DNA from: a virus
Direction: 5' to 3' (one strand)
Length of the DNA stretch: 64,000 nucleotides
IMG/VR virus record: IMGVR_UViG_3300030387_000087
Coordinates: 45,149-109,148 of that record
Shown: in pieces, positions 1-64,000 of the stretch
How the letters are laid out: each line of letters opens with the position of its first letter
How positions within the stretch are numbered: position 1 is the first letter of the stretch
Translations under genes and position numbers: made by a program
Notes under the pieces: generated by a model
Told to the model about the DNA's origin: nothing
The model's input: the letters and a program-made list of their open reading frames with translations, nothing else
The model's database searches: none

Positions 1-277
1 TAAGGGAGTTTGTGTAGTAGATACACGTCCAGAGGCAGAAATTATTAAAGACGATGAGGATTATCTTCACGAAAGAGCAATAAAAGAGAAAATGAGAAAG
101 CTTAAAGAGAACAAAAAGATAACAGTAAGAATAGTACATTTTGTAAGGAGGATAATACATGAAGGGATATTATAACGGATTTGCTTATATGGGATTTGTA
201 CCATCAATAGGCAAATATCAGCAGTTTGAAAGCGAAACTGCATATAAAAATTATTTAATAGAAAGAGGTGAAATATA

Positions 278-547
278 ATGCTTGATTACGGAGATTTTTA
301 CGACATTGCAGAATATGGCAACGAAAATTGGAAAGGAAACTTTTCAAAAAAAGAAATAGCAATTAATGCCTATAATTATTTTTGTGATTTCAAATATTCA
401 AAGTTACATCCTTATGTTGAATCAACAATACAAGAATTATTAACACTGCTTGATGAAGATAATTCTGAAGAGTGTGTTGATTGGGCATGTCAGATAAGAA
501 AAGAATTAGGATTATGTCAAATTGAAAGGGAAAGAGGTGAAATATAA
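278..547 (+). CDS. hypothetical protein (89 aa)
   Basis: ORF track; RBS gaaagaggtg upstream; no recognisable domain. Confidence 0.5.
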   Translation: MLDYGDFYDIAEYGNENWKGNFSKKEIAINAYNYFCDFKYSKLHPYVESTIQELLTLLDEDNSEECVDWACQIRKELGLCQIERERGEI

Positions 548-669
548 TGAAAAAGCAAAGTGTATGTAAAGGATGTGTATATTATAATTCGTGTGGAAGT
601 TCTTCACGAACACAGGAATGTAAAGGCAAAGTAACTAAAGAAGAAGTAAAAAGACTGGTTAATAAATAA
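547..669 (+). CDS. small Cys-rich protein (~40 aa, CxxC..C)
   Basis: ATG overlapping previous stop; not in track (<60 aa); terminator hairpin overlaps its 3' end. Confidence 0.3.
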   Translation: MKKQSVCKGCVYYNSCGSSSRTQECKGKVTKEEVKRLVNK

Positions 670-684
670 TCAGTCTTATTTTTT
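651..684 (+). terminator. rho-independent terminator (AAGACTG..CAGTCTT + T-run)
   Basis: 7-bp stem, 13-nt loop, followed by ATTTTTT; seen in sequence. Confidence 0.5.
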
Positions 685-731
685 ACAAATTAACTATATT
701 AAAAATATTAAATTGAAAGAGGTAGATTATT

Positions 732-1823
732 ATGTGTAAAATTAATGGAAAAAAGTTAAAAGAAATTAGAGAAAACAAAGGCATATCAACAAAAGAACTT
801 GCTGAAAAAGTTGGATTATCACGCAGTGCAATAAATCATTACGAAAGTAATATAGACAACCCGAAGGATGAAACGGTTGATAAGATATGTTTGTTTTTAA
901 AGATAAACAAAAATGATATTGAAGTTGCGGATGTTGGATATAATTTTACTTCAGGCGAAGGCAAACTAACTGAAAAGATAAGAAAGAAAAAAGGATTTGT
1001 TCGTTATTCAACACCACGGCAGACAGAAGAATTTATACAAGCTCATTCAAATGCAGGAGAAAACATAGAAATAAAAGAAGTTGATTGTGCTTTAAAGAAT
1101 TCTTTCAGTATTGCATCAAAGCGATACATTCTTATCAATCCGGCGTTTGTACATGTTCCAGATTGGCAGAGAGATACAGACATGGCAAAGGTGCAAGAAA
1201 TAGCACAATATTTCAATGAAGACAAATATGACCCAGCAAAGGTATATATTAAAGAAAGAAAATTATATGTAGCCGATGGAGCACATAGAATAGTTGCTTT
1301 TGTAATAAACGGAGAAATAAAAATGCTTGTCGAAGTTCTTGGATGTTCTGAATATGAGGCAATTCTTACATTTTTAGGACAGGGAACAGGAAGAAAATCA
1401 ATGAGTGTGGCTGATACATATAGAGCAGGTGTAAAGGCAAATATAAGAGAGTATATAGAGTTTAAGAATTTATTTGAATCATATAATATTCAAATTGTAA
1501 CCGATTATAACAAACTTGAAAATCCAATAGGTAAAGTTGCACCATCGAGTACATTGTTAAGAATGACAAAGAATAATACGGATATATTAGAGCTTACAAT
1601 TAAGACAATTAAAGCTCTTAACTGGACAGGAAGCGAAAAGAGTGCATTTACACTTAGAATGTTTCAGATATTTAAAAAGTTATTTGCAAATTATGAAAAG
1701 AATACAGTTATTGAAGGCTTACTTGAAAACTGCAAGGGAGCTTCATATTTTGAAAATAAAATTGCTCCTGTTAAGAGTAATGCTGAAATGTATGATATTT
1801 TAGCGAAAGCAATTTGCGAATAA
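732..1823 (+). CDS. XRE-family HTH + ParB/Srx-like nuclease-domain protein
   Basis: N-term KLKEIRENKGISTKELAEKVGLSRSAINHYE (HTH_XRE-like); central YVADGAHRIVAF resembles ParB/Srx DGxHR motif. Confidence 0.55.
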   Translation: MCKINGKKLKEIRENKGISTKELAEKVGLSRSAINHYESNIDNPKDETVDKICLFLKINKNDIEVADVGYNFTSGEGKLTEKIRKKKGFVRYSTPRQTEEFIQAHSNAGENIEIKEVDCALKNSFSIASKRYILINPAFVHVPDWQRDTDMAKVQEIAQYFNEDKYDPAKVYIKERKLYVADGAHRIVAFVINGEIKMLVEVLGCSEYEAILTFLGQGTGRKSMSVADTYRAGVKANIREYIEFKNLFESYNIQIVTDYNKLENPIGKVAPSSTLLRMTKNNTDILELTIKTIKALNWTGSEKSAFTLRMFQIFKKLFANYEKNTVIEGLLENCKGASYFENKIAPVKSNAEMYDILAKAICE

Positions 1824-1888
1824 GAGAACATATACATATAAAGCTGCACTATCAGGCTTATACGGGTAACAGAAAGGAAGTGATGTTT

Positions 1889-2086
1889 ATGCACAATTTT
1901 AGAAAATCTAAGCGAATGCGTGATTTTGATATTATTTTACGGAAGAATGGATATACACCTGCAAGATGTAAGGGAAGCCATTTCATGTATATCAATCGTA
2001 CAACGCATAGGATAATGCCTGTTAATAAAGATTTAAATGATATGGTAAGGCAGAGATTAATTAAGGAATATAATTTGGAGGTGTAA
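1889..2086 (+). CDS. HicA-like (YcfA) mRNA-interferase toxin homologue
   Basis: RKNGYTPARCKGSHFMY..VNKDLNDMVRQRLIKE matches HicA core (GSH motif); start moved to internal ATG with RBS aaaggaag. Confidence 0.6.
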   Translation: MHNFRKSKRMRDFDIILRKNGYTPARCKGSHFMYINRTTHRIMPVNKDLNDMVRQRLIKEYNLEV

Positions 2087-2089
2087 AAG

Positions 2090-2554
2090 ATGAAATGGAT
2101 AGAGTTATTACGGAAAGATAATTACGCTTTATTGCAAAGCGAAAGTAATACACAATATGCGGTTGTGAGTGGTTACGATCCAACGCAGCCAGAAAATCAG
2201 CAGTGGTCACATGGAACATATTTTACTTATTTCCAGAATAATCCTAAGAAGATGTTATATCTTCAATCAGCTTATGATTGTTTTATGGAAAAGGTAAATG
2301 CAGATTATATTCCCCGTTGTAGATTAGAGGAGTTAGCAACGCTTTTCAAGGATGGTTTAATCTCTGACGATAGAGATTCAGCTTTTGAATACTTTGACGA
2401 GTGTTGTGAAATGTCAGAGGAAGAAAAATCTTTCTTTGGCATTGAAGAAGATAGTCCGATAGCAAACACAAAGTTCGAGAATCCAATGTATAACAAGGGT
2501 TATGATGATGGGTTCTCCGATGCAATGAACGATAAGGAAAGCGAGGAAGAATAA
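2090..2554 (+). CDS. hypothetical protein, acidic C-terminus
   Basis: ORF track; RBS ggaggtg. Confidence 0.5.
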   Translation: MKWIELLRKDNYALLQSESNTQYAVVSGYDPTQPENQQWSHGTYFTYFQNNPKKMLYLQSAYDCFMEKVNADYIPRCRLEELATLFKDGLISDDRDSAFEYFDECCEMSEEEKSFFGIEEDSPIANTKFENPMYNKGYDDGFSDAMNDKESEEE

Positions 2555-2555
2555 A

Positions 2556-3074
2556 ATGAAAGTAAATGAATGTAATGTTACAAATTTTTTAGTTACAAAT
2601 TATATGGATATGCTTCGCAGGAAGGCAGTTCTTGCATATACGTCTGATGGAGAATGCTATGGAGATGTAACAATTAATATTCCAGAATTACCACTTGATA
2701 AGGGAGAATCATTTTTAAATGCGAAATCTCCTAATTTGATTAAAGCAATGGTTGAAAGTGGGTATCTTGAAATCACAGGAGAAGTGAAAGTAAATTATGG
2801 AACTTATAAGATAGGTAAGTTTACACAAAAATTTATTGATGAATTTGAAAGAGTGAAAGATGAGAATGAAAGTCTGAAAGATTATTTAGTTGGATGTATT
2901 GAATCTGATGAGGGTTTAGTTAAACTTAGATACCATGAAAATGAAAAATTTATTAATGATGTGATAGAGGAATACGAAAGTAACTTGAAATATGTTGAAG
3001 ATGGATATAGTGAAATTGATGCAAAGGATGATGCAATTGAAACTGTTTCAAAAAGATGGTTGAAAGAAATATAA
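2556..3074 (+). CDS. hypothetical acidic protein (172 aa)
   Basis: ORF track; start overlaps previous stop. Confidence 0.5.
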   Translation: MKVNECNVTNFLVTNYMDMLRRKAVLAYTSDGECYGDVTINIPELPLDKGESFLNAKSPNLIKAMVESGYLEITGEVKVNYGTYKIGKFTQKFIDEFERVKDENESLKDYLVGCIESDEGLVKLRYHENEKFINDVIEEYESNLKYVEDGYSEIDAKDDAIETVSKRWLKEI

Positions 3075-3090
3075 ATTAGAGGTAAAGCAA

Positions 3091-3309
3091 ATGAAATATA
3101 AAAGACAGTTAAGATGTATAAAGGATTATGAAGAAGATTTAACAGGCGATGATGATTTTGCTACGGTTTGGACGGTTGGTAAAGTATATGGAGCAATTAA
3201 ACATCATGATGGAACATATACAGTTGAAACAAATATGGGCACGAAAGGAATTGTAGGTGTTGAATATTCATGTACGCCAGATTATTTTGAAGAAGTGAAC
3301 ACAAACTAA
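3091..3309 (+). CDS. hypothetical protein
   Basis: ORF track; RBS agaggtaaag. Confidence 0.45.
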   Translation: MKYKRQLRCIKDYEEDLTGDDDFATVWTVGKVYGAIKHHDGTYTVETNMGTKGIVGVEYSCTPDYFEEVNTN

Positions 3310-3339
3310 ATGCGTGTTTCTTTGGAAAGGAAAATAATT

Positions 3340-3474
3340 ATGATAAAATGGAAATTATTTTGTACAGTAACAATGAAAAGCTATGAAGTAGAAGCTGAAA
3401 GTGAATTTAACGCACGAAAGAAATTAGCAAGTGAATTAAATGTACCATTATCTTGTATTGATGTGTTTAGATAA
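3340..3474 (+). CDS. small hypothetical protein (~44 aa)
   Basis: ATG after conserved leader motif tttctttggaaagg; not in track. Confidence 0.3.
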   Translation: MIKWKLFCTVTMKSYEVEAESEFNARKKLASELNVPLSCIDVFR

Positions 3475-3516
3475 GGTAAATAAATTCGCATTTCTTTAGA
3501 AGATTGGAGGAATAAA

Positions 3517-3693
3517 ATGAAATTTAATAAAGACGACAGAGTATTTCATAGAGGATTAAAAAGATATGGAATATATGTAGATGATGATTGGGCTTCCGAT
3601 GATAGTTGTTATGTTAAGTTTGACAACGAGGATAATCCGGATGATGTATTGTGTGTATCGAAAAACTGGTTAGATAAAGTAAAGGAGAAATAA
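3517..3693 (+). CDS. small hypothetical protein (~58 aa)
   Basis: RBS ttggagg + ATG; preceded by conserved leader motif; stop abuts next ATG. Confidence 0.35.
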   Translation: MKFNKDDRVFHRGLKRYGIYVDDDWASDDSCYVKFDNEDNPDDVLCVSKNWLDKVKEK

Positions 3694-3695
3694 AA

Positions 3696-3893
3696 ATGGG
3701 ATTAGAAGAGATTTTAAAAGAACTTGGTGCAGACATTCCCTTTGATGAGAAAGGAGATTTAACTTCAAATGGAGCTGACGCATATGAGAAGTTAATCAAT
3801 GTAGTAACAGGATTAAATAGTATTGGTGCTATTCAAGAGAAACCAGATGACATTGAAAGTTATTGTGATGAAATAGTGAGATTGGGATTCTAA
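3696..3893 (+). CDS. hypothetical protein, paralogue of 7966..8193
   Basis: shares LEEIL..LG..PF..GAxAYEKL with the 7966 ORF. Confidence 0.45.
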   Translation: MGLEEILKELGADIPFDEKGDLTSNGADAYEKLINVVTGLNSIGAIQEKPDDIESYCDEIVRLGF

Positions 3894-3931
3894 TGAAACT
3901 AAGATTTACTTGGTAAGGAGTGGTAATATAA

Positions 3932-4192
3932 ATGTATGAAGTAAAAGATAAAAATAAAGTAATCTATTTTACAAATAAGGCTGATGCAGATAATTATAAT
4001 GACTATTTGAAAAATGGATTAAAAGTTATTAGAACTCAAGGAAAAACCTATTATTTTAATAATGGGGACAGGTTATTTGATGTAAGTATATCAAATAAAA
4101 AGAATTATGTACTTGAAACACGGACAGACAGAACAGTTACAAGTGAAAAACTACAGAGAAAATATCTTGAATTAATTCAAATTAGCAACTAA
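3932..4192 (+). CDS. hypothetical protein
   Basis: ORF track; RBS aaggagtgg. Confidence 0.45.
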   Translation: MYEVKDKNKVIYFTNKADADNYNDYLKNGLKVIRTQGKTYYFNNGDRLFDVSISNKKNYVLETRTDRTVTSEKLQRKYLELIQISN

Positions 4193-4268
4193 ACACAATA
4201 ATGCAAAGGCAGTTAGGAGAATAATCTACTAGCTGCTTATTTTATTACAAGAAAGTGAGGAAACGATT

Positions 4269-4538
4269 ATGAGCAAATGGTTATATGATCCTGAAACGGA
4301 TTCACGGAATGGGAAAGAGTTTACTTATAACTCACCAATACATGAGAATGATATGTTATTTAATGGATTCACTTATAGAGAAATAATGGATTTAGTGATT
4401 GTAAATTGTGGTCACGATGTAACGGAAGCACATATCAATAAAGAAATCATTAAGCTTATGGAGTTAAGAACTGAGGAAATGAGAGAGAATTTGATAATGT
4501 GCAGAGAGAACATGTTGAAAGAAATTAGAAGGATGTGA
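4269..4538 (+). CDS. hypothetical protein
   Basis: ORF track; RBS aagtgaggaaa. Confidence 0.45.
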   Translation: MSKWLYDPETDSRNGKEFTYNSPIHENDMLFNGFTYREIMDLVIVNCGHDVTEAHINKEIIKLMELRTEEMRENLIMCRENMLKEIRRM

Positions 4539-6271
4539 TGAATATGAGCAGCTTGAAAAAATTTGTAGGCGATTATGCTTATTCTTATATTAAAAATATT
4601 GCAGTTGACCAAGATAAATTAAGACATGCATTAGTAACACCACAGAACGCAAGAAATGTATTCTCTGAATTAGATGAGTTTCAGATAAAGTCTATTTGTT
4701 CTGAAATAAGTGCAAATGATACATTCGGAACAATAAGGGAAACTACGCAGGAAGAAATCATTGAAGATTTTAAGAAGGCTGGATATGACACTGTAATTTT
4801 TGATAATGAAGAGAAAATAGCAGAATGCAAAAAGTATTATGCAGCAGGAGAAGTAATTTGCACTTATAATAATCTTTCTGGTCGTATGAATCAGTATCAT
4901 ATGTTGGTTGCAATAAAGAAAGATATTGATAAAATACAGAGAAGTAAAACACCGCAAAGGGAAGATGAATATGGCACATCTATTCTTAATATTCAGATAG
5001 CAAAAAACGGAAGCCATATGTCTATTAAAAATCGCTATAATCACACTGTAAGTGAATGCGATAGTACACTTAATAATAATCTGGATTTGTTAGTTCCTGG
5101 ATTACAGGCAAAGGTGCTTGGATATTACAAGATAGCTTGCCTTCATAAAAATAAAAATTACTATAATCATATTACAAATATAAATGGAATTTATTTGAAG
5201 TATGGCGTAGAGAAAAACAATGTGTACTTTGGAAACTTTGTTCTTGATAGTAAGAACGGAGTGAGATTTGAAGATAATGGCAGATATTATGTGAATAACT
5301 GTTGGACAAATAGTTATAGTGAGACTCCTTGTGTACTTGATTTTCATAATAAGGAAGTAATAAAGCTTTTTGATGAAAGATGGCAGATAAGCAAGGGAAC
5401 TTTGTTGACTAGGGCAATGAAAGAAAATTTATTACATAGTGGAAACAAAGAGAGAATGGACGAGCTTAATATTGTTTTTCCTGATGCTTTAAAAGAGTTA
5501 TTACAGTGTAGAAGAAAGGCATTACAATTCCTTGCTTGTTGTTATGATTATGATTTTCAAAAGCCATTCAAGGTAACTGGTCTACTTGGAAAATTTACAG
5601 CTAATAGTATTAAAAAGATAACAGGAAGTTATGACGGAATATTATTGGTTTGCAAAGGAACAGAGGTTTGTTGTGTTGAATTAAACAGAGGAGTTTTTGA
5701 AGTAGAAATACCAAGAGATAAATATAAATATTCAATTGATGAATATTATACAAAATATGATTTTGAAGCAGACAGAAAAAGTGGGAAGCTTGGAGTGTTT
5801 ATCATTCAGCAAGATGCAAAATATAAAAGGGAAGTAAAAAGAACTTCTAGTTCTTACTATTATAATAATAGTAGCTCAAATGAATTTGATAAAAGTGGTT
5901 GTAATATCACAGAAGCAAGACAAGCGTTAAAATATCGTCTCAATAAATACAAAGCAGATAAGCGAAAAAGAGAGGTTGATTCGATTAGTTACGAAGCTGA
6001 CCTGAAAGAGATTAAGGAAATGTTTCAGACATTAAAAGAAAAGCTTCTTGTTAAGTTAAACGAGGCAAAAACCAGAGAAGAGTATAGCAGTATTGAGAAT
6101 ATATTTAACCATCGTTTTGTCTGGATGGTGAGAGATATAGAAAATTTTGAAACAAATGTCACGCAAAATAAATTTCGCACTGTAAAAGAGGCGACTGATG
6201 ATATTAAAAGTTTAAAGGAACAAATTGAGGTGAAAATAAGAAAGATAGACGGGAAAGAGGAGGTCGATTGA
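4538..6271 (+). CDS. large hypothetical protein (~577 aa), Cys-rich middle, coiled-coil/lysine-rich C-term
   Basis: ORF track; ATGA overlap with upstream gene. Confidence 0.6.
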   Translation: MNMSSLKKFVGDYAYSYIKNIAVDQDKLRHALVTPQNARNVFSELDEFQIKSICSEISANDTFGTIRETTQEEIIEDFKKAGYDTVIFDNEEKIAECKKYYAAGEVICTYNNLSGRMNQYHMLVAIKKDIDKIQRSKTPQREDEYGTSILNIQIAKNGSHMSIKNRYNHTVSECDSTLNNNLDLLVPGLQAKVLGYYKIACLHKNKNYYNHITNINGIYLKYGVEKNNVYFGNFVLDSKNGVRFEDNGRYYVNNCWTNSYSETPCVLDFHNKEVIKLFDERWQISKGTLLTRAMKENLLHSGNKERMDELNIVFPDALKELLQCRRKALQFLACCYDYDFQKPFKVTGLLGKFTANSIKKITGSYDGILLVCKGTEVCCVELNRGVFEVEIPRDKYKYSIDEYYTKYDFEADRKSGKLGVFIIQQDAKYKREVKRTSSSYYYNNSSSNEFDKSGCNITEARQALKYRLNKYKADKRKREVDSISYEADLKEIKEMFQTLKEKLLVKLNEAKTREEYSSIENIFNHRFVWMVRDIENFETNVTQNKFRTVKEATDDIKSLKEQIEVKIRKIDGKEEVD

Positions 6272-6272
6272 T

Positions 6273-6722
6273 ATGCAGAAAATTAACGGAAAAGAGATTA
6301 AAGGATTTCAATGTGCAGATGGTGTTCATTGGTATTGGGGAGATAAGGAAGTTGCAGTTATTAATGAGTTACGAAGAGAAATTGAATGGTGTGACAGAAC
6401 ATTTAATTTCCCTGCCGAAGTGGTAAATGTAATTAGAGAAAAGATGCCAACACCAGATGGACAGTGGATAATTGAAGCAAGACGAACAAGTTTAAGTGCA
6501 ACACAGGGAAATATATCAATCTTTGTGAATAATAAAGATATGGATATGCATTTTGAAGATAAAATGGAGCTTAATGAAAATGGAAATTATGTAAGCACAA
6601 CACCTGATAGTGAGTTAGGCAAGTTTGTATATGCTTGCCTATGGCATCCATTGGATAAAACATATCACTATTCAGACAGATTTAAAAGACTATTCAAACC
6701 AAACTGGAAAGATAAAGAATAG
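6273..6722 (+). CDS. hypothetical protein
   Basis: ORF track. Confidence 0.5.
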   Translation: MQKINGKEIKGFQCADGVHWYWGDKEVAVINELRREIEWCDRTFNFPAEVVNVIREKMPTPDGQWIIEARRTSLSATQGNISIFVNNKDMDMHFEDKMELNENGNYVSTTPDSELGKFVYACLWHPLDKTYHYSDRFKRLFKPNWKDKE

Positions 6723-6734
6723 GAGTGTGATTAT

Positions 6735-7070
6735 ATGGCGAAACAGTTTATAAGAGAAATAAAATCACATGTAAATCTATATAGAGATACATTAAATGGA
6801 ATTGCGTGGATTGAAGATGGTTCAACTGGACTTGGAATTAGTGTTCATCCAAATATAGATAAAAGCGGCTCTGTTACAGGAATGAAAAATCTTGGTTATT
6901 GGGGCAGATTAGACAGAATAGTACAGAGTCATGGATGGAAATATAATATTGACAGATTCGTATGTGATAAAGACAGCAAATTAGAAATGATTGTGGCTGA
7001 TGAATGTATGTGTCAAGGTTGTATTAAAAGGAGACAAAAATATGGCAAAACAAATATATTACTTGCATAG
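6735..7070 (+). CDS. hypothetical Cys-rich protein
   Basis: ORF track. Confidence 0.5.
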   Translation: MAKQFIREIKSHVNLYRDTLNGIAWIEDGSTGLGISVHPNIDKSGSVTGMKNLGYWGRLDRIVQSHGWKYNIDRFVCDKDSKLEMIVADECMCQGCIKRRQKYGKTNILLA

Positions 7071-7365
7071 TTGCAATGAATGGAAAGAGTATTCTAGTAT
7101 GCGACTTCTTTTCATTGGAACATCACAACAAAAGTTAAAAATGAAAATCTCAAAGGAAATTGAAGAAGGTAATATGGAATATAAACCTGTTACTACAAGA
7201 TACGATTATGTTGATGGAGAATTTAAGTTAGTTGACAAAGAAAATACCCCAAAAGAACAAGCAAAACTATTCAGACAGGATTGGAAAACAGAAACAAGAG
7301 ACGCTATCAATTCTGAATTAAAATATGGAGATTTCAATTATACATATAATAATGAAGAAATGTAG
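7042..7365 (+). CDS. hypothetical protein
   Basis: internal ATG (MAKQIYY) with RBS aaaggagac; overlaps previous gene end. Confidence 0.45.
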   Translation: MAKQIYYLHSCNEWKEYSSMRLLFIGTSQQKLKMKISKEIEEGNMEYKPVTTRYDYVDGEFKLVDKENTPKEQAKLFRQDWKTETRDAINSELKYGDFNYTYNNEEM

Positions 7366-7404
7366 TCAAAGTAAATTGTAATTTACTTAGAAGGAGTGAT
7401 TTGA

Positions 7405-7563
7405 ATGAAATTAACAATAAATGACTTAATACAGTACGCAAAAGAAAATAAACTCGGTATGGGTGCAGAAATTAAGATAAATGGATGTGAACTTAATCAT
7501 ATGTTTGTGAGAAATGAAACAATTTATCTTGATGAAACAGAGTGTGGAGATAATGAAGACTAA
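7405..7563 (+). CDS. small hypothetical protein (~52 aa)
   Basis: RBS aaggagtga + ATG; not in track. Confidence 0.3.
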   Translation: MKLTINDLIQYAKENKLGMGAEIKINGCELNHMFVRNETIYLDETECGDNED

Positions 7564-7630
7564 TACAGAAAATAATAAGGCAGACGCAAACAAATGTGTC
7601 TGTCTTTTGTAATGGAAGGAGCGAATTGAA

Positions 7631-7969
7631 ATGATTATATTGCAAAGGGATTCTCGATATGAAGTAGGTGATCCTGATTGTGTATTCAAAGTAAAATCAG
7701 GTGATTTAGTTACACCTATAAAGCGAATTGGATATAAGACTACATTTGAAGATTGGGAAGATTACGGAGAAATTACGGATGAAGATATAGAAGATTTATA
7801 TATTTTTTGTTGTCTTAATGACGATGAAACACAAACGGAAGTTTATATTTCAATTCGTGATGATTGGGATTTGATTTTTGTTGGTTGGTATAAAGGGATT
7901 TTTGTTGATAACACAGAAGCAGTTACAGCAAAGATTAATGCTTGGATTAACAATAATATGGAGATGTGA
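7631..7969 (+). CDS. hypothetical acidic protein
   Basis: ORF track; RBS ggaaggagcg. Confidence 0.45.
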   Translation: MIILQRDSRYEVGDPDCVFKVKSGDLVTPIKRIGYKTTFEDWEDYGEITDEDIEDLYIFCCLNDDETQTEVYISIRDDWDLIFVGWYKGIFVDNTEAVTAKINAWINNNMEM

Positions 7970-8193
7970 TTATGAATACATTAGAAGATATTTTAGTAGC
8001 ATTGGGAAGTAAGAAGCCATTTTTAAATAATGTCATTATTGATGTGAATGGTGGAAGGCAGCCATTTACTAAAGGTGGTGCTAAAGCTTATGAAAAATTG
8101 ACAGAAATCTTGTATGCTGTTGGAGAACTTACTCACACAGATATGAATGATATTATTGAGGAACTGGATAGTATAGCGAATCAGGATATATAG
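7966..8193 (+). CDS. hypothetical protein, paralogue of 3696..3893
   Basis: shared motif LEDIL..LG..PF..GAKAYEKL. Confidence 0.45.
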   Translation: MIMNTLEDILVALGSKKPFLNNVIIDVNGGRQPFTKGGAKAYEKLTEILYAVGELTHTDMNDIIEELDSIANQDI

Positions 8194-8205
8194 GAGGTAA
8201 GAGAA

Positions 8206-8415
8206 ATGACACGGTTACGGCAATACAGAATGGTTGAAGGAATTGGAAACCATTGGAATAAACGATGGGAAATTCAAGAGAAATATAAATATTTTGAGAA
8301 TGGAGAATGGATTGAAGCATGGCATATGATTTTTTGGAGTAGTGATAAAGCAAGATGTGAAGAAGTGTTTGAGAAATATAAAAAATTAGGAGGTAAGCAA
8401 AATGAACGGATATGA
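8206..8415 (+). CDS. hypothetical protein
   Basis: ORF track; RBS ataggaggtaag. Confidence 0.4.
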   Translation: MTRLRQYRMVEGIGNHWNKRWEIQEKYKYFENGEWIEAWHMIFWSSDKARCEEVFEKYKKLGGKQNERI

Positions 8416-8854
8416 ATATATTTGTGGAACAGCAGCACAGTTTAGAAAGAAATTTCCAAACTTATATGAACGGAAAGAAAAGAAACCTGTGTTCATTGAT
8501 TCAAACCTGTTAGACAAAATCGAAGATATTCCAGAAGAAATTAAGGTAGAACTGATAGGCAAGTCAAGAATATCACGAACGAACAGAGAAGATTTTGCAA
8601 TCAGTACAGAAGATGAAAACGGATATAAATATTATCTTGATATTGATTGTAGTTGTTATGACTTCTATAAAAACGACAAGTTGATTTATTCAGTATTACA
8701 TGTAGATGGTGCAAGATGGAATGTATATAAGGCAAATATCTATGGTGATTATGATGAATTGCCTGTGAAGTCAGGCAGTTTGAATTGGAGTGAAAACTTA
8801 AATTTTAAGCTAGGTAGAATTGACATTAGTGCCTATGAAAGCGAGGTTGATTGA
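8402..8854 (+). CDS. hypothetical protein
   Basis: ORF track. Confidence 0.5.
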   Translation: MNGYEYICGTAAQFRKKFPNLYERKEKKPVFIDSNLLDKIEDIPEEIKVELIGKSRISRTNREDFAISTEDENGYKYYLDIDCSCYDFYKNDKLIYSVLHVDGARWNVYKANIYGDYDELPVKSGSLNWSENLNFKLGRIDISAYESEVD

Positions 8855-8855
8855 T

Positions 8856-9416
8856 ATGAAAGAGCCACTAACACGAACAATATATGACAATTATGATTTA
8901 TGGGATCAATATTCTGAATTTGCAAAGGAAACACTTTCAGAGTATGAAGAAGAACCAAGTGAAGATTCAATCTGGAATGTGATAAATGATGAAGATTCGA
9001 CAAATTGGGAATGTGAAAAAGAAAGGCTTGAAGAGTTCTTTAATGATGGAAGTACATGGATTTTGCGTGGTACAAATGGAAGATGGAATGGAACTTTTGA
9101 AGCAGGAACAATTTTCACAGACTTTATGGATATGTATAGAGAAGCAATGACTGATTGTGATTATGTTCATTTGTATGATGAGAATGGACATTTCTATATG
9201 CAGTGTTCCCACCATGACGGAACTAACTATTATGAGATTAGGAAACTTACGGATAAGGGAATTGAGTACCTTAAAAACTGGGAAGAAAATTGGGATGACA
9301 AGAGAAGTGAAAGGTATATATATGACCAGATTATGAAAAGATATTCAACACTTCCGAATTTTGCTCATAAAGTATATGGATGTCCAAAGGTAGAATGGAT
9401 GAAAGAGGTGGCGTAA
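8856..9416 (+). CDS. hypothetical protein
   Basis: internal ATG (MKEPLTR) directly after previous stop. Confidence 0.5.
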   Translation: MKEPLTRTIYDNYDLWDQYSEFAKETLSEYEEEPSEDSIWNVINDEDSTNWECEKERLEEFFNDGSTWILRGTNGRWNGTFEAGTIFTDFMDMYREAMTDCDYVHLYDENGHFYMQCSHHDGTNYYEIRKLTDKGIEYLKNWEENWDDKRSERYIYDQIMKRYSTLPNFAHKVYGCPKVEWMKEVA

Positions 9417-9444
9417 GCCATCTTACTTTTTTAAAAAGGAGTGA

Positions 9445-9717
9445 ATGAATATGTTATATGAAATAAGTTCAAAAGAGAAGCATGATAGAGTGGTAAATGA
9501 GATGTTGCGGAAGGGTTTTATATTTCCTAATAATATGAAACCATATACCTATGAAAAAGCAAAAAATTGTTACCACGGAAATAGTAAACTGCTATTACAT
9601 ACATTTTATAATGATATGACTGGTAAGTTTGAAATGCAATATACAACTAAAAGCGTGTATTTATCATATTATTTCATTCATACACTCAAGAGTTACAGAG
9701 AAGAATTAGTTGTATAA
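9445..9717 (+). CDS. hypothetical protein
   Basis: ORF track; RBS aaaggagtgaa. Confidence 0.45.
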   Translation: MNMLYEISSKEKHDRVVNEMLRKGFIFPNNMKPYTYEKAKNCYHGNSKLLLHTFYNDMTGKFEMQYTTKSVYLSYYFIHTLKSYREELVV

Positions 9718-9767
9718 AATCAAATGAAAGAACCGCTTCATTGTATTAAGAAAGGAAGGTAAGAATT

Positions 9768-10163
9768 ATGAGTATTTTAGCTGATGGTATTTTTATGAAT
9801 CCAAGATATGATCAATATGAAGATTATGGTGAAACACAAAGCTATTATGATTTAAGAACGGGTATTATCTATGTGGTAATGGAAGAATATGGAATGGGTG
9901 GTAACAATATTATTCAGGAAATCACACCAGATTCCGCTGAATATAAGGCAAATTATGCAAGATACAGGAAAGCGAAAGGTATTAAGGAAAAATATAGAGT
10001 AACTTATACTGCACAAGTCGATCAAACGATTGAAGCAACTTCTTTAGAAGAAGCAAAGAAAATAGCAAAGAATGGAACTGGTGAATATGAAAATCAAGCT
10101 TTTGAAAGCATTTATTTATCAGAAGTCGCTTTTATAACAGATAAAGACGGAAATGAAGTATAA
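9768..10163 (+). CDS. hypothetical protein
   Basis: ORF track; RBS aaaggaaggtaag. Confidence 0.5.
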   Translation: MSILADGIFMNPRYDQYEDYGETQSYYDLRTGIIYVVMEEYGMGGNNIIQEITPDSAEYKANYARYRKAKGIKEKYRVTYTAQVDQTIEATSLEEAKKIAKNGTGEYENQAFESIYLSEVAFITDKDGNEV

Positions 10164-10175
10164 AGGAGGCATACC

Positions 10176-10364
10176 ATGAATGTATTAAGAATTGAATTAG
10201 TAAGAGAAATTGGAAATGTAAAGACATACAAAATTACATACGAGGAAAGTGAAAGCATTGAGACAAGACTTGTAGGTAGAACATTTAATTATGATGAAGA
10301 CGCAGAAAATTTTCCTGAATCTGTATTAGATTTTGCAGAGAATTGGATATTAGGAGACTTATAA
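10176..10364 (+). CDS. hypothetical protein
   Basis: ORF track; RBS aaaggaggc. Confidence 0.4.
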   Translation: MNVLRIELVREIGNVKTYKITYEESESIETRLVGRTFNYDEDAENFPESVLDFAENWILGDL

Positions 10365-10382
10365 GAAAGCGAGGTAGATTTT

Positions 10383-10802
10383 ATGAAATACTATGATACA
10401 AAAATCGGAAAAATCATTGAGGAAGAATTTGATTCAAGAATGGGGAATATGGTTATTTCCTATATTATGGATAAAGGAATTGAAAATGTAAAAGAGATTA
10501 CTGACAAGCAGATTGAAAAACTTGAAGGTAATGGATTAATGACAGCAGATTTTGTTCAGTCCTTGGTTAGATGTGCAAGACGGATATGTAATGAATGTGA
10601 GTGGATTGAACTGATTGAGTTCATTCGATTACATTTGTGGTGTACTCCAACAGTACATGATGTGTATTTGCATAGGGAAGATTTTACATATGGGACATTT
10701 GCAGAGTTTCTTGATAATCTGGATCTTGATGAAAACGAAGTCGGAGAAGAAATTAAGTTATTTGTAGTTGTTGATCAGGATTGTTTGAAGGAGTGTGATT
10801 GA
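10383..10802 (+). CDS. hypothetical Cys-containing protein
   Basis: ORF track. Confidence 0.5.
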   Translation: MKYYDTKIGKIIEEEFDSRMGNMVISYIMDKGIENVKEITDKQIEKLEGNGLMTADFVQSLVRCARRICNECEWIELIEFIRLHLWCTPTVHDVYLHREDFTYGTFAEFLDNLDLDENEVGEEIKLFVVVDQDCLKECD

Positions 10803-10806
10803 TATA

Positions 10807-10980
10807 ATGACAAGAGAAAGATTTGCAGAAACAAACTGGAAAATGACATATGAACAGTTTCAGAAATGTGATTGTACAGAATGTAAAAAAGAAGATTGTA
10901 TTCACAGAGGAGCATATAGAAGAGTACCTGAAATTGATGGCGGTCTTGGATTATGCCCTAATCTGAAGGAGGATAATTAA
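10807..10980 (+). CDS. small Cys-rich protein
   Basis: ATG after RBS ggagtgtga; CxxC..C..C pattern. Confidence 0.4.
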   Translation: MTRERFAETNWKMTYEQFQKCDCTECKKEDCIHRGAYRRVPEIDGGLGLCPNLKEDN

Positions 10981-10981
10981 A

Positions 10982-11176
10982 ATGTGCAAACATAAACCGA
11001 AAAATCTACGAGAATTTGAACCAATTCTTAAAGCAAATGGCTATCACGAAATCAGAAGTCGTGGTAGTCATTTTATTTATGGGAATGGTAAAAATCAGAT
11101 TACAGTGAATAAGGATCTGAATAAGATGGTGCAGTTACGGTTGATTAAAGAGAATAACTTAGTGGAGGTGAGATAG
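10982..11176 (+). CDS. HicA-like (YcfA) toxin homologue, second paralogue
   Basis: LKANGYHEIRSRGSHFIYGNGKNQITVNKDLNKMVQLRLIKE closely parallels the 1889 ORF and HicA core. Confidence 0.6.
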   Translation: MCKHKPKNLREFEPILKANGYHEIRSRGSHFIYGNGKNQITVNKDLNKMVQLRLIKENNLVEVR

Positions 11177-11177
11177 T

Positions 11178-11528
11178 ATGTGGCAGCATATAGAATTTGC
11201 AGATGGTAGCAATCCATATATCAGTAAAACAGAAAAGGATTTTAAACGGATGAGCGAACAGTATTTGCTTATACCAATTTGTGAAAACTTTTGGAAGGCA
11301 ACTGACAAAGTATTTTATAAGGTTGTTGGTTTTCCTGATAAAGACAAACGAGCAACATTCAATAGAAATTACAAATCAAAAGCAGGTGCAATGAGAGTAA
11401 TCAATAAGGCAATTAAAGAAAAGAAATTTGAATACATTGTTCTAAGAAAAGAAATTGAAGATTTACGGAATGATGAACACTTTGATATTTCGGTGAGTAC
11501 ACCGATCAAAACATGGAATTTAGTATAA
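11178..11528 (+). CDS. hypothetical protein
   Basis: ORF track; starts 2 nt after HicA-like stop. Confidence 0.45.
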   Translation: MWQHIEFADGSNPYISKTEKDFKRMSEQYLLIPICENFWKATDKVFYKVVGFPDKDKRATFNRNYKSKAGAMRVINKAIKEKKFEYIVLRKEIEDLRNDEHFDISVSTPIKTWNLV

Positions 11529-11535
11529 GGAGAGA

Positions 11536-11739
11536 TTGAAAATGAATATAACGCAAACAAGAGTAAAGCAGTACAACAGTACATACAAAACAGTTATTTC
11601 AGTTGACGGAGTACCTGTATGTATTACACAGAGTAACAAAAGAGCAAGTGACATTGTATCTTATTTGTCTGGATATGAAGTTGAGATTAATGATGGAAAA
11701 TTAAAAAAGCAGTTGGATAAGATCAGAGTTGGAAAGTGA
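11536..11739 (+). CDS. hypothetical protein
   Basis: ORF track. Confidence 0.4.
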   Translation: MKMNITQTRVKQYNSTYKTVISVDGVPVCITQSNKRASDIVSYLSGYEVEINDGKLKKQLDKIRVGK

Positions 11740-11750
11740 GGTTGAGTAAT

Positions 11751-12104
11751 ATGAGTAAATTAAGAGTATGGTGGATTCCACAGGTAGGAGCAGATGGTGG
11801 AGCATTTTATATTCCAGTTAATACAGTAGAAGAAGGCAAAAAGATTATGGATTTATTGGCTGCTTATGACGCATTTCAGTTACAGAACAGAATTAAACCA
11901 GATTATTGCAATACAGGCGGTATTCAGATCTGGAACGAAGAAGAATCCGAATGGGAAGATTGGTGGATGGAGACGGAAGATGATTATTTCGATGATGTGG
12001 ATGATTATTGTGAGCAGTGCGAAAAGGCAGATGAGTTGGAAAATTTTAGAAGCAAACTGTTTAAGCAAATTGATTGGGATAAGATTCATAAAATGACAAT
12101 GTAA
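11751..12104 (+). CDS. hypothetical acidic protein
   Basis: internal ATG (MSKLRVWW) with RBS gaggttgag. Confidence 0.45.
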   Translation: MSKLRVWWIPQVGADGGAFYIPVNTVEEGKKIMDLLAAYDAFQLQNRIKPDYCNTGGIQIWNEEESEWEDWWMETEDDYFDDVDDYCEQCEKADELENFRSKLFKQIDWDKIHKMTM

Positions 12105-12145
12105 AGAAATAGCAATTTCAAGTGAAGATCGGAGAGTGATGATAT

Positions 12146-12394
12146 ATGAAAACAGTAGACAAATTATATAAACAGATCATGGAATATTGGGAGGTATGTG
12201 CATATTGTAATTGCGAAAAAGATTTTGCAATCAATGATTTGTTGGAAAAATATGCTTTAAGTTGTGGAATTGATGAAAGAAAACTTGAAAATAGAATTGA
12301 TCTTACTATCAGATGTATGACTAATTCGCAAAAGAGAACATTATATAAGAAGATGTTAGAATCAGGAATTAGAGAATGGAGTGACAAATTATGA
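12146..12394 (+). CDS. hypothetical protein
   Basis: ORF track. Confidence 0.45.
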   Translation: MKTVDKLYKQIMEYWEVCAYCNCEKDFAINDLLEKYALSCGIDERKLENRIDLTIRCMTNSQKRTLYKKMLESGIREWSDKL

Positions 12395-12627
12395 CAGTAA
12401 GAGAATTAAATAGAGATCAATTAACTGAATTAAAGCGTATGTATTACGTACAACTTGTTAATGAATGCTTATTTGCAAAAGTAATGGGTGTTGATATTGA
12501 TGAACCATCCTATGACATGATAGAGAAAGTCAACGAATATGTCTCAGATGAAGTTATTTTCGATGCATATGATAACACTGTGTTTACAGAAGATGATTTC
12601 TTTTGTAGTGCGGAAAGGAAGGCTTAA
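12391..12627 (+). CDS. hypothetical protein
   Basis: ORF track; RBS tggagtgacaaatt. Confidence 0.45.
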   Translation: MTVRELNRDQLTELKRMYYVQLVNECLFAKVMGVDIDEPSYDMIEKVNEYVSDEVIFDAYDNTVFTEDDFFCSAERKA

Positions 12628-12628
12628 T

Positions 12629-12856
12629 ATGTTGAATATTACAAACTTATATGCATACAGAATTGAAGAATTGGCTATTGGAATTGTAAAGGCAGAGTCA
12701 TATGAAGATGCAAGAGAAAAGGTGAAAGTAGCTTATTTGAAACACAACGATTGCTTTGATTCTGAAAGAGATTTTATTGAGTTAAAGGAAATTGCAGAGA
12801 ATGATTCATGGTTTAGTGATAATCCTGATGTAGTTGAAGTAGATGAATTAATATAG
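12629..12856 (+). CDS. hypothetical protein
   Basis: internal ATG (MLNITNLY) after RBS ggaaaggaagg. Confidence 0.4.
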   Translation: MLNITNLYAYRIEELAIGIVKAESYEDAREKVKVAYLKHNDCFDSERDFIELKEIAENDSWFSDNPDVVEVDELI

Positions 12857-12872
12857 AAGTGGAGTGACAAAT

Positions 12873-13208
12873 ATGAATTATACTTATTTTGGAAACAGAA
12901 TTGAAAGAAGCCCATTAGGAAATATGGGGTTACAGTTATTAGAAGCTCAAGAGAAATTAGTTTCTCAGGAATATGAAGTTGAGAATCTTAGAATTAAAGC
13001 AGCCATGTATAAAGCATATTTCTTTCGTAATTCTACTTTAGCAGAAAAATTACAAAAACAAAGTGAAGAAAACAGAAATGCACTTATCGGAGAGTTTGAT
13101 GGTTTCTCATATGCGAGTCGGAGAGCTAATGCTGTATATAGAACGCTTGAAGATATGTGTGATGAAGGACTATTAACTGAAAAAGAATATAGAGAATGCA
13201 AAGTATGA
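12873..13208 (+). CDS. hypothetical protein
   Basis: ATG after RBS tggagtgacaaat (same RBS as the 12391 gene). Confidence 0.45.
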   Translation: MNYTYFGNRIERSPLGNMGLQLLEAQEKLVSQEYEVENLRIKAAMYKAYFFRNSTLAEKLQKQSEENRNALIGEFDGFSYASRRANAVYRTLEDMCDEGLLTEKEYRECKV

Positions 13209-13224
13209 AATGGAGTGATGAATT

Positions 13225-13557
13225 ATGGCAAAAACATTAAGAGATTTTTGGAATAAGGCAGATGGTGTTTATGATTTTGTAGATAAGAATGGAGTTTCTA
13301 TTGATGATATGAATTATCCCTTAGAAACAGAAGTGTTAAATGAACGGTTGATTGAAGGTGAACAGTATGAGATTACATTAAATGTAGATATTGAAGATCC
13401 ATATTCGATAGCAATTAATAGATATAAAAAGGAATATCCAGATAGACTGATGGAAGAGAAGTTTTTAGATAATTTATATTTTTCTATTCAGGGAGTAATC
13501 GAACATAATGGGAAAGAGGCAGCCTTAGAATATGCAAGGAACGGAAAATTGTGGTAA
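13225..13557 (+). CDS. hypothetical protein
   Basis: ORF track; RBS tggagtgatgaatt. Confidence 0.45.
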   Translation: MAKTLRDFWNKADGVYDFVDKNGVSIDDMNYPLETEVLNERLIEGEQYEITLNVDIEDPYSIAINRYKKEYPDRLMEEKFLDNLYFSIQGVIEHNGKEAALEYARNGKLW

Positions 13558-13609
13558 GTAAACAAGAGTTTTAATAGGATAATAATGAGAATATAGAGGA
13601 TTGATATTT

Positions 13610-13801
13610 ATGGAAGACGCTCCAACATTAAAGGAATTATTAAATAACCGAAAAGAAAATCATGCAGACTTTATTGTTGTTTCTACAAATAAAGGTAAAG
13701 ACTTATTCAAAGGTGACGTATCTAAATTGCCGGAAGAATTATTAAATATTTCCATTTTTGCATGGGATAAAAGAGACGGAATATACATCACAATTGAATA
13801 A
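13610..13801 (+). CDS. hypothetical protein
   Basis: ATG after RBS agaggattga. Confidence 0.4.
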   Translation: MEDAPTLKELLNNRKENHADFIVVSTNKGKDLFKGDVSKLPEELLNISIFAWDKRDGIYITIE

Positions 13802-13849
13802 ACAAATAGCATAAAACGATGATTTACTGACAGAATGGAGACTTAGAAT

Positions 13850-14152
13850 ATGACAAGAGAAAAAGCCACAAGAATTGTAAATGGATTTTTTAATGATATG
13901 AATCCTACTTTATGGAACGGAGAAGGTAATAAACCCGAAAGCTTTGATGAACGACCTTGGCAATGCAAAATAGTTGATTGTATAAATCTTGAAATTACTT
14001 TTGCTTATGACGAAGAAGATGGATGGCATCATTATTGCGATTTAGTTTATACCAAAGATAACAGTTCTTTTGATTTAATGAGTGGTTATGGAATTGATTC
14101 TAAACTAAATGTGATAGATACAGTAATGGATATATGTAGAGACTATGAGTAA
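13850..14152 (+). CDS. hypothetical protein
   Basis: ORF track; RBS aatggagac. Confidence 0.45.
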   Translation: MTREKATRIVNGFFNDMNPTLWNGEGNKPESFDERPWQCKIVDCINLEITFAYDEEDGWHHYCDLVYTKDNSSFDLMSGYGIDSKLNVIDTVMDICRDYE

Positions 14153-14187
14153 GTATTGGAATTGTGATTTAGATAGGAGCGATTGGA

Positions 14188-14373
14188 ATGGATTATAAAA
14201 TAGGTGATACAGTAAAAATATCTGTTTATGTAACAGAAAAATGGGGCAGATTAGTTACTTGTAAAATCATCAATAAGTATATAAGAAATAATACTACTTA
14301 TTATTCTTTGCAAGAGATAAATGGAATTTATAGAGTAAGTAACGTAAAAGAAAACCGATTCATACTTGATTAA
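14188..14373 (+). CDS. hypothetical protein
   Basis: ORF track; RBS taggagcga. Confidence 0.4.
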   Translation: MDYKIGDTVKISVYVTEKWGRLVTCKIINKYIRNNTTYYSLQEINGIYRVSNVKENRFILD

Positions 14374-14423
14374 CATGAAACGGAAATCTAACGAATCGGC
14401 TATTTAGTTAGGGGTGATAATAT

Positions 14424-14645
14424 ATGAAAGTAGAAAAAGTATTTTGTATAGAACAGAAATATCCAGAAGACTTTGATAAAGAGATAATTGATTATCTTGT
14501 TAATAATTATGGTTGCGATAGAGATATGGCTGACATCAGATTACATAATTGCCTTGCTTTCGGATGGGCTTTATGTGAAAGTCCAAAAGGAATTATTGGA
14601 ATGCAGACTAATTATGACAGAAGCGAAATAAAGGTTGGGCAATGA
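14424..14645 (+). CDS. hypothetical protein
   Basis: ORF track; RBS taggggtga. Confidence 0.4.
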   Translation: MKVEKVFCIEQKYPEDFDKEIIDYLVNNYGCDRDMADIRLHNCLAFGWALCESPKGIIGMQTNYDRSEIKVGQ

Positions 14646-14669
14646 AACGGAAGATTGGAGGTTGATTAC

Positions 14670-14852
14670 ATGAATGAAACACAAGAAAAGATATATGAGT
14701 TATTGGAAAGTTATTTAGAATACTGTAAGACAAACGGATATACAGAGTTTGAGGTATGGTGTGAAGATAATATTGATACTATTAATGAGGATGCATTAGT
14801 ACAGGATATATGTCAGGAAGTAAACCATATAACTGATAAATTATTTGAATAG
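14670..14852 (+). CDS. hypothetical acidic protein
   Basis: ATG after RBS ttggaggttga. Confidence 0.4.
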   Translation: MNETQEKIYELLESYLEYCKTNGYTEFEVWCEDNIDTINEDALVQDICQEVNHITDKLFE

Positions 14853-14868
14853 AAAGTGAGAAAATAAT

Positions 14869-15165
14869 ATGGTAAGAAAAATCAACAATAGATTATATAA
14901 AGTTAATACATATGCTTCTGAAATGATTGTCGAAGTGGATGACAATTACGATGAAGAAGTACAGAAATTAAGAAAAGAAATTCAGTTTGACAGTCTCGGA
15001 TATAAACTGAACTTACTTGTATATCTGGCAGGATTAACCGTACAAGGATATGCAATTTCAAGTGTAACTGAATTTAATTCAAATGGAACAAAGCCCAGGT
15101 TTGCTTATGTAAGTGATAAAGATTTCAAGAAAATTGTCAGATATTATTTTGGAAAGAAAGCATAG
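14869..15165 (+). CDS. hypothetical protein
   Basis: ORF track. Confidence 0.45.
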   Translation: MVRKINNRLYKVNTYASEMIVEVDDNYDEEVQKLRKEIQFDSLGYKLNLLVYLAGLTVQGYAISSVTEFNSNGTKPRFAYVSDKDFKKIVRYYFGKKA

Positions 15166-15195
15166 AAAACGGAAATTTAATGAGGAGAAAATAAT

Positions 15196-15552
15196 ATGGG
15201 AAATTACTTAAAAATAGGAACAAAAAACATTAATTCAACAAAATATGCGTCTCTGGCAGGTGGTTTCATTAGAGATATTTTACCCAATGTTAAAGAGAAC
15301 GAAAGAGGTTGGAAATTAAAGAAAAAACATGTTGCTGAATTAGTATTTTACACTAAATTACTTTTGGAAGATGATGAATTATTAAAAAAATACATTGATG
15401 AAAACGATGAAGATGATTGCAATGTTGAATTTGGTGATGAAAGCTTCGATGAAATAAAAGAAACTATAGAGTATATTCACAATTGCTTTGTAGATATACT
15501 TGTTGATATGATTCTATATAAAAATAAATGTGTAAAAGTAAAATGGATATAA
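15196..15552 (+). CDS. hypothetical protein
   Basis: ORF track; RBS atgaggag. Confidence 0.45.
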   Translation: MGNYLKIGTKNINSTKYASLAGGFIRDILPNVKENERGWKLKKKHVAELVFYTKLLLEDDELLKKYIDENDEDDCNVEFGDESFDEIKETIEYIHNCFVDILVDMILYKNKCVKVKWI

Positions 15553-15584
15553 GTAAAAACAATACTTCCAGAAAGGATGACATT

Positions 15585-15752
15585 ATGAAAGAATATGTAA
15601 ATGTAAAAGAACTTCTTGAAGAAGTTGATGCAATGGCAAAAAGAGGTACATTGCTTGCAAGAGGTGGAGTGACACAGGAAGATTTGGCAATGCAGATTAG
15701 AGGTCTTATTGTTCATGTGGCAACAAAAGAAAGTATAGGTAATAATAAATGA
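15585..15752 (+). CDS. hypothetical protein
   Basis: internal ATG (MKEYVNV) after RBS gaaaggatga. Confidence 0.4.
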   Translation: MKEYVNVKELLEEVDAMAKRGTLLARGGVTQEDLAMQIRGLIVHVATKESIGNNK

Positions 15753-15952
15753 GAAGAGAATTTAAAGTAAATGGGATAAAGTGCGAAATTGTAAACCGCT
15801 ATACAGGTAATATGGAGATTAATAAATTTAATCAAAAATATGATGTTAGATACTATTCAAGAAAATATTCTGGGTGGATGAGATTATGTAGTTGTATGAC
15901 AATTGCCGAAGGAAAAGAAAAAGCTGTACAATTGTTATCATTTGCAGTATAA
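15749..15952 (+). CDS. hypothetical protein
   Basis: ORF track. Confidence 0.4.
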   Translation: MRREFKVNGIKCEIVNRYTGNMEINKFNQKYDVRYYSRKYSGWMRLCSCMTIAEGKEKAVQLLSFAV

Positions 15953-15982
15953 TACATATATATTTTTAATTGGAGGCTTTAT

Positions 15983-16231
15983 ATGACAAAACAGGGGTTA
16001 TTAAATGCATTTCAACATGCGATTGAAACAGTAGACGTTATAAAATTTGAAGCTGCTTTATGCCACTTTACAATTGAGTACAATGTAGAAATGCCGTCAG
16101 CGGCAACAGAACTGATTAAGGCTCAAGATGATAATCTTCCAAAAGAAAAAATAAAAGAGATTATGTTAAAAATCCAAATTCCAATTGTAAATTATATTAG
16201 AACAAATGGCAAACTTAACGATTTAAAATAG
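15983..16231 (+). CDS. hypothetical protein
   Basis: ORF track; RBS ttggaggc. Confidence 0.45.
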   Translation: MTKQGLLNAFQHAIETVDVIKFEAALCHFTIEYNVEMPSAATELIKAQDDNLPKEKIKEIMLKIQIPIVNYIRTNGKLNDLK

Positions 16232-16258
16232 ACAATAGAACAATATAAGAAAATATAT

Positions 16259-16290
16259 AAGAGACTGAAAATTCAGTCTCTTATTTTTAT
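16259..16290 (+). terminator. rho-independent terminator (AAGAGACTG..CAGTCTCTT + T-run)
   Basis: 9-bp stem, 6-nt loop, followed by ATTTTTAT; seen in sequence. Confidence 0.55.
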
Positions 16291-16310
16291 GTTAAAAAGG
16301 AGGTATAGTT

Positions 16311-16820
16311 ATGGCAGGATATAATGGATGGTCAATGAGTAACAATGCGGTTGCAGCTTATGAAAATGGTGAAAAACCATTGAGTAAGTGGACAAAGGCA
16401 GATATTTTTAATGCAATAAATGAACAGGTTGAAATAAAATGTTCAATAGAGAAATTAAAGAAACTTCCGGTAAAAGTATTAAAAGGAATTTGTTTAAGAT
16501 GTTCTTCGTGGCATCATACAAGTAGTTATTACAATCAGACAGATTTTTATTCGTTAGATGTAAAAAGAGTGGAAGAATTAACAGATGATAAAATTAAGGA
16601 ATTGCTTTTAAGTTATAAGGCAGACAAAAAGGCAGAAGGTAAACCCTTGGAAGAAAAATGGGAATGTGCTTTCTTAGAATGGTCTGGTAGCAGGAAACAT
16701 CCAAAAGCAACAGAGGTAATTGAAGAAGGTATTGTAAAAGGTAACTGGTTCTATCGTAACGATGGTTCTAAAAAGAAAACATCTGCAAATGGATTTAGAT
16801 TTATAAAACAAATTCAGTAG
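16311..16820 (+). CDS. hypothetical protein
   Basis: ORF track; RBS aaaggaggt. Confidence 0.5.
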   Translation: MAGYNGWSMSNNAVAAYENGEKPLSKWTKADIFNAINEQVEIKCSIEKLKKLPVKVLKGICLRCSSWHHTSSYYNQTDFYSLDVKRVEELTDDKIKELLLSYKADKKAEGKPLEEKWECAFLEWSGSRKHPKATEVIEEGIVKGNWFYRNDGSKKKTSANGFRFIKQIQ

Positions 16821-17235
16821 TTAAAAGGAATTCAATACGTTTTTCGATAGCGTCAATAACTTTATTAGATAAACCATTCCATTGTGGTTTCATTGAAAAG
16901 AAATCAGTCATCGCAATAGAAGCAAAAGCATTTGCATCAACTTCGGCAATTTGAAGGTTGTATTCCTCAATAGATGAACATTTATTAGATGATTTGTATC
17001 TTGATAAATAAAATTTCTCATCAGTTTGATATTGATAAATGTGACGAAGTTCATGTGCGATAGAAAATAAATAATCTGGATTTGGCTTATCTGCCTTATT
17101 GAGATAAATTGTATTAGCACTTGGTTTACATTGAGCTAATGTACTCTTGGTAGGAAAGTGAGAAGTATCATATGAAATTTTAGGTATTTCAATATCAAGT
17201 AAGTCGCAAACATCCGTTATAAATTCTTCTATCAT
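16801..17235 (-). CDS. ImmA/IrrE-family (DUF955-like) zinc metallopeptidase
   Basis: HEXXH motif SIAHELRHIYQ in a ~144-aa protein; one of only two minus-strand genes; 3' end overlaps the 16311 gene. Confidence 0.5.
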   Translation of the reverse strand: MIEEFITDVCDLLDIEIPKISYDTSHFPTKSTLAQCKPSANTIYLNKADKPNPDYLFSIAHELRHIYQYQTDEKFYLSRYKSSNKCSSIEEYNLQIAEVDANAFASIAMTDFFSMKPQWNGLSNKVIDAIEKRIEFLLTTEFVL

Positions 17236-17341
17236 GGTTAATTCCTCCGATAGAGAATAGTATAACAGAATACAAATAGAAAGGAAAGAGAGATTGGAAA
17301 TATTCAGTATCTTATTTTTATGAAAAGGAATGGTGAGTATT

Positions 17342-17578
17342 ATGTTTGATTATAAAGAATTTAAGAAGGAAATGTTTAAAAGAGGACATGATGTACATAA
17401 GAATGGAAAGTATCTTACAATTATTCCTAACAATAATTACGAAGGATATAGTAAAGGATTTTTATATGTAACTAATATTGTAAAGGGGTTTGAAGAGTAT
17501 TTAAGCTTAATAAAATATGAACATTTTAATACATGGATATATAATGCAAAGTTTAAAATCAAGGATGAATGGAGTTGA
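17342..17578 (+). CDS. hypothetical protein
   Basis: ATG after RBS ggtgagtatt. Confidence 0.4.
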   Translation: MFDYKEFKKEMFKRGHDVHKNGKYLTIIPNNNYEGYSKGFLYVTNIVKGFEEYLSLIKYEHFNTWIYNAKFKIKDEWS

Positions 17579-17583
17579 TTTAT

Positions 17584-17916
17584 ATGAAAAAAGAATTTGT
17601 ACAGTTATTACAAAATATGATTGAATCCGCTTATAATGAAGATTCAGAAGATGAAATCATATATTATATTGACAAAAAAGCATGTGAGAGTGGTGATATA
17701 GCTTATATGTATTATAAAAATAGCGATACATTGTATAAAATGAAAATAATACATGTAATATGCAGTTATAAAAATGATTTATATAACGAACTGATTAAAG
17801 ATGAAGATGTTTTGATTAAAGGTGAAGAGAAATATAAGGCAGATACAAGTGCTGAATTTATTACAGATACAAAAAATTATTTAGTTTGGTTTCGAGAAAT
17901 TAGTGTTTGTATATAA
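17584..17916 (+). CDS. hypothetical protein
   Basis: ATG after RBS tggagttga. Confidence 0.45.
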   Translation: MKKEFVQLLQNMIESAYNEDSEDEIIYYIDKKACESGDIAYMYYKNSDTLYKMKIIHVICSYKNDLYNELIKDEDVLIKGEEKYKADTSAEFITDTKNYLVWFREISVCI

Positions 17917-18004
17917 GTTGTATAGATTTTTGTACAAAGATGTGATATTATATAACATATATATAAAATTTGTGATTATTTATTAATCTAAGGAGGTAGT
18001 CGTT

Positions 18005-18157
18005 ATGGCAGAATTAATCGGATTTTTATTGGTAATGTATATTTGTATATATCTTCCATGGAGAGCGAACGAAAAAGAAGAATCTCGTAAAAGGCAAAAT
18101 ATGTATAATAACTTAAATAAGAAGTCAGTTGATGAAATGGAAAAGTGGAGAAGATAG
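18005..18157 (+). CDS. small single-TM membrane protein (~50 aa)
   Basis: strong RBS ctaaggaggt + ATG; hydrophobic LIGFLLVMYICIYL; not in track. Confidence 0.35.
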   Translation: MAELIGFLLVMYICIYLPWRANEKEESRKRQNMYNNLNKKSVDEMEKWRR

Positions 18158-18182
18158 TAATATAAAATAAGAAAGGTGATTG

Positions 18183-18809
18183 ATGATTATGTTCGGAGGA
18201 TTATTAGCATTCTTAGGAATTTTTGCAGGAAGTGCTGCAAAGGCAGCTTATGATAATTATGATATGAAAAAAACTACTCGTACAGTTGATAAAGATGGAA
18301 ATGTTCATTATATGGATAGATTGTGTAATGATTATATCAATGGTGAACGAGTAAAGAGAGTTGAAACAACTGATAGAAATGGAGTTAAATTATATTCTAC
18401 AGTTGGTGTGAATAGCAGTAAGGTGTACGACACTTCTTATGGAAGGGGTACACAGCAGTTATTTGCGATGAGTGAATATGAAAAACAAGATGCAATTGAA
18501 CGTGGTAAATTAGCATACATGCAGTATAATCCTTATTTCGGAAGACAAGTTACAACGGAAATTGCGACAGGAAGAACAATTACATGTCTTTTTGAAGGTA
18601 AAGATCCAGAAACTAAAGAACCATTTTATAAAAAATGGTATTTTCGTCCTGAGTGCCAGGATAAATATGATTGGAGAAATACTGTTAAAGGAGATTATGG
18701 GATTGATATTACCAAGGAAGAATATTACAAGCTTAAAACAGTGTTGAGTAGTTATACTGAAATACCCAGCGATCAAAAAGTGGCGTGGAAATTGATGAAT
18801 ATTAAGTAA
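18183..18809 (+). CDS. N-terminally membrane-anchored hypothetical protein
   Basis: N-term MFGGLLAFLGIFAGSAA hydrophobic segment; RBS gaaaggtga. Confidence 0.5.
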   Translation: MIMFGGLLAFLGIFAGSAAKAAYDNYDMKKTTRTVDKDGNVHYMDRLCNDYINGERVKRVETTDRNGVKLYSTVGVNSSKVYDTSYGRGTQQLFAMSEYEKQDAIERGKLAYMQYNPYFGRQVTTEIATGRTITCLFEGKDPETKEPFYKKWYFRPECQDKYDWRNTVKGDYGIDITKEEYYKLKTVLSSYTEIPSDQKVAWKLMNIK

Positions 18810-18832
18810 ATAAATGGTTGGAGTAATTGACA

Positions 18833-19081
18833 ATGAATAATACAAGACGGAGAGGAATAAACGAGCTTAAAACGCAAATTGATTTTGTAAATAAGCAGTT
18901 AAAAGAAGCAAGTAAAAAATTATCTTTTATATTAAATGAAGAACAGGATGCATTTGATAATATGCCAGAAGGATTACAGAGCAGTTATAGAGGAATGTGT
19001 TCTGAAGATGCAATTGACAATATGGAAGAAGCGAGTGAGAAACTTGACGAAGTAATTGAGTTATTGGGTGATATTGTGTAG
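18833..19081 (+). CDS. hypothetical protein
   Basis: ATG after RBS ttggagtaattg. Confidence 0.45.
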   Translation: MNNTRRRGINELKTQIDFVNKQLKEASKKLSFILNEEQDAFDNMPEGLQSSYRGMCSEDAIDNMEEASEKLDEVIELLGDIV

Positions 19082-19092
19082 AATAAAAAAAT

Positions 19093-19114
19093 GGAGAGGT
19101 TATTACACCTCTCC
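19093..19114. terminator. perfect 8-bp hairpin GGAGAGGT-tattac-ACCTCTCC; A-run upstream, so T-run on minus strand
   Basis: seen in sequence; orientation-ambiguous or bidirectional stem-loop in a 195-bp intergenic region. Confidence 0.4.
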
Positions 19115-19277
19115 AACCATTCAAAATAACATTTGCACTAAAATTATTAAATGACAAATGTCATTATTATAATAACATTTATTTTTGAAAAAGTAAAGAG
19201 AAAATAAAAATGAAAAAAGAATTATTTATTAATAATGAAGAAGAAAGTTTCATTGGAAATGAAAGGAGAATATTAAA

Positions 19278-19619
19278 ATGGAATTAAAAGAGACATTAAA
19301 GAATATGAAAATAGGTGACGTAATTACAATTGAATTTAATGATGGAGTTGCAGATTATATTACTAAGACAAATTGGTTTGAAACAACTGTTTTTGTTTTA
19401 GGTGGATTAGGAAGAACTGGAATGCCAAAGATTGTAGGATATGGAATAGAAGATATTAATGAAGATATTGATGTAGTTATATCTAATATTTGTACAATAC
19501 TTAATGAAGATGTGAAAGTTATGGATACTAAAGGGAAAATAAAAATACAATATGAATCAGACGAAGTATTTAATGAGGGAAACAATGGAAACTTTTATTA
19601 TGAAAATGATAGAATTTAA
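19278..19619 (+). CDS. hypothetical protein
   Basis: ORF track; RBS aaaggagaat. Confidence 0.45.
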   Translation: MELKETLKNMKIGDVITIEFNDGVADYITKTNWFETTVFVLGGLGRTGMPKIVGYGIEDINEDIDVVISNICTILNEDVKVMDTKGKIKIQYESDEVFNEGNNGNFYYENDRI

Positions 19620-19651
19620 TTGGAATTAGAAACGATGTTAAAGTATAACAT

Positions 19652-19849
19652 ATGGACAAAATAGATAAGAAAACATATATAGGGATTGTAAAATTTACAT
19701 TGGAATCAATGGTTGATCTTGCAAAATCTGATAAGAGTTATAATCTTGCGGCAGATACAATTCATTATTATGAGACAACTATTAAACCAGAAATGCAAAT
19801 TAGCCAGGATGAGTTTTTAGAATTGTGTAAGGAAGCTGGAATTAAATAG
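19652..19849 (+). CDS. hypothetical protein
   Basis: ORF track. Confidence 0.4.
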   Translation: MDKIDKKTYIGIVKFTLESMVDLAKSDKSYNLAADTIHYYETTIKPEMQISQDEFLELCKEAGIK

Positions 19850-19864
19850 ATTGGAGTGATAATA

Positions 19865-20089
19865 ATGAAGTACCCACAGGAAATTTATTTGGATGGTTAT
19901 ACATATACGCAAATGTATGAACATGAAAAAGGTGGAATGTATTATCATTCAGAAGAATGCAGCGATGTTATTACAGGTTTATTTATTAGTTTATATCCAG
20001 ATGGAAGATTAACATATTTATGGGATGGATATGAACATGAATATGGAAAATATGATTTTGAAAATAATAAAAAGATTGGAGGATTATAA
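19865..20089 (+). CDS. hypothetical protein
   Basis: ATG after RBS ttggagtgataata. Confidence 0.4.
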   Translation: MKYPQEIYLDGYTYTQMYEHEKGGMYYHSEECSDVITGLFISLYPDGRLTYLWDGYEHEYGKYDFENNKKIGGL

Positions 20090-20091
20090 AT

Positions 20092-20352
20092 ATGTTATAT
20101 ACAGTAGTGCATACAGTAATCAATAATCAAGGCAAACATCCAGAATCCAACGCAAGGGTACTTGGAATATATTCGGATGAGAATGTTGCCATTAAAGAAG
20201 CGGAAAAATGGATAAATAATACAAAAACATCTGACATAAATGTAAAGAGAATAACAGACACAGAATGGTATTTTTGGTATGACGAAGATGGAAATACCTA
20301 TGGTGGTTATGTAGATGTATATGGGAAAGAGTTAGACAAACCAATTGAATAA
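20092..20352 (+). CDS. hypothetical protein
   Basis: ORF track; RBS ttggagga. Confidence 0.45.
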   Translation: MLYTVVHTVINNQGKHPESNARVLGIYSDENVAIKEAEKWINNTKTSDINVKRITDTEWYFWYDEDGNTYGGYVDVYGKELDKPIE

Positions 20353-20388
20353 ACCAAGTTTTCATGTGAAGAAAGGAGAATATAATGT

Positions 20389-20649
20389 ATGGGAGCAATA
20401 AGTTCAAAAGAGATAGAAGCAAAAATAGAAGATATTGCAATGCAAATTGAGGAATTATCTGCTATGGCTGGTGGTATGTTATACAAAGACATTTTAAATG
20501 AAATATCAGAATGTTTGTTGATTGAGTTTAAACCAAATATTATTAAAAGACTTGAAAATTTAAGAGACAGATATTCTAAAGAAGAGTTTTCATATAGGGG
20601 AATCGTTGAAAAAGCAATAGATATTGTAGATGATGTAAAAAATTGCTAA
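20389..20649 (+). CDS. hypothetical protein
   Basis: ORF track; RBS aaaggagaat. Confidence 0.45.
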   Translation: MGAISSKEIEAKIEDIAMQIEELSAMAGGMLYKDILNEISECLLIEFKPNIIKRLENLRDRYSKEEFSYRGIVEKAIDIVDDVKNC

Positions 20650-20688
20650 GAAATCTAAGTTTCAAGTTAAGAAGGGAGAATAATCATT

Positions 20689-20919
20689 ATGCATGTGAAT
20701 ATATTTGAAACAAAATCGGATGAAGAATTATCTGTATTATACGGACAATTTCTTGAAGCAGAAAAAATATCTGGTTTTCCAGATGATAACGAATTGGGGA
20801 AAATTAAAAAAGAATATGAAAAAGATTTCGGAGCAAATACTGTATTAATGCTTCAAATTGAATTGACTCATACAATAGCAAATAGATGGTTCATAGAACA
20901 TAGAGGCAAAGAAATTTAA
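20689..20919 (+). CDS. hypothetical protein
   Basis: ORF track; RBS aagggagaat. Confidence 0.4.
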   Translation: MHVNIFETKSDEELSVLYGQFLEAEKISGFPDDNELGKIKKEYEKDFGANTVLMLQIELTHTIANRWFIEHRGKEI

Positions 20920-20946
20920 CTTTCATCGGAAGATAGGAGTGATAAA

Positions 20947-21225
20947 ATGCTGAGAAGAAACTTATTTATAGGTATTCCAAATGATAAACTGAAGGAGTGT
21001 TATGAAAGTTATAAGCGTGTTAGTTGTAAAATGGAAGAAGAAAAGGAATTATTTTCTGAGCTTGTAACAGAATATAGAACTTTTGTAGAAAGTAAACATC
21101 CAAAAGCAGCGGAAGCAATCTGTCAGGCTGATATGTTTAATGAGATTGCACATAGATTTTTCAAAATTGTAGATGCCATTAAGGATAAAGAATTTTGTGA
21201 AATTATGGGAATTGAGGTGAAGTAA
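20947..21225 (+). CDS. hypothetical protein
   Basis: ORF track; RBS taggagtga. Confidence 0.45.
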   Translation: MLRRNLFIGIPNDKLKECYESYKRVSCKMEEEKELFSELVTEYRTFVESKHPKAAEAICQADMFNEIAHRFFKIVDAIKDKEFCEIMGIEVK

Positions 21226-21513
21226 ATGGAAAGACTTGATATTTATAAAACTAATGATGGGAAATCTTTAGTTCTTTTAAACAATGAAACTGATTCAAAT
21301 GGATATATAAATTATTTACCAATTACAAATAATGAAAATGGTATGAGTGTTAATACAAAATCTGGTGGTTCTGTTATTATAGATGTAGACAATGTATCTA
21401 TAATTAAGCTGAACAAGTTAGAGTCATGTATTGATCATGTAATAGAAAGTGATTTTGATTTTAAAATTAAGTGGTATATTGATGGTAGGCAAAGAGAAGA
21501 AGCAAAAGATTGA
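21226..21513 (+). CDS. hypothetical protein
   Basis: ORF track; RBS gaggtgaag. Confidence 0.45.
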   Translation: MERLDIYKTNDGKSLVLLNNETDSNGYINYLPITNNENGMSVNTKSGGSVIIDVDNVSIIKLNKLESCIDHVIESDFDFKIKWYIDGRQREEAKD

Positions 21514-21523
21514 GGTGAGTAAA

Positions 21524-21823
21524 ATGAAAGACAAACCCAATAAGATAAAAGCGAAATTATCAGTAGAAGTTGAAGCTGAATTTTATGATAATGAGTCATC
21601 AGAAGAAACATTGAGATATTGTGTTGAACAGGATTTGGAAGATGCAGGATTAAATGTTATTGATGTGTCAGTAGATAATACCATGAGGGATCTTCGAGTT
21701 AAGATTGAGCAACTTGTAGAAGATTTTGAAAATGGCATTGAAAATCGGAATATGAATGATTTAGAACAAGGCAAATATGACGGATATAGAGACATATTGG
21801 ACTTGTTGGATGAAATGAAATGA
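21524..21823 (+). CDS. hypothetical acidic protein
   Basis: internal ATG (MKDKPNK) after RBS gaggtgagtaaa. Confidence 0.45.
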   Translation: MKDKPNKIKAKLSVEVEAEFYDNESSEETLRYCVEQDLEDAGLNVIDVSVDNTMRDLRVKIEQLVEDFENGIENRNMNDLEQGKYDGYRDILDLLDEMK

Positions 21824-21832
21824 GGTGATAAT

Positions 21833-22069
21833 ATGGAACTTCCAGTACGATTTGTATATACAGAAAATGGTAAAGAAAAATCATCCATTGATGAAAACGA
21901 GAGAATGAACTATATTGATGAACTTAATAGAAGTTTGTTAAATTATGGTCGAGATGGAATACAGAGAAATTCAAAAATAAAAGATTATATAAATGGGAAG
22001 AAGAAATTAAGTGATGAAGAAATAAGTAGATTAATCGCTAGATACAATAGTGGTATTAAGAAGAGTTGA
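21833..22069 (+). CDS. hypothetical protein
   Basis: ORF track; RBS gaggtgataat. Confidence 0.4.
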   Translation: MELPVRFVYTENGKEKSSIDENERMNYIDELNRSLLNYGRDGIQRNSKIKDYINGKKKLSDEEISRLIARYNSGIKKS

Positions 22070-22077
22070 GGTAAAAT

Positions 22078-22413
22078 ATGATCAAGATTACAGGAAAATC
22101 TGAAAAATCAGAGATTGCAAATGCAATTCAGAAATATAATGGTGCAGTAATTTATTCATATTACAATACGTTACTGCCATTTGAAAATTGTTATCATGTT
22201 AATGATGACGAATGCAGTGTTATAGAGTTTTGTGATTTTGTAGTAGATAATATAAAAGAAAAGGTAAACGAAAATGAGGGATTACCATTGAACATGATTG
22301 TGATATATACAAACTTATCAGATTTATTTGACATTAGCAGTCTAATAGCTTATGCAAGTAGACTTGAAGAAGTTGAAAAATTGGTTGGGACAGTGGTTAT
22401 AATGACACAATAG
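22078..22413 (+). CDS. hypothetical protein
   Basis: ORF track; RBS gaggtaaaat. Confidence 0.45.
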   Translation: MIKITGKSEKSEIANAIQKYNGAVIYSYYNTLLPFENCYHVNDDECSVIEFCDFVVDNIKEKVNENEGLPLNMIVIYTNLSDLFDISSLIAYASRLEEVEKLVGTVVIMTQ

Positions 22414-22428
22414 AATGAGGTGATATAG

Positions 22429-22821
22429 ATGGAATGGAAATGTCCTATTTGTGGTAAAGAATATCCAAACTTTGGTTTAAGAGATTTTGCAATAACACCG
22501 AAAACAACATTGTTTGGAGAATTTAAGATAAGAGATAAAGAAGGAAATATTCAAATCGTACACAGAAAATTACATAAGCCTGTATGTTCTGAAGAATGTA
22601 AAAGGAAAAATGAAAATAAATACTTTGTAGAGGAATATAAAGGAAATAAAATTTATTGTGTTGATGGTGAATATATGCCGTATCTTGAATGTGATTATTG
22701 GTATGATAGTATTGAAGGTGTTAAAGATAAAATAGATCATCCTAATTTGATTCCTACTACACCAAACCTTATTCGTGGTTTGTCTGCTGCATTAAGCGGT
22801 GAGCCTGGAAATTTTTATTGA
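22429..22821 (+). CDS. zinc-ribbon protein
   Basis: N-term WKCPICGKEY; later CSEECKRK; RBS gaggtgatatag. Confidence 0.45.
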   Translation: MEWKCPICGKEYPNFGLRDFAITPKTTLFGEFKIRDKEGNIQIVHRKLHKPVCSEECKRKNENKYFVEEYKGNKIYCVDGEYMPYLECDYWYDSIEGVKDKIDHPNLIPTTPNLIRGLSAALSGEPGNFY

Positions 22822-22836
22822 ACTGAGGTGATATTA

Positions 22837-23022
22837 ATGAATAAACAAGAAGAGGAGATTTTAGAATATTTAGAACAGAGTTACAGTGGTGCTAAAATGA
22901 TGGATGATGAATCTTGTCAGGTCAGATTAGCAAGAGCAATAGCTGCGTTTAATTCTGATCCAGAGGTTTCAGCGTTTGCTTTGTTTACGAATAAATTTAT
23001 AACAGAATATTGTACGGAATGA
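22837..23022 (+). CDS. hypothetical protein
   Basis: ATG after RBS gaggtgatatta. Confidence 0.4.
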   Translation: MNKQEEEILEYLEQSYSGAKMMDDESCQVRLARAIAAFNSDPEVSAFALFTNKFITEYCTE

Positions 23023-23032
23023 GGTGATATAA

Positions 23033-23326
23033 ATGAAATGGAATGATTTAAGTAATAGTGCAAAATCTATTATTGAATGGATTGAAAATCCATTTACAAA
23101 TCAAAGAGAAACGATTGAAATTAAAATTGGAGAAGTATTCCATAGAAAATGTCCAATATATTGCGGAGATAATGGAGAACATTCCGATGTTAATATTACT
23201 GTAACTAAAGAATTATATCAGGAGATTTTGAAATTTGTAACTGAGGATGACGAAATTCAATGTGAGCAATTTATGGATGGATTATTATTTAAATTAAAAG
23301 AAGATAGTAATGTTAAACTGCATTAA
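23033..23326 (+). CDS. hypothetical protein
   Basis: ORF track; RBS gaggtgatataa. Confidence 0.45.
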   Translation: MKWNDLSNSAKSIIEWIENPFTNQRETIEIKIGEVFHRKCPIYCGDNGEHSDVNITVTKELYQEILKFVTEDDEIQCEQFMDGLLFKLKEDSNVKLH

Positions 23327-23407
23327 GGAGTGAGTAATGAAATGTCGATTTCATCATGTCTTAAATGGAGAATAATGTTATATAAAATAGAATGGAGTGT
23401 GATACAT

Positions 23408-23611
23408 ATGTCAAAGATTATATTGCAAAGGAAAGATAAAAAACTTATAGATAATATCTTCGAGCATCCTGGTAATATTTTCAGCGTACACTTTACAGGA
23501 TATGAAGATACTGTTTGGTGCAAATCTATTTCAGAAATTTATATGGCATTAGAGCAGTTTAAGAGAAGTGGATTTGTGAAAACAGACGAAAATGCAGAAT
23601 TAATAATATAA
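23408..23611 (+). CDS. hypothetical protein
   Basis: internal ATG (MSKIILQ) after RBS ggagtgtga. Confidence 0.4.
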   Translation: MSKIILQRKDKKLIDNIFEHPGNIFSVHFTGYEDTVWCKSISEIYMALEQFKRSGFVKTDENAELII

Positions 23612-23759
23612 AAAGGGAATAAAATTATGAATAGAAAAAACAAAAATATAGATCATGAAGTTTGTGATTATGATGAAGCATATGACCGTGAATCTGCAAG
23701 TGATATTGGATGGTGTGGAAAATGCAAAGTTCCAGAGTGTCCATATAATAAAGACTTAA

Positions 23760-24092
23760 ATGAAAAGAAACGAATGGGTTGGAATTTATAATCCAAAGAA
23801 AGAATTGTTTCAGGCTGTCAGTATAAAATATTGGCAGTTATTTCATTATAAGAGAGAATATTATAATGTAAAATATAAGAAAGGTTGTGATAATCATATG
23901 GGAATAAGTTCAAATATAGATGAAGTAATTTCATATTTAAAATGTAAACAAAAAGAAGGATATAAAACTGTAGAATTAATAGATGACGCAAGAGTATCCG
24001 GCTGGTTTCAACGTAATCCAACGATACCATTTATATCTTGTAAACAAGAGCCTACTGTTTTAGGGATTGATATAAGAAAAAATAAAAAATAG
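23760..24092 (+). CDS. hypothetical protein
   Basis: ORF track; overlaps a possible 54-aa zinc-ribbon ORF at ~23627..23791 that has a better RBS. Confidence 0.4.
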   Translation: MKRNEWVGIYNPKKELFQAVSIKYWQLFHYKREYYNVKYKKGCDNHMGISSNIDEVISYLKCKQKEGYKTVELIDDARVSGWFQRNPTIPFISCKQEPTVLGIDIRKNKK

Positions 24093-24099
24093 GGTGATA

Positions 24100-24426
24100 A
24101 TGATGAGCAAACTAATACAGAAAATCAAATGGAATTTAGATGGATCAAATACAGAAATATATATGTATGGCGAAGCTGATTTTGAGGCAAACAAAGCAAT
24201 GCAAGAACCATTGGAAAAGCTGTATCAGTATGAGAATAAACCTGATATGAGAGAAAAGGTTGTTGAATATATTGGTGAGCTTGAAATGGAAATTAAAAGA
24301 CTTGAAGATCATTTAGAGGAACATATGAATGATGAAGCTTGTAGAGTAACAGAAATTGAAACAAGAATGGAAACATTACAGGAAGTTATTAATGACTTAA
24401 AAGGCAGATCGGAGGAAAGAATATGA
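24100..24426 (+). CDS. hypothetical coiled-coil protein
   Basis: ATG after RBS agggtgataatg. Confidence 0.45.
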   Translation: MMSKLIQKIKWNLDGSNTEIYMYGEADFEANKAMQEPLEKLYQYENKPDMREKVVEYIGELEMEIKRLEDHLEEHMNDEACRVTEIETRMETLQEVINDLKGRSEERI

Positions 24427-24683
24427 TGAATGAATTTAGAAATGAAAATGGTGTCATGGAACATCCAGTATGGAAAATTTTGAAAAAAGAAAAATATGTT
24501 GAGGAATTTTATCCAAAAGCAGAAGAAATGTATGACTTTATCCAGAGTCTTATTAATGTTACAGGCAACATTACAGAAAATGGAGTAACAATTCCTACGA
24601 TGCTAAAATTTTTCAATATGTGGAATGAATATGGGAGTGAAACATTTTGGATTTTAAATGAATTGGTTCATGAAAATGAATGA
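24423..24683 (+). CDS. hypothetical protein
   Basis: ORF track; ATGA overlap. Confidence 0.45.
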   Translation: MMNEFRNENGVMEHPVWKILKKEKYVEEFYPKAEEMYDFIQSLINVTGNITENGVTIPTMLKFFNMWNEYGSETFWILNELVHENE

Positions 24684-24988
24684 GTTATTTCAAAAAAGGA
24701 TATGATATTATGGTTAAGTTAAAGGTTGGAAGAAAAATATTAGATATAAGTGAAAATGATTTGATACTTGATAATGGAACTTGTTATCAAATTGTTACAC
24801 AAAAAGTTCATAAAGGATTTGATTGGCATTATCCTATAATGAGTAAGAAGTTGTTTAATGATTTAAAAAAACTTGAATTAATTTTCACAAGTGAAGGATT
24901 AAAACAAGATGCTATAAAGAAATATGGTACATCGGTAATAACTTATTGGAAGTTTAACGTTGAAAGAATGCAAAAACTTGGATATTAA
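24680..24988 (+). CDS. hypothetical protein
   Basis: ORF track; ATGA overlap. Confidence 0.45.
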   Translation: MSYFKKGYDIMVKLKVGRKILDISENDLILDNGTCYQIVTQKVHKGFDWHYPIMSKKLFNDLKKLELIFTSEGLKQDAIKKYGTSVITYWKFNVERMQKLGY

Positions 24989-25027
24989 ATCCAAAGAAAA
25001 ATTGCTTTATTTATAAAAGGAGAAAAA

Positions 25028-25363
25028 ATGCCAAGAGTTAGGAATTGTGTTATTTGTGATAAAGAGTTTATAAGCTATCATGGAACAAATGTATGTAGCG
25101 AACAATGTAAAATAGAAAAGAAAAAACGACAAGATGAAAATTCGAATAAAAGAAGATATAATAAAGAATCGAATACACCAATAATTAAAATCTGTCCTAT
25201 TTGTGGCAAGAAATTTGAAACACTTAGAAGAACATATTGTTCAGAAGAATGTTCTAAGAAAGCACATAAAATATATGTAAAGGAAATTTCAGATCAATAC
25301 TATAAAGACCATAGAGAAGAAATAATTAATAAAGTAAAAGAAAGAAAAAGTAATAAATATTAA
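25028..25363 (+). CDS. double zinc-ribbon protein
   Basis: two CxxC..C..C repeats (CVICDKEF..CSEQC; CPICGKKF..CSEEC); RBS aaaggagaaaaa. Confidence 0.45.
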   Translation: MPRVRNCVICDKEFISYHGTNVCSEQCKIEKKKRQDENSNKRRYNKESNTPIIKICPICGKKFETLRRTYCSEECSKKAHKIYVKEISDQYYKDHREEIINKVKERKSNKY

Positions 25364-25369
25364 TTATAA

Positions 25370-25399
25370 GGAAGCAGAAATCAACTGCTTCTTTTTTTG
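25370..25399 (+). terminator. rho-independent terminator (GGAAGCAG-aaatcaa-CTGCTTC + T7)
   Basis: seen in sequence; canonical stem-loop plus TTTTTTT. Confidence 0.6.
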
Positions 25400-25423
25400 T
25401 TACAGAAATGAGGCGAATAATTT

Positions 25424-25702
25424 TTGAGTAGATATAAGAATGGAAATCCAAAACATGCAAGTAGATTCATATGTATGAAATGTATGAATGAAAATATGTT
25501 AGCTAGAGGAATCCAAAGACAAAAACAAAGAGAACGAAAACATATTAAGGATTTGTATTGTTTGAAGTGTGGAGAGGTAACGAAGTGTATCGAAGTAAGA
25601 TTTTGTGACTCTTATGAAGAAATTTTTGAGGCTGCAAAGATAAAAAGAGAGAATTATTACATAGACGAATATGAAAGCGAGGCTGATGAATATGTGTTAT
25701 AA
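25424..25702 (+). CDS. zinc-finger protein
   Basis: CMKCMNEN..CLKCGEV; TTG start per track; 3' end overlaps integrase start. Confidence 0.4.
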   Translation: MSRYKNGNPKHASRFICMKCMNENMLARGIQRQKQRERKHIKDLYCLKCGEVTKCIEVRFCDSYEEIFEAAKIKRENYYIDEYESEADEYVL

Positions 25703-26711
25703 GATAGAAGTACAAAACAAAAATGCTGAAAAGCTTAATAGAAAATTGGATGAGTTAAACGCACCACAGTTTTTAAGAGATTACTTGAATGAGTTGGAAA
25801 GCAAGAACGGAGCGTTAAATTATTTAGTGGCAATTAAAGATTTTTTACAGTGGTTGATTGAAAGTAATATTATTAATAAGAAATCAATTTCTGAAATAGA
25901 AGTTTCTGATTTTAGCGACTTACGACCACAAAATATTAGTTCATACCTTAGATATAAGGAAACAAATGGAATGTCGCCAACCACAACGGAAACAAGAAAA
26001 AACATCATTAAAAGTTTTATACAGGATATTTATTCATATAGAGAATGTTTGTTGAGAGAACTCTATAACAGTATGAAAGATTTTAATAAACAAATAAAAT
26101 ATAAAGGAATATCTTCTAAAAACAACTTAACACAAAAACTTCCAACAGAAAATCAGCTTAATGATATGGAAGAAAAAATAATGTGGAAAAAGGACGAATG
26201 TGTAAGGAATAGGAATATTGCTATTTTTCATGTGTTAAGAGGAACTGGAATAAGAGAGTCTGAACTTGCTGGCTTGGATTTATCAGATTTGCATTTAGAT
26301 GAAAATAGTGAATATATTGATCTTAATGATATGTCACATATTATGGTTTTACCAAAAGGATATCAAAGAGAAACTGAAAAAAGACCTGTATATCTTACTG
26401 GATCTGCTCTGAAAGCATTAAGAGAATGGCTAGAGTACAGAAATACATTGAAAAACATTATTGATATAGAAGCTGTGTTCATTAATAAAAATGGTACACG
26501 TACAACAGAGAGAAATATCAAACAGATATTTGAGAATTATGGAAATGGTATTACTCCACATATGATGAGACATTATTATGCTAGTGTAATGAATCAGAAT
26601 GGAAATCTTGCGTTCGTGCAGCAACAGCTTGGACATAGTAGTGTGAATACAACAGTTAATAACTATGCAAACGGAGCTGTGGGAATGAAAGCAGTTTTGG
26701 AGAATATGTAA
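25671..26711 (+). CDS. int: tyrosine recombinase / phage integrase family
   Basis: C-terminal HMMRHYYASVMNQNGN..LGHSSVNTTVNNYAN (R..HxxR..Y catalytic-box pattern); N-terminal SAM-like domain. Confidence 0.85.
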   Translation: MKARLMNMCYKIEVQNKNAEKLNRKLDELNAPQFLRDYLNELESKNGALNYLVAIKDFLQWLIESNIINKKSISEIEVSDFSDLRPQNISSYLRYKETNGMSPTTTETRKNIIKSFIQDIYSYRECLLRELYNSMKDFNKQIKYKGISSKNNLTQKLPTENQLNDMEEKIMWKKDECVRNRNIAIFHVLRGTGIRESELAGLDLSDLHLDENSEYIDLNDMSHIMVLPKGYQRETEKRPVYLTGSALKALREWLEYRNTLKNIIDIEAVFINKNGTRTTERNIKQIFENYGNGITPHMMRHYYASVMNQNGNLAFVQQQLGHSSVNTTVNNYANGAVGMKAVLENM

Positions 26712-26737
26712 GGACGATGATTATTTTTCATCGTCCT
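26710..26737. terminator. bidirectional hairpin AAGGACGATGA-ttattt-TCATCGTCCTT between convergent int and RHH genes
   Basis: 11-bp perfect inverted repeat seen in sequence; overlaps RHH stop. Confidence 0.5.
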
Positions 26738-26939
26738 TCATTTCAGATATTAATTTATAATATCTAGTTAATCTTTCCTTTTGCTTATATAAGTGGACAT
26801 AATCACTTAAAAGAGAAACTATAAGATTGCTCATGGAACGATTTTCTTTTTGTGCGATTATACCGATTTCATTTTTTAAATCCTTCGGAATAGCAAAAGA
26901 CATTGTTGTATTTTTTTCTGATAATTGTCCTCTTGGCAT
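26721..26939 (-). CDS. ribbon-helix-helix (CopG/Arc/MetJ-like) DNA-binding protein
   Basis: N-terminal beta-strand-like TTMSFAIPKDLKNEIGIIAQKENRSMSNLIVSLL, typical RHH layout; second minus-strand gene. Confidence 0.5.
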   Translation of the reverse strand: MPRGQLSEKNTTMSFAIPKDLKNEIGIIAQKENRSMSNLIVSLLSDYVHLYKQKERLTRYYKLISEMKDDEK

Positions 26940-27021
26940 TTTGAATACCTCCTTTATGATGATTATTATAAGGTATATATGAACTTAATGTCAACTTTTA
27001 ATAAAAATTTATATAAACCTA

Positions 27022-27050
27022 TTGACAAGCTTATATAAACTATATATAAT
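27022..27050 (+). promoter_or_regulatory. consensus sigma70-type promoter TTGACA-N17-TATAAT
   Basis: perfect -35 and -10 hexamers with 17-nt spacer, ~45 nt upstream of the MazF-like gene; divergent from the RHH gene. Confidence 0.6.
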
Positions 27051-27094
27051 TCAAGGCATAAAGGACAGAATAAAAAGAAAGGAGGTTTGAGCAA

Positions 27095-27460
27095 ATGGAA
27101 ATTAATACATTTGATATTGTGAAAGTTGATTTTGGAAATATAGAATTTGCTGGAGAACAAGGAGGTATTCGTCCGGCAGTGGTTATTCAAAATGCATATG
27201 GAAACATTTATTCAGGAACGACAATAGTGATTCCTTTTACAAGTAAAATAAAGCATATTAAACAGTCAACTCATTCCTTCTTTCAAAAAGATGAAAGTAA
27301 GGGATTGACGCAAGATTCAATGATACTTGGAGAATGTGTTAGACAAATCTCAAAAGAAAGAATCTTAAAAAAGTTAGGAACTATTACCAAAATGCAAGAA
27401 AAGAAAAAAGTAAAAGCTGTATATGATGCAAATTTTGGTTCATTGGGAGAGGAGATATAA
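27095..27460 (+). CDS. MazF/PemK-family endoribonuclease toxin homologue
   Basis: FDIVKVDFGNIEFAGEQGGIRPAVVIQN..IVIPFTSK matches the PemK/MazF N-terminal core; RBS aaaggaggt. Confidence 0.65.
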   Translation: MEINTFDIVKVDFGNIEFAGEQGGIRPAVVIQNAYGNIYSGTTIVIPFTSKIKHIKQSTHSFFQKDESKGLTQDSMILGECVRQISKERILKKLGTITKMQEKKKVKAVYDANFGSLGEEI

Positions 27461-27461
27461 A

Positions 27462-27752
27462 ATGGAATATGTAGTAATGAGTCTGGAAGAAGCTAAGAAA
27501 GTAGCAAAAAAAGATGCAATAGTTTTGGTTTCAAAGCAGGATCTTGAAAATCCAGATTGTAATATTAGATTTACTAAGAAATATTTTGGAGAATGTAATA
27601 ATATTCTTGAAGAAGCTGCGAGTATTGCAAGGGTATGTGATGAATTTGCAAGTCAATTAAGAGTTTTTTCGGAAATACAAACGGGTGTTCCTAAAGGTTG
27701 TCTTCACACAATATTATACAATAAGTCCGATAAATTGGACTTGCAAAAATAA
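27462..27752 (+). CDS. hypothetical protein (possible cognate antitoxin, speculative)
   Basis: internal ATG (MEYVVMSLEE) after RBS ggagaggag, immediately downstream of the MazF-like gene. Confidence 0.4.
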   Translation: MEYVVMSLEEAKKVAKKDAIVLVSKQDLENPDCNIRFTKKYFGECNNILEEAASIARVCDEFASQLRVFSEIQTGVPKGCLHTILYNKSDKLDLQK

Positions 27753-27777
27753 TATCGAATAAATGTTCTGTTTTCTA

Positions 27778-27806
27778 TTGACAGAATATATGTTCGGATT
27801 TATTAT
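27778..27806 (+). promoter_or_regulatory. near-consensus promoter TTGACA-N17-TATTAT
   Basis: seen in sequence in a 280-bp non-coding region. Confidence 0.45.
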
Positions 27807-27814
27807 ATAAAAAA

Positions 27815-27852
27815 GGAACGGAATAGGCGCTCAAACCAAAAAATTCCGTTCC
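27815..27852 (+). other. GC-rich hairpin GGAACGGAAT-(18 nt)-ATTCCGTTCC just downstream of the promoter
   Basis: 10-bp perfect inverted repeat; candidate leader, attenuator or sRNA element. Confidence 0.4.
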
Positions 27853-28036
27853 AATACATATATCCCCTTAAACCAGGGAAAGGAATAAGGAAATATATTC
27901 TTATAATACAATTTTAATTGTATTATGTCAATAATGTTTTTCTTATTTTTTCCATATTTTTACAATAAATATTTAAATTGATTAACCTAGAAATCTTTAG
28001 GTTTATTAAAGTGCGTCAAAAAATCAGAGAGGAGTG

Positions 28037-28630
28037 ATGTTTTTGGATTATATGATTAAAAATAACGGAAAGGTATATATTCGAGTTGTTAATGGAAAAG
28101 TAGAAACATGTACGGAGAATATGAAGAGTGTATTCAATGAAGCGAAAGCAAAAAATATTCTTCGTTCATTACCTAAAACATTGAAGAGATATAACTTCCA
28201 TATAGAGGCTATACCAGACATTCCACCTAAAGTAGTGAAAAGTAAAGTTTATCAGATTCCAGAAAGTGTGTCGCAATGGATTAATAAATTCGGCACTTGT
28301 GGTCAAATCTTTAACGAAGCAAAAGCAAGGAGCGACATTCTCATAGCGGAATTGAATTCTTGCGATGAAGAATTAATTGATATAGTTCATGATGCTGAAT
28401 TGGAAAACAATATGAATATGTATAAAGGTTATCTTATATATGTAAGATTGAGAAACAATCGTAGAAAAAGAAGAACAATAAAAGATGAGCTGTTAATCAT
28501 TTCTGATGTTCTGAAAGAAGTCAATCCATCAGTATTGCAGCAAAATCGTATTCAGAAGGCTGTAGATGGATTATTACATAGAAAATATAAATACAGGGTT
28601 ACGGAGGTTGAAGATGATGACAATATGTAA
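28037..28630 (+). CDS. hypothetical basic protein
   Basis: ORF track; RBS agagaggagtg. Confidence 0.45.
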   Translation: MFLDYMIKNNGKVYIRVVNGKVETCTENMKSVFNEAKAKNILRSLPKTLKRYNFHIEAIPDIPPKVVKSKVYQIPESVSQWINKFGTCGQIFNEAKARSDILIAELNSCDEELIDIVHDAELENNMNMYKGYLIYVRLRNNRRKRRTIKDELLIISDVLKEVNPSVLQQNRIQKAVDGLLHRKYKYRVTEVEDDDNM

Positions 28631-28808
28631 AAATTGTTTAATTCCTATGGTAGAAATTATGAGTTTTCAACCAGGAGAAAGAAATCGACATGATAGATAT
28701 TGTAGATGTCCTAAATGTTATAGAGAAACCAAGCATATTAAAGTTATGAATTCTGAATTGTCTTTCGGGGAATATATGAATAAAGAATTGCGAAAGGCAG
28801 GTAGATGA
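28614..28808 (+). CDS. zinc-ribbon protein
   Basis: CKNC..CRCPKC; internal ATG after RBS ggaggttga. Confidence 0.35.
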   Translation: MMTICKNCLIPMVEIMSFQPGERNRHDRYCRCPKCYRETKHIKVMNSELSFGEYMNKELRKAGR

Positions 28809-28809
28809 A

Positions 28810-29451
28810 ATGATTAATAAAGAGATGATGAGGATTATTAATAGTAATCCTGAGATGATGGCTGTTGTTAATTCGTATATGGAAAATGATATGAGAAAAC
28901 TCAAAAAAATATGTCATAAAGTTTGGTATGGGAAGTTCGATAGAAGTGATTATGATGAGTTATATGATGTGGCGGTTGATTGTCTTATAGAAACATTAAT
29001 TACATACAACAATGAAAAAGCTCGTTTAGAAACATTTCTTGTAGGAAATATCATGAGGAAGACAAGCACATGGATGCGAGATAATAAATATAGATTAAAA
29101 CGCCATAATCTTTTAAAAGACGAAAATGGGAAATTAATTCTTGATGAAAAGGGTAATCCTCAAATTGTTATGAATGTCTCATTAGATATGAATACAGATG
29201 AAGTGATAAATATTAAAGACAATTTACCTTCAAGAGAGAATGTAGAGAAAGAGATATTTTCAGAAGAATATACTGACAAAGTTGAATTATATTTACAGCA
29301 ATTACCACGAAAACAGGAAAGGGTAGCGAGGTTATTATCTCAACAATATACAAAAGATGAGATAGTAGAAATATTACATATAACAGTGAACGAATATAAC
29401 GATTGTTTAGCAGGGTTAAGATCTTATAAAAATGTTGCCATATTAATGTAG
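28810..29451 (+). CDS. sigma-70-family sigma factor-like protein (putative phage transcription factor)
   Basis: region-2-like YDELYDVAVDCLIETL..LETFLVGNIMRKTSTWMRD and region-4-like HTH RLLSQQYTKDEIVEILHITVNEYNDCLAGLRSY. Confidence 0.45.
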   Translation: MINKEMMRIINSNPEMMAVVNSYMENDMRKLKKICHKVWYGKFDRSDYDELYDVAVDCLIETLITYNNEKARLETFLVGNIMRKTSTWMRDNKYRLKRHNLLKDENGKLILDEKGNPQIVMNVSLDMNTDEVINIKDNLPSRENVEKEIFSEEYTDKVELYLQQLPRKQERVARLLSQQYTKDEIVEILHITVNEYNDCLAGLRSYKNVAILM

Positions 29452-29474
29452 TTAAAGAAGGGAGAAAAAAATAT

Positions 29475-31052
29475 ATGTTAATGCCAGTAAAACCAGTTAG
29501 ACCACAAACACTTACATTGAAGTCATATTTAGACAAGTTTAAAGAAGGTGATGTAAAGGGTGACGCAGATACCCAAAGGGCAATGGGGTGTTATACAGAT
29601 AGAATGTTCAATGAACTTGTCGTATCTGTTCTTATAGGAGAATATATTCCACCTCTAATTTTAGGAGAAATGTCTAATTTTTCAGAAAGTTATGTTGAAG
29701 ATGGCTTACAGAGAACAACCGCATTATCTATGTTTAGATATGGTAATAAAGCTGTTAGTAAAGATATTGCTGACAGCGAAATTGCTTATCAGGTTAAAGT
29801 TAAGGATAAAAATGGAAATTATAAACTTGATGGTAATGATAATTTTATAAAAGAGTGGGAAGTATGTGATATAAAAAATAAAACTTATAATCAGTTGCCA
29901 GAAGAGTTAAAGATGAAATTTGATGAGTACCAGATAGGATTAGCAGTTCATCCTGATTCAACCAAAGAAGATATATCCAGAAGAATTCGTATATATAACG
30001 AACATGAAAATATGAAAGCAGCTCAAAGAGCACTTACATATATTCCTACATATGCAAAAAATATAAAGAAAATAATATCTAACAATAGATTTTATAAGGA
30101 TTGTATTGAATATTCTGATAAGGAATTCACTAATGGCTTATATGAAAAAATACTTTGTGAAACGGATATGATTATTTACCATCTTAATGAATGGCAATCA
30201 GTGGTTAAAACAATGGGTATGTATATTGAAGATAATGCGAGTGAAGAAGAGTTTGAAAAAATAAATGCTTTAGCAACTAGATTATATAACATCTTAGGAG
30301 ATGATAAGTATAAAAATCTCTTTAGTAAGAAAAATACATATTTATGGACAGCATTATTTGAGAAATTCACAAAATATAATTTTGAAGATCGTATGTTTAT
30401 CAATTTCTTGAAAGAATTTAATGAGATTTTAGGTGATAAGAGAATTGATGGTTACGACATAAGTTTCAATGAATATGATAAAAAGAAGAGAACTAAAGAT
30501 AAGAAAGTCGTTAAGACAAAACTTGACATGCTTGAAAAACTCATGAAGGAATATTTACATATAACAGATGCAACAGAAGATAAGAACAAAACTACATATA
30601 ATAAGGAAGAAACTCATTCAGAAATGAATGAAAATACAACTGAAACAGAGAATAATATAAAGTCTTCTGATAATAAGGTAACAAATAATAATGAATCTGA
30701 ACAGAATACGGGTTGTGATGATGAAATATTATCATTTGTTAAAGAAAATGTTGCCGATGATATAGAGGATATTGATATAAAGGAATACCAGGATTTCGTG
30801 GATGTGTATTTAAAAATAGATAACCCTTTATATATACAATGCAAGGCAGCATTAATAGCATTAACAGCATATGCTTACAGAACCGAAAAGGATATTGAAT
30901 TGGCAACTTGGTTGGAAAATCATCAGAAGAATGCTATTGATAAGAACTACAGTTCGTCACAGGATGTTAATTACAAGTATATTAAGATGGATTTTGATAA
31001 TTACATAAATTTCTTAAATAATTCAAAGAAAGGAGAAATTATAAATGCCTGA
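29475..31052 (+). CDS. DUF262 / ParB-like (DGQQR-motif) domain protein with low-complexity Asn/Glu-rich region
   Basis: N-terminal EDGLQRTTAL motif (DUF262 DGQQR) preceded by Asp-rich nucleotide-binding-like segment; no recognisable HNH/DUF1524 C-terminus. Confidence 0.55.
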   Translation: MLMPVKPVRPQTLTLKSYLDKFKEGDVKGDADTQRAMGCYTDRMFNELVVSVLIGEYIPPLILGEMSNFSESYVEDGLQRTTALSMFRYGNKAVSKDIADSEIAYQVKVKDKNGNYKLDGNDNFIKEWEVCDIKNKTYNQLPEELKMKFDEYQIGLAVHPDSTKEDISRRIRIYNEHENMKAAQRALTYIPTYAKNIKKIISNNRFYKDCIEYSDKEFTNGLYEKILCETDMIIYHLNEWQSVVKTMGMYIEDNASEEEFEKINALATRLYNILGDDKYKNLFSKKNTYLWTALFEKFTKYNFEDRMFINFLKEFNEILGDKRIDGYDISFNEYDKKKRTKDKKVVKTKLDMLEKLMKEYLHITDATEDKNKTTYNKEETHSEMNENTTETENNIKSSDNKVTNNNESEQNTGCDDEILSFVKENVADDIEDIDIKEYQDFVDVYLKIDNPLYIQCKAALIALTAYAYRTEKDIELATWLENHQKNAIDKNYSSSQDVNYKYIKMDFDNYINFLNNSKKGEIINA

Positions 31053-31248
31053 TATAACAATGTGTACAAGTTCAACTTGCCAGAATAGAGAACAATGCTA
31101 TAGAGCTATGGCTAAACCAGATAAATATCAGTCATATGCTGATTTTACAAAATTATGTGCCGAGAAAGATTATCAGTGTATTTGGGGAATTAAAGATGGA
31201 GATGTTCTTACAAGTGATATGGATAATAATATTATGGCGAGGTGTTAA
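31045..31248 (+). CDS. small Cys-rich protein
   Basis: ORF track; MCTSSTCQNREQCY. Confidence 0.35.
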   Translation: MPDITMCTSSTCQNREQCYRAMAKPDKYQSYADFTKLCAEKDYQCIWGIKDGDVLTSDMDNNIMARC

Positions 31249-31251
31249 AAA

Positions 31252-31407
31252 ATGAATAAGGAAGAATTAAGAGAAGAATTACAGAATTATTCTAAACCAA
31301 AGCTTGTTGAGATGTGTATTAAGTTATTGGAAGAAAAAGAAAAGAGTCTGTCTGATAAACCTGCCACATATGACGAGTTATTAGAAATGGATTGGAATGA
31401 TAAGTAA
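31252..31407 (+). CDS. small hypothetical protein (~51 aa)
   Basis: ATG after RBS gcgaggtg; not in track. Confidence 0.3.
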   Translation: MNKEELREELQNYSKPKLVEMCIKLLEEKEKSLSDKPATYDELLEMDWNDK

Positions 31408-31422
31408 AAGGAGAATAATTAA

Positions 31423-31584
31423 ATGGAAGTATTTTTTATATTAGTTTTAATAGGATTAATAATTTTATGGTTTCTACTGTCAAGATTTTTTCAAAAAATA
31501 GGAAATTCTACTATTAATAAAATGAAAGATCTTGTAACAGATGAAATAAATAACGAAGAAGAAAAGGAGACAAAACAACAATGA
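31423..31584 (+). CDS. small single-TM protein (~53 aa), overlaps SPFH gene start
   Basis: RBS aaaggagaat + ATG; FFILVLIGLIILWFLL hydrophobic helix; stop overlaps the ATG of the SPFH gene. Confidence 0.35.
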   Translation: MEVFFILVLIGLIILWFLLSRFFQKIGNSTINKMKDLVTDEINNEEEKETKQQ

Positions 31585-32450
31585 AGAAAGTTGTAGGTGG
31601 CGTTGTATCTGCCATAGTGATACTATTTTTAGCAATAATTTTATTTAAGTCAACAGTTCGTGTACCTGCTGGATATATTGCCGTACAGTACAGTATGTCG
31701 GGCGGTGTAAAAGGAGATATTCTTACACAAGGATGGCATTTAAAGTCACCAACTGTAAAAACGACACTTTACTCGGTGAGTCTTGAACAGAGCTATTTAA
31801 CGTCCGGCAAGGACGGAGACTCTAAAGATGATGACAGCTTTTCAGCGAGTTCATCTGAGGGTAAGGCTATGCAGATAGATCTTACATTTACATATCAGTA
31901 CAGTCCTGATAAGATAGCTGATCTATTTACAAGATTTAGAGGACAATCTGGAAAGGAAGTAAGAGATAGTTTTATTAAGCCTAATATCATCTCTTGGACT
32001 AAGGAAGTTGTTGCTAACTATAAGGTATCAGATATTCTTGGTTCTGAAAGAGCAAATGTAAATACAGCATTAACTGATTACCTTAATAAGAAATTTGAAC
32101 CATATGGTATAGCGATTAGCAATGTATCATTGATTAATATTTCTGTAGACGAAAAGACACAGGAAGCTATTAATGCAAAGATTACCGCACAGCAAGCAGC
32201 AGAGACACAGGAGATAAATAATCAGACTGCTATTAATAAAGCTAAAGCTGATGCGGAGGTTGCTAAAACACAGGCACAGGCTAAAGCTGATGCACAGCTC
32301 ATAGAAGCTCAAGCACAGGCAGAAGCTAACAGTAAGTTGAGTTCTTCTATCACAGATGAACTTATAAGAATGAAGGAAGCAGAAGCAAGAAATAAGTTCG
32401 GTTGGGTTACAATTTCAGGAACAAATAATACAATTGTAACTGATAAGTAA
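31581..32450 (+). CDS. SPFH/band-7 (stomatin/prohibitin-like) domain membrane protein
   Basis: N-terminal TM helix; PAGYIAVQYSMSGGVKGDILTQGWHLKSP SPFH core; Ala/Gln-rich coiled-coil C-terminus. Confidence 0.7.
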   Translation: MKKVVGGVVSAIVILFLAIILFKSTVRVPAGYIAVQYSMSGGVKGDILTQGWHLKSPTVKTTLYSVSLEQSYLTSGKDGDSKDDDSFSASSSEGKAMQIDLTFTYQYSPDKIADLFTRFRGQSGKEVRDSFIKPNIISWTKEVVANYKVSDILGSERANVNTALTDYLNKKFEPYGIAISNVSLINISVDEKTQEAINAKITAQQAAETQEINNQTAINKAKADAEVAKTQAQAKADAQLIEAQAQAEANSKLSSSITDELIRMKEAEARNKFGWVTISGTNNTIVTDK

Positions 32451-32463
32451 TTAGAGAATATAT

Positions 32464-32486
32464 AGGTGTGGTGAAATTCCACACCT
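32464..32486 (+). other. 8-bp hairpin AGGTGTGG-tgaaatt-CCACACCT between SPFH gene and tRNA-Gln
   Basis: seen in sequence; no T-run, so possible processing site or weak terminator. Confidence 0.35.
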
Positions 32487-32492
32487 AACTAA

Positions 32493-32565
32493 TGGGCTGT
32501 GGTGAAGTGGTCAACACAACAGGTTTTGATCCTGTCATTCGTGGGTTCAAGTCCCACCAGCCTAG
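32493..32565 (+). tRNA. tRNA-Gln (anticodon TTG)
   Basis: manual fold: 7-bp acceptor stem with one G-U pair, anticodon stem ACAGG/CCTGT, loop TTTTGAT, T-arm GTGGG-TTCAAGT-CCCAC; CCA not encoded. Confidence 0.8.
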
Positions 32566-32569
32566 TTAT

Positions 32570-32642
32570 GTGCCATTAGCTCAGTTGGTAGAGCACTAGA
32601 CTTTTAATCTAGGTGTCACGAGTTCAAACCTCGTATGGCACA
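32570..32642 (+). tRNA. tRNA-Lys (anticodon TTT)
   Basis: manual fold: acceptor GTGCCAT/ATGGCAC, D-arm GCTC-AGTTGGTA-GAGC, anticodon stem CTAGA/TCTAG with loop CTTTTAA, T-arm ACGAG-TTCAAAC-CTCGT. Confidence 0.85.
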
Positions 32643-32671
32643 TTATTTATTATATTAGGAGGTATTTTAAA

Positions 32672-33049
32672 ATGAAAACAATAGACAACAAGTTTGAAAT
32701 TGGGGAAGAATGTTATACATATGCAAGAGAAAATGTAGAAGTTATTTGTCCAATATGTAAAGGAACAAAGAAGATTCTTTACAACGGATATGAAATTCCA
32801 TGCAAACAGTGTAATACAACAGGGAAGATTGTATGTAAACAGACAGTGGTTGCACCTCATAAGGTTAGAATTAGAAGAATTGTGGCTAGTATCTGGGATG
32901 AAGTAATCACAATTAAGTATAAGATTGATGCTGTTGATGATTATATTAATGTAAGAAATAGAGGAGAAAGTTCTTTATTTAAGACATTAGAAGAATGCGA
33001 ACAGAAATGTAAAGAGATTAATCAAGGTGAGAGTAGTGCTACATTTTAG
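32672..33049 (+). CDS. zinc-finger protein
   Basis: CPICKGTKK..CKQCNTTGK; RBS ttaggaggt. Confidence 0.45.
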   Translation: MKTIDNKFEIGEECYTYARENVEVICPICKGTKKILYNGYEIPCKQCNTTGKIVCKQTVVAPHKVRIRRIVASIWDEVITIKYKIDAVDDYINVRNRGESSLFKTLEECEQKCKEINQGESSATF

Positions 33050-33086
33050 CAGTAAAATTCTCTTTCTTTGGATTGTGAGGTGGAAT

Positions 33087-33320
33087 ATGACGTTAGAAAC
33101 TTGTATGGAGATAGGAAAAAGTTGCGGATTAACAAAAATAGAAGAATGTTATGATAATATTTATCTTCATTCTTCTATGATATTTAAATATCAGAATATA
33201 AACAAAGAAATTGAAGAATTACAAAGGGATATATTCTATCATGAACCTGATTTATTTTGTCAGATATTTGATAGTACAAAAGAAGATTTGATAAAAAAGG
33301 GATGGAAAATAAAAGAATAA
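33087..33320 (+). CDS. hypothetical protein
   Basis: internal ATG after gattgtgaggtgg leader. Confidence 0.4.
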   Translation: MTLETCMEIGKSCGLTKIEECYDNIYLHSSMIFKYQNINKEIEELQRDIFYHEPDLFCQIFDSTKEDLIKKGWKIKE

Positions 33321-33356
33321 AGAAATGCTTTTCTTTGGATTGTGAGGTGAAAATAA

Positions 33357-33779
33357 ATGGACAAAACAAAAATTAAAACAAAAGAGGTGTGGTCAGCTAA
33401 TAAGTGGTATCTATTTTTTGGAATTCTATTTGTGATTATGATTATCTTATTGGAGATGTGTGCAATAAGACAATTCTTTGTGACAGATACAGAAGAAGCA
33501 TTAGTGTTGCTCTTTATTTTACAACTGCCAGCTATGATTTGTTTATTATTAACAACGATGATTGGAGATTATATTCATAGAGAAAAATTCAATATCTATT
33601 ACTGTAAATTAGAAAATGGTATTGATATTGATTATATCAAAGAAAATTATTGTATAGAAGATATAAATAAGAGTTGCGTATTGTTTGTAGATAAAGGCAA
33701 CGATCATAATTTTTGTGTTTGGAATTTAATGCAAGGATATGATTCATTATATCAAGCAGAAATTAAAATGTTTTTATAA
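33357..33779 (+). CDS. membrane protein (2 predicted TM helices)
   Basis: WYLFFGILFVIMIILL and LVLLFILQLPAMICLLLTTMIG hydrophobic segments. Confidence 0.45.
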   Translation: MDKTKIKTKEVWSANKWYLFFGILFVIMIILLEMCAIRQFFVTDTEEALVLLFILQLPAMICLLLTTMIGDYIHREKFNIYYCKLENGIDIDYIKENYCIEDINKSCVLFVDKGNDHNFCVWNLMQGYDSLYQAEIKMFL

Positions 33780-33819
33780 CAAGAATGTTCGATTTCTTTG
33801 GAAGAGAGGCGAGTAATAT

Positions 33820-34017
33820 ATGAGTAATGGTGATATAGCATTAATTATTTTTTCAATCATTGGATTGATTATTTCGTATTCTGTTTTATGTAGTATGCCA
33901 GGAGATTTTTTGAAAGCATTTGAAGAAAGTTGTAAAGAGTCAATACATAAAAGAGATGAAGAATTAGATAAGAAAGATAAGATGAATAAAGAATTGCAAA
34001 GATGGTTATTTAGGTAG
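33820..34017 (+). CDS. small single-TM protein with charged C-tail (holin-like topology, speculative)
   Basis: IALIIFSIIGLIISYSVL then KRDEELDKKDK. Confidence 0.4.
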   Translation: MSNGDIALIIFSIIGLIISYSVLCSMPGDFLKAFEESCKESIHKRDEELDKKDKMNKELQRWLFR

Positions 34018-34059
34018 AAAGAAAACTTCGATTTATGTGAAATTTAGAAAGGAGACAAT

Positions 34060-34767
34060 ATGAATATCACAGCTATTTCAGTAGAAAATTTAGAAGAAAA
34101 TGGATTGGATTTATTACCTAATAAAATAGAATTAAAAGTACGAGGTAACATTTTCCCAGATACATATGGAAAGTGTATTGGTAGATATGATAAAACCAAT
34201 GACAAGTTTGAATCATTTTTTAAAAAGGATCAAGAGGCAGGAAATACTCGTTATTTTGATGAGTATAAAAAGAAATGCAGCCTTTATGAAAAACATAGAA
34301 TGGTATTTGAACCTGATGGAGATTGTTGCATAGAAAAGGAGATTGTAGACTATTATGTTATGTATAACATATTGGAAAGTAGTAAATTTAAGCCAACAAT
34401 AATCGAAGACCATGTTGATCATTCATACTGTATAAACGGAAGTTTTAAGTGTGAATATGAACTTTTATTTGCTTGTGATGGTGCTATAAGAAGAATTATT
34501 GTTCCATTTACTTCTGTAAATATTCCAATGTATGAATTTATTGGTAATTTAGAAGACATGGTAGAAGAAGTTCTTTATGAGGAATCAGACGAGACAAATC
34601 CATTTAATGATATTTTTAGAGATTGTGATGGATATTATGAAGTTACGATGTTTGATGAGATTGGTATGAATTGTGATATTGAAGTAGAAAGTGCTTCTGA
34701 TTTTATGGCTATGCTTGTGTCAGTTAGATTAGTGGGATATGAGTTTATTGAAGATAAGAATAAATAA
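34060..34767 (+). CDS. hypothetical protein
   Basis: ORF track; RBS aaaggagac. Confidence 0.5.
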   Translation: MNITAISVENLEENGLDLLPNKIELKVRGNIFPDTYGKCIGRYDKTNDKFESFFKKDQEAGNTRYFDEYKKKCSLYEKHRMVFEPDGDCCIEKEIVDYYVMYNILESSKFKPTIIEDHVDHSYCINGSFKCEYELLFACDGAIRRIIVPFTSVNIPMYEFIGNLEDMVEEVLYEESDETNPFNDIFRDCDGYYEVTMFDEIGMNCDIEVESASDFMAMLVSVRLVGYEFIEDKNK

Positions 34768-34901
34768 AACGGAGAATATAACAGTAGAAACAATTAACAA
34801 AAATAAATATAAGAAAGAAGAGGTACAAAACATGGATGGATTTATGAAATTTAAGAAGGCTTTACAGAAGCACTTCGATGAAATGCAGAAAGAAGAGGAT
34901 A

Positions 34902-35906
34902 ATGACAAAAGATAATTATAGTATTTATAAACACACATCCCCAAGCGGTAAATCTTATATAGGAATTACAAAGCAAGGGAAGAAAAGATTTGGCAAAGAT
35001 GGAAATGGTTATAAAAAACAAAGAAAATTTTATAATGCTATTCAAAAATATGGGTGGGATAATTTTGAACATGAAATTATAGAAGATAATTTATCTTTTG
35101 AACAAGCCTGTTTTGGTGAACAACTATACATTGAGATTTATGATTCAATAAATAATGGGTACAATATTGCAATTGGAGGAGAGGGCGTACAAGAAATAGG
35201 AAATAGAAAGGTTGTGCAGCTCTCACAAGATTTAAAACCAGTAAACATTTTTAAATCAGTTTCATATTGCTCAGATGTAGTAGGATTTAAAAGTATTACA
35301 ACGATTAGTAATTGGTGTAATGACGGAAAACTTCACTGTGGATATTATTGGAAATTTTTAGATGAATGTGAAAATGTAAAAATTGAACATAGTTTATTTG
35401 ATGATACTATGGTGAATTATAACCATTTGAATTTTAATCCATATTCTGACAAAGAAGAAAAAATTCATAATTCTCGGAAAGGGAAAAGAAGTAATAGTAA
35501 ACGAAAAATAAATCAATATGCAATGGATGGAACTTATATACGAACATGGGATAGCATTATTGATGCGGTTACATATTATAAGATGCCGAATGATTCAACA
35601 ATTATAAGAGCAATAAAAAATAAGTACAATTGTTTTGGATACAGATGGACATATTACGATGGAAGTATTGTAGATATACTACCTAATATAACCAAGAACA
35701 AGAAAATTTTACAGTTTAATATAAATGGAGTTTTTATAAATAAATATAATAATTCCATACAAGCAGAAAAAGAAACTGGAATATCCAGAAAAAATATTAC
35801 TAGAGTTTGCAGTGGTGGAAGAAAAACAGCTGGTGGTTATATATGGAGATATGAAGAAAATATGTCTGATGAGGATTTGGATAAGGCACTTGCAGAGTTA
35901 GAGTAA
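34902..35906 (+). CDS. GIY-YIG homing endonuclease
   Basis: N-terminal YSIYKHTSPSGKSYIGIT..GKKRF (GIY..YIG..R) module and long basic C-terminal DNA-binding region; start at internal ATG (track ORF begins 34878). Confidence 0.7.
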   Translation: MTKDNYSIYKHTSPSGKSYIGITKQGKKRFGKDGNGYKKQRKFYNAIQKYGWDNFEHEIIEDNLSFEQACFGEQLYIEIYDSINNGYNIAIGGEGVQEIGNRKVVQLSQDLKPVNIFKSVSYCSDVVGFKSITTISNWCNDGKLHCGYYWKFLDECENVKIEHSLFDDTMVNYNHLNFNPYSDKEEKIHNSRKGKRSNSKRKINQYAMDGTYIRTWDSIIDAVTYYKMPNDSTIIRAIKNKYNCFGYRWTYYDGSIVDILPNITKNKKILQFNINGVFINKYNNSIQAEKETGISRKNITRVCSGGRKTAGGYIWRYEENMSDEDLDKALAELE

Positions 35907-35920
35907 TGTTTTATGGGCTG

Positions 35921-35953
35921 GCTGACGAACAGTTGGTCAGTCCTTTTTAATAG
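35921..35953 (+). terminator. rho-independent terminator after homing endonuclease gene
   Basis: GGCTGAC-gaacagttg-GTCAGTCC stem-loop followed by TTTTT. Confidence 0.45.
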
Positions 35954-35970
35954 AAAGAGAGGTATATATT

Positions 35971-36867
35971 ATGCCAGTACATGATGATTTAGGCGTTAGA
36001 ATGAAGACATTCTACGAGCAGATTCCAAAGACAAAGTTAATGAGAAGATGCCCTGTGGCATTGAGAATTGATGGGAAATCTTTTCATACATTCACAAGAG
36101 GATTTCAGAAGCCTTTTGATGAAGTTTTGATTAAATCAATGCAGGAGACTATGAAATATTTATGTGAGAATATTCAGGGTTGTGTTCTTGGATATACACA
36201 GTCAGATGAGATAACACTTATTCTTGTGGATTACAAGAAACTCACATCTTCAGCATGGTTTGACTATGAGGTACAGAAGATATGCAGTATTGCAGCAAGT
36301 ATTGCGACTATGGCTTTTAATAAAGCTTTTAGAAAAAATGTAAACGATTGGTGGTTTACTCCGTTTTCTGGCGTTATAAAAGAATTCCAAGAACGAGAAA
36401 CTTTATATAAAACATATAAAAATGCTATAGAAAAAGGTGCAATGTTTGATTGTCGTTGCTTTAATATTCCAAAGGAAGAAGTAACTAATCTTGTATATTG
36501 GAGACAATTAGACGCTACTCGTAATTCAATTCAGATGGTAGGTCAAGTCAATTTTTCACACAAAGAATTACAGAACAAGTCTTGTAATGAGATTCAGGAT
36601 ATGTTAATGACTCAGAAAGGTGTTAATTGGAATGATTTGCCTATTTATCAGAAGCGTGGAAGTTGCTGTGTAAAAGAAAATCATTTTATAGAAAATGAAA
36701 AAGGAACTCAAATATGTTTTTCGGAAGGGTGTTCAGATCCATTTGAAGATGAAGAAACTTTAACAGGAGTATATAGAAGTGGTTGGGTTATTGATACAGA
36801 AATTCCGATTTTTAAGAATGAAGGTAGAGAATATATAGATAGATTAGTCTATGTTGGTGAAGAATAG
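35971..36867 (+). CDS. Thg1-like protein (tRNA-His guanylyltransferase / 3'-5' polymerase family)
   Basis: ALRIDGKSFHTFT (Thg1 hRhDG+xFHxF motif) and GYTQSDEITLIL (Thg1 QSDE motif) seen in translation. Confidence 0.75.
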   Translation: MPVHDDLGVRMKTFYEQIPKTKLMRRCPVALRIDGKSFHTFTRGFQKPFDEVLIKSMQETMKYLCENIQGCVLGYTQSDEITLILVDYKKLTSSAWFDYEVQKICSIAASIATMAFNKAFRKNVNDWWFTPFSGVIKEFQERETLYKTYKNAIEKGAMFDCRCFNIPKEEVTNLVYWRQLDATRNSIQMVGQVNFSHKELQNKSCNEIQDMLMTQKGVNWNDLPIYQKRGSCCVKENHFIENEKGTQICFSEGCSDPFEDEETLTGVYRSGWVIDTEIPIFKNEGREYIDRLVYVGEE

Positions 36868-36881
36868 AAGGGAAGTACAAA

Positions 36882-37151
36882 ATGTTTGGATTAAAAGTGG
36901 CAAGTACACATGAAATAATTGAAAAATTAGAGGAATATGAAAAAGAAAATGGAGTCGGTGCAATAGTATCATTGAGTACAATGTGTAGAGGCGACAGAAC
37001 TGTTCAGTATGTATTTGAAATTGCAAATGATTCTGATGGGAATAGGGTATTAGCACCAGATAAAGATAGATACAAAAGAACTAAAATTGAAATATCTGCT
37101 GTATTGGACGATTCATTATTTCCAAATAGGTATAAAATTCCAAATAAATAA
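36882..37151 (+). CDS. hypothetical protein
   Basis: ORF track; RBS gaagggaag. Confidence 0.4.
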   Translation: MFGLKVASTHEIIEKLEEYEKENGVGAIVSLSTMCRGDRTVQYVFEIANDSDGNRVLAPDKDRYKRTKIEISAVLDDSLFPNRYKIPNK

Positions 37152-37201
37152 TTTTGTTAAGAAATTCACGATTCATGTGGAATTTAGAAAGGAAAGAATA
37201 T

Positions 37202-37447
37202 ATGGTTAGATATTTTTGCGATTTATGTGATAAGGAAGTTGATAAATATAATGAGTATTCGTTGCCGATTGCAGCCACTTTTATAAATGGTGAACCATAT
37301 GATTTAATTCAAGTTCCTGGGTTTAATTTGTGTAAAGATTGTAGAAGTAGGTTTTACGGAGTCGTTGAAAGTATTGTTCCAAAGCAGAAGATTGAAGAAT
37401 TAAATAAGAGGGCTTTGGATATAAAAATGGGAAGATGTGATGAGTAA
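37202..37447 (+). CDS. zinc-ribbon protein
   Basis: internal ATG (MVRYFCDLCDK..CKDC) after conserved leader motif. Confidence 0.4.
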   Translation: MVRYFCDLCDKEVDKYNEYSLPIAATFINGEPYDLIQVPGFNLCKDCRSRFYGVVESIVPKQKIEELNKRALDIKMGRCDE

Positions 37448-37488
37448 CAAGAATCGCACATTTCTTGCGGGAATTTGGAGGTGAAATT

Positions 37489-37761
37489 ATGTTCGTTTAT
37501 GGAAGATTAAAAACTATATTTATGAAACCGTCGGAGATACCTAAAGAAAAAGAAAAGGAATATTTTTGTGTAGGCGATGTGCCGGAAGGTGGTATAGCAA
37601 TTTATAATCAAGGATATTTTATTCCTCATAAGACATTAAGTGAAATAGTAAGTAAATATAATTCAGAAATAGAAGAATTAAAAAATGCATTGGAAAACAA
37701 AGAGATCGAATATGACAAATTGAAAAGAAAATACGATAAATTATTGGATGGGGTGAGTTAA
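37489..37761 (+). CDS. hypothetical protein
   Basis: internal ATG (MFVYGRLK) after conserved leader motif and RBS tttggaggtg. Confidence 0.4.
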   Translation: MFVYGRLKTIFMKPSEIPKEKEKEYFCVGDVPEGGIAIYNQGYFIPHKTLSEIVSKYNSEIEELKNALENKEIEYDKLKRKYDKLLDGVS

Positions 37762-37863
37762 TGTCAAACTTATATGTATATCTAATGCGTTCTCGTAACA
37801 AGGATATTCCAAATTTTAATGAACGAGTAAAAACAGATATGTGAAATTTTGGAGGTTAAGACA

Positions 37864-38892
37864 ATGACAATTGAACAGATTAAGAACAAATTAAAATCAA
37901 AAGAGTATGACTTCCTGAGAACAGATAAGAATTTAGGTAACAATATCATTATCTTAACTCTTGGTGGAAGTCATGCATATGGGACAAACAATGAGGGCAG
38001 TGATTTAGATATTCGTGGTTGTGCTTTAAATAGCAAGATGCAAATTCTTACAAACGAGAATTTTGAGCAGTTTGTAAATAATGAAACAGACACAACTATT
38101 TATGCATTTAATAAGTTAGTTGCTTTATTAAGCAATACAAACCCTAACACAATTGAGATGCTTGGAAATAAGCCAGAACATTATTTCTATGTATCTCCTA
38201 TTGGTCAGGAACTTATTGACAATGCACATTTATTCTTATCAAAAAGAGCTTGTCATTCATTTGGAGGATATGCGAATCAGCAGCTCTATAGATTGAACCA
38301 GAAAGCAGCGCATCAGATGTCTCAGTCAGAATTGGAGAAACACATTTTAAAGACGCTTGAATTTATGCAGACAGATTTTACAAAGAAATACACACCATAT
38401 TCAGATGATTCAATGAAGTTATATATTGATAAGGCTGTGCAGGAAGGATATGACACAGAGATTTTTATGGATGTAAACCTTACTCATTATCCATTAAGAG
38501 ATTATTGCTCTATGTGGAATGAACTTCAGAACACAGTTCGTCAGTATGGAAAGATTGGTAAAAGAAATGAGAAAGCTATTGAGCATGGTAAAATTGCAAA
38601 ACATTCAATGCATCTTATTCGACTTTATATGATGTGTTTAGATATTCTTGAGAAAGAGAGAATAATCACATATAGAGAAGATGAATATGATTTGCTTATG
38701 GATATTCGTAATGGTAAATATCTCGACAGCAACGATCAGCCAATTCCTGAGTTCTTTGAAATGGTAAATGACTATGAGAAGAGATTGGATTATGCAAAGA
38801 AAAATACTAATCTTCCTGAAAATCCAGACTACAAGAAAATCAATGAGTTTGTTGCAAGTGTAAACGAAAGGGTGGTTAAGGGTGAAATCTAA
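37864..38892 (+). CDS. Pol-beta-superfamily nucleotidyltransferase
   Basis: LGGSHAYGTNNEGSDLDIRG fits hG[GS]-x10-DhD minimal NTase motif; large helical C-terminal domain; start at ATG after ttggaggttaag. Confidence 0.55.
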   Translation: MTIEQIKNKLKSKEYDFLRTDKNLGNNIIILTLGGSHAYGTNNEGSDLDIRGCALNSKMQILTNENFEQFVNNETDTTIYAFNKLVALLSNTNPNTIEMLGNKPEHYFYVSPIGQELIDNAHLFLSKRACHSFGGYANQQLYRLNQKAAHQMSQSELEKHILKTLEFMQTDFTKKYTPYSDDSMKLYIDKAVQEGYDTEIFMDVNLTHYPLRDYCSMWNELQNTVRQYGKIGKRNEKAIEHGKIAKHSMHLIRLYMMCLDILEKERIITYREDEYDLLMDIRNGKYLDSNDQPIPEFFEMVNDYEKRLDYAKKNTNLPENPDYKKINEFVASVNERVVKGEI

Positions 38893-40285
38893 ATTAAAAA
38901 TTAAAATCCCATCTGGTGCAAATGAGATTATTCATACACTCCAAGATAAAGGATATGAAGCATATTTAGTTGGTGGATGTGTTCGTGATAGCATTCTTAA
39001 AAGAACAATTCATGATTATGATATTACAACATCTGCCACACCTGATGAGATGCTTGAAATATTCAAGGGCAAAAGAATTATTAAAACTGGCTTACAGCAT
39101 GGAACAATAACGATTGTCATTGATGGCGAACCATACGAGGCAACAACTTACAGAATTGACGGTAATTATTCTGATAATCGTAGACCAGATAAAGTGACTT
39201 TTACAAAAAGTCTTAAAGAGGATTTAAAACGTAGAGATTTTACAATCAATGCTATGGCATACAACGATGAAGTTGGTCTTGTAGATCCGTTTAATGGTAT
39301 GGAAGATATAAAATATCACAAAATTCAATGTGTAGGTAAACCAGAAGATAGATTTGCTGAAGATGCTTTGAGAATTTTACGTGCTATCAGATTTGCTTCT
39401 CAGTTGGATTTTGTTCTTGAACCGAATACAGATTATGTTTTGCATAAGATGTATCAGAATTTGGAAAATATATCAGTTGAAAGGATAAATAGTGAGTTCT
39501 GTAAAATCGCTGCATCAAGTGATTTCTGTGTACAGATGGTCTTATATAGAGATGTATTATCATTGTTTATTCCTGAAATCAAAGATATGTTTGAATTTCC
39601 ACAGAATAATCCATATCACATTTATGATGTATGGGGACATACAATTCATGCAGTAGAAGCATATTTTTGTGATTGTGAAGAAGACTTAAATCCAATAGAT
39701 TTAATTACATCATTAGCAGTGTTCTTTCACGACATAGGGAAGCCACATTGTTATCAAGACGGAGAAGATGATATCAGACATTTTAAAGGACATGGAAGAG
39801 TTAGTGCTGATATGACAGATAAGATTATGAAAAGACTCTGTTTTGATAATGATACAAGAGAAAAGGTCGTTGAATTAGTTTATTATCATGACGCTACTTT
39901 TGAGATGGGAAAGAAATATGTCAAGAGATGGCTTAATAAAATCGGAGAAGAACAGTTTAGAAGATTATTAAATGTTCGTAGAGCTGATATTAAAGCACAA
40001 GCTTATACAGAGCAAGAGAGTAGGCTTCAGAAAATTGACAATATCGAATATATTTTAGAGGAAGTTTTACAGAAAGACGAATGTTTCTCACTAAAAGATT
40101 TGGCTGTTAATGGCAATGATTTGATTGAGATTGGATATAAGCCAGGAAAAGAAATAGGAAATGCACTGAAATGTCTTTTACAATTGGTAATCGAAGGTGT
40201 ATATCAAAACGAAAAAAGTGAGTTACTTAAATATGTTAAGACAACAAAAGAATGGATGAAGTTAGGAGAAAAATATAATGGTTAG
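38882..40285 (+). CDS. cca: CCA-adding tRNA nucleotidyltransferase (class II, with HD domain)
   Basis: YLVGGCVRDSILKR..DYDITT head motif, RRDFTINAMAY, HD motif FFHDIGKP; strong similarity to Bacillus CCA enzyme by eye. Confidence 0.85.
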   Translation: MKSKLKIKIPSGANEIIHTLQDKGYEAYLVGGCVRDSILKRTIHDYDITTSATPDEMLEIFKGKRIIKTGLQHGTITIVIDGEPYEATTYRIDGNYSDNRRPDKVTFTKSLKEDLKRRDFTINAMAYNDEVGLVDPFNGMEDIKYHKIQCVGKPEDRFAEDALRILRAIRFASQLDFVLEPNTDYVLHKMYQNLENISVERINSEFCKIAASSDFCVQMVLYRDVLSLFIPEIKDMFEFPQNNPYHIYDVWGHTIHAVEAYFCDCEEDLNPIDLITSLAVFFHDIGKPHCYQDGEDDIRHFKGHGRVSADMTDKIMKRLCFDNDTREKVVELVYYHDATFEMGKKYVKRWLNKIGEEQFRRLLNVRRADIKAQAYTEQESRLQKIDNIEYILEEVLQKDECFSLKDLAVNGNDLIEIGYKPGKEIGNALKCLLQLVIEGVYQNEKSELLKYVKTTKEWMKLGEKYNG

Positions 40286-40355
40286 ATTATTTAGTCAGAG
40301 TATCAAATTAAAAGTTGTTGAAGAACTCTTCAAAAAGTAGAATGGAGAGTAAACT

Positions 40356-41096
40356 ATGTACGAACAATTAAGAGAATATATAGAAGAATCAAATAATATT
40401 GTATTCTTTGGTGGAGCAGGTGTATCTACTGAAAGTGGTATTCCTGATTTTCGTTCCAAGGATGGATTATATAATCAGCATGACGTTCAGTTTGATAAAT
40501 ACGAACCTGAATATCTTTTGAGTAGAGAATGCTTATACAACAATCCAAAGGTGTTCTATGAGTTCTATCGGCAGAAGATGGATACAAGAAATATTGAGCC
40601 AAATATTACTCATAAGGTACTTGCCAAGATGGAAGAAATAGGTAAGTTGAAAGCTATTGTAACACAGAATATTGATGGACTTCATCAGAAAGCTGGCAGT
40701 AAGAATGTCTTTGAGATTCATGGAACTACTCAGAAAAATTATTGTAGTAAATGCAAAATGGAATATCATTCTGATTTCTTGTTCAGCACTAAAGAAGCTA
40801 TCCCAAAGTGTGAATGTGGTGGACTGATCAGACCTGATGTGACTTTATATGGAGAGAATTTGCCGAATGAAGCTGTAAATGGTGCTGTTGAAGCAATTAG
40901 TAATGCTGATATGTTGATTATTGGTGGTACTTCATTAAAAGTTTATCCAGCAGCTCATTATATTTCATATTTTAGTGGCAATCATTTAGTTGTTATCAAT
41001 AGGGAGAAAATTCAAGTGTTGTTATACGGTGAAACTGATTTGATGATTGTTGATTCGTTGGGTAATGTATTTAATGAGATTGAAAAATGGATATGA
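40356..41096 (+). CDS. Sir2-family NAD-dependent protein deacylase (CobB-like sirtuin)
   Basis: GAGVSTESGIPDFRS, TQNIDGLHQKAG, catalytic HG in EIHGTT, Cys4 zinc module CSKC..CECGG, GTSLKVYPAA. Confidence 0.8.
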   Translation: MYEQLREYIEESNNIVFFGGAGVSTESGIPDFRSKDGLYNQHDVQFDKYEPEYLLSRECLYNNPKVFYEFYRQKMDTRNIEPNITHKVLAKMEEIGKLKAIVTQNIDGLHQKAGSKNVFEIHGTTQKNYCSKCKMEYHSDFLFSTKEAIPKCECGGLIRPDVTLYGENLPNEAVNGAVEAISNADMLIIGGTSLKVYPAAHYISYFSGNHLVVINREKIQVLLYGETDLMIVDSLGNVFNEIEKWI

Positions 41097-41104
41097 GGTG
41101 AATT

Positions 41105-41701
41105 ATGGCAGTATATGTAACAGGTGATATACATGGAAATCCTGTGAGATTAAGTAAAGATAATTTTTATGAACAAAAAGATTTTTCTGGTAATAAAGAT
41201 GATAATACTGTAATTATTCTTGGTGATTTTGGTCTTGTATGGAACAGAGATGGTGAAAGCAAACAGGAAAAATATTGGTTGGATTGGCTTGAAAATAAGA
41301 ATTTTACAATAGTGTTTGTTGACGGTAATCACGAGAATCATAAAAGACTTGCAACTTATCCTATAAAAGAATGGCATGGTGGCAAAGTTCGTGAGATCAG
41401 ACAAAATGTACTTCATCTAATGCGTGGTGAAGTGCTTACCATTGAAGATAAGAAATTCTTTACATTTGGTGGTGCATCAAGTCATGATATTCAGGATGGC
41501 ATTCTTGATTACAATGACGAAGATTGGAGAGAGAAAGCTAAGAAACTTGATAGTCAAGGTAAATATATGTATCGCATAAAAGATTTATCATGGTGGGAAG
41601 AGGAATTACCAACAGATGAAGAAATGCAGCATGGACTAGATGTTCTAAAAGAGAATAATAATATAGTTGATTATATTATCACACATAGTCCCTCTACATA
41701 A
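41105..41701 (+). CDS. calcineurin-like metallophosphoesterase, N-terminal part up to an in-frame TAA
   Basis: GDIHGN, ILGDFGLVWN, GNHENH motifs; reading frame continues after TAA (41699..41701) to ~41878, encoding the FGHMHI (GHxH) motif. Confidence 0.6.
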   Translation: MAVYVTGDIHGNPVRLSKDNFYEQKDFSGNKDDNTVIILGDFGLVWNRDGESKQEKYWLDWLENKNFTIVFVDGNHENHKRLATYPIKEWHGGKVREIRQNVLHLMRGEVLTIEDKKFFTFGGASSHDIQDGILDYNDEDWREKAKKLDSQGKYMYRIKDLSWWEEELPTDEEMQHGLDVLKENNNIVDYIITHSPST

Positions 41702-41878
41702 GAGTTGTATCTTATGGGTGGTAAAGGATTATATGAACCAGATGTATTGACTAATTATTTGGAAGAAGTGAAAGCTGCAGTTGAATATAAAAAGCATTTG
41801 TTCGGTCATATGCACATAAACAAGGCAATCAATGATAAAGACATTTGCTTATATGAACAGATTGTTAGGATATTGTAA
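41702..41878 (+). pseudogene. C-terminal continuation of the metallophosphoesterase after an in-frame stop
   Basis: same frame; ELYLMGGKG..HLFGHMHINKA carries the final phosphoesterase motif. Confidence 0.4.
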
Positions 41879-41892
41879 AGTGAGGTGAGAGG

Positions 41893-42090
41893 GTGAATAA
41901 AAGCAAATTTACATATCCAAAATGTCCATATTGCAAGGAAGAATATCAAGATGGAGTTATGGAATATGATTTGATGAATTTAGTAACTCAAGGTTGGTGC
42001 AAAGAAGTAAACGTAAAATGTCATAGTTGTGGTGAGTATTTCAAAGTGAAGGCACACATTACTTATTATGGTTCAAAGTTAGCGAGGTAA
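41893..42090 (+). CDS. zinc-ribbon protein
   Basis: CPYC..CHSCGEYF; GTG start. Confidence 0.4.
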   Translation: MNKSKFTYPKCPYCKEEYQDGVMEYDLMNLVTQGWCKEVNVKCHSCGEYFKVKAHITYYGSKLAR

Positions 42091-42094
42091 AAGA

Positions 42095-42325
42095 GTGTTA
42101 GATTACAGTAATGCAGATTTCCCTAAAGAAACTTATTACATAAGACATCCAAATCGCATATATTTTCCTACAGATTTTTATGATGGTGAAAAAATATTCT
42201 ATTATGGCAAACATACTAAACCAAGTAGTAATGCGAGAGGATATAGATGGTATCGAAATGTGCATGGTTTAATGAAACTTGTTCATTGGACTGATATTAA
42301 ACATGGGAAATTATTTCAAAGATAG
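42095..42325 (+). CDS. hypothetical protein
   Basis: ORF track. Confidence 0.4.
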   Translation: MLDYSNADFPKETYYIRHPNRIYFPTDFYDGEKIFYYGKHTKPSSNARGYRWYRNVHGLMKLVHWTDIKHGKLFQR

Positions 42326-42413
42326 TTAATATAAACAGAGAATAATCTAATATAGAAGTAATTCTATTCAAAGGCTGATCAGTCAAATTTTCCAAGCAAA
42401 GCGAGGTAAGAAA

Positions 42414-42788
42414 ATGATTTATTGTAACAATATAGATGCAAGATATAATGTTATATATAGAAATACCTTTAATGATTTACAATACATTGATGACGGAACA
42501 CATTATAATAAAGATTTTTGGGCTTTTGCATACAAGGAAGATGAGAGAGCATTAAATCTTATGTGTAAGCCCGTAAAGGGTAGAATCAAAGAAGATAAAT
42601 ATTTTTATGAATACAAAGTAAATGGTAGAGATTTAAAAAAGAATGGTGTAACTATATATGCAAGATTATTTGCTGATACATATGAAGAAGCTGTAGAGGG
42701 ATTTAACAAATTGGTTAGAACCAGAATTAAATCTCTAAAAGATGAAATTTATAAACTGGAAGATATGTTGATTATATGTAATATGTAG
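42414..42788 (+). CDS. hypothetical protein
   Basis: ORF track; RBS gcgaggtaag. Confidence 0.45.
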   Translation: MIYCNNIDARYNVIYRNTFNDLQYIDDGTHYNKDFWAFAYKEDERALNLMCKPVKGRIKEDKYFYEYKVNGRDLKKNGVTIYARLFADTYEEAVEGFNKLVRTRIKSLKDEIYKLEDMLIICNM

Positions 42789-42791
42789 GAG

Positions 42792-43301
42792 GTGAGAATT
42801 GTGCTATCGCAGGAAAATATTAACAAACTGTGTATGACTGGACTATATAGGCATGAACCAGATGTTAAATATCGAGGTTCTATATATGAAAATCAATTAT
42901 TCCATTGCTGCAACTGGGTGTTCGAGGTCAAATATAACGAATACGAAGATACATATCAAATGGTCGATAACTTTTGGGGTGATGGTAGTGGTCTTAGGAT
43001 TGAACTTACAGATGATAATATTGATGAGTTTGAACTGATATTTGATAAAGAAGAAGTTACTATGAATTATGGCAACAATATTTGGGATTATGATGAAACG
43101 GATAGATTCTATGTTGCTATAGGAAGTGGTGGCACTCAATTTGGTAGCAAGTGGTTTGTCAAAAAGGATGCTAAAAAGAATAAAGACAAAGTAATAAATA
43201 GGTTAAATGATGAAATCAAATCATTAGAGACAGAACTTCTTCGCAAGAAACAGACTTTGGAAGAAGTAATTCATGGAGATAGAGATTTAAAATATCTTTA
43301 A
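42792..43301 (+). CDS. hypothetical protein
   Basis: ORF track; RBS taggaggtgag. Confidence 0.45.
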   Translation: MRIVLSQENINKLCMTGLYRHEPDVKYRGSIYENQLFHCCNWVFEVKYNEYEDTYQMVDNFWGDGSGLRIELTDDNIDEFELIFDKEEVTMNYGNNIWDYDETDRFYVAIGSGGTQFGSKWFVKKDAKKNKDKVINRLNDEIKSLETELLRKKQTLEEVIHGDRDLKYL

Positions 43302-43400
43302 TAACAGATCAGTATAGAAAATTTTCTTAACTTGGATATTCGTTCAAGTATTTCCAAAAACAAAAATAAAGTAATGAAATATTTTTTTCTTTATTCTCTG

Positions 43401-43503
43401 TCAAAATCCTTTAATCTACAGAGATTGCGCAATCATTTATCCTAGAATTTACTGTTAAATCCTTTCATTTTTAATATTATTTTGTTGTAAAATCCTATGG
43501 AAT
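43401..43503. repeat. three direct copies of AAATCCT(T/A)T in the intergenic region upstream of the C5-MTase
   Basis: gtcaaaatccttt / gttaaatccttt / gtaaaatcctat seen in sequence. Confidence 0.4.
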
Positions 43504-43586
43504 TTGCACGTCTGCAAAAACCATAAGAAAAAAATAATTATTGTGAGTTAAGTGTAATTGAACTTTGCAGTGGCATTGGAGCACAG

Positions 43587-45020
43587 ATGAAGGGTATTGA
43601 TAATACCCATCTATTTAACGCAAATATGATTGCAACAGCAGATTTAGACAAAGAAGTAGTGGTTAGTTATGCTGCAATTCATTGTGATTTGACTAATGAA
43701 ATGATTGAAAACTATGAAGATTATCCAAGCAAAGAAGAAATGGTAAGACAGCTTACAGATAAGCGACTTGGATATGATTTTAAGAAAGACATTCCGTATG
43801 ATTGGGAAAAACTTTCACGAAAGAAGGACAAAACAAAAGGTATTGAGAAATATTGGTTAGCAGACCATATTTCACATAATCTTGGTGATATGATGCAGAT
43901 TGAGTCTTTGCCATATTGCGACCTACTTACATACTCAACGCCATGTACCGATCTTTCAATTGCCGGTAAACAGGAAGGATTAAAGTGGACATGTCATGAT
44001 TGTGGTTGTGAATATGATCCATCAGAATTAGATGTAGATACTCGTTATACCTGCCCTAATTGTGGCAGCCACAATATTAAATCAACTCGTTCAGGTTTAT
44101 TGTATGAAGTTGAGAGACTTCTTGTAAAAGCAAAAGAGAATAATACATTACCAAAGTATTTGCTTATGGAGAATGTAGATGCTCTTGTATCAAAGAAGTA
44201 TATTGACAGTTTTAAGGATTGGCTGATTCGGCTTGATAACTTGGGATATAACTCATATTATCAGACAATCAATGCAAAGAATACAGGTATTCCACAGAAT
44301 CGAAATAGAATCTTCTGTATCTCTATTCGTAAGGATATTGATACCAAGTCTTTTGAATTTCCACAGCCTTTTGATACAGGAATCAGATTAAAGGATTTAT
44401 TAGAAACAGATAGCAGTGTTCTGGAGAAATATTTCTTATCTGATGAAGTACAGAAAAGACTTCAGATAACAGATCCAAAATTTGAAAAGAATGTAGTAGG
44501 AACAACAATTGGACAAAATTGTACCAGATTAGGTAACAGAGATTTAGTTTATCAGCAGGATTCAGTAATGGGTACTTTAGTGGCAACCGATTATAAACAG
44601 CCAAAACAGATTCTTGCCGACTCAAACGAACCAATACATATTGCTGATTTATGCAGCGAAAAGTTTCAGAGAATGCATGAACAGTCTCGCAGAGTATATA
44701 GCGAAGATGGAATTGCACCAGCTATGCATACTTGTGGTGGCGGTAATACAGAACCAAAAGTTGAAAGAGACAATTTAAGAGTTGTGAGGAAGCTCACGCC
44801 AAAAGAGTGCCACAGGCTCATGGGATTCGATGATATTGATTATGAGAACTGTAAAGCAGTTGGAATGTCTGATACTCAGGGATATAAACAAAGTGGTAAC
44901 AGTATAGTGACAACTTGCATCTCTTTGTTGATTGAGCATTTATATAAGGCTCAGTATGACAATACATATATTTGTACAGATGAGAAGATGGTAAATTTTC
45001 ATCAGCCACAAGTGGATTAA
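43587..45020 (+). CDS. DNA (cytosine-5)-methyltransferase with zinc-ribbon insertion
   Basis: PC motif TPCTDLSIAG, ENV (LLMENVDALV), QNRNRIF, TRD-like RVYSEDGIAPAMHTCGGG, RKLTPKECHRLMGFDD, GNSIV; motif I (ELCSGIGAQ) lies upstream of the first ATG. Confidence 0.8.
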   Translation: MKGIDNTHLFNANMIATADLDKEVVVSYAAIHCDLTNEMIENYEDYPSKEEMVRQLTDKRLGYDFKKDIPYDWEKLSRKKDKTKGIEKYWLADHISHNLGDMMQIESLPYCDLLTYSTPCTDLSIAGKQEGLKWTCHDCGCEYDPSELDVDTRYTCPNCGSHNIKSTRSGLLYEVERLLVKAKENNTLPKYLLMENVDALVSKKYIDSFKDWLIRLDNLGYNSYYQTINAKNTGIPQNRNRIFCISIRKDIDTKSFEFPQPFDTGIRLKDLLETDSSVLEKYFLSDEVQKRLQITDPKFEKNVVGTTIGQNCTRLGNRDLVYQQDSVMGTLVATDYKQPKQILADSNEPIHIADLCSEKFQRMHEQSRRVYSEDGIAPAMHTCGGGNTEPKVERDNLRVVRKLTPKECHRLMGFDDIDYENCKAVGMSDTQGYKQSGNSIVTTCISLLIEHLYKAQYDNTYICTDEKMVNFHQPQVD

Positions 45021-45379
45021 GTTCTGCTTGTGGTGATAAACCGCAGTTAGTTGGTGGTGTCGGTGAAATAAATTTTGGAAAGCAATTTCGTCAGGGTAAT
45101 AGAGTATATGATTTAGATCATGTAGCAATGTGTTTATTGGCACAGCCTGTAGGTAATGCTGGTGGGTTCAGCTACTTGTATACGGTGGTAAAAAATTTTA
45201 ATTTGCCCTCTATTCAAAATGCAACTTACGAAAATGATGTTCAAAGAGTTGGAACTGTAAGTGAGAATAGTCTTATTGGCGGTAGAGTTATAGGAATAGA
45301 GGGTATTTGTTTCACATTAATGGCTTGTACTCATGGCTATGGTATGGGAAATATTTATGATAATAGAAAGTTGGTGTGA
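45021..45379 (+). pseudogene. TRD-like module (QGNRVYDLDHVA..PVGNAGG) in +2 frame without an own start
   Basis: frame open from ~44984; first Met only at 45128; resembles C5-MTase target-recognition domain. Confidence 0.35.
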
Positions 45380-45380
45380 G

Positions 45381-45596
45381 ATGAAAAATTTAGGAAATGC
45401 ACCAAATGAGTTAATTTTTGTTGGTGGTATAGATAGTAACTTATGGTTGGATAATGGCAAACAATTATCTAGGAACTTTAAACAAGGATACAGAGTTTAT
45501 AGTAGCGAAGGGATTGCCTGTTCTATTACGACAAATGGTGGATGTCTAGGCGGTTGCACTGGACTCTATCTTATAGAAAGAGAGAATAATGAATAA
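45381..45596 (+). CDS. TRD-like small protein (QGYRVYSSEGIACSITTNGG..GLYLIE)
   Basis: third copy of the RVY..G..T..GG module; ATG after RBS ggtgtgag. Confidence 0.35.
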   Translation: MKNLGNAPNELIFVGGIDSNLWLDNGKQLSRNFKQGYRVYSSEGIACSITTNGGCLGGCTGLYLIERENNE

Positions 45597-45813
45597 GGAT
45601 ATACAATTTGAATCATTAACTCGAAGTAAGTGGGTTAATGATAAATATAAAGAGTTTTATCGTAAAAATGGTTATCTTCCTAAATATTTGGATGTATATA
45701 ATGGTACAGAAATTACAGATTATGCACCTACATTGTCAACAAGAAGTAATGGAGCAATGGGAAGTGGTACTGTATTGATTATGATTGATAAGCATGATAC
45801 TGAATAGAAAATA

Positions 45814-45948
45814 ACAATATATAGCGATTATAAATACAATACATACTATATATTGTATAAAAATCAAGACCGAAAGAAAGCGGAATTTCTTGTGTAATTT
45901 AACACAGTATATAGTAGTAGTACGAAAATATAAACACAATATATAGTG
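45814..45948. repeat. iteron-like 12-mer ACA(A/G)TATATAGY: three direct copies plus one inverted
   Basis: copies at ~45814, 45846 (inverted), 45904, 45935 in the intergenic region upstream of the dam-like gene. Confidence 0.45.
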
Positions 45949-46029
45949 GTTGCAAACGCTATAATATCAAGATAAAGGAGGAAATGAGGTTTGAAGCTTC
46001 GATAAATGTACATTTACTCCTGATAATAA

Positions 46030-46872
46030 TTGAAAAATACATATATAAAATCACCACTTAACTATGTTGGTGGTAAGTACAAACTGTTGCCACAGATTAT
46101 TCCATTATTTCCAGATAACATTGAAACATTTGTTGATTTATTTGGTGGAGGATTTAATGTCGGCATAAATGTAAATGCAAGATTAACGGTTTATAATGAT
46201 TTAGAAAGTCATGTTGTAGAGTTATTAAAATATTTAAAGGATACTGATACAGAAAAGTTGTTGTCAGAAATTGATAATTTGATAAGTAAATACAACCTAT
46301 CTAAAGAAAATGCAGAAGGATTTAATCAGTTGAGAGAATATTATAATGAAGAAAACAATAAGCCTATCGTATTTTACACAATGATTTGTTATGCGTTTAA
46401 TTATCAAATTCGTTTTAATCAGAACGGCAAATATAATATGCCTTTTGGCAAAGCAAGAAGTAGTTTCAATCCATCATTGAGACAGAAATTCATAACATTT
46501 ACGGATGCTTTGCATAACAAGGATTGTATGTTTTTTAATGTACCATTTCATAAATTTAGATTTGATGAATTAGAAAAAGGTGATTTTGTTTATGCTGATC
46601 CACCTTATTTTAATAGCGTAGCTGCTTACAATGAGCAAGGTGGTTGGACAGATAACCACGAAAGAACATTATTGGCACATCTGGATGAATTAAATTTCAA
46701 AGGAATATCTTTTGCTCTTAGTAATAATCTCAAATATGATAATCCATATTTAGATGAGTGGAAGAATAAATATAATGTTCATTATCTTAGTGGTGATTAT
46801 AGTAATTGTAATTATCATAAAATTGACAGAAGTAAGGATTGTGAAGTATTAATAACAAATTATCAAAGGTAG
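46030..46872 (+). CDS. Dam-family (D12 class) N6-adenine DNA methyltransferase
   Basis: N-term SPLNYVGGKYKLLPQI..FVDLFGGGFNV (motif I) and VYADPPYF (DPPY motif IV); TTG start. Confidence 0.8.
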   Translation: MKNTYIKSPLNYVGGKYKLLPQIIPLFPDNIETFVDLFGGGFNVGINVNARLTVYNDLESHVVELLKYLKDTDTEKLLSEIDNLISKYNLSKENAEGFNQLREYYNEENNKPIVFYTMICYAFNYQIRFNQNGKYNMPFGKARSSFNPSLRQKFITFTDALHNKDCMFFNVPFHKFRFDELEKGDFVYADPPYFNSVAAYNEQGGWTDNHERTLLAHLDELNFKGISFALSNNLKYDNPYLDEWKNKYNVHYLSGDYSNCNYHKIDRSKDCEVLITNYQR

Positions 46873-47123
46873 CAAGAAACATAGATTTCTTCTGCTCTAG
46901 CAGAGAATATATAAATGAGGTAAAACGAACTGAAAGCCTGAGATGGTGAAAAGGTAAAGGTGAAGACTGAAATTAACAAATCAGTCAACCGATGAGCGTA
47001 TAGGCTGAAACTTATTTGAGAATATAATGCCTTGGAACAAACCTCGATCCTAACATGTAATGATAAGGAATAAAGATGCTCTCATAGAGTACAGAAATGA
47101 ATGTACTCTTAATATGAAAAGAG
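46873..47123. other. 250-bp non-coding region, GC-richer than flanks, with short hairpins
   Basis: no ORF; CTGC-tcta-GCAG and GAGTACA-gaaatgaa-TGTACTC inverted repeats. Confidence 0.3.
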
Positions 47124-47453
47124 GTGAAGTTTTTGAAAATCGTACAAAATAAATCACATTATGATTTTAGAATAAAAATCGGAAATGACTATATAACTGT
47201 TGCAACGCTTCATCCGTGGTTATTTAGTAAACATAATCATAAATACAATCTGTATTTTTATTATTATGGAGCTGAGTATGAGGAAGGAACGTATGCTTGC
47301 TGTCATAGAAATGGGAATGAAAAAATGGTTGTATATGAGCAAGAGGATGAACTTCATAAAGAATTTCTTAAAAGAGTAACAAGGATAATTTCGAAGAAAC
47401 TGTATGTTATAGGAAGCTCGATACTAGAAGAAATAAAGTATATTGAGGATTAG
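47124..47453 (+). CDS. hypothetical protein
   Basis: ORF track; GTG start after aaaagaggtg. Confidence 0.45.
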   Translation: MKFLKIVQNKSHYDFRIKIGNDYITVATLHPWLFSKHNHKYNLYFYYYGAEYEEGTYACCHRNGNEKMVVYEQEDELHKEFLKRVTRIISKKLYVIGSSILEEIKYIED

Positions 47454-47480
47454 GAGAATAAATTAACAGGAGGTGATGCG

Positions 47481-48164
47481 ATGAGCAAGATTTACGATTA
47501 TGAAGAATATCAAAATCAACGAGTAAAAGTTACATATACTGATAAAAGAAAATACAGAGAAGAGAACATTGTTGGGCTATATGGACAAGTTATTAAAACT
47601 ACAAGCGGATCAATAGCTGTTCAGATTGATGGAATGTATAATGCAGCAAGCTCCAATGGATTATATTGGTTTAAAAGAAGTGAATTGGATATTATTAGAG
47701 ATGAAAGTGAGGAGAATAAAATGACAGGATTTAATAAAGTGGCGATTGTAAATTTGGTAGATGATTACAATAAGAAGGATTATGGATTTGCTTTATATGA
47801 TGAAGATTTTGATGAAATTATTGAGTATGATACAAAGCATCCGTTGTATGTGATTGTAAATGCAAGAGGAAAGGATAATAGAGTTCTTGGAATTATAAAA
47901 CAAATTAAAACAGTCAAAGAGTATGGTAAGAATGTGACAGCTCAGGTTGTCGGTGTCGTTAATATGAATGCATACAATGCAAGAATTGATGAGGAAAATC
48001 GTCAGAAAGAAATTGCAAAGCAGAAAGCTTCTATTGAAAAGGAGTTAAAGTCTGAGATTGAAAAGATGAATAATATTGCTTTATATGAAAAGATGGCAAA
48101 GGAGCATCCTGAGAATCCAAGACTCGCTGAACTTGTTAATGCACTGAAAGAGTTAGGAGAATAA
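47481..48164 (+). CDS. hypothetical protein with coiled-coil C-terminus
   Basis: ORF track; RBS acaggaggtgatg. Confidence 0.5.
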   Translation: MSKIYDYEEYQNQRVKVTYTDKRKYREENIVGLYGQVIKTTSGSIAVQIDGMYNAASSNGLYWFKRSELDIIRDESEENKMTGFNKVAIVNLVDDYNKKDYGFALYDEDFDEIIEYDTKHPLYVIVNARGKDNRVLGIIKQIKTVKEYGKNVTAQVVGVVNMNAYNARIDEENRQKEIAKQKASIEKELKSEIEKMNNIALYEKMAKEHPENPRLAELVNALKELGE

Positions 48165-48165
48165 T

Positions 48166-48426
48166 ATGGCAGGATTTATATCAAAGCAACCAAATGGATT
48201 ATATTGTAGATTTTCGAGTGTCACGGATTGTCCTACAGCATGGAATATGACAAGAGAAGATTATATCAATATGAAAATGCAGGAAGCAAAAGAAGACGCT
48301 GAAGATGTGTTGGATAATTATTTGAAGCCGTTTGATATGGTGATGGATATGTATTGTCCAAACAATATGACAAAAGAGGAATTTGATAAATTCCTTGAAG
48401 AGACTGGATATAGTAAAGGAGAATAA
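48166..48426 (+). CDS. hypothetical protein
   Basis: ORF track. Confidence 0.45.
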   Translation: MAGFISKQPNGLYCRFSSVTDCPTAWNMTREDYINMKMQEAKEDAEDVLDNYLKPFDMVMDMYCPNNMTKEEFDKFLEETGYSKGE

Positions 48427-48586
48427 ATCATATGAAGAAATGTGTAATTTTAGAAATGGAAAATAGCAATGATTTTGAGAATGTTATGAATGATTATTTG
48501 GATGATGGATACAAAGTAGAATCCAGTTCATGCAATAGTAGATACTATAAAGCAATTCTTGTGTTAAAGGAGGACGAATAGACCAT

Positions 48587-48874
48587 ATGAAGAAGAAAAT
48601 TTTAGCAGTTGTATTAGGATTAACATTATGTTTTGGAATGACTGGATGTGGTACTAGCGAAGGTAATAAAAATTATGATAGTCATTCAAAACTCGTTTCG
48701 ATAGAAGGTGAAAATGATTTATATTATTATTCCACAACTCATGTCATTTATATAGTATTTAATGAAGCAGAATATCAAGTTGGATATGGTTATATGTCAC
48801 CATATTATTCAGAGAATGGCAAGTTATGTACCTATGATACTAATACAAAACAGATAGTTGAAATTGGAGAATAA
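48587..48874 (+). CDS. putative lipoprotein
   Basis: signal peptide MKKKILAVVLGLTLCFGMTGC with lipobox-like MTGC. Confidence 0.5.
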   Translation: MKKKILAVVLGLTLCFGMTGCGTSEGNKNYDSHSKLVSIEGENDLYYYSTTHVIYIVFNEAEYQVGYGYMSPYYSENGKLCTYDTNTKQIVEIGE

Positions 48875-49023
48875 TATGATAGACAACGAATTACGTCAAC
48901 AATATAGACAAGCTGTTGATGATTTGAGAATAACATTTAAGAAGACTTGTTTGTACAGATTTTGCGAAAAAGTTGTGAAGAAATTAAGTAAGATTTTGAG
49001 ATAGTAAAGGAGAAGAATTGAAT

Positions 49024-49428
49024 ATGAAATTTAAAGGAATTGAATTAAAGGATAATACAGAAGCGGAATTATTAATCGCAATTGAAATAGTAAATATTAG
49101 CGATGAAGACGAATTAAACGAATATGGTGAAGAACTGGAAGAAACATTATATGATAAGGTTTTTGATTATGATAACTGCGATGTTTATACTGAATTTTTA
49201 GATGATGATCTTTTAAATGTGCGTTGTGATGATATTACATTTGATGAGAAAGGTGTTGAGCTTATTACAACAATTTACAAAGATATTATAGAAGCAAACT
49301 TAGATAATATTAATGTAATGATAGGTGTTCATGTTGATGGGGGTGAATGGTTTAAAAGAGAAGATGGTTCTGAATATAATGAAGATGTTGTTACTTTGGA
49401 AGAGTTTTTAAGTAATATTGAATATTAA
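49024..49428 (+). CDS. highly acidic protein (candidate DNA mimic)
   Basis: Asp/Glu-rich, very acidic by eye, throughout (SDEDELNEYGEELEETLYD..FLDDDLLNVRCDD). Confidence 0.5.
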   Translation: MKFKGIELKDNTEAELLIAIEIVNISDEDELNEYGEELEETLYDKVFDYDNCDVYTEFLDDDLLNVRCDDITFDEKGVELITTIYKDIIEANLDNINVMIGVHVDGGEWFKREDGSEYNEDVVTLEEFLSNIEY

Positions 49429-49474
49429 AAAGTGACAGTAAACCGAAGTTTCTTGGTGATTTAGGAGGTGGCAG

Positions 49475-49783
49475 ATGAGAAAAAATTATGAATTAGAACT
49501 ATATAAATTACTAATCAATCCAGAAGAAGACGACATTGACATCTCATATGTAGATGAATTTGGATGGGTTAGTAATACAGAGTTTTATGTTTGGATTAAT
49601 CTTAATTGGTTTAATGAATTTGTCAAACGATTGAGTGATATTTTTGGCTATTCGCTTTTTGATGAAGGTGGAATTGAAGCAAGAATTTGCAGTGATTGTG
49701 TATGTATCGACTTAGAAGAAGTTATTTCTGGATATGGTGTTGATCTTGAAGAAGTATTTCCAAGAAGTAAATATACACATTAA
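49475..49783 (+). CDS. acidic hypothetical protein
   Basis: ORF track; EEDDIDISYVDEFGW.. Confidence 0.45.
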   Translation: MRKNYELELYKLLINPEEDDIDISYVDEFGWVSNTEFYVWINLNWFNEFVKRLSDIFGYSLFDEGGIEARICSDCVCIDLEEVISGYGVDLEEVFPRSKYTH

Positions 49784-49785
49784 GA

Positions 49786-49848
49786 GAATAATACATTGAA
49801 AGGAGCAAGAGATTTGCTGCAGCATTAAATCTGGATTTGCTCTGAGTA
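49786..49848 (+). promoter_or_regulatory. conserved leader shared by two MTase genes (copy 1)
   Basis: 16-mer AATAATACATTGAAAG plus GCAGC-TTAAA-..TTTGCTCTGAGTA immediately upstream of ATG 49853. Confidence 0.45.
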
Positions 49849-49852
49849 AGAA

Positions 49853-50722
49853 ATGTTAGAGATTAACAAAATATACAATGAAGATTGCCTTGAAGGTATG
49901 AAAAAGATTGATAATAATTCAGTCGATTTTATCTTCACTGATCTTCCGTATAATACGACCAATAATTCTTGGGAATGTGAGATGCCATTAAATGATTATG
50001 TTGAGTTATCGGGACAATATTTCTATGAAACAGATTTATTTAAGTTGGCTCAAGTAACAAATAGAAGTCTTGAATATACAAGAGATTGGTTTTATGAGAA
50101 CAAAAAAGACGGTTTATGGACTTATTATAATCGAATTATCAAAGATAATGGTTGTATTGCATTATGGGCGCAATCACCATTTGATAAGAGGCTCGCTTGT
50201 AGTAATGAAAAATTGTATCGCTACGAATGGATTATCGAAAAGACCAAAGCAACTGGTCATCTAAATGCAAAGAAAATGCCGATGAAGGCTCATGAAAATG
50301 TCTTGATATTCTATAAGAAACTCCCTACTTACAATCCACAAATGACAGAAGGACATACACCTGTCCATTCTTATACAAAACATACAACAGATGGTAATTG
50401 TTATGGTACTACAAAGACTGGTATTTCAGGTGGTGGTAGTACACAAAGATATCCAAGAGATGTTCTGCAGTTCAAGTGGGATACTCAGAAAAGTAGCTTA
50501 CACCAGTGCCAAAAGCCCGTTGAAGCGTGTGAGTATATGATTAAAACCTACACCAACCCAGGCGATTTAGTTCTTGATTCATGTGCAGGAAGTTGTACAA
50601 CTGCAGTTGCAGCTTTGAATACAGGTAGAAATTACATATGTTTCGAGAAGGACAAGGATATTTTTGAGGTTGGAAGTAAGAGAGTGGCTGATTATAAAGG
50701 AGAAATAAATGACAGAGAATGA
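49853..50722 (+). CDS. beta-class DNA amino-methyltransferase (N6-adenine or N4-cytosine)
   Basis: NKIYNEDCLEGMKKI..VDFIFTDLPYN (motif IV before motif I) and LVLDSCAGSCTTAVAA (FxGxG-like). Confidence 0.75.
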   Translation: MLEINKIYNEDCLEGMKKIDNNSVDFIFTDLPYNTTNNSWECEMPLNDYVELSGQYFYETDLFKLAQVTNRSLEYTRDWFYENKKDGLWTYYNRIIKDNGCIALWAQSPFDKRLACSNEKLYRYEWIIEKTKATGHLNAKKMPMKAHENVLIFYKKLPTYNPQMTEGHTPVHSYTKHTTDGNCYGTTKTGISGGGSTQRYPRDVLQFKWDTQKSSLHQCQKPVEACEYMIKTYTNPGDLVLDSCAGSCTTAVAALNTGRNYICFEKDKDIFEVGSKRVADYKGEINDRE

Positions 50723-50996
50723 AGCTATTGAAGAGCTAAAATATGATTGTAATGAACTTGGCAAAGCAATTCCATGTGATACTTCATGGGGATGTTCTTT
50801 TGAAAATGCTTATGGAATGGCAATCCAAGCACTTGAAAAACAGATACCAAAGAAAGTGAAAAATAGCGGAGAGAGAATTCCGTTTGAATGGTATTGTCCT
50901 GTTTGTGGTGAACTATTGTGTGATGATGGATACAAAGATACCGACATCAAATATTGTGATCAATGTGGTCAGGCATTAGATTGGGAGAATACATAA
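50709..50996 (+). CDS. zinc-finger protein
   Basis: CPVCGELLC..CDQCGQAL. Confidence 0.45.
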   Translation: MTENEAIEELKYDCNELGKAIPCDTSWGCSFENAYGMAIQALEKQIPKKVKNSGERIPFEWYCPVCGELLCDDGYKDTDIKYCDQCGQALDWENT

Positions 50997-51012
50997 ATGA
51001 GCAACTGCGACA

Positions 51013-51028
51013 ATAATACATTGAAAGA
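51013..51028 (+). repeat. second exact copy of 16-mer AATAATACATTGAAAG
   Basis: identical to 49786..49801; ~35 nt upstream of gene 51061. Confidence 0.4.
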
Positions 51029-51060
51029 AATCTTTCATTCGGTAAGGAGGTGAGAAAATA

Positions 51061-51288
51061 ATGGAATTAATTGTATGTTTTTATATATTATTGATTCTTG
51101 GAATGGGAGTATCGTCCATGTTTGGAGATTTTGATGGCATGGCAGTTACACCTAAAGAAATATACGACAGTAATAACATGAATATGTTTGGATGTATAAT
51201 TGTGTTTATGATTTGTTTTATTTTGAATCCATTATTTTATATAACACATTTTATACATTGGTTATTCCATGTTGGAAGAAAAGATTGA
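51061..51288 (+). CDS. small membrane protein (2 TM)
   Basis: IVCFYILLILGMGV and FGCIIVFMICFILNPLFY. Confidence 0.4.
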   Translation: MELIVCFYILLILGMGVSSMFGDFDGMAVTPKEIYDSNNMNMFGCIIVFMICFILNPLFYITHFIHWLFHVGRKD

Positions 51289-51307
51289 CGAGTAGGAGAA
51301 TAACTAA

Positions 51308-51577
51308 ATGGCAGAAAAATTTTCAATAGTAAAGCAACTCGATACAGAAAAATTAAGTGGAAAAATTGCTTATTTTGTATATGAGAATGGTCATGATCCA
51401 TATATTTTTGCAAATCATGAAACTTTAGAAGCATTAAAGAAACCATATGAACAGGAAATGGTGTTTACCAGTTTTGATGGTAAGAAAACTCTTTGTAAAG
51501 GTCTAATTGGTAGGTATCAAGGTTACAAGATGTTTGAAGACAACACATTAAAATATGGTGAAATTGAATTGAGATAA
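51308..51577 (+). CDS. hypothetical protein
   Basis: ORF track; RBS agtaggagaat. Confidence 0.45.
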   Translation: MAEKFSIVKQLDTEKLSGKIAYFVYENGHDPYIFANHETLEALKKPYEQEMVFTSFDGKKTLCKGLIGRYQGYKMFEDNTLKYGEIELR

Positions 51578-51607
51578 GAAAATATTAATACGAAAGGAGT
51601 GTGAGTG

Positions 51608-51636
51608 GCAGCCTTAAAGAAATTTCGCTCTGAGTA
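51608..51636 (+). promoter_or_regulatory. conserved leader shared by two MTase genes (copy 2)
   Basis: GCAGCCTTAAAGAAATTTCGCTCTGAGTA immediately upstream of ATG 51643; compare 49817..49848. Confidence 0.45.
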
Positions 51637-51642
51637 GATTAA

Positions 51643-52383
51643 ATGAAATATATGGGATCTAAGGCAAGAATAGCAAAATACATCTTGCCGATTATTCAAA
51701 AAAGATTAGCGGATTATAATATTCATACATATATTGAGCCGTTCAGTGGTGGGATGAATATGATTGATAAAGTCAGATGCGAACATAAAATTGCATCTGA
51801 TAATAATGAGTATCTAATTGAGATATTCAAAAATATGGATAAACTCGAATCTATGTTGCCAGAAATGGTATCTAAAGAACATTACGATGAATGTAGAAAA
51901 GCATATTATAATAAAGATTTCTCAAATTTTCCACAATGGTATATTGGTGCAATTGGATTTTTAGCAAGTTATTCAGGAAGATTTTATTCTGGCGGTTTTA
52001 ATGGTCAGAGTTATTTGGATGGTATGAGCAAACGTTGTTACTATGATGAAGCAAAAAGGAATTTACTAAAACAACTCCCTTCATTGGAAGGAATTGATTT
52101 TGTTTATGGAGATTATGAAGAATTATATTCCAATAAAACTGATTGCTTATTTTACTGTGATATACCGTATAAATCTGTTAAGCAATATGATACTTCCATA
52201 AATTTTGATTACGATAGATTTTGGAATTGGGCTGAGAAAATGTCTGAGAAGAACATCGTACTGGTTTCAGAATATATAGCTCCTGATAATTGGGATTGTA
52301 TTTGGAGCAAACCATTATTAAAAACTATGAATCATGGTAACAATGTTAATTCTGTAGAAAAGTTGTTTGAATTAAGAGAATAA
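51643..52383 (+). CDS. Dam-family N6-adenine DNA methyltransferase, second paralogue (DIPY variant)
   Basis: MKYMGSKARIAKYILPII..YIEPFSGGMN (motif I) and LFYCDIPYKS (DPPY-like). Confidence 0.7.
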   Translation: MKYMGSKARIAKYILPIIQKRLADYNIHTYIEPFSGGMNMIDKVRCEHKIASDNNEYLIEIFKNMDKLESMLPEMVSKEHYDECRKAYYNKDFSNFPQWYIGAIGFLASYSGRFYSGGFNGQSYLDGMSKRCYYDEAKRNLLKQLPSLEGIDFVYGDYEELYSNKTDCLFYCDIPYKSVKQYDTSINFDYDRFWNWAEKMSEKNIVLVSEYIAPDNWDCIWSKPLLKTMNHGNNVNSVEKLFELRE

Positions 52384-52403
52384 TTTAGTGAGGTGAATGA
52401 GAT

Positions 52404-52688
52404 ATGAGAATTGAAGAAATTGCATTAAGGCAGGAAGCACGTCAGATGTTATGTGAAGCTGGTCTTACAAAAGAAGAATTAAAGGAACTTGTTCTTAAAG
52501 ATTTAGATGATAAAGTCGTTAAAGCTATCGAAGGAAAAATAAAAGGTATTGATTTTGATCAGATGATTATCGAAAGAGTGGATGCTGCAATGACAAAAGC
52601 AATTAATAATGTTGTACAGAAGTATGTCGATAATTACTTCTACAATAGAAAACTCAATATTAAAGCAACGGCATCTTTTGAAGAATAA
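52404..52688 (+). CDS. hypothetical protein
   Basis: ORF track; RBS gaggtgaatgag. Confidence 0.45.
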   Translation: MRIEEIALRQEARQMLCEAGLTKEELKELVLKDLDDKVVKAIEGKIKGIDFDQMIIERVDAAMTKAINNVVQKYVDNYFYNRKLNIKATASFEE

Positions 52689-52725
52689 ATCTAATGAAGC
52701 TCGCATTTCACAAGGAGGCAAAATA

Positions 52726-52968
52726 TTGAGGATTGGTGACAAAGAAAATGTTAATGAAATCACACTCAGACATAAGGGCAGAGATATTAAATTTGAATGT
52801 TTTATCAAACCATTTCCTTACGCAGAAAGATTGGATTTAAAAGAAAAAGATCCAGTTGAGATTCTTTTTGATGATTTGACAGAAGTAGATGCATTAATTG
52901 ATATGTTAAAAAGATTCAAACAGGAGTCACAGGAATATATAGGCGTTTGGAAGAGGAGTGGAAATTAA
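52726..52968 (+). CDS. hypothetical protein
   Basis: TTG after RBS caaggaggc; avoids overlap implied by track ORF 52609. Confidence 0.35.
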   Translation: MRIGDKENVNEITLRHKGRDIKFECFIKPFPYAERLDLKEKDPVEILFDDLTEVDALIDMLKRFKQESQEYIGVWKRSGN

Positions 52969-53181
52969 ATGGATATTTATAATACAAAACGAAGAAAAAT
53001 TAAATGTGTTAGAAACGATGATGACGTATGGGGTGGTGGCGGTGAAAATCATCACTTATTGGAAGTTGGTAAAGAATATACATTGGAAGATATTGTAGTT
53101 CATTCTTGGCACACAATTGTATATATAAAAGAGTTTCCAGATGTGGAATTCAATAGTGTTGCATTTGAAGAAATTGAATAG
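52969..53181 (+). CDS. hypothetical protein
   Basis: ORF track; RBS aagaggagtgg. Confidence 0.4.
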   Translation: MDIYNTKRRKIKCVRNDDDVWGGGGENHHLLEVGKEYTLEDIVVHSWHTIVYIKEFPDVEFNSVAFEEIE

Positions 53182-53191
53182 GAGGGAAATC

Positions 53192-53548
53192 GTGTATCAG
53201 AATTGTTGTAAAAAGTGTGGAAGTGTTGCACTTCATACAGAAGTAAAAGGTAATAATACAGGATTGTATTGTGATGATTGTGGTGCTTGGGTGAAATGGC
53301 TTGGCAAGGATGAACTGAGAGCATTTGAATATTCTCAGAAATCAAAGTTACCAAAGACAAGTTGTAACATTCCAATGCCAAAAGTGGCTGTTGTTGGTGC
53401 TCCTGGTATTATTGCAAAAATCAAATTATGTGGTGGTGCTTTTACAATTAATGTAGACGAAACAATGCAGTGGAAGAAACCAACTGATGAACAGATTAAG
53501 AATTTGCATGATATGTTATGTATTGATGTGGAAATGTTAGGAGAATAA
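53192..53548 (+). CDS. zinc-ribbon protein
   Basis: GTG after RBS taggagggaaatc; CCKKCGS..CDDCGAW. Confidence 0.4.
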   Translation: MYQNCCKKCGSVALHTEVKGNNTGLYCDDCGAWVKWLGKDELRAFEYSQKSKLPKTSCNIPMPKVAVVGAPGIIAKIKLCGGAFTINVDETMQWKKPTDEQIKNLHDMLCIDVEMLGE

Positions 53549-53552
53549 CCAT

Positions 53553-53903
53553 ATGGAAGATTCAGTGAGATTTATGCTGTTTTACGCCTCAATACTATTA
53601 TCTTGTAAGGATGAAGAATTAGCTGATTTTATTGATAATACAGCAAGTGTTAATTATGTTGGTGGAATTCCAATTGATTTACATGAATGTTCTATTGAAG
53701 AATTAAGTGGTATTAGAGAAGGATTTGTGAGGCAAGTTCTGAGTCAAGCAAAAGATGAACTGGATAAATTGGCAACAGTGCAGCCATTAAGATACAAACC
53801 TGTATATGATGGACAAATTGATATGTGGGATGAATTTTATAGGATAAATGGAATGGTAAGGATGAAAGATGCTATTGTTAGATTGGTTAAAGAAGGAGAA
53901 TAA
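53553..53903 (+). CDS. hypothetical protein
   Basis: ORF track; RBS ttaggagaat. Confidence 0.45.
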   Translation: MEDSVRFMLFYASILLSCKDEELADFIDNTASVNYVGGIPIDLHECSIEELSGIREGFVRQVLSQAKDELDKLATVQPLRYKPVYDGQIDMWDEFYRINGMVRMKDAIVRLVKEGE

Positions 53904-53907
53904 TCAT

Positions 53908-54192
53908 ATGGGACAGTTAATTGATAAAGCAGTATTACGAAAAGAATTGTCCAAGCTACCATCTGAAATGGGCTTTGTAAGAAAGTCTGATGTGATGCAA
54001 ATTCTTGGAAATCAGAAATGTGTATCAGATTACATTCAATGGAAGAATTGGTTAGATAAATGGAAAATAAAGTACGAAGAGAAAACATGGAATCCTAATG
54101 TAAAAGAATTAATTATTGGTGGTACTTATTGTCAAGCAGCTATTGTATTTGATTTGAATGATAATTTTATAGAAATGACAGCATATGAATAA
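53908..54192 (+). CDS. hypothetical protein
   Basis: internal ATG (MGQLIDK) after RBS aagaaggagaat. Confidence 0.45.
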   Translation: MGQLIDKAVLRKELSKLPSEMGFVRKSDVMQILGNQKCVSDYIQWKNWLDKWKIKYEEKTWNPNVKELIIGGTYCQAAIVFDLNDNFIEMTAYE

Positions 54193-54258
54193 TAATAATT
54201 TGACAAGAATCCTGTCTTTCATTGTGAAATTATAAATTAAAAGAAAGTAGAGATTAAA

Positions 54259-54624
54259 ATGAAAAAAGAAATCATATTGAGAAAGTATTATCATCAGTTA
54301 TTTTTTGAATTATATAATCCTAAATATATACACATTGGTAATTATTGGTTAGAAAAAATAAAGCGGAAAACACATTATACTTATAAAAGTATGCGAAAAA
54401 CTTGCATTTGTATAAAATGGTTTGTTGATAATTACGATATTAATAAATTTGTGTGTTCGTTGGATGTTTATGGAAATTATTACGGTGCTTTTATTCATGA
54501 TGACAACGATGAGATTGTTGATCGAGTTTTTCTAAAAACAAATAATGGAATATATACAATTGAGTCTATTTATAACGACAAGATATATAAAGGAATAGAC
54601 CAATGCGATTATTTGGAGAAATAA
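54259..54624 (+). CDS. hypothetical protein
   Basis: ORF track. Confidence 0.45.
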   Translation: MKKEIILRKYYHQLFFELYNPKYIHIGNYWLEKIKRKTHYTYKSMRKTCICIKWFVDNYDINKFVCSLDVYGNYYGAFIHDDNDEIVDRVFLKTNNGIYTIESIYNDKIYKGIDQCDYLEK

Positions 54625-54668
54625 TAAATGTTTTTAAAATTAAAATGATTGGAAAAAGAGGTGAATAA

Positions 54669-55145
54669 ATGTTAGTACCTGCAATTTTATATAAGGAGCA
54701 AATTATAAAAGAATTTCAGAAACTCTATTATACAGAAGATATGATGTTTGAGTCTGGCTGCCTAGAACAGTGGTGTCCTAATATATCAGATATTCCAAGA
54801 GAAGGAAGATTTGATTATGCGATTGTACATAATGATAAATTAATCGGTTATTTATCATATCAAGTAGATTATTACGCATCCAAAGCATATAATTTTGGTC
54901 TTATGTCATTCGACAGAGGGAATATTACCATTGGAAAAGACTTATTTGATAAATTAGAAGAACTTGTATCTCGGTTGCATAGAATTGAATGGCGAATGGT
55001 CGGTGGCAATCCTGTTGAGAGAAGTTATGACAGATTTTGTGAAAAACATGGTGGTAGGAAACATATTCTCAAAGATGCCATAAAAGATGCCAAAGGTAAT
55101 TATCGTGATGATGTGATTTATGAGATTGTAACAGAGAATAAGTAA
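54669..55145 (+). CDS. hypothetical protein
   Basis: ORF track; RBS aaaagaggtgaat. Confidence 0.45.
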   Translation: MLVPAILYKEQIIKEFQKLYYTEDMMFESGCLEQWCPNISDIPREGRFDYAIVHNDKLIGYLSYQVDYYASKAYNFGLMSFDRGNITIGKDLFDKLEELVSRLHRIEWRMVGGNPVERSYDRFCEKHGGRKHILKDAIKDAKGNYRDDVIYEIVTENK

Positions 55146-55158
55146 AGGAGGAAACTGA

Positions 55159-56421
55159 TTGAGAAATAGTATTTTTATTCCAAAAACGATTAATGTTGGT
55201 TATCAGAATCGTTCGGGAACATATACAGGAAAGCTTGCTTATGTAATCTACTATGATGAGAAAGGTAAGCTGCGAAAAGAGACTTCATGGAATGGTTGGC
55301 GAGATAAGAATATTCCAAATGATGAATATGATAATGTTCCAACTGAAGGATTTGTGCTTAATAAAAAAGCAGGTGATTATTCTACAGGTTGGGATCATAG
55401 ACATGCTTATTGTAGAGTATATGATCCACGAGGATTTGAATTTGAGATTACTATCGAGAATTTATTATACATTCTTGAAAACGCAAATTGTATCAAGGGT
55501 AAGGGGCTTGAAGGAGAATTTATATATGGATGGGACGGCAAAGATTTAGTTCTTATGCCAGTAGAATCACCTGATTATAAAGAGATTAGTGAGTTTAATA
55601 AGATTGTCCATAATAACGAATCTATAAAAACTAAGGATTTAATTCTTGGAGCGACATATCTTACTAAAGACAATGAGAATTGGATTTACATGGGACGATT
55701 TGAAACATATGGATATGGTTACGAATTTATGCAGAATGATAAAATTGTAAGAACTAAATCCTATAAAGATATTCCAAATGAACCAACTCGATTTAGATAT
55801 ACAAAAATTTCTTATAAAGGAATTAACAACCTTCTATATGGTAAAATGCATTGGTTTGCAAGATTAAGCGATGGGAAGTATGAATTTGAGCAATTTAAAA
55901 GTGTTCCTAAAAACAAACTTATTAGTTGTCTTGATGATAAATGCACATCTAAATATTCTGAAATTTATAATTCAATGGAATCATCTTATCAATTTTCTCC
56001 TATAGACGATAGCAAGGATAAAATTGTAAATATCTCGTTCGAAGATTTTTATGAAAAAGCAATTAATACATATGTTGATGATGATATAACAAGAAAATAT
56101 ATCAATGTTCGCTTTATGGTAAACAACGATGGAGAATATATTAAATATGAAATGACAACGCCATATAGGTCAGAAGATAACGGCAAATATACTGTTTATA
56201 AATATAGTACCAAGAATATCTATCATGGAGATAAGGAAGTAATTGATATTTTCCCGACAGAAGAAAGAGAAGTGGAAGTACGTTATGGTCAAAAAGAAAT
56301 TCAGACGCATATGATCCCAGTTTCTATTGAAACAGTTTTTGAAAAGTTAAAACCAGTATGTAAGCAGAAATATTTAGCAAATGGTAAAGAATACAAAAAG
56401 GAGTACGAGTTTAATGAATAA
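55159..56421 (+). CDS. hypothetical protein (420 aa)
   Basis: ORF track; RBS aaaggaggaaact + TTG. Confidence 0.5.
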   Translation: MRNSIFIPKTINVGYQNRSGTYTGKLAYVIYYDEKGKLRKETSWNGWRDKNIPNDEYDNVPTEGFVLNKKAGDYSTGWDHRHAYCRVYDPRGFEFEITIENLLYILENANCIKGKGLEGEFIYGWDGKDLVLMPVESPDYKEISEFNKIVHNNESIKTKDLILGATYLTKDNENWIYMGRFETYGYGYEFMQNDKIVRTKSYKDIPNEPTRFRYTKISYKGINNLLYGKMHWFARLSDGKYEFEQFKSVPKNKLISCLDDKCTSKYSEIYNSMESSYQFSPIDDSKDKIVNISFEDFYEKAINTYVDDDITRKYINVRFMVNNDGEYIKYEMTTPYRSEDNGKYTVYKYSTKNIYHGDKEVIDIFPTEEREVEVRYGQKEIQTHMIPVSIETVFEKLKPVCKQKYLANGKEYKKEYEFNE

Positions 56422-56821
56422 AAATGATGACAGAATTTTAGAATTAAAGAAACAGATTGAAACAAAGAAGAAAGCTATCTCTGAAAAGAAGGTCAGATTT
56501 ATTCCTGAGACAAATTGTGTTCTTAATATGGATGGAATGACTATCAACCTTAATGTATGTTCAGATGATGCATTAGTGTTATTACTTATCAGACTTAATT
56601 CATACCGTATGTCGGCAGTTAACCTTGGAATGTCTGATTTTGAAATTTCAGGATACAGCATAACGGCTTGGATTAAGGATATTAAAAGTAAGTTAGAAGT
56701 ATCAAGTCTGAAGAAAGAGGAAGCAGATTTGAAGAAGATGGAGAGTAAGTTGGATAAGCTGCTATCTGATGATAAGAAAACCGAACTTGAGATTGATGAG
56801 ATTGCAAATTTATTGAAGTAA
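56414..56821 (+). CDS. hypothetical coiled-coil protein
   Basis: internal ATG (MNKNDDRIL) after RBS aaaaaggag; overlaps upstream stop. Confidence 0.45.
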   Translation: MNKNDDRILELKKQIETKKKAISEKKVRFIPETNCVLNMDGMTINLNVCSDDALVLLLIRLNSYRMSAVNLGMSDFEISGYSITAWIKDIKSKLEVSSLKKEEADLKKMESKLDKLLSDDKKTELEIDEIANLLK

Positions 56822-56912
56822 AAAACCGACATTTCATGACAAGTCTGAAGCTACATATGGTGGTTGAATGAATTGTAAAGCACAATATATAGTAAAGAAA
56901 GGAAGGAATATT

Positions 56913-57425
56913 ATGAGTAAAACACTAATTGTAATTGATATGCAGAATGATTTTATTGATGGCTCACTTGGTACAAATGAAGCACAGAGTATTGTACCTA
57001 ATGTGGCGAACAAAATCAAGGAGTACAGAGAAAATGGTGATAGTGTAATTTTTACAAGAGATACACACCCAAATAATTATTTACAAACATATGAAGGAAA
57101 GCATCTTCCTGTTGTTCATTGTGTAAAAGATACAATCGGATGGCAGATTTCAGATAAGTTGGATTTTAATATTGAAGAAGATGTAATTATCGACAAGCCA
57201 ACTTTCGGATGGACACATTGGGATGATTTTGATTTTACAGAAGTAGAAGTTTGCGGTCTTTGCACAGATATTTGTGTAGTGTCAAATGTACTTATGATTA
57301 GAGCAAATTATCCTAACATTGATATTACAGTAGATGCAAGTTGTTGTGCAGGTGTAACACCTGAGACTCATAAGGCTGCATTAGAGACAATGAAGATGTG
57401 TCAGATTAATGTGATTGGAGAATAA
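56913..57425 (+). CDS. pncA: nicotinamidase/pyrazinamidase (isochorismatase family)
   Basis: LIVIDMQNDFIDGSLG, catalytic-Cys region VCGLCTDICVVSNV; collinear with Bacillus PncA by eye. Confidence 0.75.
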   Translation: MSKTLIVIDMQNDFIDGSLGTNEAQSIVPNVANKIKEYRENGDSVIFTRDTHPNNYLQTYEGKHLPVVHCVKDTIGWQISDKLDFNIEEDVIIDKPTFGWTHWDDFDFTEVEVCGLCTDICVVSNVLMIRANYPNIDITVDASCCAGVTPETHKAALETMKMCQINVIGE

Positions 57426-57426
57426 T

Positions 57427-58059
57427 ATGGATAAATACATGAGTGTGATAACCAATTTTGGATGCCACTATTCATGTCCATATTGCATTGTAAAGAATAA
57501 TAATCTTCAGATTCCAAAGAGTTCGATTGAAGGATTGGACTCTTTGGACGATGAGATTAAGAAAAATCAGTGTAATTGGGTATCAATATCTGGTGGTGGA
57601 GATCCATTATGGAATTTAGAGAATAACATTGAGTGGTATAAAAAGTTTTTTGATATTACATTAGGAAAAGTCAAGACGGAATTACATACAAGTATGCCAA
57701 ATGTGAAGTCTGCACCGTATCCTTACTTTGACAGAGTGGTATATCATTTACACGATTTTGAGCAGTTAAAGTCTATTAAACGTGTTGGTCACGAAATCGT
57801 AAGAGTCGTATTCGTAGTCACGAAAAATTTCACAGAAGATTTGATAAATAGAATAGCAGTATATTGTCACAATTCAAATGAGATTGATGAATTGAGTTTC
57901 AGACAGATGGTTGATAATCATTATGAAGAAACTGATTATTGTAGAGAATATTTAATAGAAGGACATAAGAAGTTGTGGTGGTATATCGAACAATGCGATT
58001 ACAACTTATACTACTGCGAAAATAAGGTGTACACAGAATATAGAAAGATTGGAGAGTAA
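57427..58059 (+). CDS. radical SAM domain protein (small, QueE/NrdG-like core)
   Basis: FGCHYSCPYC (CxxxCxxC) near N-terminus and SISGGGDPL glycine-rich SAM motif. Confidence 0.55.
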   Translation: MDKYMSVITNFGCHYSCPYCIVKNNNLQIPKSSIEGLDSLDDEIKKNQCNWVSISGGGDPLWNLENNIEWYKKFFDITLGKVKTELHTSMPNVKSAPYPYFDRVVYHLHDFEQLKSIKRVGHEIVRVVFVVTKNFTEDLINRIAVYCHNSNEIDELSFRQMVDNHYEETDYCREYLIEGHKKLWWYIEQCDYNLYYCENKVYTEYRKIGE

Positions 58060-58063
58060 GCCA

Positions 58064-58879
58064 ATGATTAAAATTGATAAATATGAAGTTAAGATTGAGA
58101 AATTCCCTGATGGAACACCAAGAATTAACATTGACAATGAACAGCTTGGAAAAAATATGTATGTCACTGTCACTTGGTATTACGAGAGCAATGATGAACT
58201 TATGTATCTAATCATGATTAAAGGTTGGTTAGATGAACATGGAAGAAAATCATATCTTAAAATGCCATATGTTCCTAATGGTCGTATGGATAGAACAAAG
58301 AATTTTGGTGAAGTATTCACATTAAGATACTTTTGTAATGTCATTAATTCTCTGCATTTTAAGTCGGTTACAACATTGGATAATCATAGTGATGTATCTA
58401 CTGCTTTATTGGATAAATGCAATAATTTTACCTCAAAAGAATTTATTGACAATGCAATTAGAATTGTTGGAATGAGAAATCTTGTATTATATTTCCCAGA
58501 TGCAGGTGCAGCTAAGAGATATTCTGATTTGTTTCCTGAAATTCCATACTGTTATGGAGAGAAGAAACGTGATTGGAAAACTGGAAAAATCCTTGGCTTA
58601 GATATTAAAACAAATGGAATTGACCTAACAAATAAGGCAGTATTGATGATTGACGACATTATTGCATATGGCGGTTCTCTTTATTATAGCGCAGAAGAAT
58701 TAAAGAAGATTGGTGTAAATGAGATTTATGCTTATGCAACACATACAGAAAATTCAATTCTTGATAAAGAAAAGGGTACGTTGATTAAGTCTTTGGAGAA
58801 TAATACAGTGAGAGCATTATTCACAACAAACAGTATTTTTACTGGCAAGCATGAAAAGATTACAGTTATGGAGGTTTAA
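58064..58879 (+). CDS. ribose-phosphate pyrophosphokinase-like enzyme (Prs/Adps family)
   Basis: KFPDGTPRINIDNEQLGKNMYV (Prs N-domain pattern) and PRPP-binding loop VLMIDDIIAYGGSL. Confidence 0.7.
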   Translation: MIKIDKYEVKIEKFPDGTPRINIDNEQLGKNMYVTVTWYYESNDELMYLIMIKGWLDEHGRKSYLKMPYVPNGRMDRTKNFGEVFTLRYFCNVINSLHFKSVTTLDNHSDVSTALLDKCNNFTSKEFIDNAIRIVGMRNLVLYFPDAGAAKRYSDLFPEIPYCYGEKKRDWKTGKILGLDIKTNGIDLTNKAVLMIDDIIAYGGSLYYSAEELKKIGVNEIYAYATHTENSILDKEKGTLIKSLENNTVRALFTTNSIFTGKHEKITVMEV

Positions 58880-58883
58880 AATT

Positions 58884-60350
58884 ATGGATAACACAATGGC
58901 TTTATTACTTAGTGATACTTATAAGCAGTGTCATGATCGTATGTATCCAAAGGGATTAACTAAGTTAGTTTCATATTGGGTGCCTCGAAAATCAATGTTG
59001 GAGAATCAGAATCATATGGTTTTCTTTGGATTACAGGCTTTTATTAAGGAATATCTCATGGAATATTTTCAGAAGAATTTCTTTGAATTATCAGAAGATG
59101 AGATGTTATCTCTTTATACAGATTCAATGGACGTACAGATTGGTAGAGATAATTACGACTTAGAGAAGATTGTGGAACTTCACAGACTTGGTTATCTGCC
59201 ACTTGAAATTAGAGCTTTACCAGAAGGAACACTTGTACCAATGGGAGTTCCTTGTATTGAAATTACCAATACAGATGACAAATTTGCATGGCTTGTTCAG
59301 TGGATTGAGTGTATCCTTCAAGTTGAATTATGGAAGCCTTGCTGTCATGCAACTATTGGTCATATGTATCGTGAGATTGCAGATTATTGGTATAACAAAA
59401 CAACAGACGGTTTACCTGGCAATATGGCTTGTGCAGATTTTGGTATGAGAGGTATGTCTTGTATGGACGAAGCTACAAGATGTTCTGCTTCATGGTTATT
59501 ATCTTTCAATAAGACTTCAACTATTCCTGCCATTACATATGTTGATAAATATTACAATGCTGATTGTAAGAATAATAGTATTGGAATTGGTGCAGTATCA
59601 ACAGAACATTCTGTAATGGGAGCAAATTACTCAATTGATGGTGATGAGATTACATTTGTTAAGAGATTGCTTACAGAATTATATCCAAATACTTCATTCA
59701 GTATGGTTTCAGATACTTATGATTATTGGAATATGGTAAACAATATTCTTCCACAGTGCAAGAAAGAAATTATGAATCATAATGGCAAGTTACTTGTTCG
59801 TCCTGATAGTGGTGATATTGTAGAGATTTCAGTCAAGACAGTAGAAAGATTATGGGATATTTTTGGTGGTTCTATCAACGGTAAGGGTTATAAGGTGTTA
59901 GATCCTCATATTGGCATTATCTATGGAGATGGATGTACTCTTTCTAATGTAGAGACTATTTGGAGAGAGTTAGAAAAGCGTGGATTTGCAGCCAATAACA
60001 TTGCTTATGGTGTAGGTGCATTTTGTTTCACAGCTATTGTCGAGAATGGAAAGATGATTGTTGTTACAAGAGATACTTTTGGAATTGCAATGAAAGCTAC
60101 TTATGGAGTTATTGATGGTAAGAAGCTTATGATTTTCAAAGATCCGAAGACTGATACAAGTCATTTAAAGAAATCTCATAAGGGATGTTGTAAGGTATAT
60201 GAGGAAGATGGTGAACTGAAGTGTCAGGATCAGTTACTCGATATGAACGAAGATAGTTTGCTTACAACCGTATTCAAGAATGGAGAATTAGTAAGAGAGG
60301 ATACATTTGAGGATATTAGGAACAGAATGTATGGAGGAGCAAATGATTAA
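58884..60350 (+). CDS. nicotinamide phosphoribosyltransferase-like enzyme (NAMPT/NadV/Namat family)
   Basis: LLLSDTYKQCH, VSDTYDYW, LVRPDSGD, IIYGDG, TVFKNGELVREDTFEDIR all parallel human NAMPT. Confidence 0.8.
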   Translation: MDNTMALLLSDTYKQCHDRMYPKGLTKLVSYWVPRKSMLENQNHMVFFGLQAFIKEYLMEYFQKNFFELSEDEMLSLYTDSMDVQIGRDNYDLEKIVELHRLGYLPLEIRALPEGTLVPMGVPCIEITNTDDKFAWLVQWIECILQVELWKPCCHATIGHMYREIADYWYNKTTDGLPGNMACADFGMRGMSCMDEATRCSASWLLSFNKTSTIPAITYVDKYYNADCKNNSIGIGAVSTEHSVMGANYSIDGDEITFVKRLLTELYPNTSFSMVSDTYDYWNMVNNILPQCKKEIMNHNGKLLVRPDSGDIVEISVKTVERLWDIFGGSINGKGYKVLDPHIGIIYGDGCTLSNVETIWRELEKRGFAANNIAYGVGAFCFTAIVENGKMIVVTRDTFGIAMKATYGVIDGKKLMIFKDPKTDTSHLKKSHKGCCKVYEEDGELKCQDQLLDMNEDSLLTTVFKNGELVREDTFEDIRNRMYGGAND

Positions 60351-60804
60351 AATCATTGATGGAGATTTATTAACATCAAAGACAGACATAATTGCACACC
60401 AAGTTAATTGCCAAGGTGCTTTTAACTCTGGAGTTGCAAAAGCAATTAGAGACTTTGATGTAGAAGTATATAATGATTATCATTGGTTTTGTTCTGTTAA
60501 TACACCAGAACAATTGTTAGGTAGCGTTAGATATTTTGAGTCAAATTACAATGGAAGAATATATGCGAATTTATTTGCACAAAAAACATATGGATATGAT
60601 GGAAAACAATATACAGATATTGATGCACTAAGAAAGTGTTTTGAGGATTTAAGGATGTATTGTTCATTTGAAAATCTAAGTATTGCAATGCCATACAAAA
60701 TTGGATGTGTTCGTGGTGGTGCAAATTGGGATAAAGTATATGAAATCATTCAAGATGTATTTAAAGATTGTAATGTTGAATTATGGAGGTTGGATAAAGG
60801 ATGA
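60343..60804 (+). CDS. Macro domain protein (ADP-ribose binding/processing)
   Basis: IIDGDLLTSKTDIIAHQVNCQGAFNSGVAKAI matches the macrodomain N-terminal signature. Confidence 0.7.
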   Translation: MIKIIDGDLLTSKTDIIAHQVNCQGAFNSGVAKAIRDFDVEVYNDYHWFCSVNTPEQLLGSVRYFESNYNGRIYANLFAQKTYGYDGKQYTDIDALRKCFEDLRMYCSFENLSIAMPYKIGCVRGGANWDKVYEIIQDVFKDCNVELWRLDKG

Positions 60805-61214
60805 TAAATGAATTTAGAGGAAAATATTATTTTCTCAGTAACTTCTACGAAACTCCTGTAACATGGAATGGATTAACGTATCTTAATAATGAAGCTGCGT
60901 TTCAGTCTGCAAAAACATTTTCAGATAGAGAATGTTTTACTAATTTAGATCCGTCATCTGCCAAAAAGTTAGGTAGAAAAGTTCAATTAAGAAGTGATTG
61001 GGAGAATGTAAAAGATGATGTAATGTATGAAATTTGTAAAGCAAAGTTTTCTCAAAACACCGAGTTAAAGAAAAGACTATTATCAACAGGTAATGAACAT
61101 TTGGAAGAAGGCAATACATGGGGCGATAAAATTTGGGGAACTGTAAATGGAATTGGAGAAAATAGACTTGGAAAAATTCTTATGAGAATTAGAGAGGAGC
61201 TAAGAAATGAGTAA
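60801..61214 (+). CDS. NADAR (YbiA/DUF1768) domain protein
   Basis: YYFLSNFYETPV..YLNNEAAFQSAK..E.VMYEICKAKFSQN matches YbiA/NADAR fold signatures. Confidence 0.7.
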   Translation: MINEFRGKYYFLSNFYETPVTWNGLTYLNNEAAFQSAKTFSDRECFTNLDPSSAKKLGRKVQLRSDWENVKDDVMYEICKAKFSQNTELKKRLLSTGNEHLEEGNTWGDKIWGTVNGIGENRLGKILMRIREELRNE

Positions 61215-61950
61215 TTTTGATGCAAAGACATTAAAGAATGAAATAGTGCAGTGGATCAGAGATTGGTTTGATAAGAATGGTAAGGATTGTAATGCAGTAG
61301 TTGGAATTTCAGGAGGTAAGGACTCAAGCGTTGTAGCTGCTCTGTGTGTAGAAGCTCTTGGGAAAGATAGAGTGTTTGGTGTACTTATGCCGCAGGGAAG
61401 ACAATCTGATATCGAATATAGTCATATGCTATGCAACTTTTTAGATATTCCTCGAACAATCATTCCAATTGGAACAATTGTTAATGTTGCTGAATATGAA
61501 ATTAAAACATCATTAGACGAAAATTTATCTATACAGACAACAACAAACCTTCCTGCTCGTATCAGAATGGCTACACTTTATGCAGTATCTCAGACAATCA
61601 ATGGTCGTGTTGCAAATACATGTAATCTTTCAGAGGATTGGGTAGGATATGCTACCAGATATGGAGACGCAGCAGGTGATTTCAGTCCACTATCGCAGCT
61701 CACAGTTTCGGAAGTTAAGGCGATTGGTCATGAATTAGGACTTCCATCTGAATTAGTAGATAAGACACCTACTGACGGTCTTTGTGGAAAGACTGACGAG
61801 GATAACCTTGGATTCACTTATGACACTCTTGATAGATATATCAGAACAGGAGAAATTAATGATGAGGATATAAAAGCGAAGATTGATTCAATGCATGAGA
61901 AGAATTTATTCAAGCTTCAGCTTATGCCATCATTCCATCCAAATTTTTAA
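61207..61950 (+). CDS. nadE: NH3-dependent NAD+ synthetase
   Basis: PP-loop VVGISGGKDSSV, PARIRMATLYAVS, YGDAAGDFSPLSQLTVSEV; collinear with B. subtilis NadE by eye. Confidence 0.85.
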   Translation: MSNFDAKTLKNEIVQWIRDWFDKNGKDCNAVVGISGGKDSSVVAALCVEALGKDRVFGVLMPQGRQSDIEYSHMLCNFLDIPRTIIPIGTIVNVAEYEIKTSLDENLSIQTTTNLPARIRMATLYAVSQTINGRVANTCNLSEDWVGYATRYGDAAGDFSPLSQLTVSEVKAIGHELGLPSELVDKTPTDGLCGKTDEDNLGFTYDTLDRYIRTGEINDEDIKAKIDSMHEKNLFKLQLMPSFHPNF

Positions 61951-61971
61951 AAACGATAGGAGAATATATAC

Positions 61972-62304
61972 ATGGAAATTTTAAATGTACCAAGAGGATA
62001 TGGCAAGTCAACAAGACTGATTATGAAAGCAGTAGAGACAGGATATCCAATTATTGTGGGAACAGAGAGTATGAAACAGTATCTTTGTGATTTAGCAGAA
62101 AGAATTACTGATAAAGAGGTTAAGATTTATTCTGCATATGAATTTGCTGATATTGATGCAATGAAAAGAGATAAAAATATTCTGATAGATGAGCTGCCAC
62201 TTGTGTTGTCAATTCTGTTAAATACAAACGTGGATATGGCTACTATGACAAGTGGTTCTCTTGAAAGATACGGAATTGAACAATATAAGAAAAGATTGAA
62301 GTAA
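61972..62304 (+). CDS. hypothetical protein
   Basis: ORF track; RBS ataggagaat. Confidence 0.45.
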   Translation: MEILNVPRGYGKSTRLIMKAVETGYPIIVGTESMKQYLCDLAERITDKEVKIYSAYEFADIDAMKRDKNILIDELPLVLSILLNTNVDMATMTSGSLERYGIEQYKKRLK

Positions 62305-62347
62305 AAATGAAAGCGATATTTCATTAGGTTATAGGAGGTAAAAAAAT

Positions 62348-62611
62348 TTGTTTAGATTATTCAAAAAGAAAATTAATACAGAACATTGTCCAATTTGTGA
62401 ATATAACATAAATGAATGTCAGTGTCTTTTTGGTGGTAATTGTCATCCAGATAGGAGTAAAAGAATTGCAGTTGTAACTGACCATTTATATCTATTTTCA
62501 AAAGAGCAGGTGCAACATGTACTAAAGCTTCAAAAATATTGGTGTATTTCTTACGATGATGACGAAAAGAATAACATTCTAAATGAATTTATGGACAAGA
62601 ACAAGAGGTGA
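62348..62611 (+). CDS. zinc-binding protein
   Basis: CPICEYNINECQC; TTG after RBS ataggaggtaaa. Confidence 0.4.
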   Translation: MFRLFKKKINTEHCPICEYNINECQCLFGGNCHPDRSKRIAVVTDHLYLFSKEQVQHVLKLQKYWCISYDDDEKNNILNEFMDKNKR

Positions 62612-62615
62612 TTGA

Positions 62616-62942
62616 GTGTCAAAAGTAAACTATCGAGTGTGTGATATTTGTGGAAATAGAATTCCTGGTTTTGAACTTGATATTACAGGAATTGCTAAAA
62701 GATACATTAATGGCTGTCGAATTTGGAATAAGTTATTTAACAGCTTAGATATATGTGATGATTGCATTGGTAAAATCAAGCGTTTATCAATAGATAAAAA
62801 GGATGAAGAGAAGTACATAAAAGAAGTTTTTGATAAAGCAAGAAATTATGATAATCCAGATTTGAAGTCTGCTTATTATGAAGGTATTGAAGATACACTG
62901 AATGTTTTGAGTCATAAGAGATTAAAGAACTTGCAAAAGTAG
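62616..62942 (+). CDS. zinc-ribbon protein
   Basis: CDICGNRI..CDDCIGK. Confidence 0.45.
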   Translation: MSKVNYRVCDICGNRIPGFELDITGIAKRYINGCRIWNKLFNSLDICDDCIGKIKRLSIDKKDEEKYIKEVFDKARNYDNPDLKSAYYEGIEDTLNVLSHKRLKNLQK

Positions 62943-63008
62943 GAAGAAATTTTGGTTTCTTGGCTTGTCACGAAAATCATACAATATTTAGGACAAAGGT
63001 GATTGATT

Positions 63009-63197
63009 ATGGAAATTGAAGAAAGAGAGTATATTGAACCAGAATCCATAAATGAAGAAATTATAAATGCTATAAATACAGTTAAAGAGTATTGTAGAGC
63101 ACATAAAGAATACGAAGATTGTAGAAGATGTGTTCTTGGAGACGGTATTAATTGTGGATGTAGCCATCCTTATTTATGGGACATTAGAAAGAAGTAA
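63009..63197 (+). CDS. Cys-rich small protein
   Basis: CRAHKEYEDCRRCVLGDGINCGC. Confidence 0.4.
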   Translation: MEIEEREYIEPESINEEIINAINTVKEYCRAHKEYEDCRRCVLGDGINCGCSHPYLWDIRKK

Positions 63198-63285
63198 CAG
63201 AGAATATAACAATGTAATTACAATTAAGGAAAGGATAAATGTTCACATGTGAATAAAGCTGCGCAGCTACTATTGGTGAACAAAT

Positions 63286-63939
63286 TTGAGTAGTACAAAT
63301 AGAAGTAATGCAAGAGATGAGCATATTGCAGATTATTATGTCACTCCTATTAGTGATATTGAATTATTTTTAAAATCATTTCAAAAAGTTGTTCCGTTAA
63401 ATTGGAACAATTCTATTATCGTTGATCCAACTTCAGGAGGTAATCCCAAAACAGACAAAGATGCATATCACCCTATGAGCTATCCAACAGCCATTAAGAA
63501 TATTTATGGGGATTGTGAAATACATACATATGATTTACGAGAAGATAGTTTTGCTGAAAATAAGTGTGATTATTTAAAGGAAAAGTTGTCTTACAAACCT
63601 AATATCATTATTACAAATCCACCGTTTGCTATTGCAACGGATATTATAGAAAAAGCGTTGCAGGATGTAGATGATGATGGATATGTGATTATGTTACTTC
63701 GACTTAATTTCTTTGGTAGTCAATCAAGAGAATGGTTCTTTGAAAAATATATGCCTGAATGGGCTTTTGTACATCATATCAGAATTGGTTTTACAGATAA
63801 GAAAGATAAAGATGGATATACGATTTTTGATAAAGATGGAGTACCTAAACGTGGTAGTACAGATTCTATTGAATATATGCACGCTGTTTGGCACAAGAGT
63901 AATCTAAAGCCCGATTATACAAAGCTTGTATTGATTTAG
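63286..63939 (+). CDS. putative amino-methyltransferase (NPPF motif), likely N6-adenine DNA MTase
   Basis: IIITNPPFAIATDIIEKAL (motif IV NPPF) with upstream VDPTSGGN; TTG start, no internal Met. Confidence 0.45.
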   Translation: MSSTNRSNARDEHIADYYVTPISDIELFLKSFQKVVPLNWNNSIIVDPTSGGNPKTDKDAYHPMSYPTAIKNIYGDCEIHTYDLREDSFAENKCDYLKEKLSYKPNIIITNPPFAIATDIIEKALQDVDDDGYVIMLLRLNFFGSQSREWFFEKYMPEWAFVHHIRIGFTDKKDKDGYTIFDKDGVPKRGSTDSIEYMHAVWHKSNLKPDYTKLVLI

Positions 63940-64000
63940 GAGGGCGAATATGAAATACAAAATTAATATAGAAGAATTATTAAGCAGAATAGTAGAGGTA

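Follow-up and report, generated by a model that had tools for sequence, protein, structure and literature searches.

In phage T4, RegA and RegB exemplify a single phage factor that acts on ribosome-binding regions across many early genes. RegB is a sequence-specific RNase with a toxin fold that cuts in intercistronic Shine-Dalgarno (SD) regions, at GGAG itself; the sites bound by RegA show poor conservation and overlap with the start codon. T4-type phages carry promoter-bearing mobile cassettes, the promoter-early stem-loops (PeSLs; PMC2839356, PMC4122927), and short repeated motifs lie directly upstream of the start sites of phage two-barrel RNA polymerases (bioRxiv 10.1101/2022.12.01.518664). 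In SPbeta, transcription by YonO is limited to one late operon, and the YonO promoter is not known even there (PMC5467207); the same phage carries SPBRE, a repeated intergenic operator of the repressor MrpR (PMC10516654).

The element analysed here is a motif repeated along a 64,000-nt viral sequence (the window). Like the PeSLs, it is a short conserved, putatively regulatory sequence repeated between small variable ORFs of plastic regions (PMC2839356, PMC4122927), associated with an early-gene class and situated at insertion/deletion and replacement boundaries, whereby mediation of cassette shuffling has been proposed. However, PeSLs consist of a sigma-70 early promoter and a terminator stem-loop, whereas the motif has neither sigma-70 hexamers nor a stable or covarying stem-loop; moreover, the phage here belongs to a lineage unrelated to the T4-type and probably infects a Firmicute. 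With the phage polymerase promoters, the motif shares the form of a compact conserved repeat that precedes numerous genes of a single temporal class and the lack of sigma-70 hexamers, and a two-barrel single-chain RNA polymerase of the YonO/RdRP type is among the proteins encoded in the phage family. At ~15 bits, however, the motif carries far less information than T7-type promoters. SPBRE is likewise a repeated intergenic element in an early one-strand array of small genes of a large YonO-encoding phage, and SPbeta has a similar genome layout with divergent late and early blocks. In contrast to SPBRE, with ~10 copies in sigma-A promoter regions, the motif recurs more than 20 times in 64 kb, squeezed between a stop codon and the SD. 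Identity with SPBRE (core about AATATGTATA) was rejected, the sequences being unrelated and the motif matrix at chance level in SPbeta. The tyrosine recombinase of the window keeps its catalytic residues, with no specific similarity to MrpR. As for the T4 regulators, a toxin-fold RNase is also present here (MazF-like and conserved), but here a much longer conserved sequence is located 5' of the SD, and no RegA or RegB homologue was found.

The motif and its copies in the window

The consensus of both sub-families is (C)A(A/G)(G/T)AAA-N6-TTTC(T/A/C)T-NN-G(G/A)A, a direction-specific element of 26 bases with an A-rich arm, six variable bases, TTTC(T/A)T and then G-purine-A. Two leader strings given by an earlier note on this DNA proved to be sub-families of this single motif. 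The window contains 16 strong copies (at least 12 bits under a weight matrix whose training set was related contigs only) and ~10 variants. The enrichment upstream of genes, on which the earlier note had staked its claim, was found: each of the 16 strong copies falls in an intergenic region and on the gene (+) strand, where chance alone would give 0.5 per strand. At up to one mismatch, TTTCTTTGGA occurs 27 times in the window compared to 10.0 +/- 2.8 in shuffled sequence, and none of the 100 shuffles reached 27. After SD words, the most intergenic-enriched hexamers were TTTCTT, with 12 of its 31 copies in intergenic DNA, and TTTCAT, with 10 of 28, at an intergenic share of 9.4% of the window. 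The motif is the dominant non-SD intergenic signal.

All copies are on the + strand. The eight sites claimed previously were confirmed by sequence inspection and gene calls, together with their start codons: 3302..3328 (TTTC 3317, ATG 3340; 16.9 bits), 3476..3502 (TTTC 3491, ATG 3517; 18.9 bits), 33048..33074 (TTTC 33063, ATG 33087; 24.6 bits), 33315..33341 (a variant with 5-nt spacer; TTTC 33330, ATG 33357), 33778..33804 (TTTC 33793, ATG 33820; 23.5 bits), 34016..34042 (ATTTAT core variant; ATG 34060; 11.2 bits), 37156..37182 (ATTCAT core variant; ATG 37202; 14.5 bits) and 37446..37472 (TTTC 37461, ATG 37489; 17.4 bits). This count was, however, too low, and the motif exceeds the range of 3312-37481 and covers the whole window, since further copies were present at 14 TTTC positions. 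Upstream of the third of the eight sites, these are 12101..12127 (TTTC 12116, ATG 12146; 17.8 bits), 19233..19259 (a variant with displaced left arm before the first gene after a 196-nt gap; TTTC 19248, ATG 19278), 20345..20371 (TTTC 20360, ATG 20389; 16.3 bits), 20645..20671 (TTTC 20660, ATG 20689; 12.8 bits) and 20906..20932 (TTTC 20921, ATG 20947; 19.1 bits). The copy at 45871..45897 (TTTC 45886; 18.9 bits), upstream of a D12-class methyltransferase gene, is followed by a ~90-nt leader with ACAATATATAGTGG-type repeats, and that at 46871..46897 (TTTC 46886; 13.1 bits; conserved in L008) by ~250 nt without an evident gene. The others are 49434..49460 (TTTC 49449, ATG 49475; 16.8 bits), 51018..51044 (TTTC 51033, ATG 51061; 15.4 bits), 52691..52717 (a variant adjoining the SD, TTTCACAAGGAGG, also conserved in L008; TTTC 52706, TTG start 52726), 54202..54228 (TTTC 54217, ATG 54259; 15.6 bits), 56817..56843 (TTTC 56832; 81 nt before the first gene, at 56913, of an NAD-salvage cluster), 62304..62330 (TTTC 62319, TTG start 62348; 16.2 bits) and 62941..62967 (TTTC 62956, start 63003; 11.7 bits).

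The motif occupies the gap that runs from the stop codon of one gene to the ribosome-binding site of the gene downstream. The TTTC-to-ATG distance is tight, about 90% falling within 24-33 nt with a mode of 29; the earlier value of 10-25 nt upstream of the start roughly fits the 3' end of the motif but not this core. The upstream stop codon falls within the left arm, at -22 to -4, and after position 0 in none of 239 sites. In ~15% of sites of the window's own lineage, the SD starts 5-8 nt after TTTC. Intergenic sites comprised 68 "+ only", 30 "both-strand" and 4 "- only" cases, and the minus-strand block adjoining the window had one copy per locus, in minus orientation, before a minus-strand gene that neighbours the YonO-like gene. 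Leaders exceeded 50 nt in about 23% of the motif families, some without an adjacent ORF. No motif was found at genes directly after terminator-like hairpins (9445, 16311, 25424, 35971) or at genes with gaps below 20 nt, where translational coupling is probable.

The GAAA and TTTC blocks form inverted half-sites with centres 10 bp apart, whose pairing peaks in exact register (68% versus 53% when slid by 1), and a second dyad reads TTTC-N4-G(A/G)A(A). Neither of the two possible helices showed covariation, pairing being 68.3% versus 69.0% and 77.0% versus 76.2% in column-shuffled controls, and the folding z-score was -0.34. The motif is, therefore, not a conserved RNA fold. It had no Rfam match and was also rejected as an intrinsic terminator. 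Promoter searches gave no sigma-70 hexamers and no second conserved element 16-18 bp from either motif half, upholding the earlier view that sigma-70 -10/-35 character is lacking; conservation was likewise absent from -60 to -16 upstream. The N6 spacer sub-families, with mutual information peaking within -6 to -1, look like cassette lineages.

Distribution among relatives and candidate trans-factors

Across the family of ~150-kb human-gut phages, about one in two of the longer gene gaps contains the motif. Motif discovery in upstream regions, proposed in the earlier note as a check, was run by unbiased EM on 822 unique regions of related gut-phage contigs and recovered the same motif from most random seeds, with ~48% occupancy. 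Its density was 3.1-3.5 per 10 kb in relatives with a sigma-like protein 74-96% or 47% identical, and ~0.4 per 10 kb in unrelated viral contigs (raw 0.96; one seed match per control locus set aside). The related genomes are highly mosaic, and homology blocks shared with the window begin at -20 to -11 from TTTC (17 distinct positions over 26 sites), which means that the motif travels with the downstream gene; the site 34016..34042 is the start of blocks shared with 19 related contigs. The mosaic gene cassettes carry the motif at their 5' edge. In MT835469, a 176-kb genome of a distant relative, the motif was found before 17 of 87 plus-block genes, only early-type small ones, and 0 of 46 minus-block (late, structural) genes, and is thus a class-specific signal rather than a general ribosome feature. 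In this relative the motif directly adjoins the SD (TTTCAGGAGG, TTTCATGGAGG), leaving no room for a start site 3' of it, and the TGA of TGAAA often serves as the stop codon.

A perfect sigma-70 promoter, TTGACA-17-TATAAT (27022..27050, +), lies before the MazF-like/sigma-like block and shows the host-type promoter form in this genome. Strong sigma-70 promoters were confined to ~27 kb and a cluster upstream of the gene array, with few internal to it, which points to long polycistronic RNAs. The block encodes a PemK/MazF-family endoribonuclease (27095..27460, +), a candidate for acting at the RNA level, which is conserved across the phage family (47/47 loci, 10/11 loci of the 47% clade, and MT835469). 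The sigma-like factor noted earlier at 28810..29451 (+; 213 aa) is indeed a divergent sigma-70-family member, conserved in all relatives: it has a sub-threshold TIGR02937 match, its best PDB profile matches are sigma-H and FliA, the best Foldseek matches of its AlphaFold model are almost all sigma factors, and its homologues are named or typed as sigma-70. Its gene is always followed by that of a 525-aa GmrSD_N/DUF262-family protein (29475..31052, +), and the two are fused in MT835469 and P0132. Because of this linkage and fusion, the role of this candidate as an RNA polymerase specificity factor is only putative, and it may not act as a sigma.

Promoter, RNA signal or operator

The single most likely reading of these sequence data, at a probability of roughly 0.4, is a compact phage-specific promoter cassette. 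It fits the enrichment, the gene-strand orientation, the EM recovery, the density in relatives, the lack of an RNA fold, the travel with the downstream gene, the early-block restriction in MT835469, the confinement of strong sigma-70 promoters and the presence of a phage sigma-70-family protein and a YonO-type polymerase, and the long leaders suit a promoter better than a ribosome-site operator. The two-barrel polymerase motifs and the PeSLs offer precedents. Phage-specific promoters had already been proposed in the earlier note, but their specific link to the sigma-like protein is weakened by the missing 16-18 bp element, the adjoining SD in MT835469 and the DUF262 linkage and fusion. Against a promoter speak also the block spacings of 6 bp and 4 bp, off sigma-70-family geometry, the unconserved -60 to -16 region and the motif-free genes after terminator-like hairpins. 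Where the SD starts 5-8 nt after TTTC (MT835469 and ~15% of the own lineage), a start site 3' of the motif would remove it. Furthermore, YonO would be late by analogy to SPbeta, yet no late-block gene of MT835469 has the motif.

The tight TTTC-ATG spacing and the stop codon always upstream of TTTC are explained equally well by a signal acting on RNA, a somewhat less likely reading that comes close to the promoter. The motif would then lie within long polycistronic early transcripts made by the host polymerase from the upstream sigma-70 promoters, and might be either a site of endonucleolytic processing between stop and next SD by the phage MazF/PemK-like or a host RNase, giving separately stable, translatable units, or a binding site through which a phage repressor or activator of translation controls 30S access, like T4 RegA and RegB. 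Confinement of the core to untranslated spacer, strict mRNA orientation, the MT835469 arrangement of SD and stop, the scarcity of internal promoters, the conserved PemK/MazF-family protein behind its perfect promoter and motif absence at coupled gaps are all consistent with this. However, MazF-type RNases recognise 3-7-nt sites, not three blocks over ~26 nt, and TTTC(A/T)T is undepleted in coding sequence (about 37 copies versus roughly 28 expected by a hand estimate from base composition). Without covariation or excess stability, the motif is not a structured operator. The RegA-like translational operator suggested earlier is conceivable but fits imperfectly, as the motif lies upstream of the SD rather than over the start codon and ~23% of families lie over 50 nt away from any SD, a distance too large for an operator at the ribosome site though still compatible with processing; ribosomes terminating 4-22 nt upstream would also sweep a bound repressor off.

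A DNA operator, bound as a dyad by a phage regulator that silences or coordinates the cassette genes, appears improbable. The sigma-like helix-turn-helix protein with its DUF262 (ParB/Srx-fold) partner, a conserved and sometimes fused pair, would be the candidate binder, and KorB on OB sites and MrpR on SPBRE sites act in this manner in other mobile elements. The in-register GAAA/TTTC half-sites agree with it, and the second dyad gives a lead, its layout being that of ParB and Noc binding sites. SPbeta, also YonO-encoding, has a repeated intergenic operator of its master repressor (PMC10516654), albeit of unrelated sequence. Strong gene co-orientation is unexpected for a symmetric operator, the 27-45 nt spacers contain no visible promoter to regulate, and dozens of sites in one transcription unit would be unusual for a repressor. 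A conserved linker without its own expression function, kept by recombination shuffling the cassettes of co-infecting phages, is very improbable: it would account for block starts piling up at the motif 5' edge, genome mosaicism and lineage-like spacers, but a 26-nt patch sharing ~15 bits is a poor recombination substrate, and the strict orientation, fixed SD distance, late-block absence and conservation of particular bases across lineages with sigma-like proteins 28-47% identical point to selection on molecular function.

For the promoter cassette, we infer a motif read on DNA by the phage's own transcription machinery, not by the host sigma-A holoenzyme. The reading protein would recognise ~26 bp of double-stranded DNA as three blocks, A-x-(G/T)AAA, TTTC(T/A)T six bases on and G-purine-A, and transcription would start at or beside the TTTC core, about -1 to +8 from its first T. 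Each small gene or cassette of the one-strand array would thereby obtain a very short leader with only its Shine-Dalgarno sequence. Since this one sequence heads many unrelated cassettes, the motif may double as a homology patch for cassette exchange between phages. Most likely, it is a phage-specific expression signal, acting at either the DNA or the RNA level, that moves with each gene cassette.

Consensus, position and orientation of the element

The eight sites upstream of genes listed in the earlier note were all confirmed in the window sequence. Both of the strings given for them are genuine, but they proved to be variants of one motif rather than two motifs, and the window holds many more copies. 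When the upstream regions of the window and of related loci were anchored on TTTC, a consensus of 26 nt emerged, in which a G+C-rich spacer of six variable positions separates (C)A(A/G)(G/T)AAA from TTTC(T/A/C)T, and two further variable positions separate the latter from G(G/A)A. SD words aside, TTTCTT and TTTCAT were the hexamers most enriched intergenically. To avoid circularity, the matrix was trained on the related loci alone and then used to scan the window, whose intergenic share is 9.4%. The scan gave 16 plus-strand matches of at least 12 bits, every one of them intergenic (0.5 expected). The unbiased motif discovery proposed there led to the same element: in 822 unique regions, each covering −60 to −11 relative to a start codon, EM run without an anchor recovered it from most random seeds, with about 48% occupancy. 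An IMG/VR scan for GAAANNNNNNTTTCTTTGGA was uninformative, the matches listed being mostly single chance matches. Overall, the finding is real, statistically strong and wider than first reported.

Positions within the element are counted from the first T of the TTTC core. The distance from TTTC to the start codon is 24–33 nt in about 90% of close-coupled sites (mode 29). Most sites have their first SD-like tetramer starting between +12 and +19, and a minority between +6 and +8. The upstream stop codon ranges from −22 to −4, peaking at −16 and −10, and never falls past the TTTC core; it lies therefore inside the A-rich arm, which accounts for the alternation of G and T at −10 (GAAA versus TAAA). 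Around 23% of the motif families have leaders longer than 50 nt or no adjacent ORF. The orientation tracks the genes, with 68 intergenic sites scored as plus only, 30 as both-strand and 4 as minus only. In the neighbouring minus-strand block a single copy was found per locus, in minus orientation, before the minus-strand gene adjoining that of a YonO-like protein.

A second recurrent element, (A)ACACAATATATAGTGG, which includes the −10-like word TATA(G/A)T, occurs in 1–2 copies in the long leaders after some motif copies (window 45897–45985 and 56843–56912; leaders L160:5271 and L173:3316 of related loci). The motif copy at 46886 is followed by about 235 nt (46898–47132) without a convincing ORF, conserved in the related locus L008 and purine-rich (GGTGAAAAGGTAAAGGTGAAG). 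This stretch folds slightly better than its shuffles (z −1.84), and even a relaxed threshold gave it no Rfam match. It could represent either a long leader or a small RNA. Many genes window-wide end in GGAGAATAA (e.g., 48150–48170, 53890–53910 and 57410–57430), a sequence that provides their stop codon together with the SD (GGAG) of the tightly coupled gene that follows. Intergenic spacers and their flanks are strongly enriched in GAGAATA (18 of 51 copies).

The window has a G+C content of 29–34%, and nearly all its genes lie on the plus strand with strong Firmicute-type SD sequences. It is one of a large family of viral contigs from the human gut, roughly 90–220 kb in length. No close relative was found among 50,697 deposited phage genomes, and the cassette gene 34060–34767 had neither near nor protein matches in cultured phages; its protein is common to 19 IMG/VR loci (86–92% identity). 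The sigma-like protein encoded at 28810–29451 is common to 63 loci (47–96% identity), and the one in MT835469 (176 kb), the sole GenBank relative, is 28.6% identical. One homologue, annotated in a MAG of Lachnospira eligens, points tentatively to a Lachnospiraceae host; a prophage/host search of GTDB genomes with the same protein gave no match.

Among the products of the window are a Thg1-like enzyme, RlaP, a CCA-adding enzyme, a Sir2-like protein (40356–41096), a C5 methylase, a tyrosine recombinase and a PemK/MazF-like protein. The genes for tRNA-Gln(UUG) and tRNA-Lys(UUU) (32493–32643) are near the tRNA repair/maturation set of Thg1-like guanylyltransferase, RlaP and CCA-adding enzyme (35971–40285), and RNA ligase genes lie just outside the window, in L205 and L206. 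This combination suggests counter-defence against tRNA-cleaving host nucleases. A cluster for NAD+ salvage/regeneration (56913–61950: isochorismatase/PncA-like, PRPP-synthase-like, NAMPT, NADAR and NAD synthase) has a motif copy 81 nt upstream of its head. The ORF of a D12-class adenine methyltransferase (46030–46872) has a TTG start without SD, and a good SD–ATG at 45984 is in a different frame (45984–46072); the discrepancy could come from a frameshift, a sequencing indel or a mis-called start.

RNA structure and host-type signals

The motif contains two dyads, GAAA-N6-TTTC and TTTC-N4-GAAA, and certain copies appear compensated; the orthologue set of gene 34060, for example, has TTTC/GAAA, ATTC/GAAT and ATTT/AAAT variants. 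The arms of the first dyad (9 pairs) were paired in 68.3% of cells compared to 69.0% in the column-shuffled control, and those of the second (5 pairs) in 77.0% compared to 76.2%. Family-wide, no measure of covariation rose above column-shuffled controls. The hairpin AAGAAA-N6-TTTCTT, examined by permutation on 75, 153 and 412 sites and by pair counts on 80 family representatives, was rejected since its pairing was no better than that of shuffled columns, despite compensated-looking copies such as ATGAAA/TTTCAT and AGTAAAT/ATTTACT. The hairpin TTTC-N4-GAAA was rejected likewise, family-wide pairing being without excess. One third of the sites have a T–C mismatch at the −10/+3 pair, and the arms are AU-rich. 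Although TTTC pairs downstream in 47 of 75 minimum-energy folds, the leaders folded no better than shuffled sequence (z −0.34), by which sequestration of the SD by the pyrimidine core as an anti-SD mimic was rejected. Rfam found two tRNAs and nothing else in the window, so that the motif has neither an Rfam family nor a covariation-supported fold. Mutual information was highest inside the N6 spacer, which defines cassette sub-families. With pairing and covariation at the shuffled level, the motif is not a conserved RNA fold; it is a linear, partly palindromic sequence signal.

The remark in the earlier note that the sites lack sigma-70 −10/−35 character was borne out: a consensus scan (TTGACA-like −35 and TATAAT-like −10, 16–18 bp apart) matched none of them, and found perfect sigma-70 promoters in the window at 26965–27050 and 27778–27931 only. 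There were no conserved positions from −60 to −16, and an upstream −35-like element was rejected, neither position-specific information nor k-mer enrichment revealing one from −60 to −13. An ECF/sigma-H-type promoter, defined as two elements about 11–17 bp apart with the start site 6–9 nt past the downstream element and before the SD, was rejected on the block spacings within the motif (6 and 4 bp) and the lack of a further upstream element. Taking A(A/G)GAAA and G(A/G)A(A/T) as the element pair places the predicted start within or after the SD. An intrinsic terminator was rejected as well, the scan matching 651, 9405, 16257, 25368 and 35915 and no motif copy.

Terminator-like G+C-rich hairpins with U tracts (9405–9424, 16257–16284, 25368–25394, 35915–35943 and about 17290–17320) abut the SD of the next gene, with no space for a promoter; CAGT(C/A)TCTTATTTTTATG is common to the hairpins at 16257 and ~17300. 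These hairpins are either leaky/regulated terminators or else RNA-end stabilisers. A 2.7-kb non-coding region between divergent gene blocks heads the array in a related locus (L208:3643–6356; window coordinates about −5600 to −2900), with many GATTTTT-type repeats and 3–4 tandem strong TTGACA-N17-TATAAT promoters that alternate with AGTCAAGC(G/A) repeats. Early control is its probable role, and it may also be an origin.

Mosaic spread and comparison with known systems

The related genomes are mosaics, whose homology blocks start at −20 to −11 from TTTC (17 distinct positions over 26 sites) and have scattered ends, from 0 to +30. As the blocks start at the 5′ side of the motif, the moving unit is motif–SD–gene. 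Motif density was 3.1–3.5 per 10 kb in the close clade and the 47% clade alike, compared to about 0.4 per 10 kb in unrelated contigs with the seed match per control locus set aside (raw output 0.96). The variant in MT835469, (A)TGAAA-N6-TTTCA, directly adjoins the SD (TTTCAGGAGG, TTTCATGGAGG), and its TGA is often the stop codon of the upstream gene. Throughout this complete genome, with counts limited to gaps of at least 22 nt, the strict pattern preceded 17 of the 87 SD-led plus-strand genes of the small-gene block and none of the 46 minus-strand large structural genes (Fisher p ~4e-4, hand calculation); late-block spacers have ordinary G+C-rich terminators in its place. An over-loose regular expression on MT835469 returned noise only. 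Because of this split between gene classes, the motif counts as a class-specific signal rather than as a feature of ribosome-binding sites in general. Overall, the element is a class-specific phage regulatory cassette and also a marker of mosaic junctions, new in sequence and known in kind.

The T4 PeSLs (promoter-early stem-loops) are a close evolutionary analogue (PMC2839356, PMC4122927). Like T4-type PeSLs, the motif lies in plastic regions, at the junctions where small ORFs have been inserted, deleted or replaced. Unlike these combinations of a sigma-70 early promoter with a terminator stem-loop, it has no sigma-70 hexamers and pairs as shuffled controls do. Phage SPbeta shares the divergent late and early blocks and a YonO-type gene on the strand opposite the small-gene array. 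The motif is not the SPBRE operator of SPbeta (15 bp, in sigma-A promoter regions; PMC10516654), and identity with it was rejected on sequence; AATATGTATA is the word common to 9 of 10 upstream regions bound by the MrpR repressor. On SPbeta, the motif matrix gave chance-level matches, mostly inside genes, and the motif was not found near the YonO start region. The tyrosine recombinase of the window was rejected as an MrpR-like degenerate repressor, since its catalytic R, H-x-x-R, H and Y look intact.

Candidate factors and mechanism

The earlier note had called the product of 28810–29451 sigma-like, and profile and predicted-structure searches place it as a divergent member of the sigma-70 family. 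Its TIGR02937 match is below threshold; sigma-H and FliA came top in a PDB profile search, and its AlphaFold model (pLDDT 74, two helical domains) had sigma factors as nearly all of the top 50 Foldseek matches. The gene is always followed by that of a 525-aa GmrSD_N/DUF262 (ParB/Srx-fold) family protein (window 28810–31052 for the pair). The two are fused in MT835469 (766-aa ORF, 30703–33000) and in protein P0132 (Sigma70_r2, Sigma70_r4_2, GmrSD_N), the fused polypeptides spanning 740–766 aa. We know of no described sigma–DUF262 fusion. Relatives also encode, on the minus strand about 9 kb upstream of the window and opposite to the small-gene array, a YonO/RdRP-type two-barrel single-chain RNA polymerase of 812–922 aa (L207:1–1826 and L208:1–447; PF05183 45.8 bits, ADFDGD motif, 22.8% identity to SPbeta YonO, E 2e-12). 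The phage family thus encodes its own RNA polymerase, of YonO type, and a specificity-factor candidate of the sigma-70 family. Also conserved family-wide, including MT835469, is a PemK/MazF-family RNase with a perfect sigma-70 promoter in front of its gene; in the window, divergent perfect promoters at 26965–26994 (−) and 27022–27050 (+) drive a small RHH-like gene (−) and the MazF-like gene 27095–27460 (+). The MazF-like gene is in all relatives, and the 96-aa gene downstream in 6 of 47 loci only (window 26721–27752).

Judged from sequence, the leading reading is that the element would be a promoter, with a probability of roughly 0.4. Repeated intergenic motifs of ~25 nt in phages are usually promoters, and this one is directional, class-specific, tied to cassettes and found in a phage with transcription proteins of its own. 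The ~23% of families with long leaders or without an adjacent ORF also speak for it, as do the T4 PeSL analogue (PMC2839356, PMC4122927) and the precedent of two-barrel phage polymerases, which use motifs of this sort (10.1101/2022.12.01.518664). Against a promoter stand the lack of a −35 partner and a block spacing unlike sigma-70-family geometry; moreover, the sigma-like protein may not act as a sigma factor. At sites where motif and SD adjoin, the SD would be lost from any transcript starting downstream, so that transcription would be forced to begin at TTTC or before. How YonO finds its genes was left open by the original paper, in which the SPbeta enzyme serves a single late operon whose promoter is undefined (PMC5467207), yet the motif avoids the late block. 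A narrower version of the promoter reading is unlikely: a promoter or loading site of an undescribed transcription system in large Firmicute gut phages, read by the YonO-type polymerase or by the sigma-like protein with its DUF262/ParB-fold domain. To our knowledge, promoter specificity is not known for a YonO-type single-chain RNA polymerase in any system.

A more tentative proposal is a signal acting on RNA, through processing between cistrons or control of 30S access, which would account for the strict stop codon-to-SD placement and the tight spacing. This proposal would require a linear recognition site of unusual length, the pairing and folding tests lend it no structural support, and long-leader copies fit its processing version only. 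In RegA-type control, a phage repressor binds many early mRNAs at a site that overlaps the SD or the start codon; the motif lies next to the SD and not over the start codon, 23% of its families are more than 50 nt from the start, and no RegA homologue was seen. MazF/PemK enzymes recognise short (3–7 nt) single-stranded sequences. An RNase of this kind is present and conserved here; the conserved signal extends over ~26 nt, and coding sequence shows no depletion of the core hexamer.

A DNA operator is rather improbable. The parS/NBS-type sites are 14–16-bp perfect palindromes bound by the HTH of a ParB/Srx-domain protein; the TTTC-N4-GAAA layout presumably resembles parS and NBS sequences, and both the dyad and the neighbouring ParB/Srx-fold (GmrSD_N) protein would fit. 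The palindrome of the motif, however, is imperfect with a variable centre, the sites are strongly oriented, there is no promoter to regulate, and the element is not SPBRE (PMC10516654). Finally, a pure recombination linker is very improbable.

If the element is a promoter, dozens of accessory genes would form one regulon in a family of ~150-kb human-gut phages that is abundant and uncultured, and there would be a concrete DNA target for testing how YonO-type polymerases or the unusual sigma–DUF262 protein locate genes. If true, the version with an undescribed transcription system would supply the YonO-type polymerase family with its first promoter consensus and specificity factor, or else reveal a new sigma architecture. 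Should the element act at the RNA level, Firmicute phages would have in it a counterpart of the global early-mRNA control of the T4 RegA/RegB type. The motif is a practical annotation marker for cassette boundaries and gene starts in these genomes. Either way, it joins the T4 PeSLs as a second independent case of a short regulatory cassette expressing and shuffling phage accessory genes.

Follow-up and report, generated by a model that had tools for sequence, protein, structure and literature searches.

Two tRNA genes and several genes for enzymes acting on RNA ends lie close together in IMG/VR phage record IMGVR_UViG_3300030387_000087, raising the question of whether they form a tRNA repair system. 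The original prediction viewed them as a possible toolkit devoid of RNA ligase, accompanied by replacement tRNAs, that counters host defenses directed against tRNAs. We analyzed a 64,000-nucleotide stretch of this record, hereafter the window, and compared the locus with its counterparts in Lachnospiraceae phages of ~150 kb, about 230 loci in all. The G+C content of the genome is 30%. All eight features initially named were present, namely tRNA-Gln(UUG), tRNA-Lys(UUU), a GIY-YIG endonuclease, a Thg1-like protein (TLP), an RlaP-type nucleotidyltransferase, a CCA-adding enzyme, a sirtuin and a metallophosphoesterase. Each protein call passed a profile search, which confirmed the observation of tRNAs together with end-repair genes. 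The interpretation was only partly supported, as the enzyme identities held, but the co-conservation of the island, the novelty of Thg1 and the lack of a ligase did not.

Gene content of the locus

The features of the locus are as follows.

31581..32450, + strand, SPFH/Band-7 protein (PF01145, E=4.5e-27), with its end 42 nt before the tRNA pair
32463..32487, no strand, hairpin formed by a 9-bp inverted repeat, 5 nt before tRNA-Gln
32493..32565, + strand, tRNA-Gln(UUG) (ARAGORN; Infernal/Rfam RF00005, 63 bits)
32570..32642, + strand, tRNA-Lys(UUU) (Infernal/Rfam, 73.5 bits; 32569-32643 by ARAGORN)
32672..33049, + strand, 125-aa CxxC zinc-ribbon-like protein, directly 3' of the tRNAs
34832..34894, + strand, 3' remnant comprising the final 21 codons of a 687-aa gene (95% identical across 21 aa by tblastn)
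34902..35906, + strand, free-standing GIY-YIG/NUMOD homing endonuclease (PHROG 314/5123/7168, NUMOD1, TIGR01453)
35915..35943, + strand, intrinsic-terminator-like hairpin, 12-bp stem then T-run, between the endonuclease and Thg1-like genes
35971..36867, + strand, Thg1-like protein, bacterial TLP type (PF04446, PHROG 4717, PDB 4KGK)
36882..37761, + strand, three small ORFs (36882-37151, 37202-37447, 37489-37761)
37761..37835, + strand, 3' remnant comprising the final 28 codons of a 183-aa gene (71% identical across 28 aa by tblastn, E=7e-7)
37864..38892, + strand, RlaP-family Pol-beta nucleotidyltransferase (PF10127, PHROG 388, GS...DxD motif)
38882..40285, + strand, class II CCA-adding tRNA nucleotidyltransferase with HD domain (PF01743, PF13735, PF01966)
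40356..41096, + strand, CobB-type NAD-dependent sirtuin, a protein deacylase (PF02146, NF001752)
41105..41878, + strand, metallophosphoesterase, interrupted (PF00149, PHROG 1649)

Infernal and ARAGORN searches of the 32.4- to 32.7-kb region showed that tRNA-Gln and tRNA-Lys are real, with both Infernal scores above the RF00005 gathering score of 29 bits. tRNA-Gln has a U1-A72 pair and discriminator G73, and tRNA-Lys has discriminator A73. CCA is encoded in neither gene, and both tRNAs require its post-transcriptional addition. A conserved spacer of 4 nt, TTAT, lies between the two genes, and the identical pairing was found in L089, L094 (twice), L098, L100 and L121. tRNA-Gln(UUG) is the constant tRNA of this phage group, and its partner alternates between Lys, Met and Ile. 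The hairpin 5' of tRNA-Gln is possibly a processing or terminator element. A tRNA pair is also directly downstream of SPFH/Band-7 homologs (≥90% identity) in L093/L186 and L233, and we infer that this gene is part of the module. Homologs of the zinc-ribbon-like protein (86-90% identity) are found upstream of the RlaP and CCA genes in many relatives.

The protein first described as a Pol-beta-type nucleotidyltransferase proved more exactly to be RlaP, matching positions 11-247 of the 249 of PF10127 (E=3e-15) as well as PHROG 388 (E=7e-52). Gene calls on near-identical contigs place its likely true start at 37864, and it is up to 99% identical to counterparts in IMG/VR phages. The CCA-adding enzyme comprises the PolyA_pol head, tRNA_NucTran2_2 and HD domains, scored 323.5 bits against the NCBIfam equivalog NF009814 (cut-off, 290) and harbors all of the GGCVRD, DYD, RRD and EDALR motifs. 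The Thg1-like call likewise withstood a profile search (PF04446, E=4e-31, 107.9 bits; cut-off, 29.2). This protein matches PHROG 4717, 'tRNA-His guanylyltransferase' (E=6e-91), its closest solved structure is Bacillus thuringiensis TLP 4KGK (E=4e-63), and its catalytic motifs RIDGKSFH (residues 32-39) and QSDE (residues 77-80) are intact, making it a putative templated 3'-5' RNA polymerase.

Three of these proteins, TLP, RlaP and the CCA-adding enzyme, come from families known to add nucleotides to RNA or tRNA ends. TLPs repair 5'-truncated tRNA (PMC4820378, PMC3701042), RlaP extends damaged 3' ends of RNA by 1-2 NMP and restores the aminoacylation of tRNA (PMC12776372), and a 2021 study discussed all three as enzymes with which phages restore RNA ends (PMC7824862). 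The claim that no Thg1-like enzyme had been described in a phage was wrong, as 164 INPHARED records contain a Thg1 homolog, PHROG 4717 is named for it, and gp143 of Bc431v3 was noted as a phage Thg1 in 2013 (PMC3601020).

Conservation of the RlaP-CCA pair and variability of its surroundings

The RlaP and CCA genes overlap by 11 nt. The CCA gene is directly downstream of RlaP at 61 of 73 RlaP-centered loci, and RlaP is upstream at 46 of the 65 loci centered on CCA; at about 15 loci, Tpt1/KptA (PF01885, E=8e-46) takes the place of RlaP. In 112 locus views, the CCA gene is followed by that of a DHH-family phosphoesterase 62 times and by that of a metallophosphoesterase 14 times. Tpt1/KptA, DHH phosphoesterase, sirtuin and metallophosphoesterase are swapped around the pair, and the filling of these slots by RNA-end enzymes (Tpt1, DHH, metallophosphoesterase) points to a functional theme. 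Of 36 close RlaP loci, 26 have tRNA-Gln(UUG) within 10 kb upstream, alone or accompanied by Lys, Met or Ile. The other 10, like most of the distant RlaP-CCA loci, have no tRNA within 10 kb, and a tmRNA gene adjoins RlaP in a more distant lineage. We lean towards a conserved functional core consisting of the translationally coupled RlaP-CCA pair, preceded at a distance of a few kb by a cassette in which tRNA-Gln(UUG) comes first.

The six-gene island as such was not co-conserved; it is RlaP and CCA that are kept together. Thg1 is located within 10 kb of RlaP or CCA at 7 of 152 loci viewed from the RlaP/CCA side and 5 of 80 viewed from Thg1, no more often than by chance (roughly 13% expected in a 150-kb genome), and in most relatives it is ~30 kb away. 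Its surroundings are extremely variable, with the commonest neighbor family found at 28 of 81 loci, and its usual neighbors are adenylosuccinate-synthetase-like, PAPS-reductase-like, radical SAM and AAA_24 ATPase genes. Nevertheless, the exact Thg1 protein is encoded on 22 contigs, and the five shown, which are independent assemblies, share one gene order, indicating that the Thg1-RlaP-CCA arrangement is stable in nature.

The Thg1 gene is contained in a 1.94-kb segment (35908-37846) that is missing from L085. In that phage, a 99% identical copy of the GIY-YIG gene is directly upstream of RlaP, and L086 has none. The ORF of the endonuclease opens at 34878, with a likely true start at 34902 according to gene calls on near-identical contigs, and the GIY-YIG motif spans residues 14-31. 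The remnant preceding it is a recombination scar: the complete 687-aa gene is found at 71 loci, and its usual place in relatives is upstream of RlaP. The 183-aa gene that left the second remnant accompanies Tpt1/KptA upstream of CCA in sister phages. The three small ORFs have no match in Pfam or PHROG, and in other phages two of them are each found alone just 5' of RlaP. The placement of Thg1 beside RlaP-CCA appears to have arisen by recombination next to the mobile GIY-YIG gene and not to be required for function.

The sirtuin had been counted as a toolkit member. Its identity was borne out (PF02146, E=9e-57; NF001752, 310 bits, cut-off 221), but the link to tRNA was not, as it is a canonical CobB-type deacylase, and we know of no tRNA function for it. 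It follows CCA at 8 of 65 loci, never alongside the DHH gene that is the usual occupant there, and it may well be optional cargo in this slot. The metallophosphoesterase follows CCA at 9 of 65 loci. Its family assignment was correct (PF00149, 38.2 bits; cut-off, 21.5), but the gene is truncated in this strain. It is broken by an in-frame TAA at 41699-41701 where 12 homologs read TCA (Ser), yielding a product of 198 aa without the C-terminal GHMH metal-binding motif, compared with 257 aa in relatives. The gene is intact in strains 99.97% identical to this one (L247, L249); the nonsense mutation is specific to this strain and probably inactivated the enzyme.

The notion of a toolkit without ligase did not survive either, since the same genome encodes an Rnl2-type RNA ligase. 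The gene is located 1.4 kb past the end of the window, about 23 kb downstream of the locus, on a contig 100.000% identical to window positions 53286-64000. No end-healing kinase or Pnkp of classical ligase-based repair was found within the window; a kinase was found only in the relative L246.

Comparison with known systems and alternative explanations

The closest parallel is the RNA repair of jumbo phages described by Iyer, Anantharaman, Krishnan, Burroughs and Aravind in 2021 (PMC7824862), in which RlaP, CCA-adding enzyme and Thg1 likewise occur with phage tRNAs, phosphoesterases, KptA and RNA ligases, and which was interpreted as a set of counter-measures to host tRNA attack. In those phages RlaP and RNA ligases show parallel distributions, whereas the present RlaP gene overlaps that of the CCA enzyme, with the ligase about 26 kb away; our phage is ~150 kb rather than jumbo, it infects gut Clostridia, and the occupants of the slots next to CCA change from strain to strain. 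In T4, Pnkp and Rnl1 restore host tRNA cleaved by PrrC, with tRNA-Lys(UUU) as the classical target. That kinase-phosphatase and ligase heal and seal an anticodon-loop break, while the enzymes clustered here add nucleotides to ends, the window yielded no Pnkp, and the ligase, of the Rnl2 type, is distant. B. thuringiensis TLP (4KGK/4KGM) shares the RxDG and SDE catalytic motifs with the phage protein, which differs by two insertions at about residues 126-156 and 238-264; the former repairs 5'-truncated tRNA in vitro by templated 3'-5' addition (PMC3701042), an activity that is predicted for the latter. The Pseudomonas rtc operons also include RlaP (PMC12776372) and SPFH/Band-7 (P. aeruginosa, PMC13086221). 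However, they are cellular, RtcR-regulated and built on RtcB and RtcA, both of which are absent from the phage locus, where RlaP is coupled to the CCA enzyme. Clostridium botulinum pNPD1_1 (NZ_CP013295) has the same backbone of DUF262, tyrosine recombinase and overlapping RlaP-like/CCA pair (50% and 44% amino-acid identity, respectively), with RtcB 2.1 kb downstream but no Thg1, sirtuin or metallophosphoesterase nearby. Finally, SegB of T4/T6 (PMC13096335) is another free-standing GIY-YIG endonuclease gene inside a tRNA/anti-defense region, a likeness of family and setting. tRNA cassettes are duplicated in relatives (L094 and others), but here the endonuclease gene borders the Thg1 segment at a distance of 2.2 kb from the tRNAs, and no amplification is seen in the window.

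Firmicute hosts possess a CCA enzyme of their own, and a simple role in tRNA supply is therefore possible. The phage enzyme would serve CCA-less tRNAs when the host enzyme is limiting or shut off, the other enzymes being unrelated and no host attack being countered. The lack of encoded CCA in both tRNAs, the co-localization of tRNA genes with RlaP-CCA, the full-scoring, housekeeping-type equivalog and the codon usage for Lys (9.3% of residues, with AAA as 65% of Lys codons) are in line with this explanation. We nevertheless find it unlikely, because it accounts neither for the tight RlaP-CCA overlap nor for the Tpt1/KptA swap and the phosphoesterases in the same slots, and because RlaP-CCA also occurs at loci without nearby tRNA; moreover, CAA represents only 47% of Gln codons despite the low G+C content. 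Slightly less probable still is a hypervariable recombination hotspot of accessory genes with no joint function beyond RlaP-CCA. The changing neighborhood of Thg1, both scars, the mosaic identities to contig L009 (65% to 92%), the mobile endonuclease gene flanking the Thg1 segment and the sporadic sirtuin and phosphoesterase argue for it. Against it, the alternative slot occupants are RNA-end enzymes, at least six distinct gene arrangements bring Thg1 within 10 kb of RlaP, and Thg1 and RlaP-CCA each adjoin RtcB in other elements: Thg1 is directly followed by RtcB in L240 and is 3 kb from it in Bacillus phage Goe8, and RtcB is linked to RlaP-CCA or Thg1 in more distant relatives.

The nucleotidyltransferases might instead act on phage or host mRNA, small-RNA ends or nucleic-acid ends from replication, with the TLP being, in most relatives, a member of a nucleotide-metabolism/recombination module. 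Its usual neighbors suggest that its substrate may not be tRNA, no physiological substrate is established for bacterial TLPs, roles outside tRNA are described for some Dictyostelium TLPs (PMC5041481), and RlaP works on generic damaged RNA in vitro (PMC12776372). This appears improbable given that RlaP is partnered with a genuine tRNA CCA enzyme, that tRNA and tmRNA genes are close by, and that the TLP is most similar to B. thuringiensis TLP, a tRNA repairer in vitro. A phage-borne defense or superinfection exclusion function, with the sirtuin as NADase or a nucleotidyltransferase as toxin against competing phages, is very improbable. The window does encode a MazF/PemK-like protein (27095-27460), two HicA-like proteins and a GP17 superinfection-exclusion homolog, but PADLOC gave no meaningful match for TLP, RlaP, CCA enzyme or sirtuin, and the sirtuin is a zinc-ribbon CobB-type deacylase above the equivalog cut-off rather than a defense-type SIR2.

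A possible role in keeping tRNAs chargeable

On balance, we favor the view that the region is a mosaic accessory locus in a ~150-kb phage infecting gut Lachnospiraceae/Clostridia, within its block of early genes on one strand. Judging from the biochemistry of their families, its enzymes would keep tRNAs chargeable during infection, a reading that we hold to be somewhat better founded than its competitors taken together. The phage tRNAs would be transcribed as a dicistronic precursor without CCA and processed by host RNase P and by RNase Z or an exonuclease, after which the phage CCA enzyme would add or restore CCA on phage and host tRNAs. RlaP may add 1-2 nucleotides at a damaged 3'-OH, refilling losses beyond CCA before the CCA enzyme finishes the end, and the TLP may rebuild acceptor stems truncated at the 5' end by copying the 3' strand. 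Blocking phosphates could be removed by the HD domain and metallophosphoesterase, or by DHH or Tpt1 in sister phages, and internal breaks could be sealed by the Rnl2-type ligase. The most plausible driver would be host nucleases or toxins that attack tRNA. It is plausible that the module serves tRNA-end maintenance and repair, in a new arrangement of families that were all already known in phages.

Identity of the genes in the island

The conserved unit of this locus is a pair of genes overlapping by 11 nt, which code for RlaP and for a CCA-adding tRNA nucleotidyltransferase (CCA enzyme; gene, CCA). RlaP, whose probable start is at 37864 according to gene calls on related contigs, matched PF10127 over profile positions 11-247 of 249 (57 bits vs 23, E=3e-15) and has the Pol-beta GS...DxD active site (GGSHAYG at residue 34, SDLDIRG at 46). 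The CCA enzyme belongs to class II, with 323.5 bits against the NCBIfam equivalog NF009814 (cut-off, 290) and domains PF01743, PF13735 and PF01966. The head-domain motifs of class II, A (GGxVRD...DxD), B (RRD) and D (EDxxR), are present as GGCVRD at residue 31, DYD at 45, RRDFT at 117 and EDALRILRAIRF at 160. Its HD domain (PF01966, 28.2 bits vs 22; FFHDIGKP at residue 281) is as in the multifunctional E. coli type, and a phosphohydrolase function is predicted.

According to ARAGORN, the 64-kb window has two tRNA genes and no others:

32493-32565, tRNA-Gln(UUG)
32569-32643, tRNA-Lys(UUU)

Both were supported by Infernal with Rfam (63 and 73.5 bits vs a gathering score of 29; tRNA-Lys at 32570-32642), which gave no further significant match between 30 and 45 kb. 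Neither gene encodes the CCA that CCA enzymes add and repair, the 3' flanks being TTAT and TTATTT. The anticodon loops are canonical, and the 4-nt spacer is conserved in relatives. Since the acceptor stems of both tRNAs are fully paired, 5' editing of the mitochondrial type was excluded.

The Thg1-like protein (TLP) matched PF04446 through its N-terminal palm domain (107.9 bits vs a threshold of 29.2, E=4e-31) and PHROG 4717, 'tRNA-His guanylyltransferase' (E=6e-91). Its metal-binding carboxylates lie in RIDGKSFH (residues 32-39) and QSDE (77-80), which align to the RxDG and SDE motifs of BtTLP from Bacillus thuringiensis. BtTLP is also the closest solved structure (PDB 4KGK, E=4e-63), and as the human, yeast and Candida Thg1 enzymes scored far lower (E=6e-8 to 4e-6), the phage protein is a bacterial-type TLP. 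The sirtuin is of the CobB type (PF02146, E=9e-57; equivalog NF001752, 310 bits vs 221), with the NAD-binding GAGxS motif (GAGVSTESGIPDFRS at residue 20), the catalytic His (EIHG at 120) and the Cys4 zinc ribbon (CSKC at 130, CECGG at 152). The GIY-YIG protein, a free-standing homing endonuclease probably starting at 34902 as judged from gene calls on related contigs, carries the GIY-YIG catalytic motif and matched PHROG 5123/314 and the DNA-binding module NUMOD1; its location in a tRNA/anti-defence region is reminiscent of SegB (PMC13096335). This start, that of RlaP and the 11-nt overlap of RlaP with CCA correct the original prediction, which had been made from the sequence alone. Its two tRNAs, GIY-YIG homing endonuclease, Thg1-like protein, Pol-beta nucleotidyltransferase (here identified as RlaP), HD-domain CCA enzyme and sirtuin were all confirmed by these searches.

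The metallophosphoesterase was predicted as well, and its family was correct (PF00149; GDIHG, GDFG and GNHE motifs present), but its set of metal-binding motifs is incomplete. An in-frame TAA at 41699-41701, codon 199, interrupts the gene before GHMH at residue 234, and the C-terminal metal-binding motif GHxH is lost. Twelve homologs read TCA (Ser) at this codon. Two contigs of related phages, L247 and L249, are 99.97% identical to the window across 33781-43391 and have an intact 257-aa gene, and a third, L248, shares the stop, indicating that the TAA is a strain-level nonsense mutation. Recoding of the stop codon or its read-through by tRNA-Gln was ruled out, since the homologs carry TCA and not CAA and the gene is intact in near-identical strains. 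No sequence match to a solved structure was obtained for RlaP or for the full-length phosphoesterase.

A conserved RlaP-CCA core in a mosaic locus

We compared 80 loci around Thg1 relatives, 80 around RlaP relatives and 72 more around CCA relatives, all from the matches listed, and located all homologs of the island genes in them. In 61 of the 73 informative RlaP-centred loci, the gene immediately after RlaP is CCA, and the two overlap in the register seen in the window. Conversely, among 65 CCA-centred loci, RlaP is directly upstream in 28, and a second type of RlaP together with one 320-aa ORF is found in 18. tRNA-Gln(UUG) is present upstream in 26 of 36 close RlaP loci, with Lys, Met or Ile as its partner, and the cassette is sometimes duplicated; any tRNA occurs in just 9 of 60 Thg1-centred loci. 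The tRNA genes are associated with RlaP-CCA, not with Thg1.

RlaP was named for its association with a ligase, yet in this phage group it is coupled to a CCA enzyme and the partner slots are interchangeable, which is what differs from the known situation. In loci devoid of RlaP, a Tpt1/KptA RNA 2'-phosphotransferase (PF01885, E=8e-46) and a 183-aa partner occupy the same slot upstream of CCA. The commonest gene directly after CCA codes for a DHH/DHHA1-like phosphoesterase (62 of 112 locus views). The sirtuin (13 of 112) never occurs together with DHH, and the metallophosphoesterase (14 of 112) accompanies either of them. The combination of RlaP, CCA, sirtuin and phosphoesterase seen in the window is rare among relatives. 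The sirtuin has the look of CobB-type cargo that was captured.

Thg1 is conserved across the phage group (55-81% identity), normally at another site than RlaP-CCA. On contigs with both, such as contig 125846, they are approximately 30 kb apart, and at least 14 of the 80 Thg1 contigs were also among the listed RlaP/CCA matches. Among the matches listed, RlaP was found within 10 kb of Thg1 in 5 of 80 loci and CCA in 2 of 80, and from the RlaP/CCA side Thg1 was nearby in 7 of 152. We computed that two random genes in a 150-kb genome would lie within 10 kb of each other about 13% of the time, and thus proximity of Thg1 to the pair is not enriched. Its usual neighbours in relatives are adenylosuccinate-synthetase-like, PAPS-reductase-like, radical-SAM and AAA_24 genes. 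The first of these (PF00709, E=1e-34) lies 2-8 kb upstream of Thg1 in 21 of 81 Thg1-centred loci (e.g., L019:1546-2637) and could code for a PurZ-type enzyme for 2-aminoadenine DNA. Primase and helicase labels for two common Thg1 neighbours had no Pfam support and were dropped, and the Thg1 neighbour annotated 'AIPR' in phage Goe8, tested as RlaP, proved not to be one.

The island genes downstream of the tRNAs are all on the + strand and closely packed. A related locus, L085, is 99% identical to the window up to and including the endonuclease gene (34767-35907), and the match begins again at RlaP (37847 onward). As the match breaks off and resumes, the window has an extra 1.94 kb containing a terminator-like hairpin, Thg1 and three small ORFs. 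Two gene remnants survive as recombination scars: 34832-34894 retains the 3'-terminal 21 codons of a 687-aa gene, and 37761-37835 the 3'-terminal 28 codons of the gene for the 183-aa partner of Tpt1. The endonuclease gene shows a presence/absence polymorphism, with a 99% identical copy in L085 and none at the same site in L086. With its six genes, the island is a mosaic specific to this lineage, built around a conserved core of RlaP and CCA.

The window has a G+C content of about 30%, strong strand asymmetry and about 125 ORFs, nearly all on the + strand. Megablast searches of INPHARED revealed no close DNA match to the island among 50,697 deposited phage genomes; relatives are numerous in IMG/VR, on contigs of 90-230 kb. 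A scan of genome collections with Thg1 matched solely Lachnospiraceae and Clostridia genomes (44-63% identity). Among cultured phages, AR1086-1 and pCD1602_4 of Clostridioides have the closest relatives of RlaP and CCA, and the gene pair is also present on the Clostridium botulinum plasmid pNPD1_1. The exact Thg1 protein is encoded on 22 contigs, the five shown being independent assemblies with identical gene order, and one of these five, L248, is 99.995% identical to window positions 25971-46867, indicating that the arrangement is that of a real circulating phage lineage rather than an assembly artefact. In L247 (ENA ERZ28577043 scaffold_2), the same island occupies 139-160 kb of a scaffold of 382,525 bp, which is far longer than the IMG/VR contigs; prophage integration, misassembly or a much larger element could account for this. 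A promoter scan returned 63 sites vs 76 expected. PADLOC gave no meaningful match, which argues against a defence-system reading.

Among deposited phage genomes, 164 encode a Thg1 homolog (their hosts include Bacillus, Prevotella, Caulobacter, Mycobacterium and Fusobacterium), 389 an RlaP and 520 a CCA enzyme. In addition, gp143 of phage Bc431v3 was flagged as a tRNA-His guanylyltransferase in 2013 (PMC3601020). The kind of system is therefore already known, and the earlier suggestion that no Thg1-like enzyme had been described in a phage was wrong, as PHROG 4717 also attests.

Variant tRNA cassettes and neighbouring genes

Duplicated cassettes were observed in L094, with two Gln-Lys pairs 4 kb apart, and as two tRNA-Gln copies in L088, L098, L104, L116 and L126. 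They are reminiscent of the way in which homing endonucleases drive segmental amplification of tRNA genes (PMC13096335). At L093:5244-5394 (IMG/VR contig 3300045988_129440), a tRNA-Gln homolog has acquired the anticodon UUA by a single G-to-A change, which makes it a potential ochre suppressor, and the adjoining tRNA-Lys homolog has a disrupted anticodon stem. In a more distant lineage (L157, L159, L160 and L161, approximately 8300-9150), a phage tmRNA gene (Rfam, 94.6 bits) is located 1.2-1.7 kb upstream of RlaP, with Thg1 6.6-7.3 kb downstream, a metallophosphoesterase gene about 9.7 kb upstream and no CCA enzyme within 10 kb.

An SPFH/Band-7 gene at 31581-32450 stops 42 nt before the tRNA pair, with the same adjacency in L093/L186 and L233, and Fusobacterium phage Fnu1 has a gene of the prohibitin family 650 bp downstream of its Thg1 gene. 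Burroughs and Aravind are said to have proposed in 2016 (NAR) that SPFH modules with tRNA-like RNA serve as repair cofactors. The gene in the window resembles the SPFH gene of the Pseudomonas rtc locus (PMC13086221).

Further to the right, the window contains the following features:

43587-45020, C5 DNA methyltransferase
46030-46872, DNA methyltransferase
49853-50722, DNA methyltransferase
51643-52383, DNA methyltransferase
56868-61950, NAD+ salvage/synthesis cluster: isochorismatase/nicotinamidase-like, PRPP-synthetase-like, NAMPT/NAPRTase, NADAR and NAD synthase genes

The four methyltransferases, within 9 kb, comprise C5, D12/Dam-like, N6_N4 and a further D12-like gene (PHROG 56) and probably serve anti-restriction self-methylation. 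About 50 bp upstream of the C5 gene, a 133-bp segment at 43392-43524 (within 43380-43536), flanked by the 12-bp inverted repeats TATTTTTTTCTT and AAGAAAAAAATA, is exactly inverted in L247, whose flanks are 99.97% identical. It is also in the opposite orientation in L085, L086, L165, L166, L171 and L208. This pattern suggests that the promoter or 5' end of the methyltransferase gene is invertible and phase-variable, with the tyrosine recombinase encoded at 25671-26711 as a candidate for the invertase. Just downstream of the latter, a MazF/PemK-like endoribonuclease toxin gene (27095-27460) is kept in relatives, and the small early ORFs (1-25 kb) include two HicA-like toxins and a homolog of the GP17 superinfection-exclusion protein. 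The NAD+ cluster resembles phage NAD-reconstitution counter-defence genes, and it could also provide NAD for the sirtuin and, in sister phages, for Tpt1. Just to the left of the window, as seen on contigs that share identical proteins with it (L252-L254), there is a divergent minus-strand block that codes for a PF05183 RdRP-like protein of 812-922 aa, which is an RNA polymerase of the YonO-type, single-subunit kind. No genes were called in the roughly 2.7 kb between the two divergent blocks.

RNA ligase context and proposed function

No RNA ligase or polynucleotide kinase was detected in the 64-kb window by Pfam and PHROG searches with every ORF of at least 140 aa and a pooled scan of 93 smaller ORFs, and tblastn with two RtcB sequences found no RtcB there. 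Genes for T4-type heal-and-seal, with Pnkp and RNA ligase encoded together, were thus found neither in the island nor elsewhere in the window. However, L244, a contig 100.000% identical to window positions 53286-64000 that extends past the window end, carries a PF09414 RNA ligase gene at L244:12079-13005, 1.36 kb beyond that end and about 26 kb downstream of RlaP. The ligase has the Rnl2-type motifs I, III, IV and V (KVDG, FGEW, EGIVVK and VLKIV) and no sequence match to a solved structure. The description of the island as a 'non-ligase' toolkit thus fails for the genome as a whole. At the ligase position, the close relative L246 has an HNH endonuclease gene followed in our listing by those for an RNA ligase, a kinase resembling CthPnkp (PDB 4GP7, E=3e-11) and a phosphoesterase; the cassette of Rnl, CthPnkp-like kinase and metallophosphoesterase was observed in L246 only. 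RtcB was found within 10 kb in none of 232 IMG/VR loci; it lies 2.1 kb from the RlaP-CCA pair in pNPD1_1, directly after Thg1 in L240 and 3 kb from Thg1 in phage Goe8.

The non-ligase claim and the six-gene unit apart, the tRNA-repair interpretation retains support from the enzyme identities, with intact active-site motifs in the TLP, RlaP, CCA enzyme and sirtuin, from the CCA-less tRNAs, from the overlap and co-conservation of RlaP and CCA, and from the RNA-end theme of the slot occupants. We lean slightly towards reading the locus as one of general tRNA/RNA end maintenance, and we hold the more specific claim that it counters tRNA-targeting defences with less confidence. RlaP enzymes of Pseudomonas add 1-2 NMP to the 3'-OH of damaged RNA and, where damage to tRNA has been excessive, can make its aminoacylation possible again (PMC12776372). 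TLPs rebuild tRNAs truncated at the 5' end, using templated synthesis in the 3'-5' direction (PMC4820378, PMC3701042), and lambda- and CthPnkp-type metallophosphoesterases open 2',3'-cyclic phosphates (PMC2190708). In the phage, tRNA 3' ends that have lost more than the CCA may be treated first by RlaP and then by the CCA enzyme, and the TLP would handle the 5' strand. Blocked ends might be cleared by phosphoesterases or Tpt1 and internal nicks sealed by the distant Rnl2, and both phage and host tRNAs would be kept chargeable during infection.

A bolder proposal, which we consider unlikely, is that RlaP-CCA with its swappable partners (Tpt1/KptA, DHH or metallophosphoesterase, sirtuin) and the TLP adjacent to it here form a dedicated, ligase-independent machine that rebuilds both strands of the tRNA acceptor end. 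RlaP would refill the discriminator and nearby positions, the CCA enzyme would finish the 3' end and the TLP would refill the 5' strand, the purpose being protection from host toxins by which the 3' ends of tRNAs are trimmed, extended or phosphorylated. If true, this would be the first physiological role for bacterial-type TLPs and RlaP.

As each of these families, like the general concept, has been described before, the surprise value is modest. The coupling of RlaP to a CCA enzyme near tRNA genes in widespread human-gut phages provides a concrete, testable hypothesis for the physiological substrates of TLPs and RlaP, namely, that RlaP, the CCA enzyme and the TLP may constitute an acceptor-end repair pathway distinct from the classical heal-and-seal of anticodon breaks. 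It also suggests that tRNA-targeting defences may matter in gut Clostridia, in which defence and counter-defence have been little studied.
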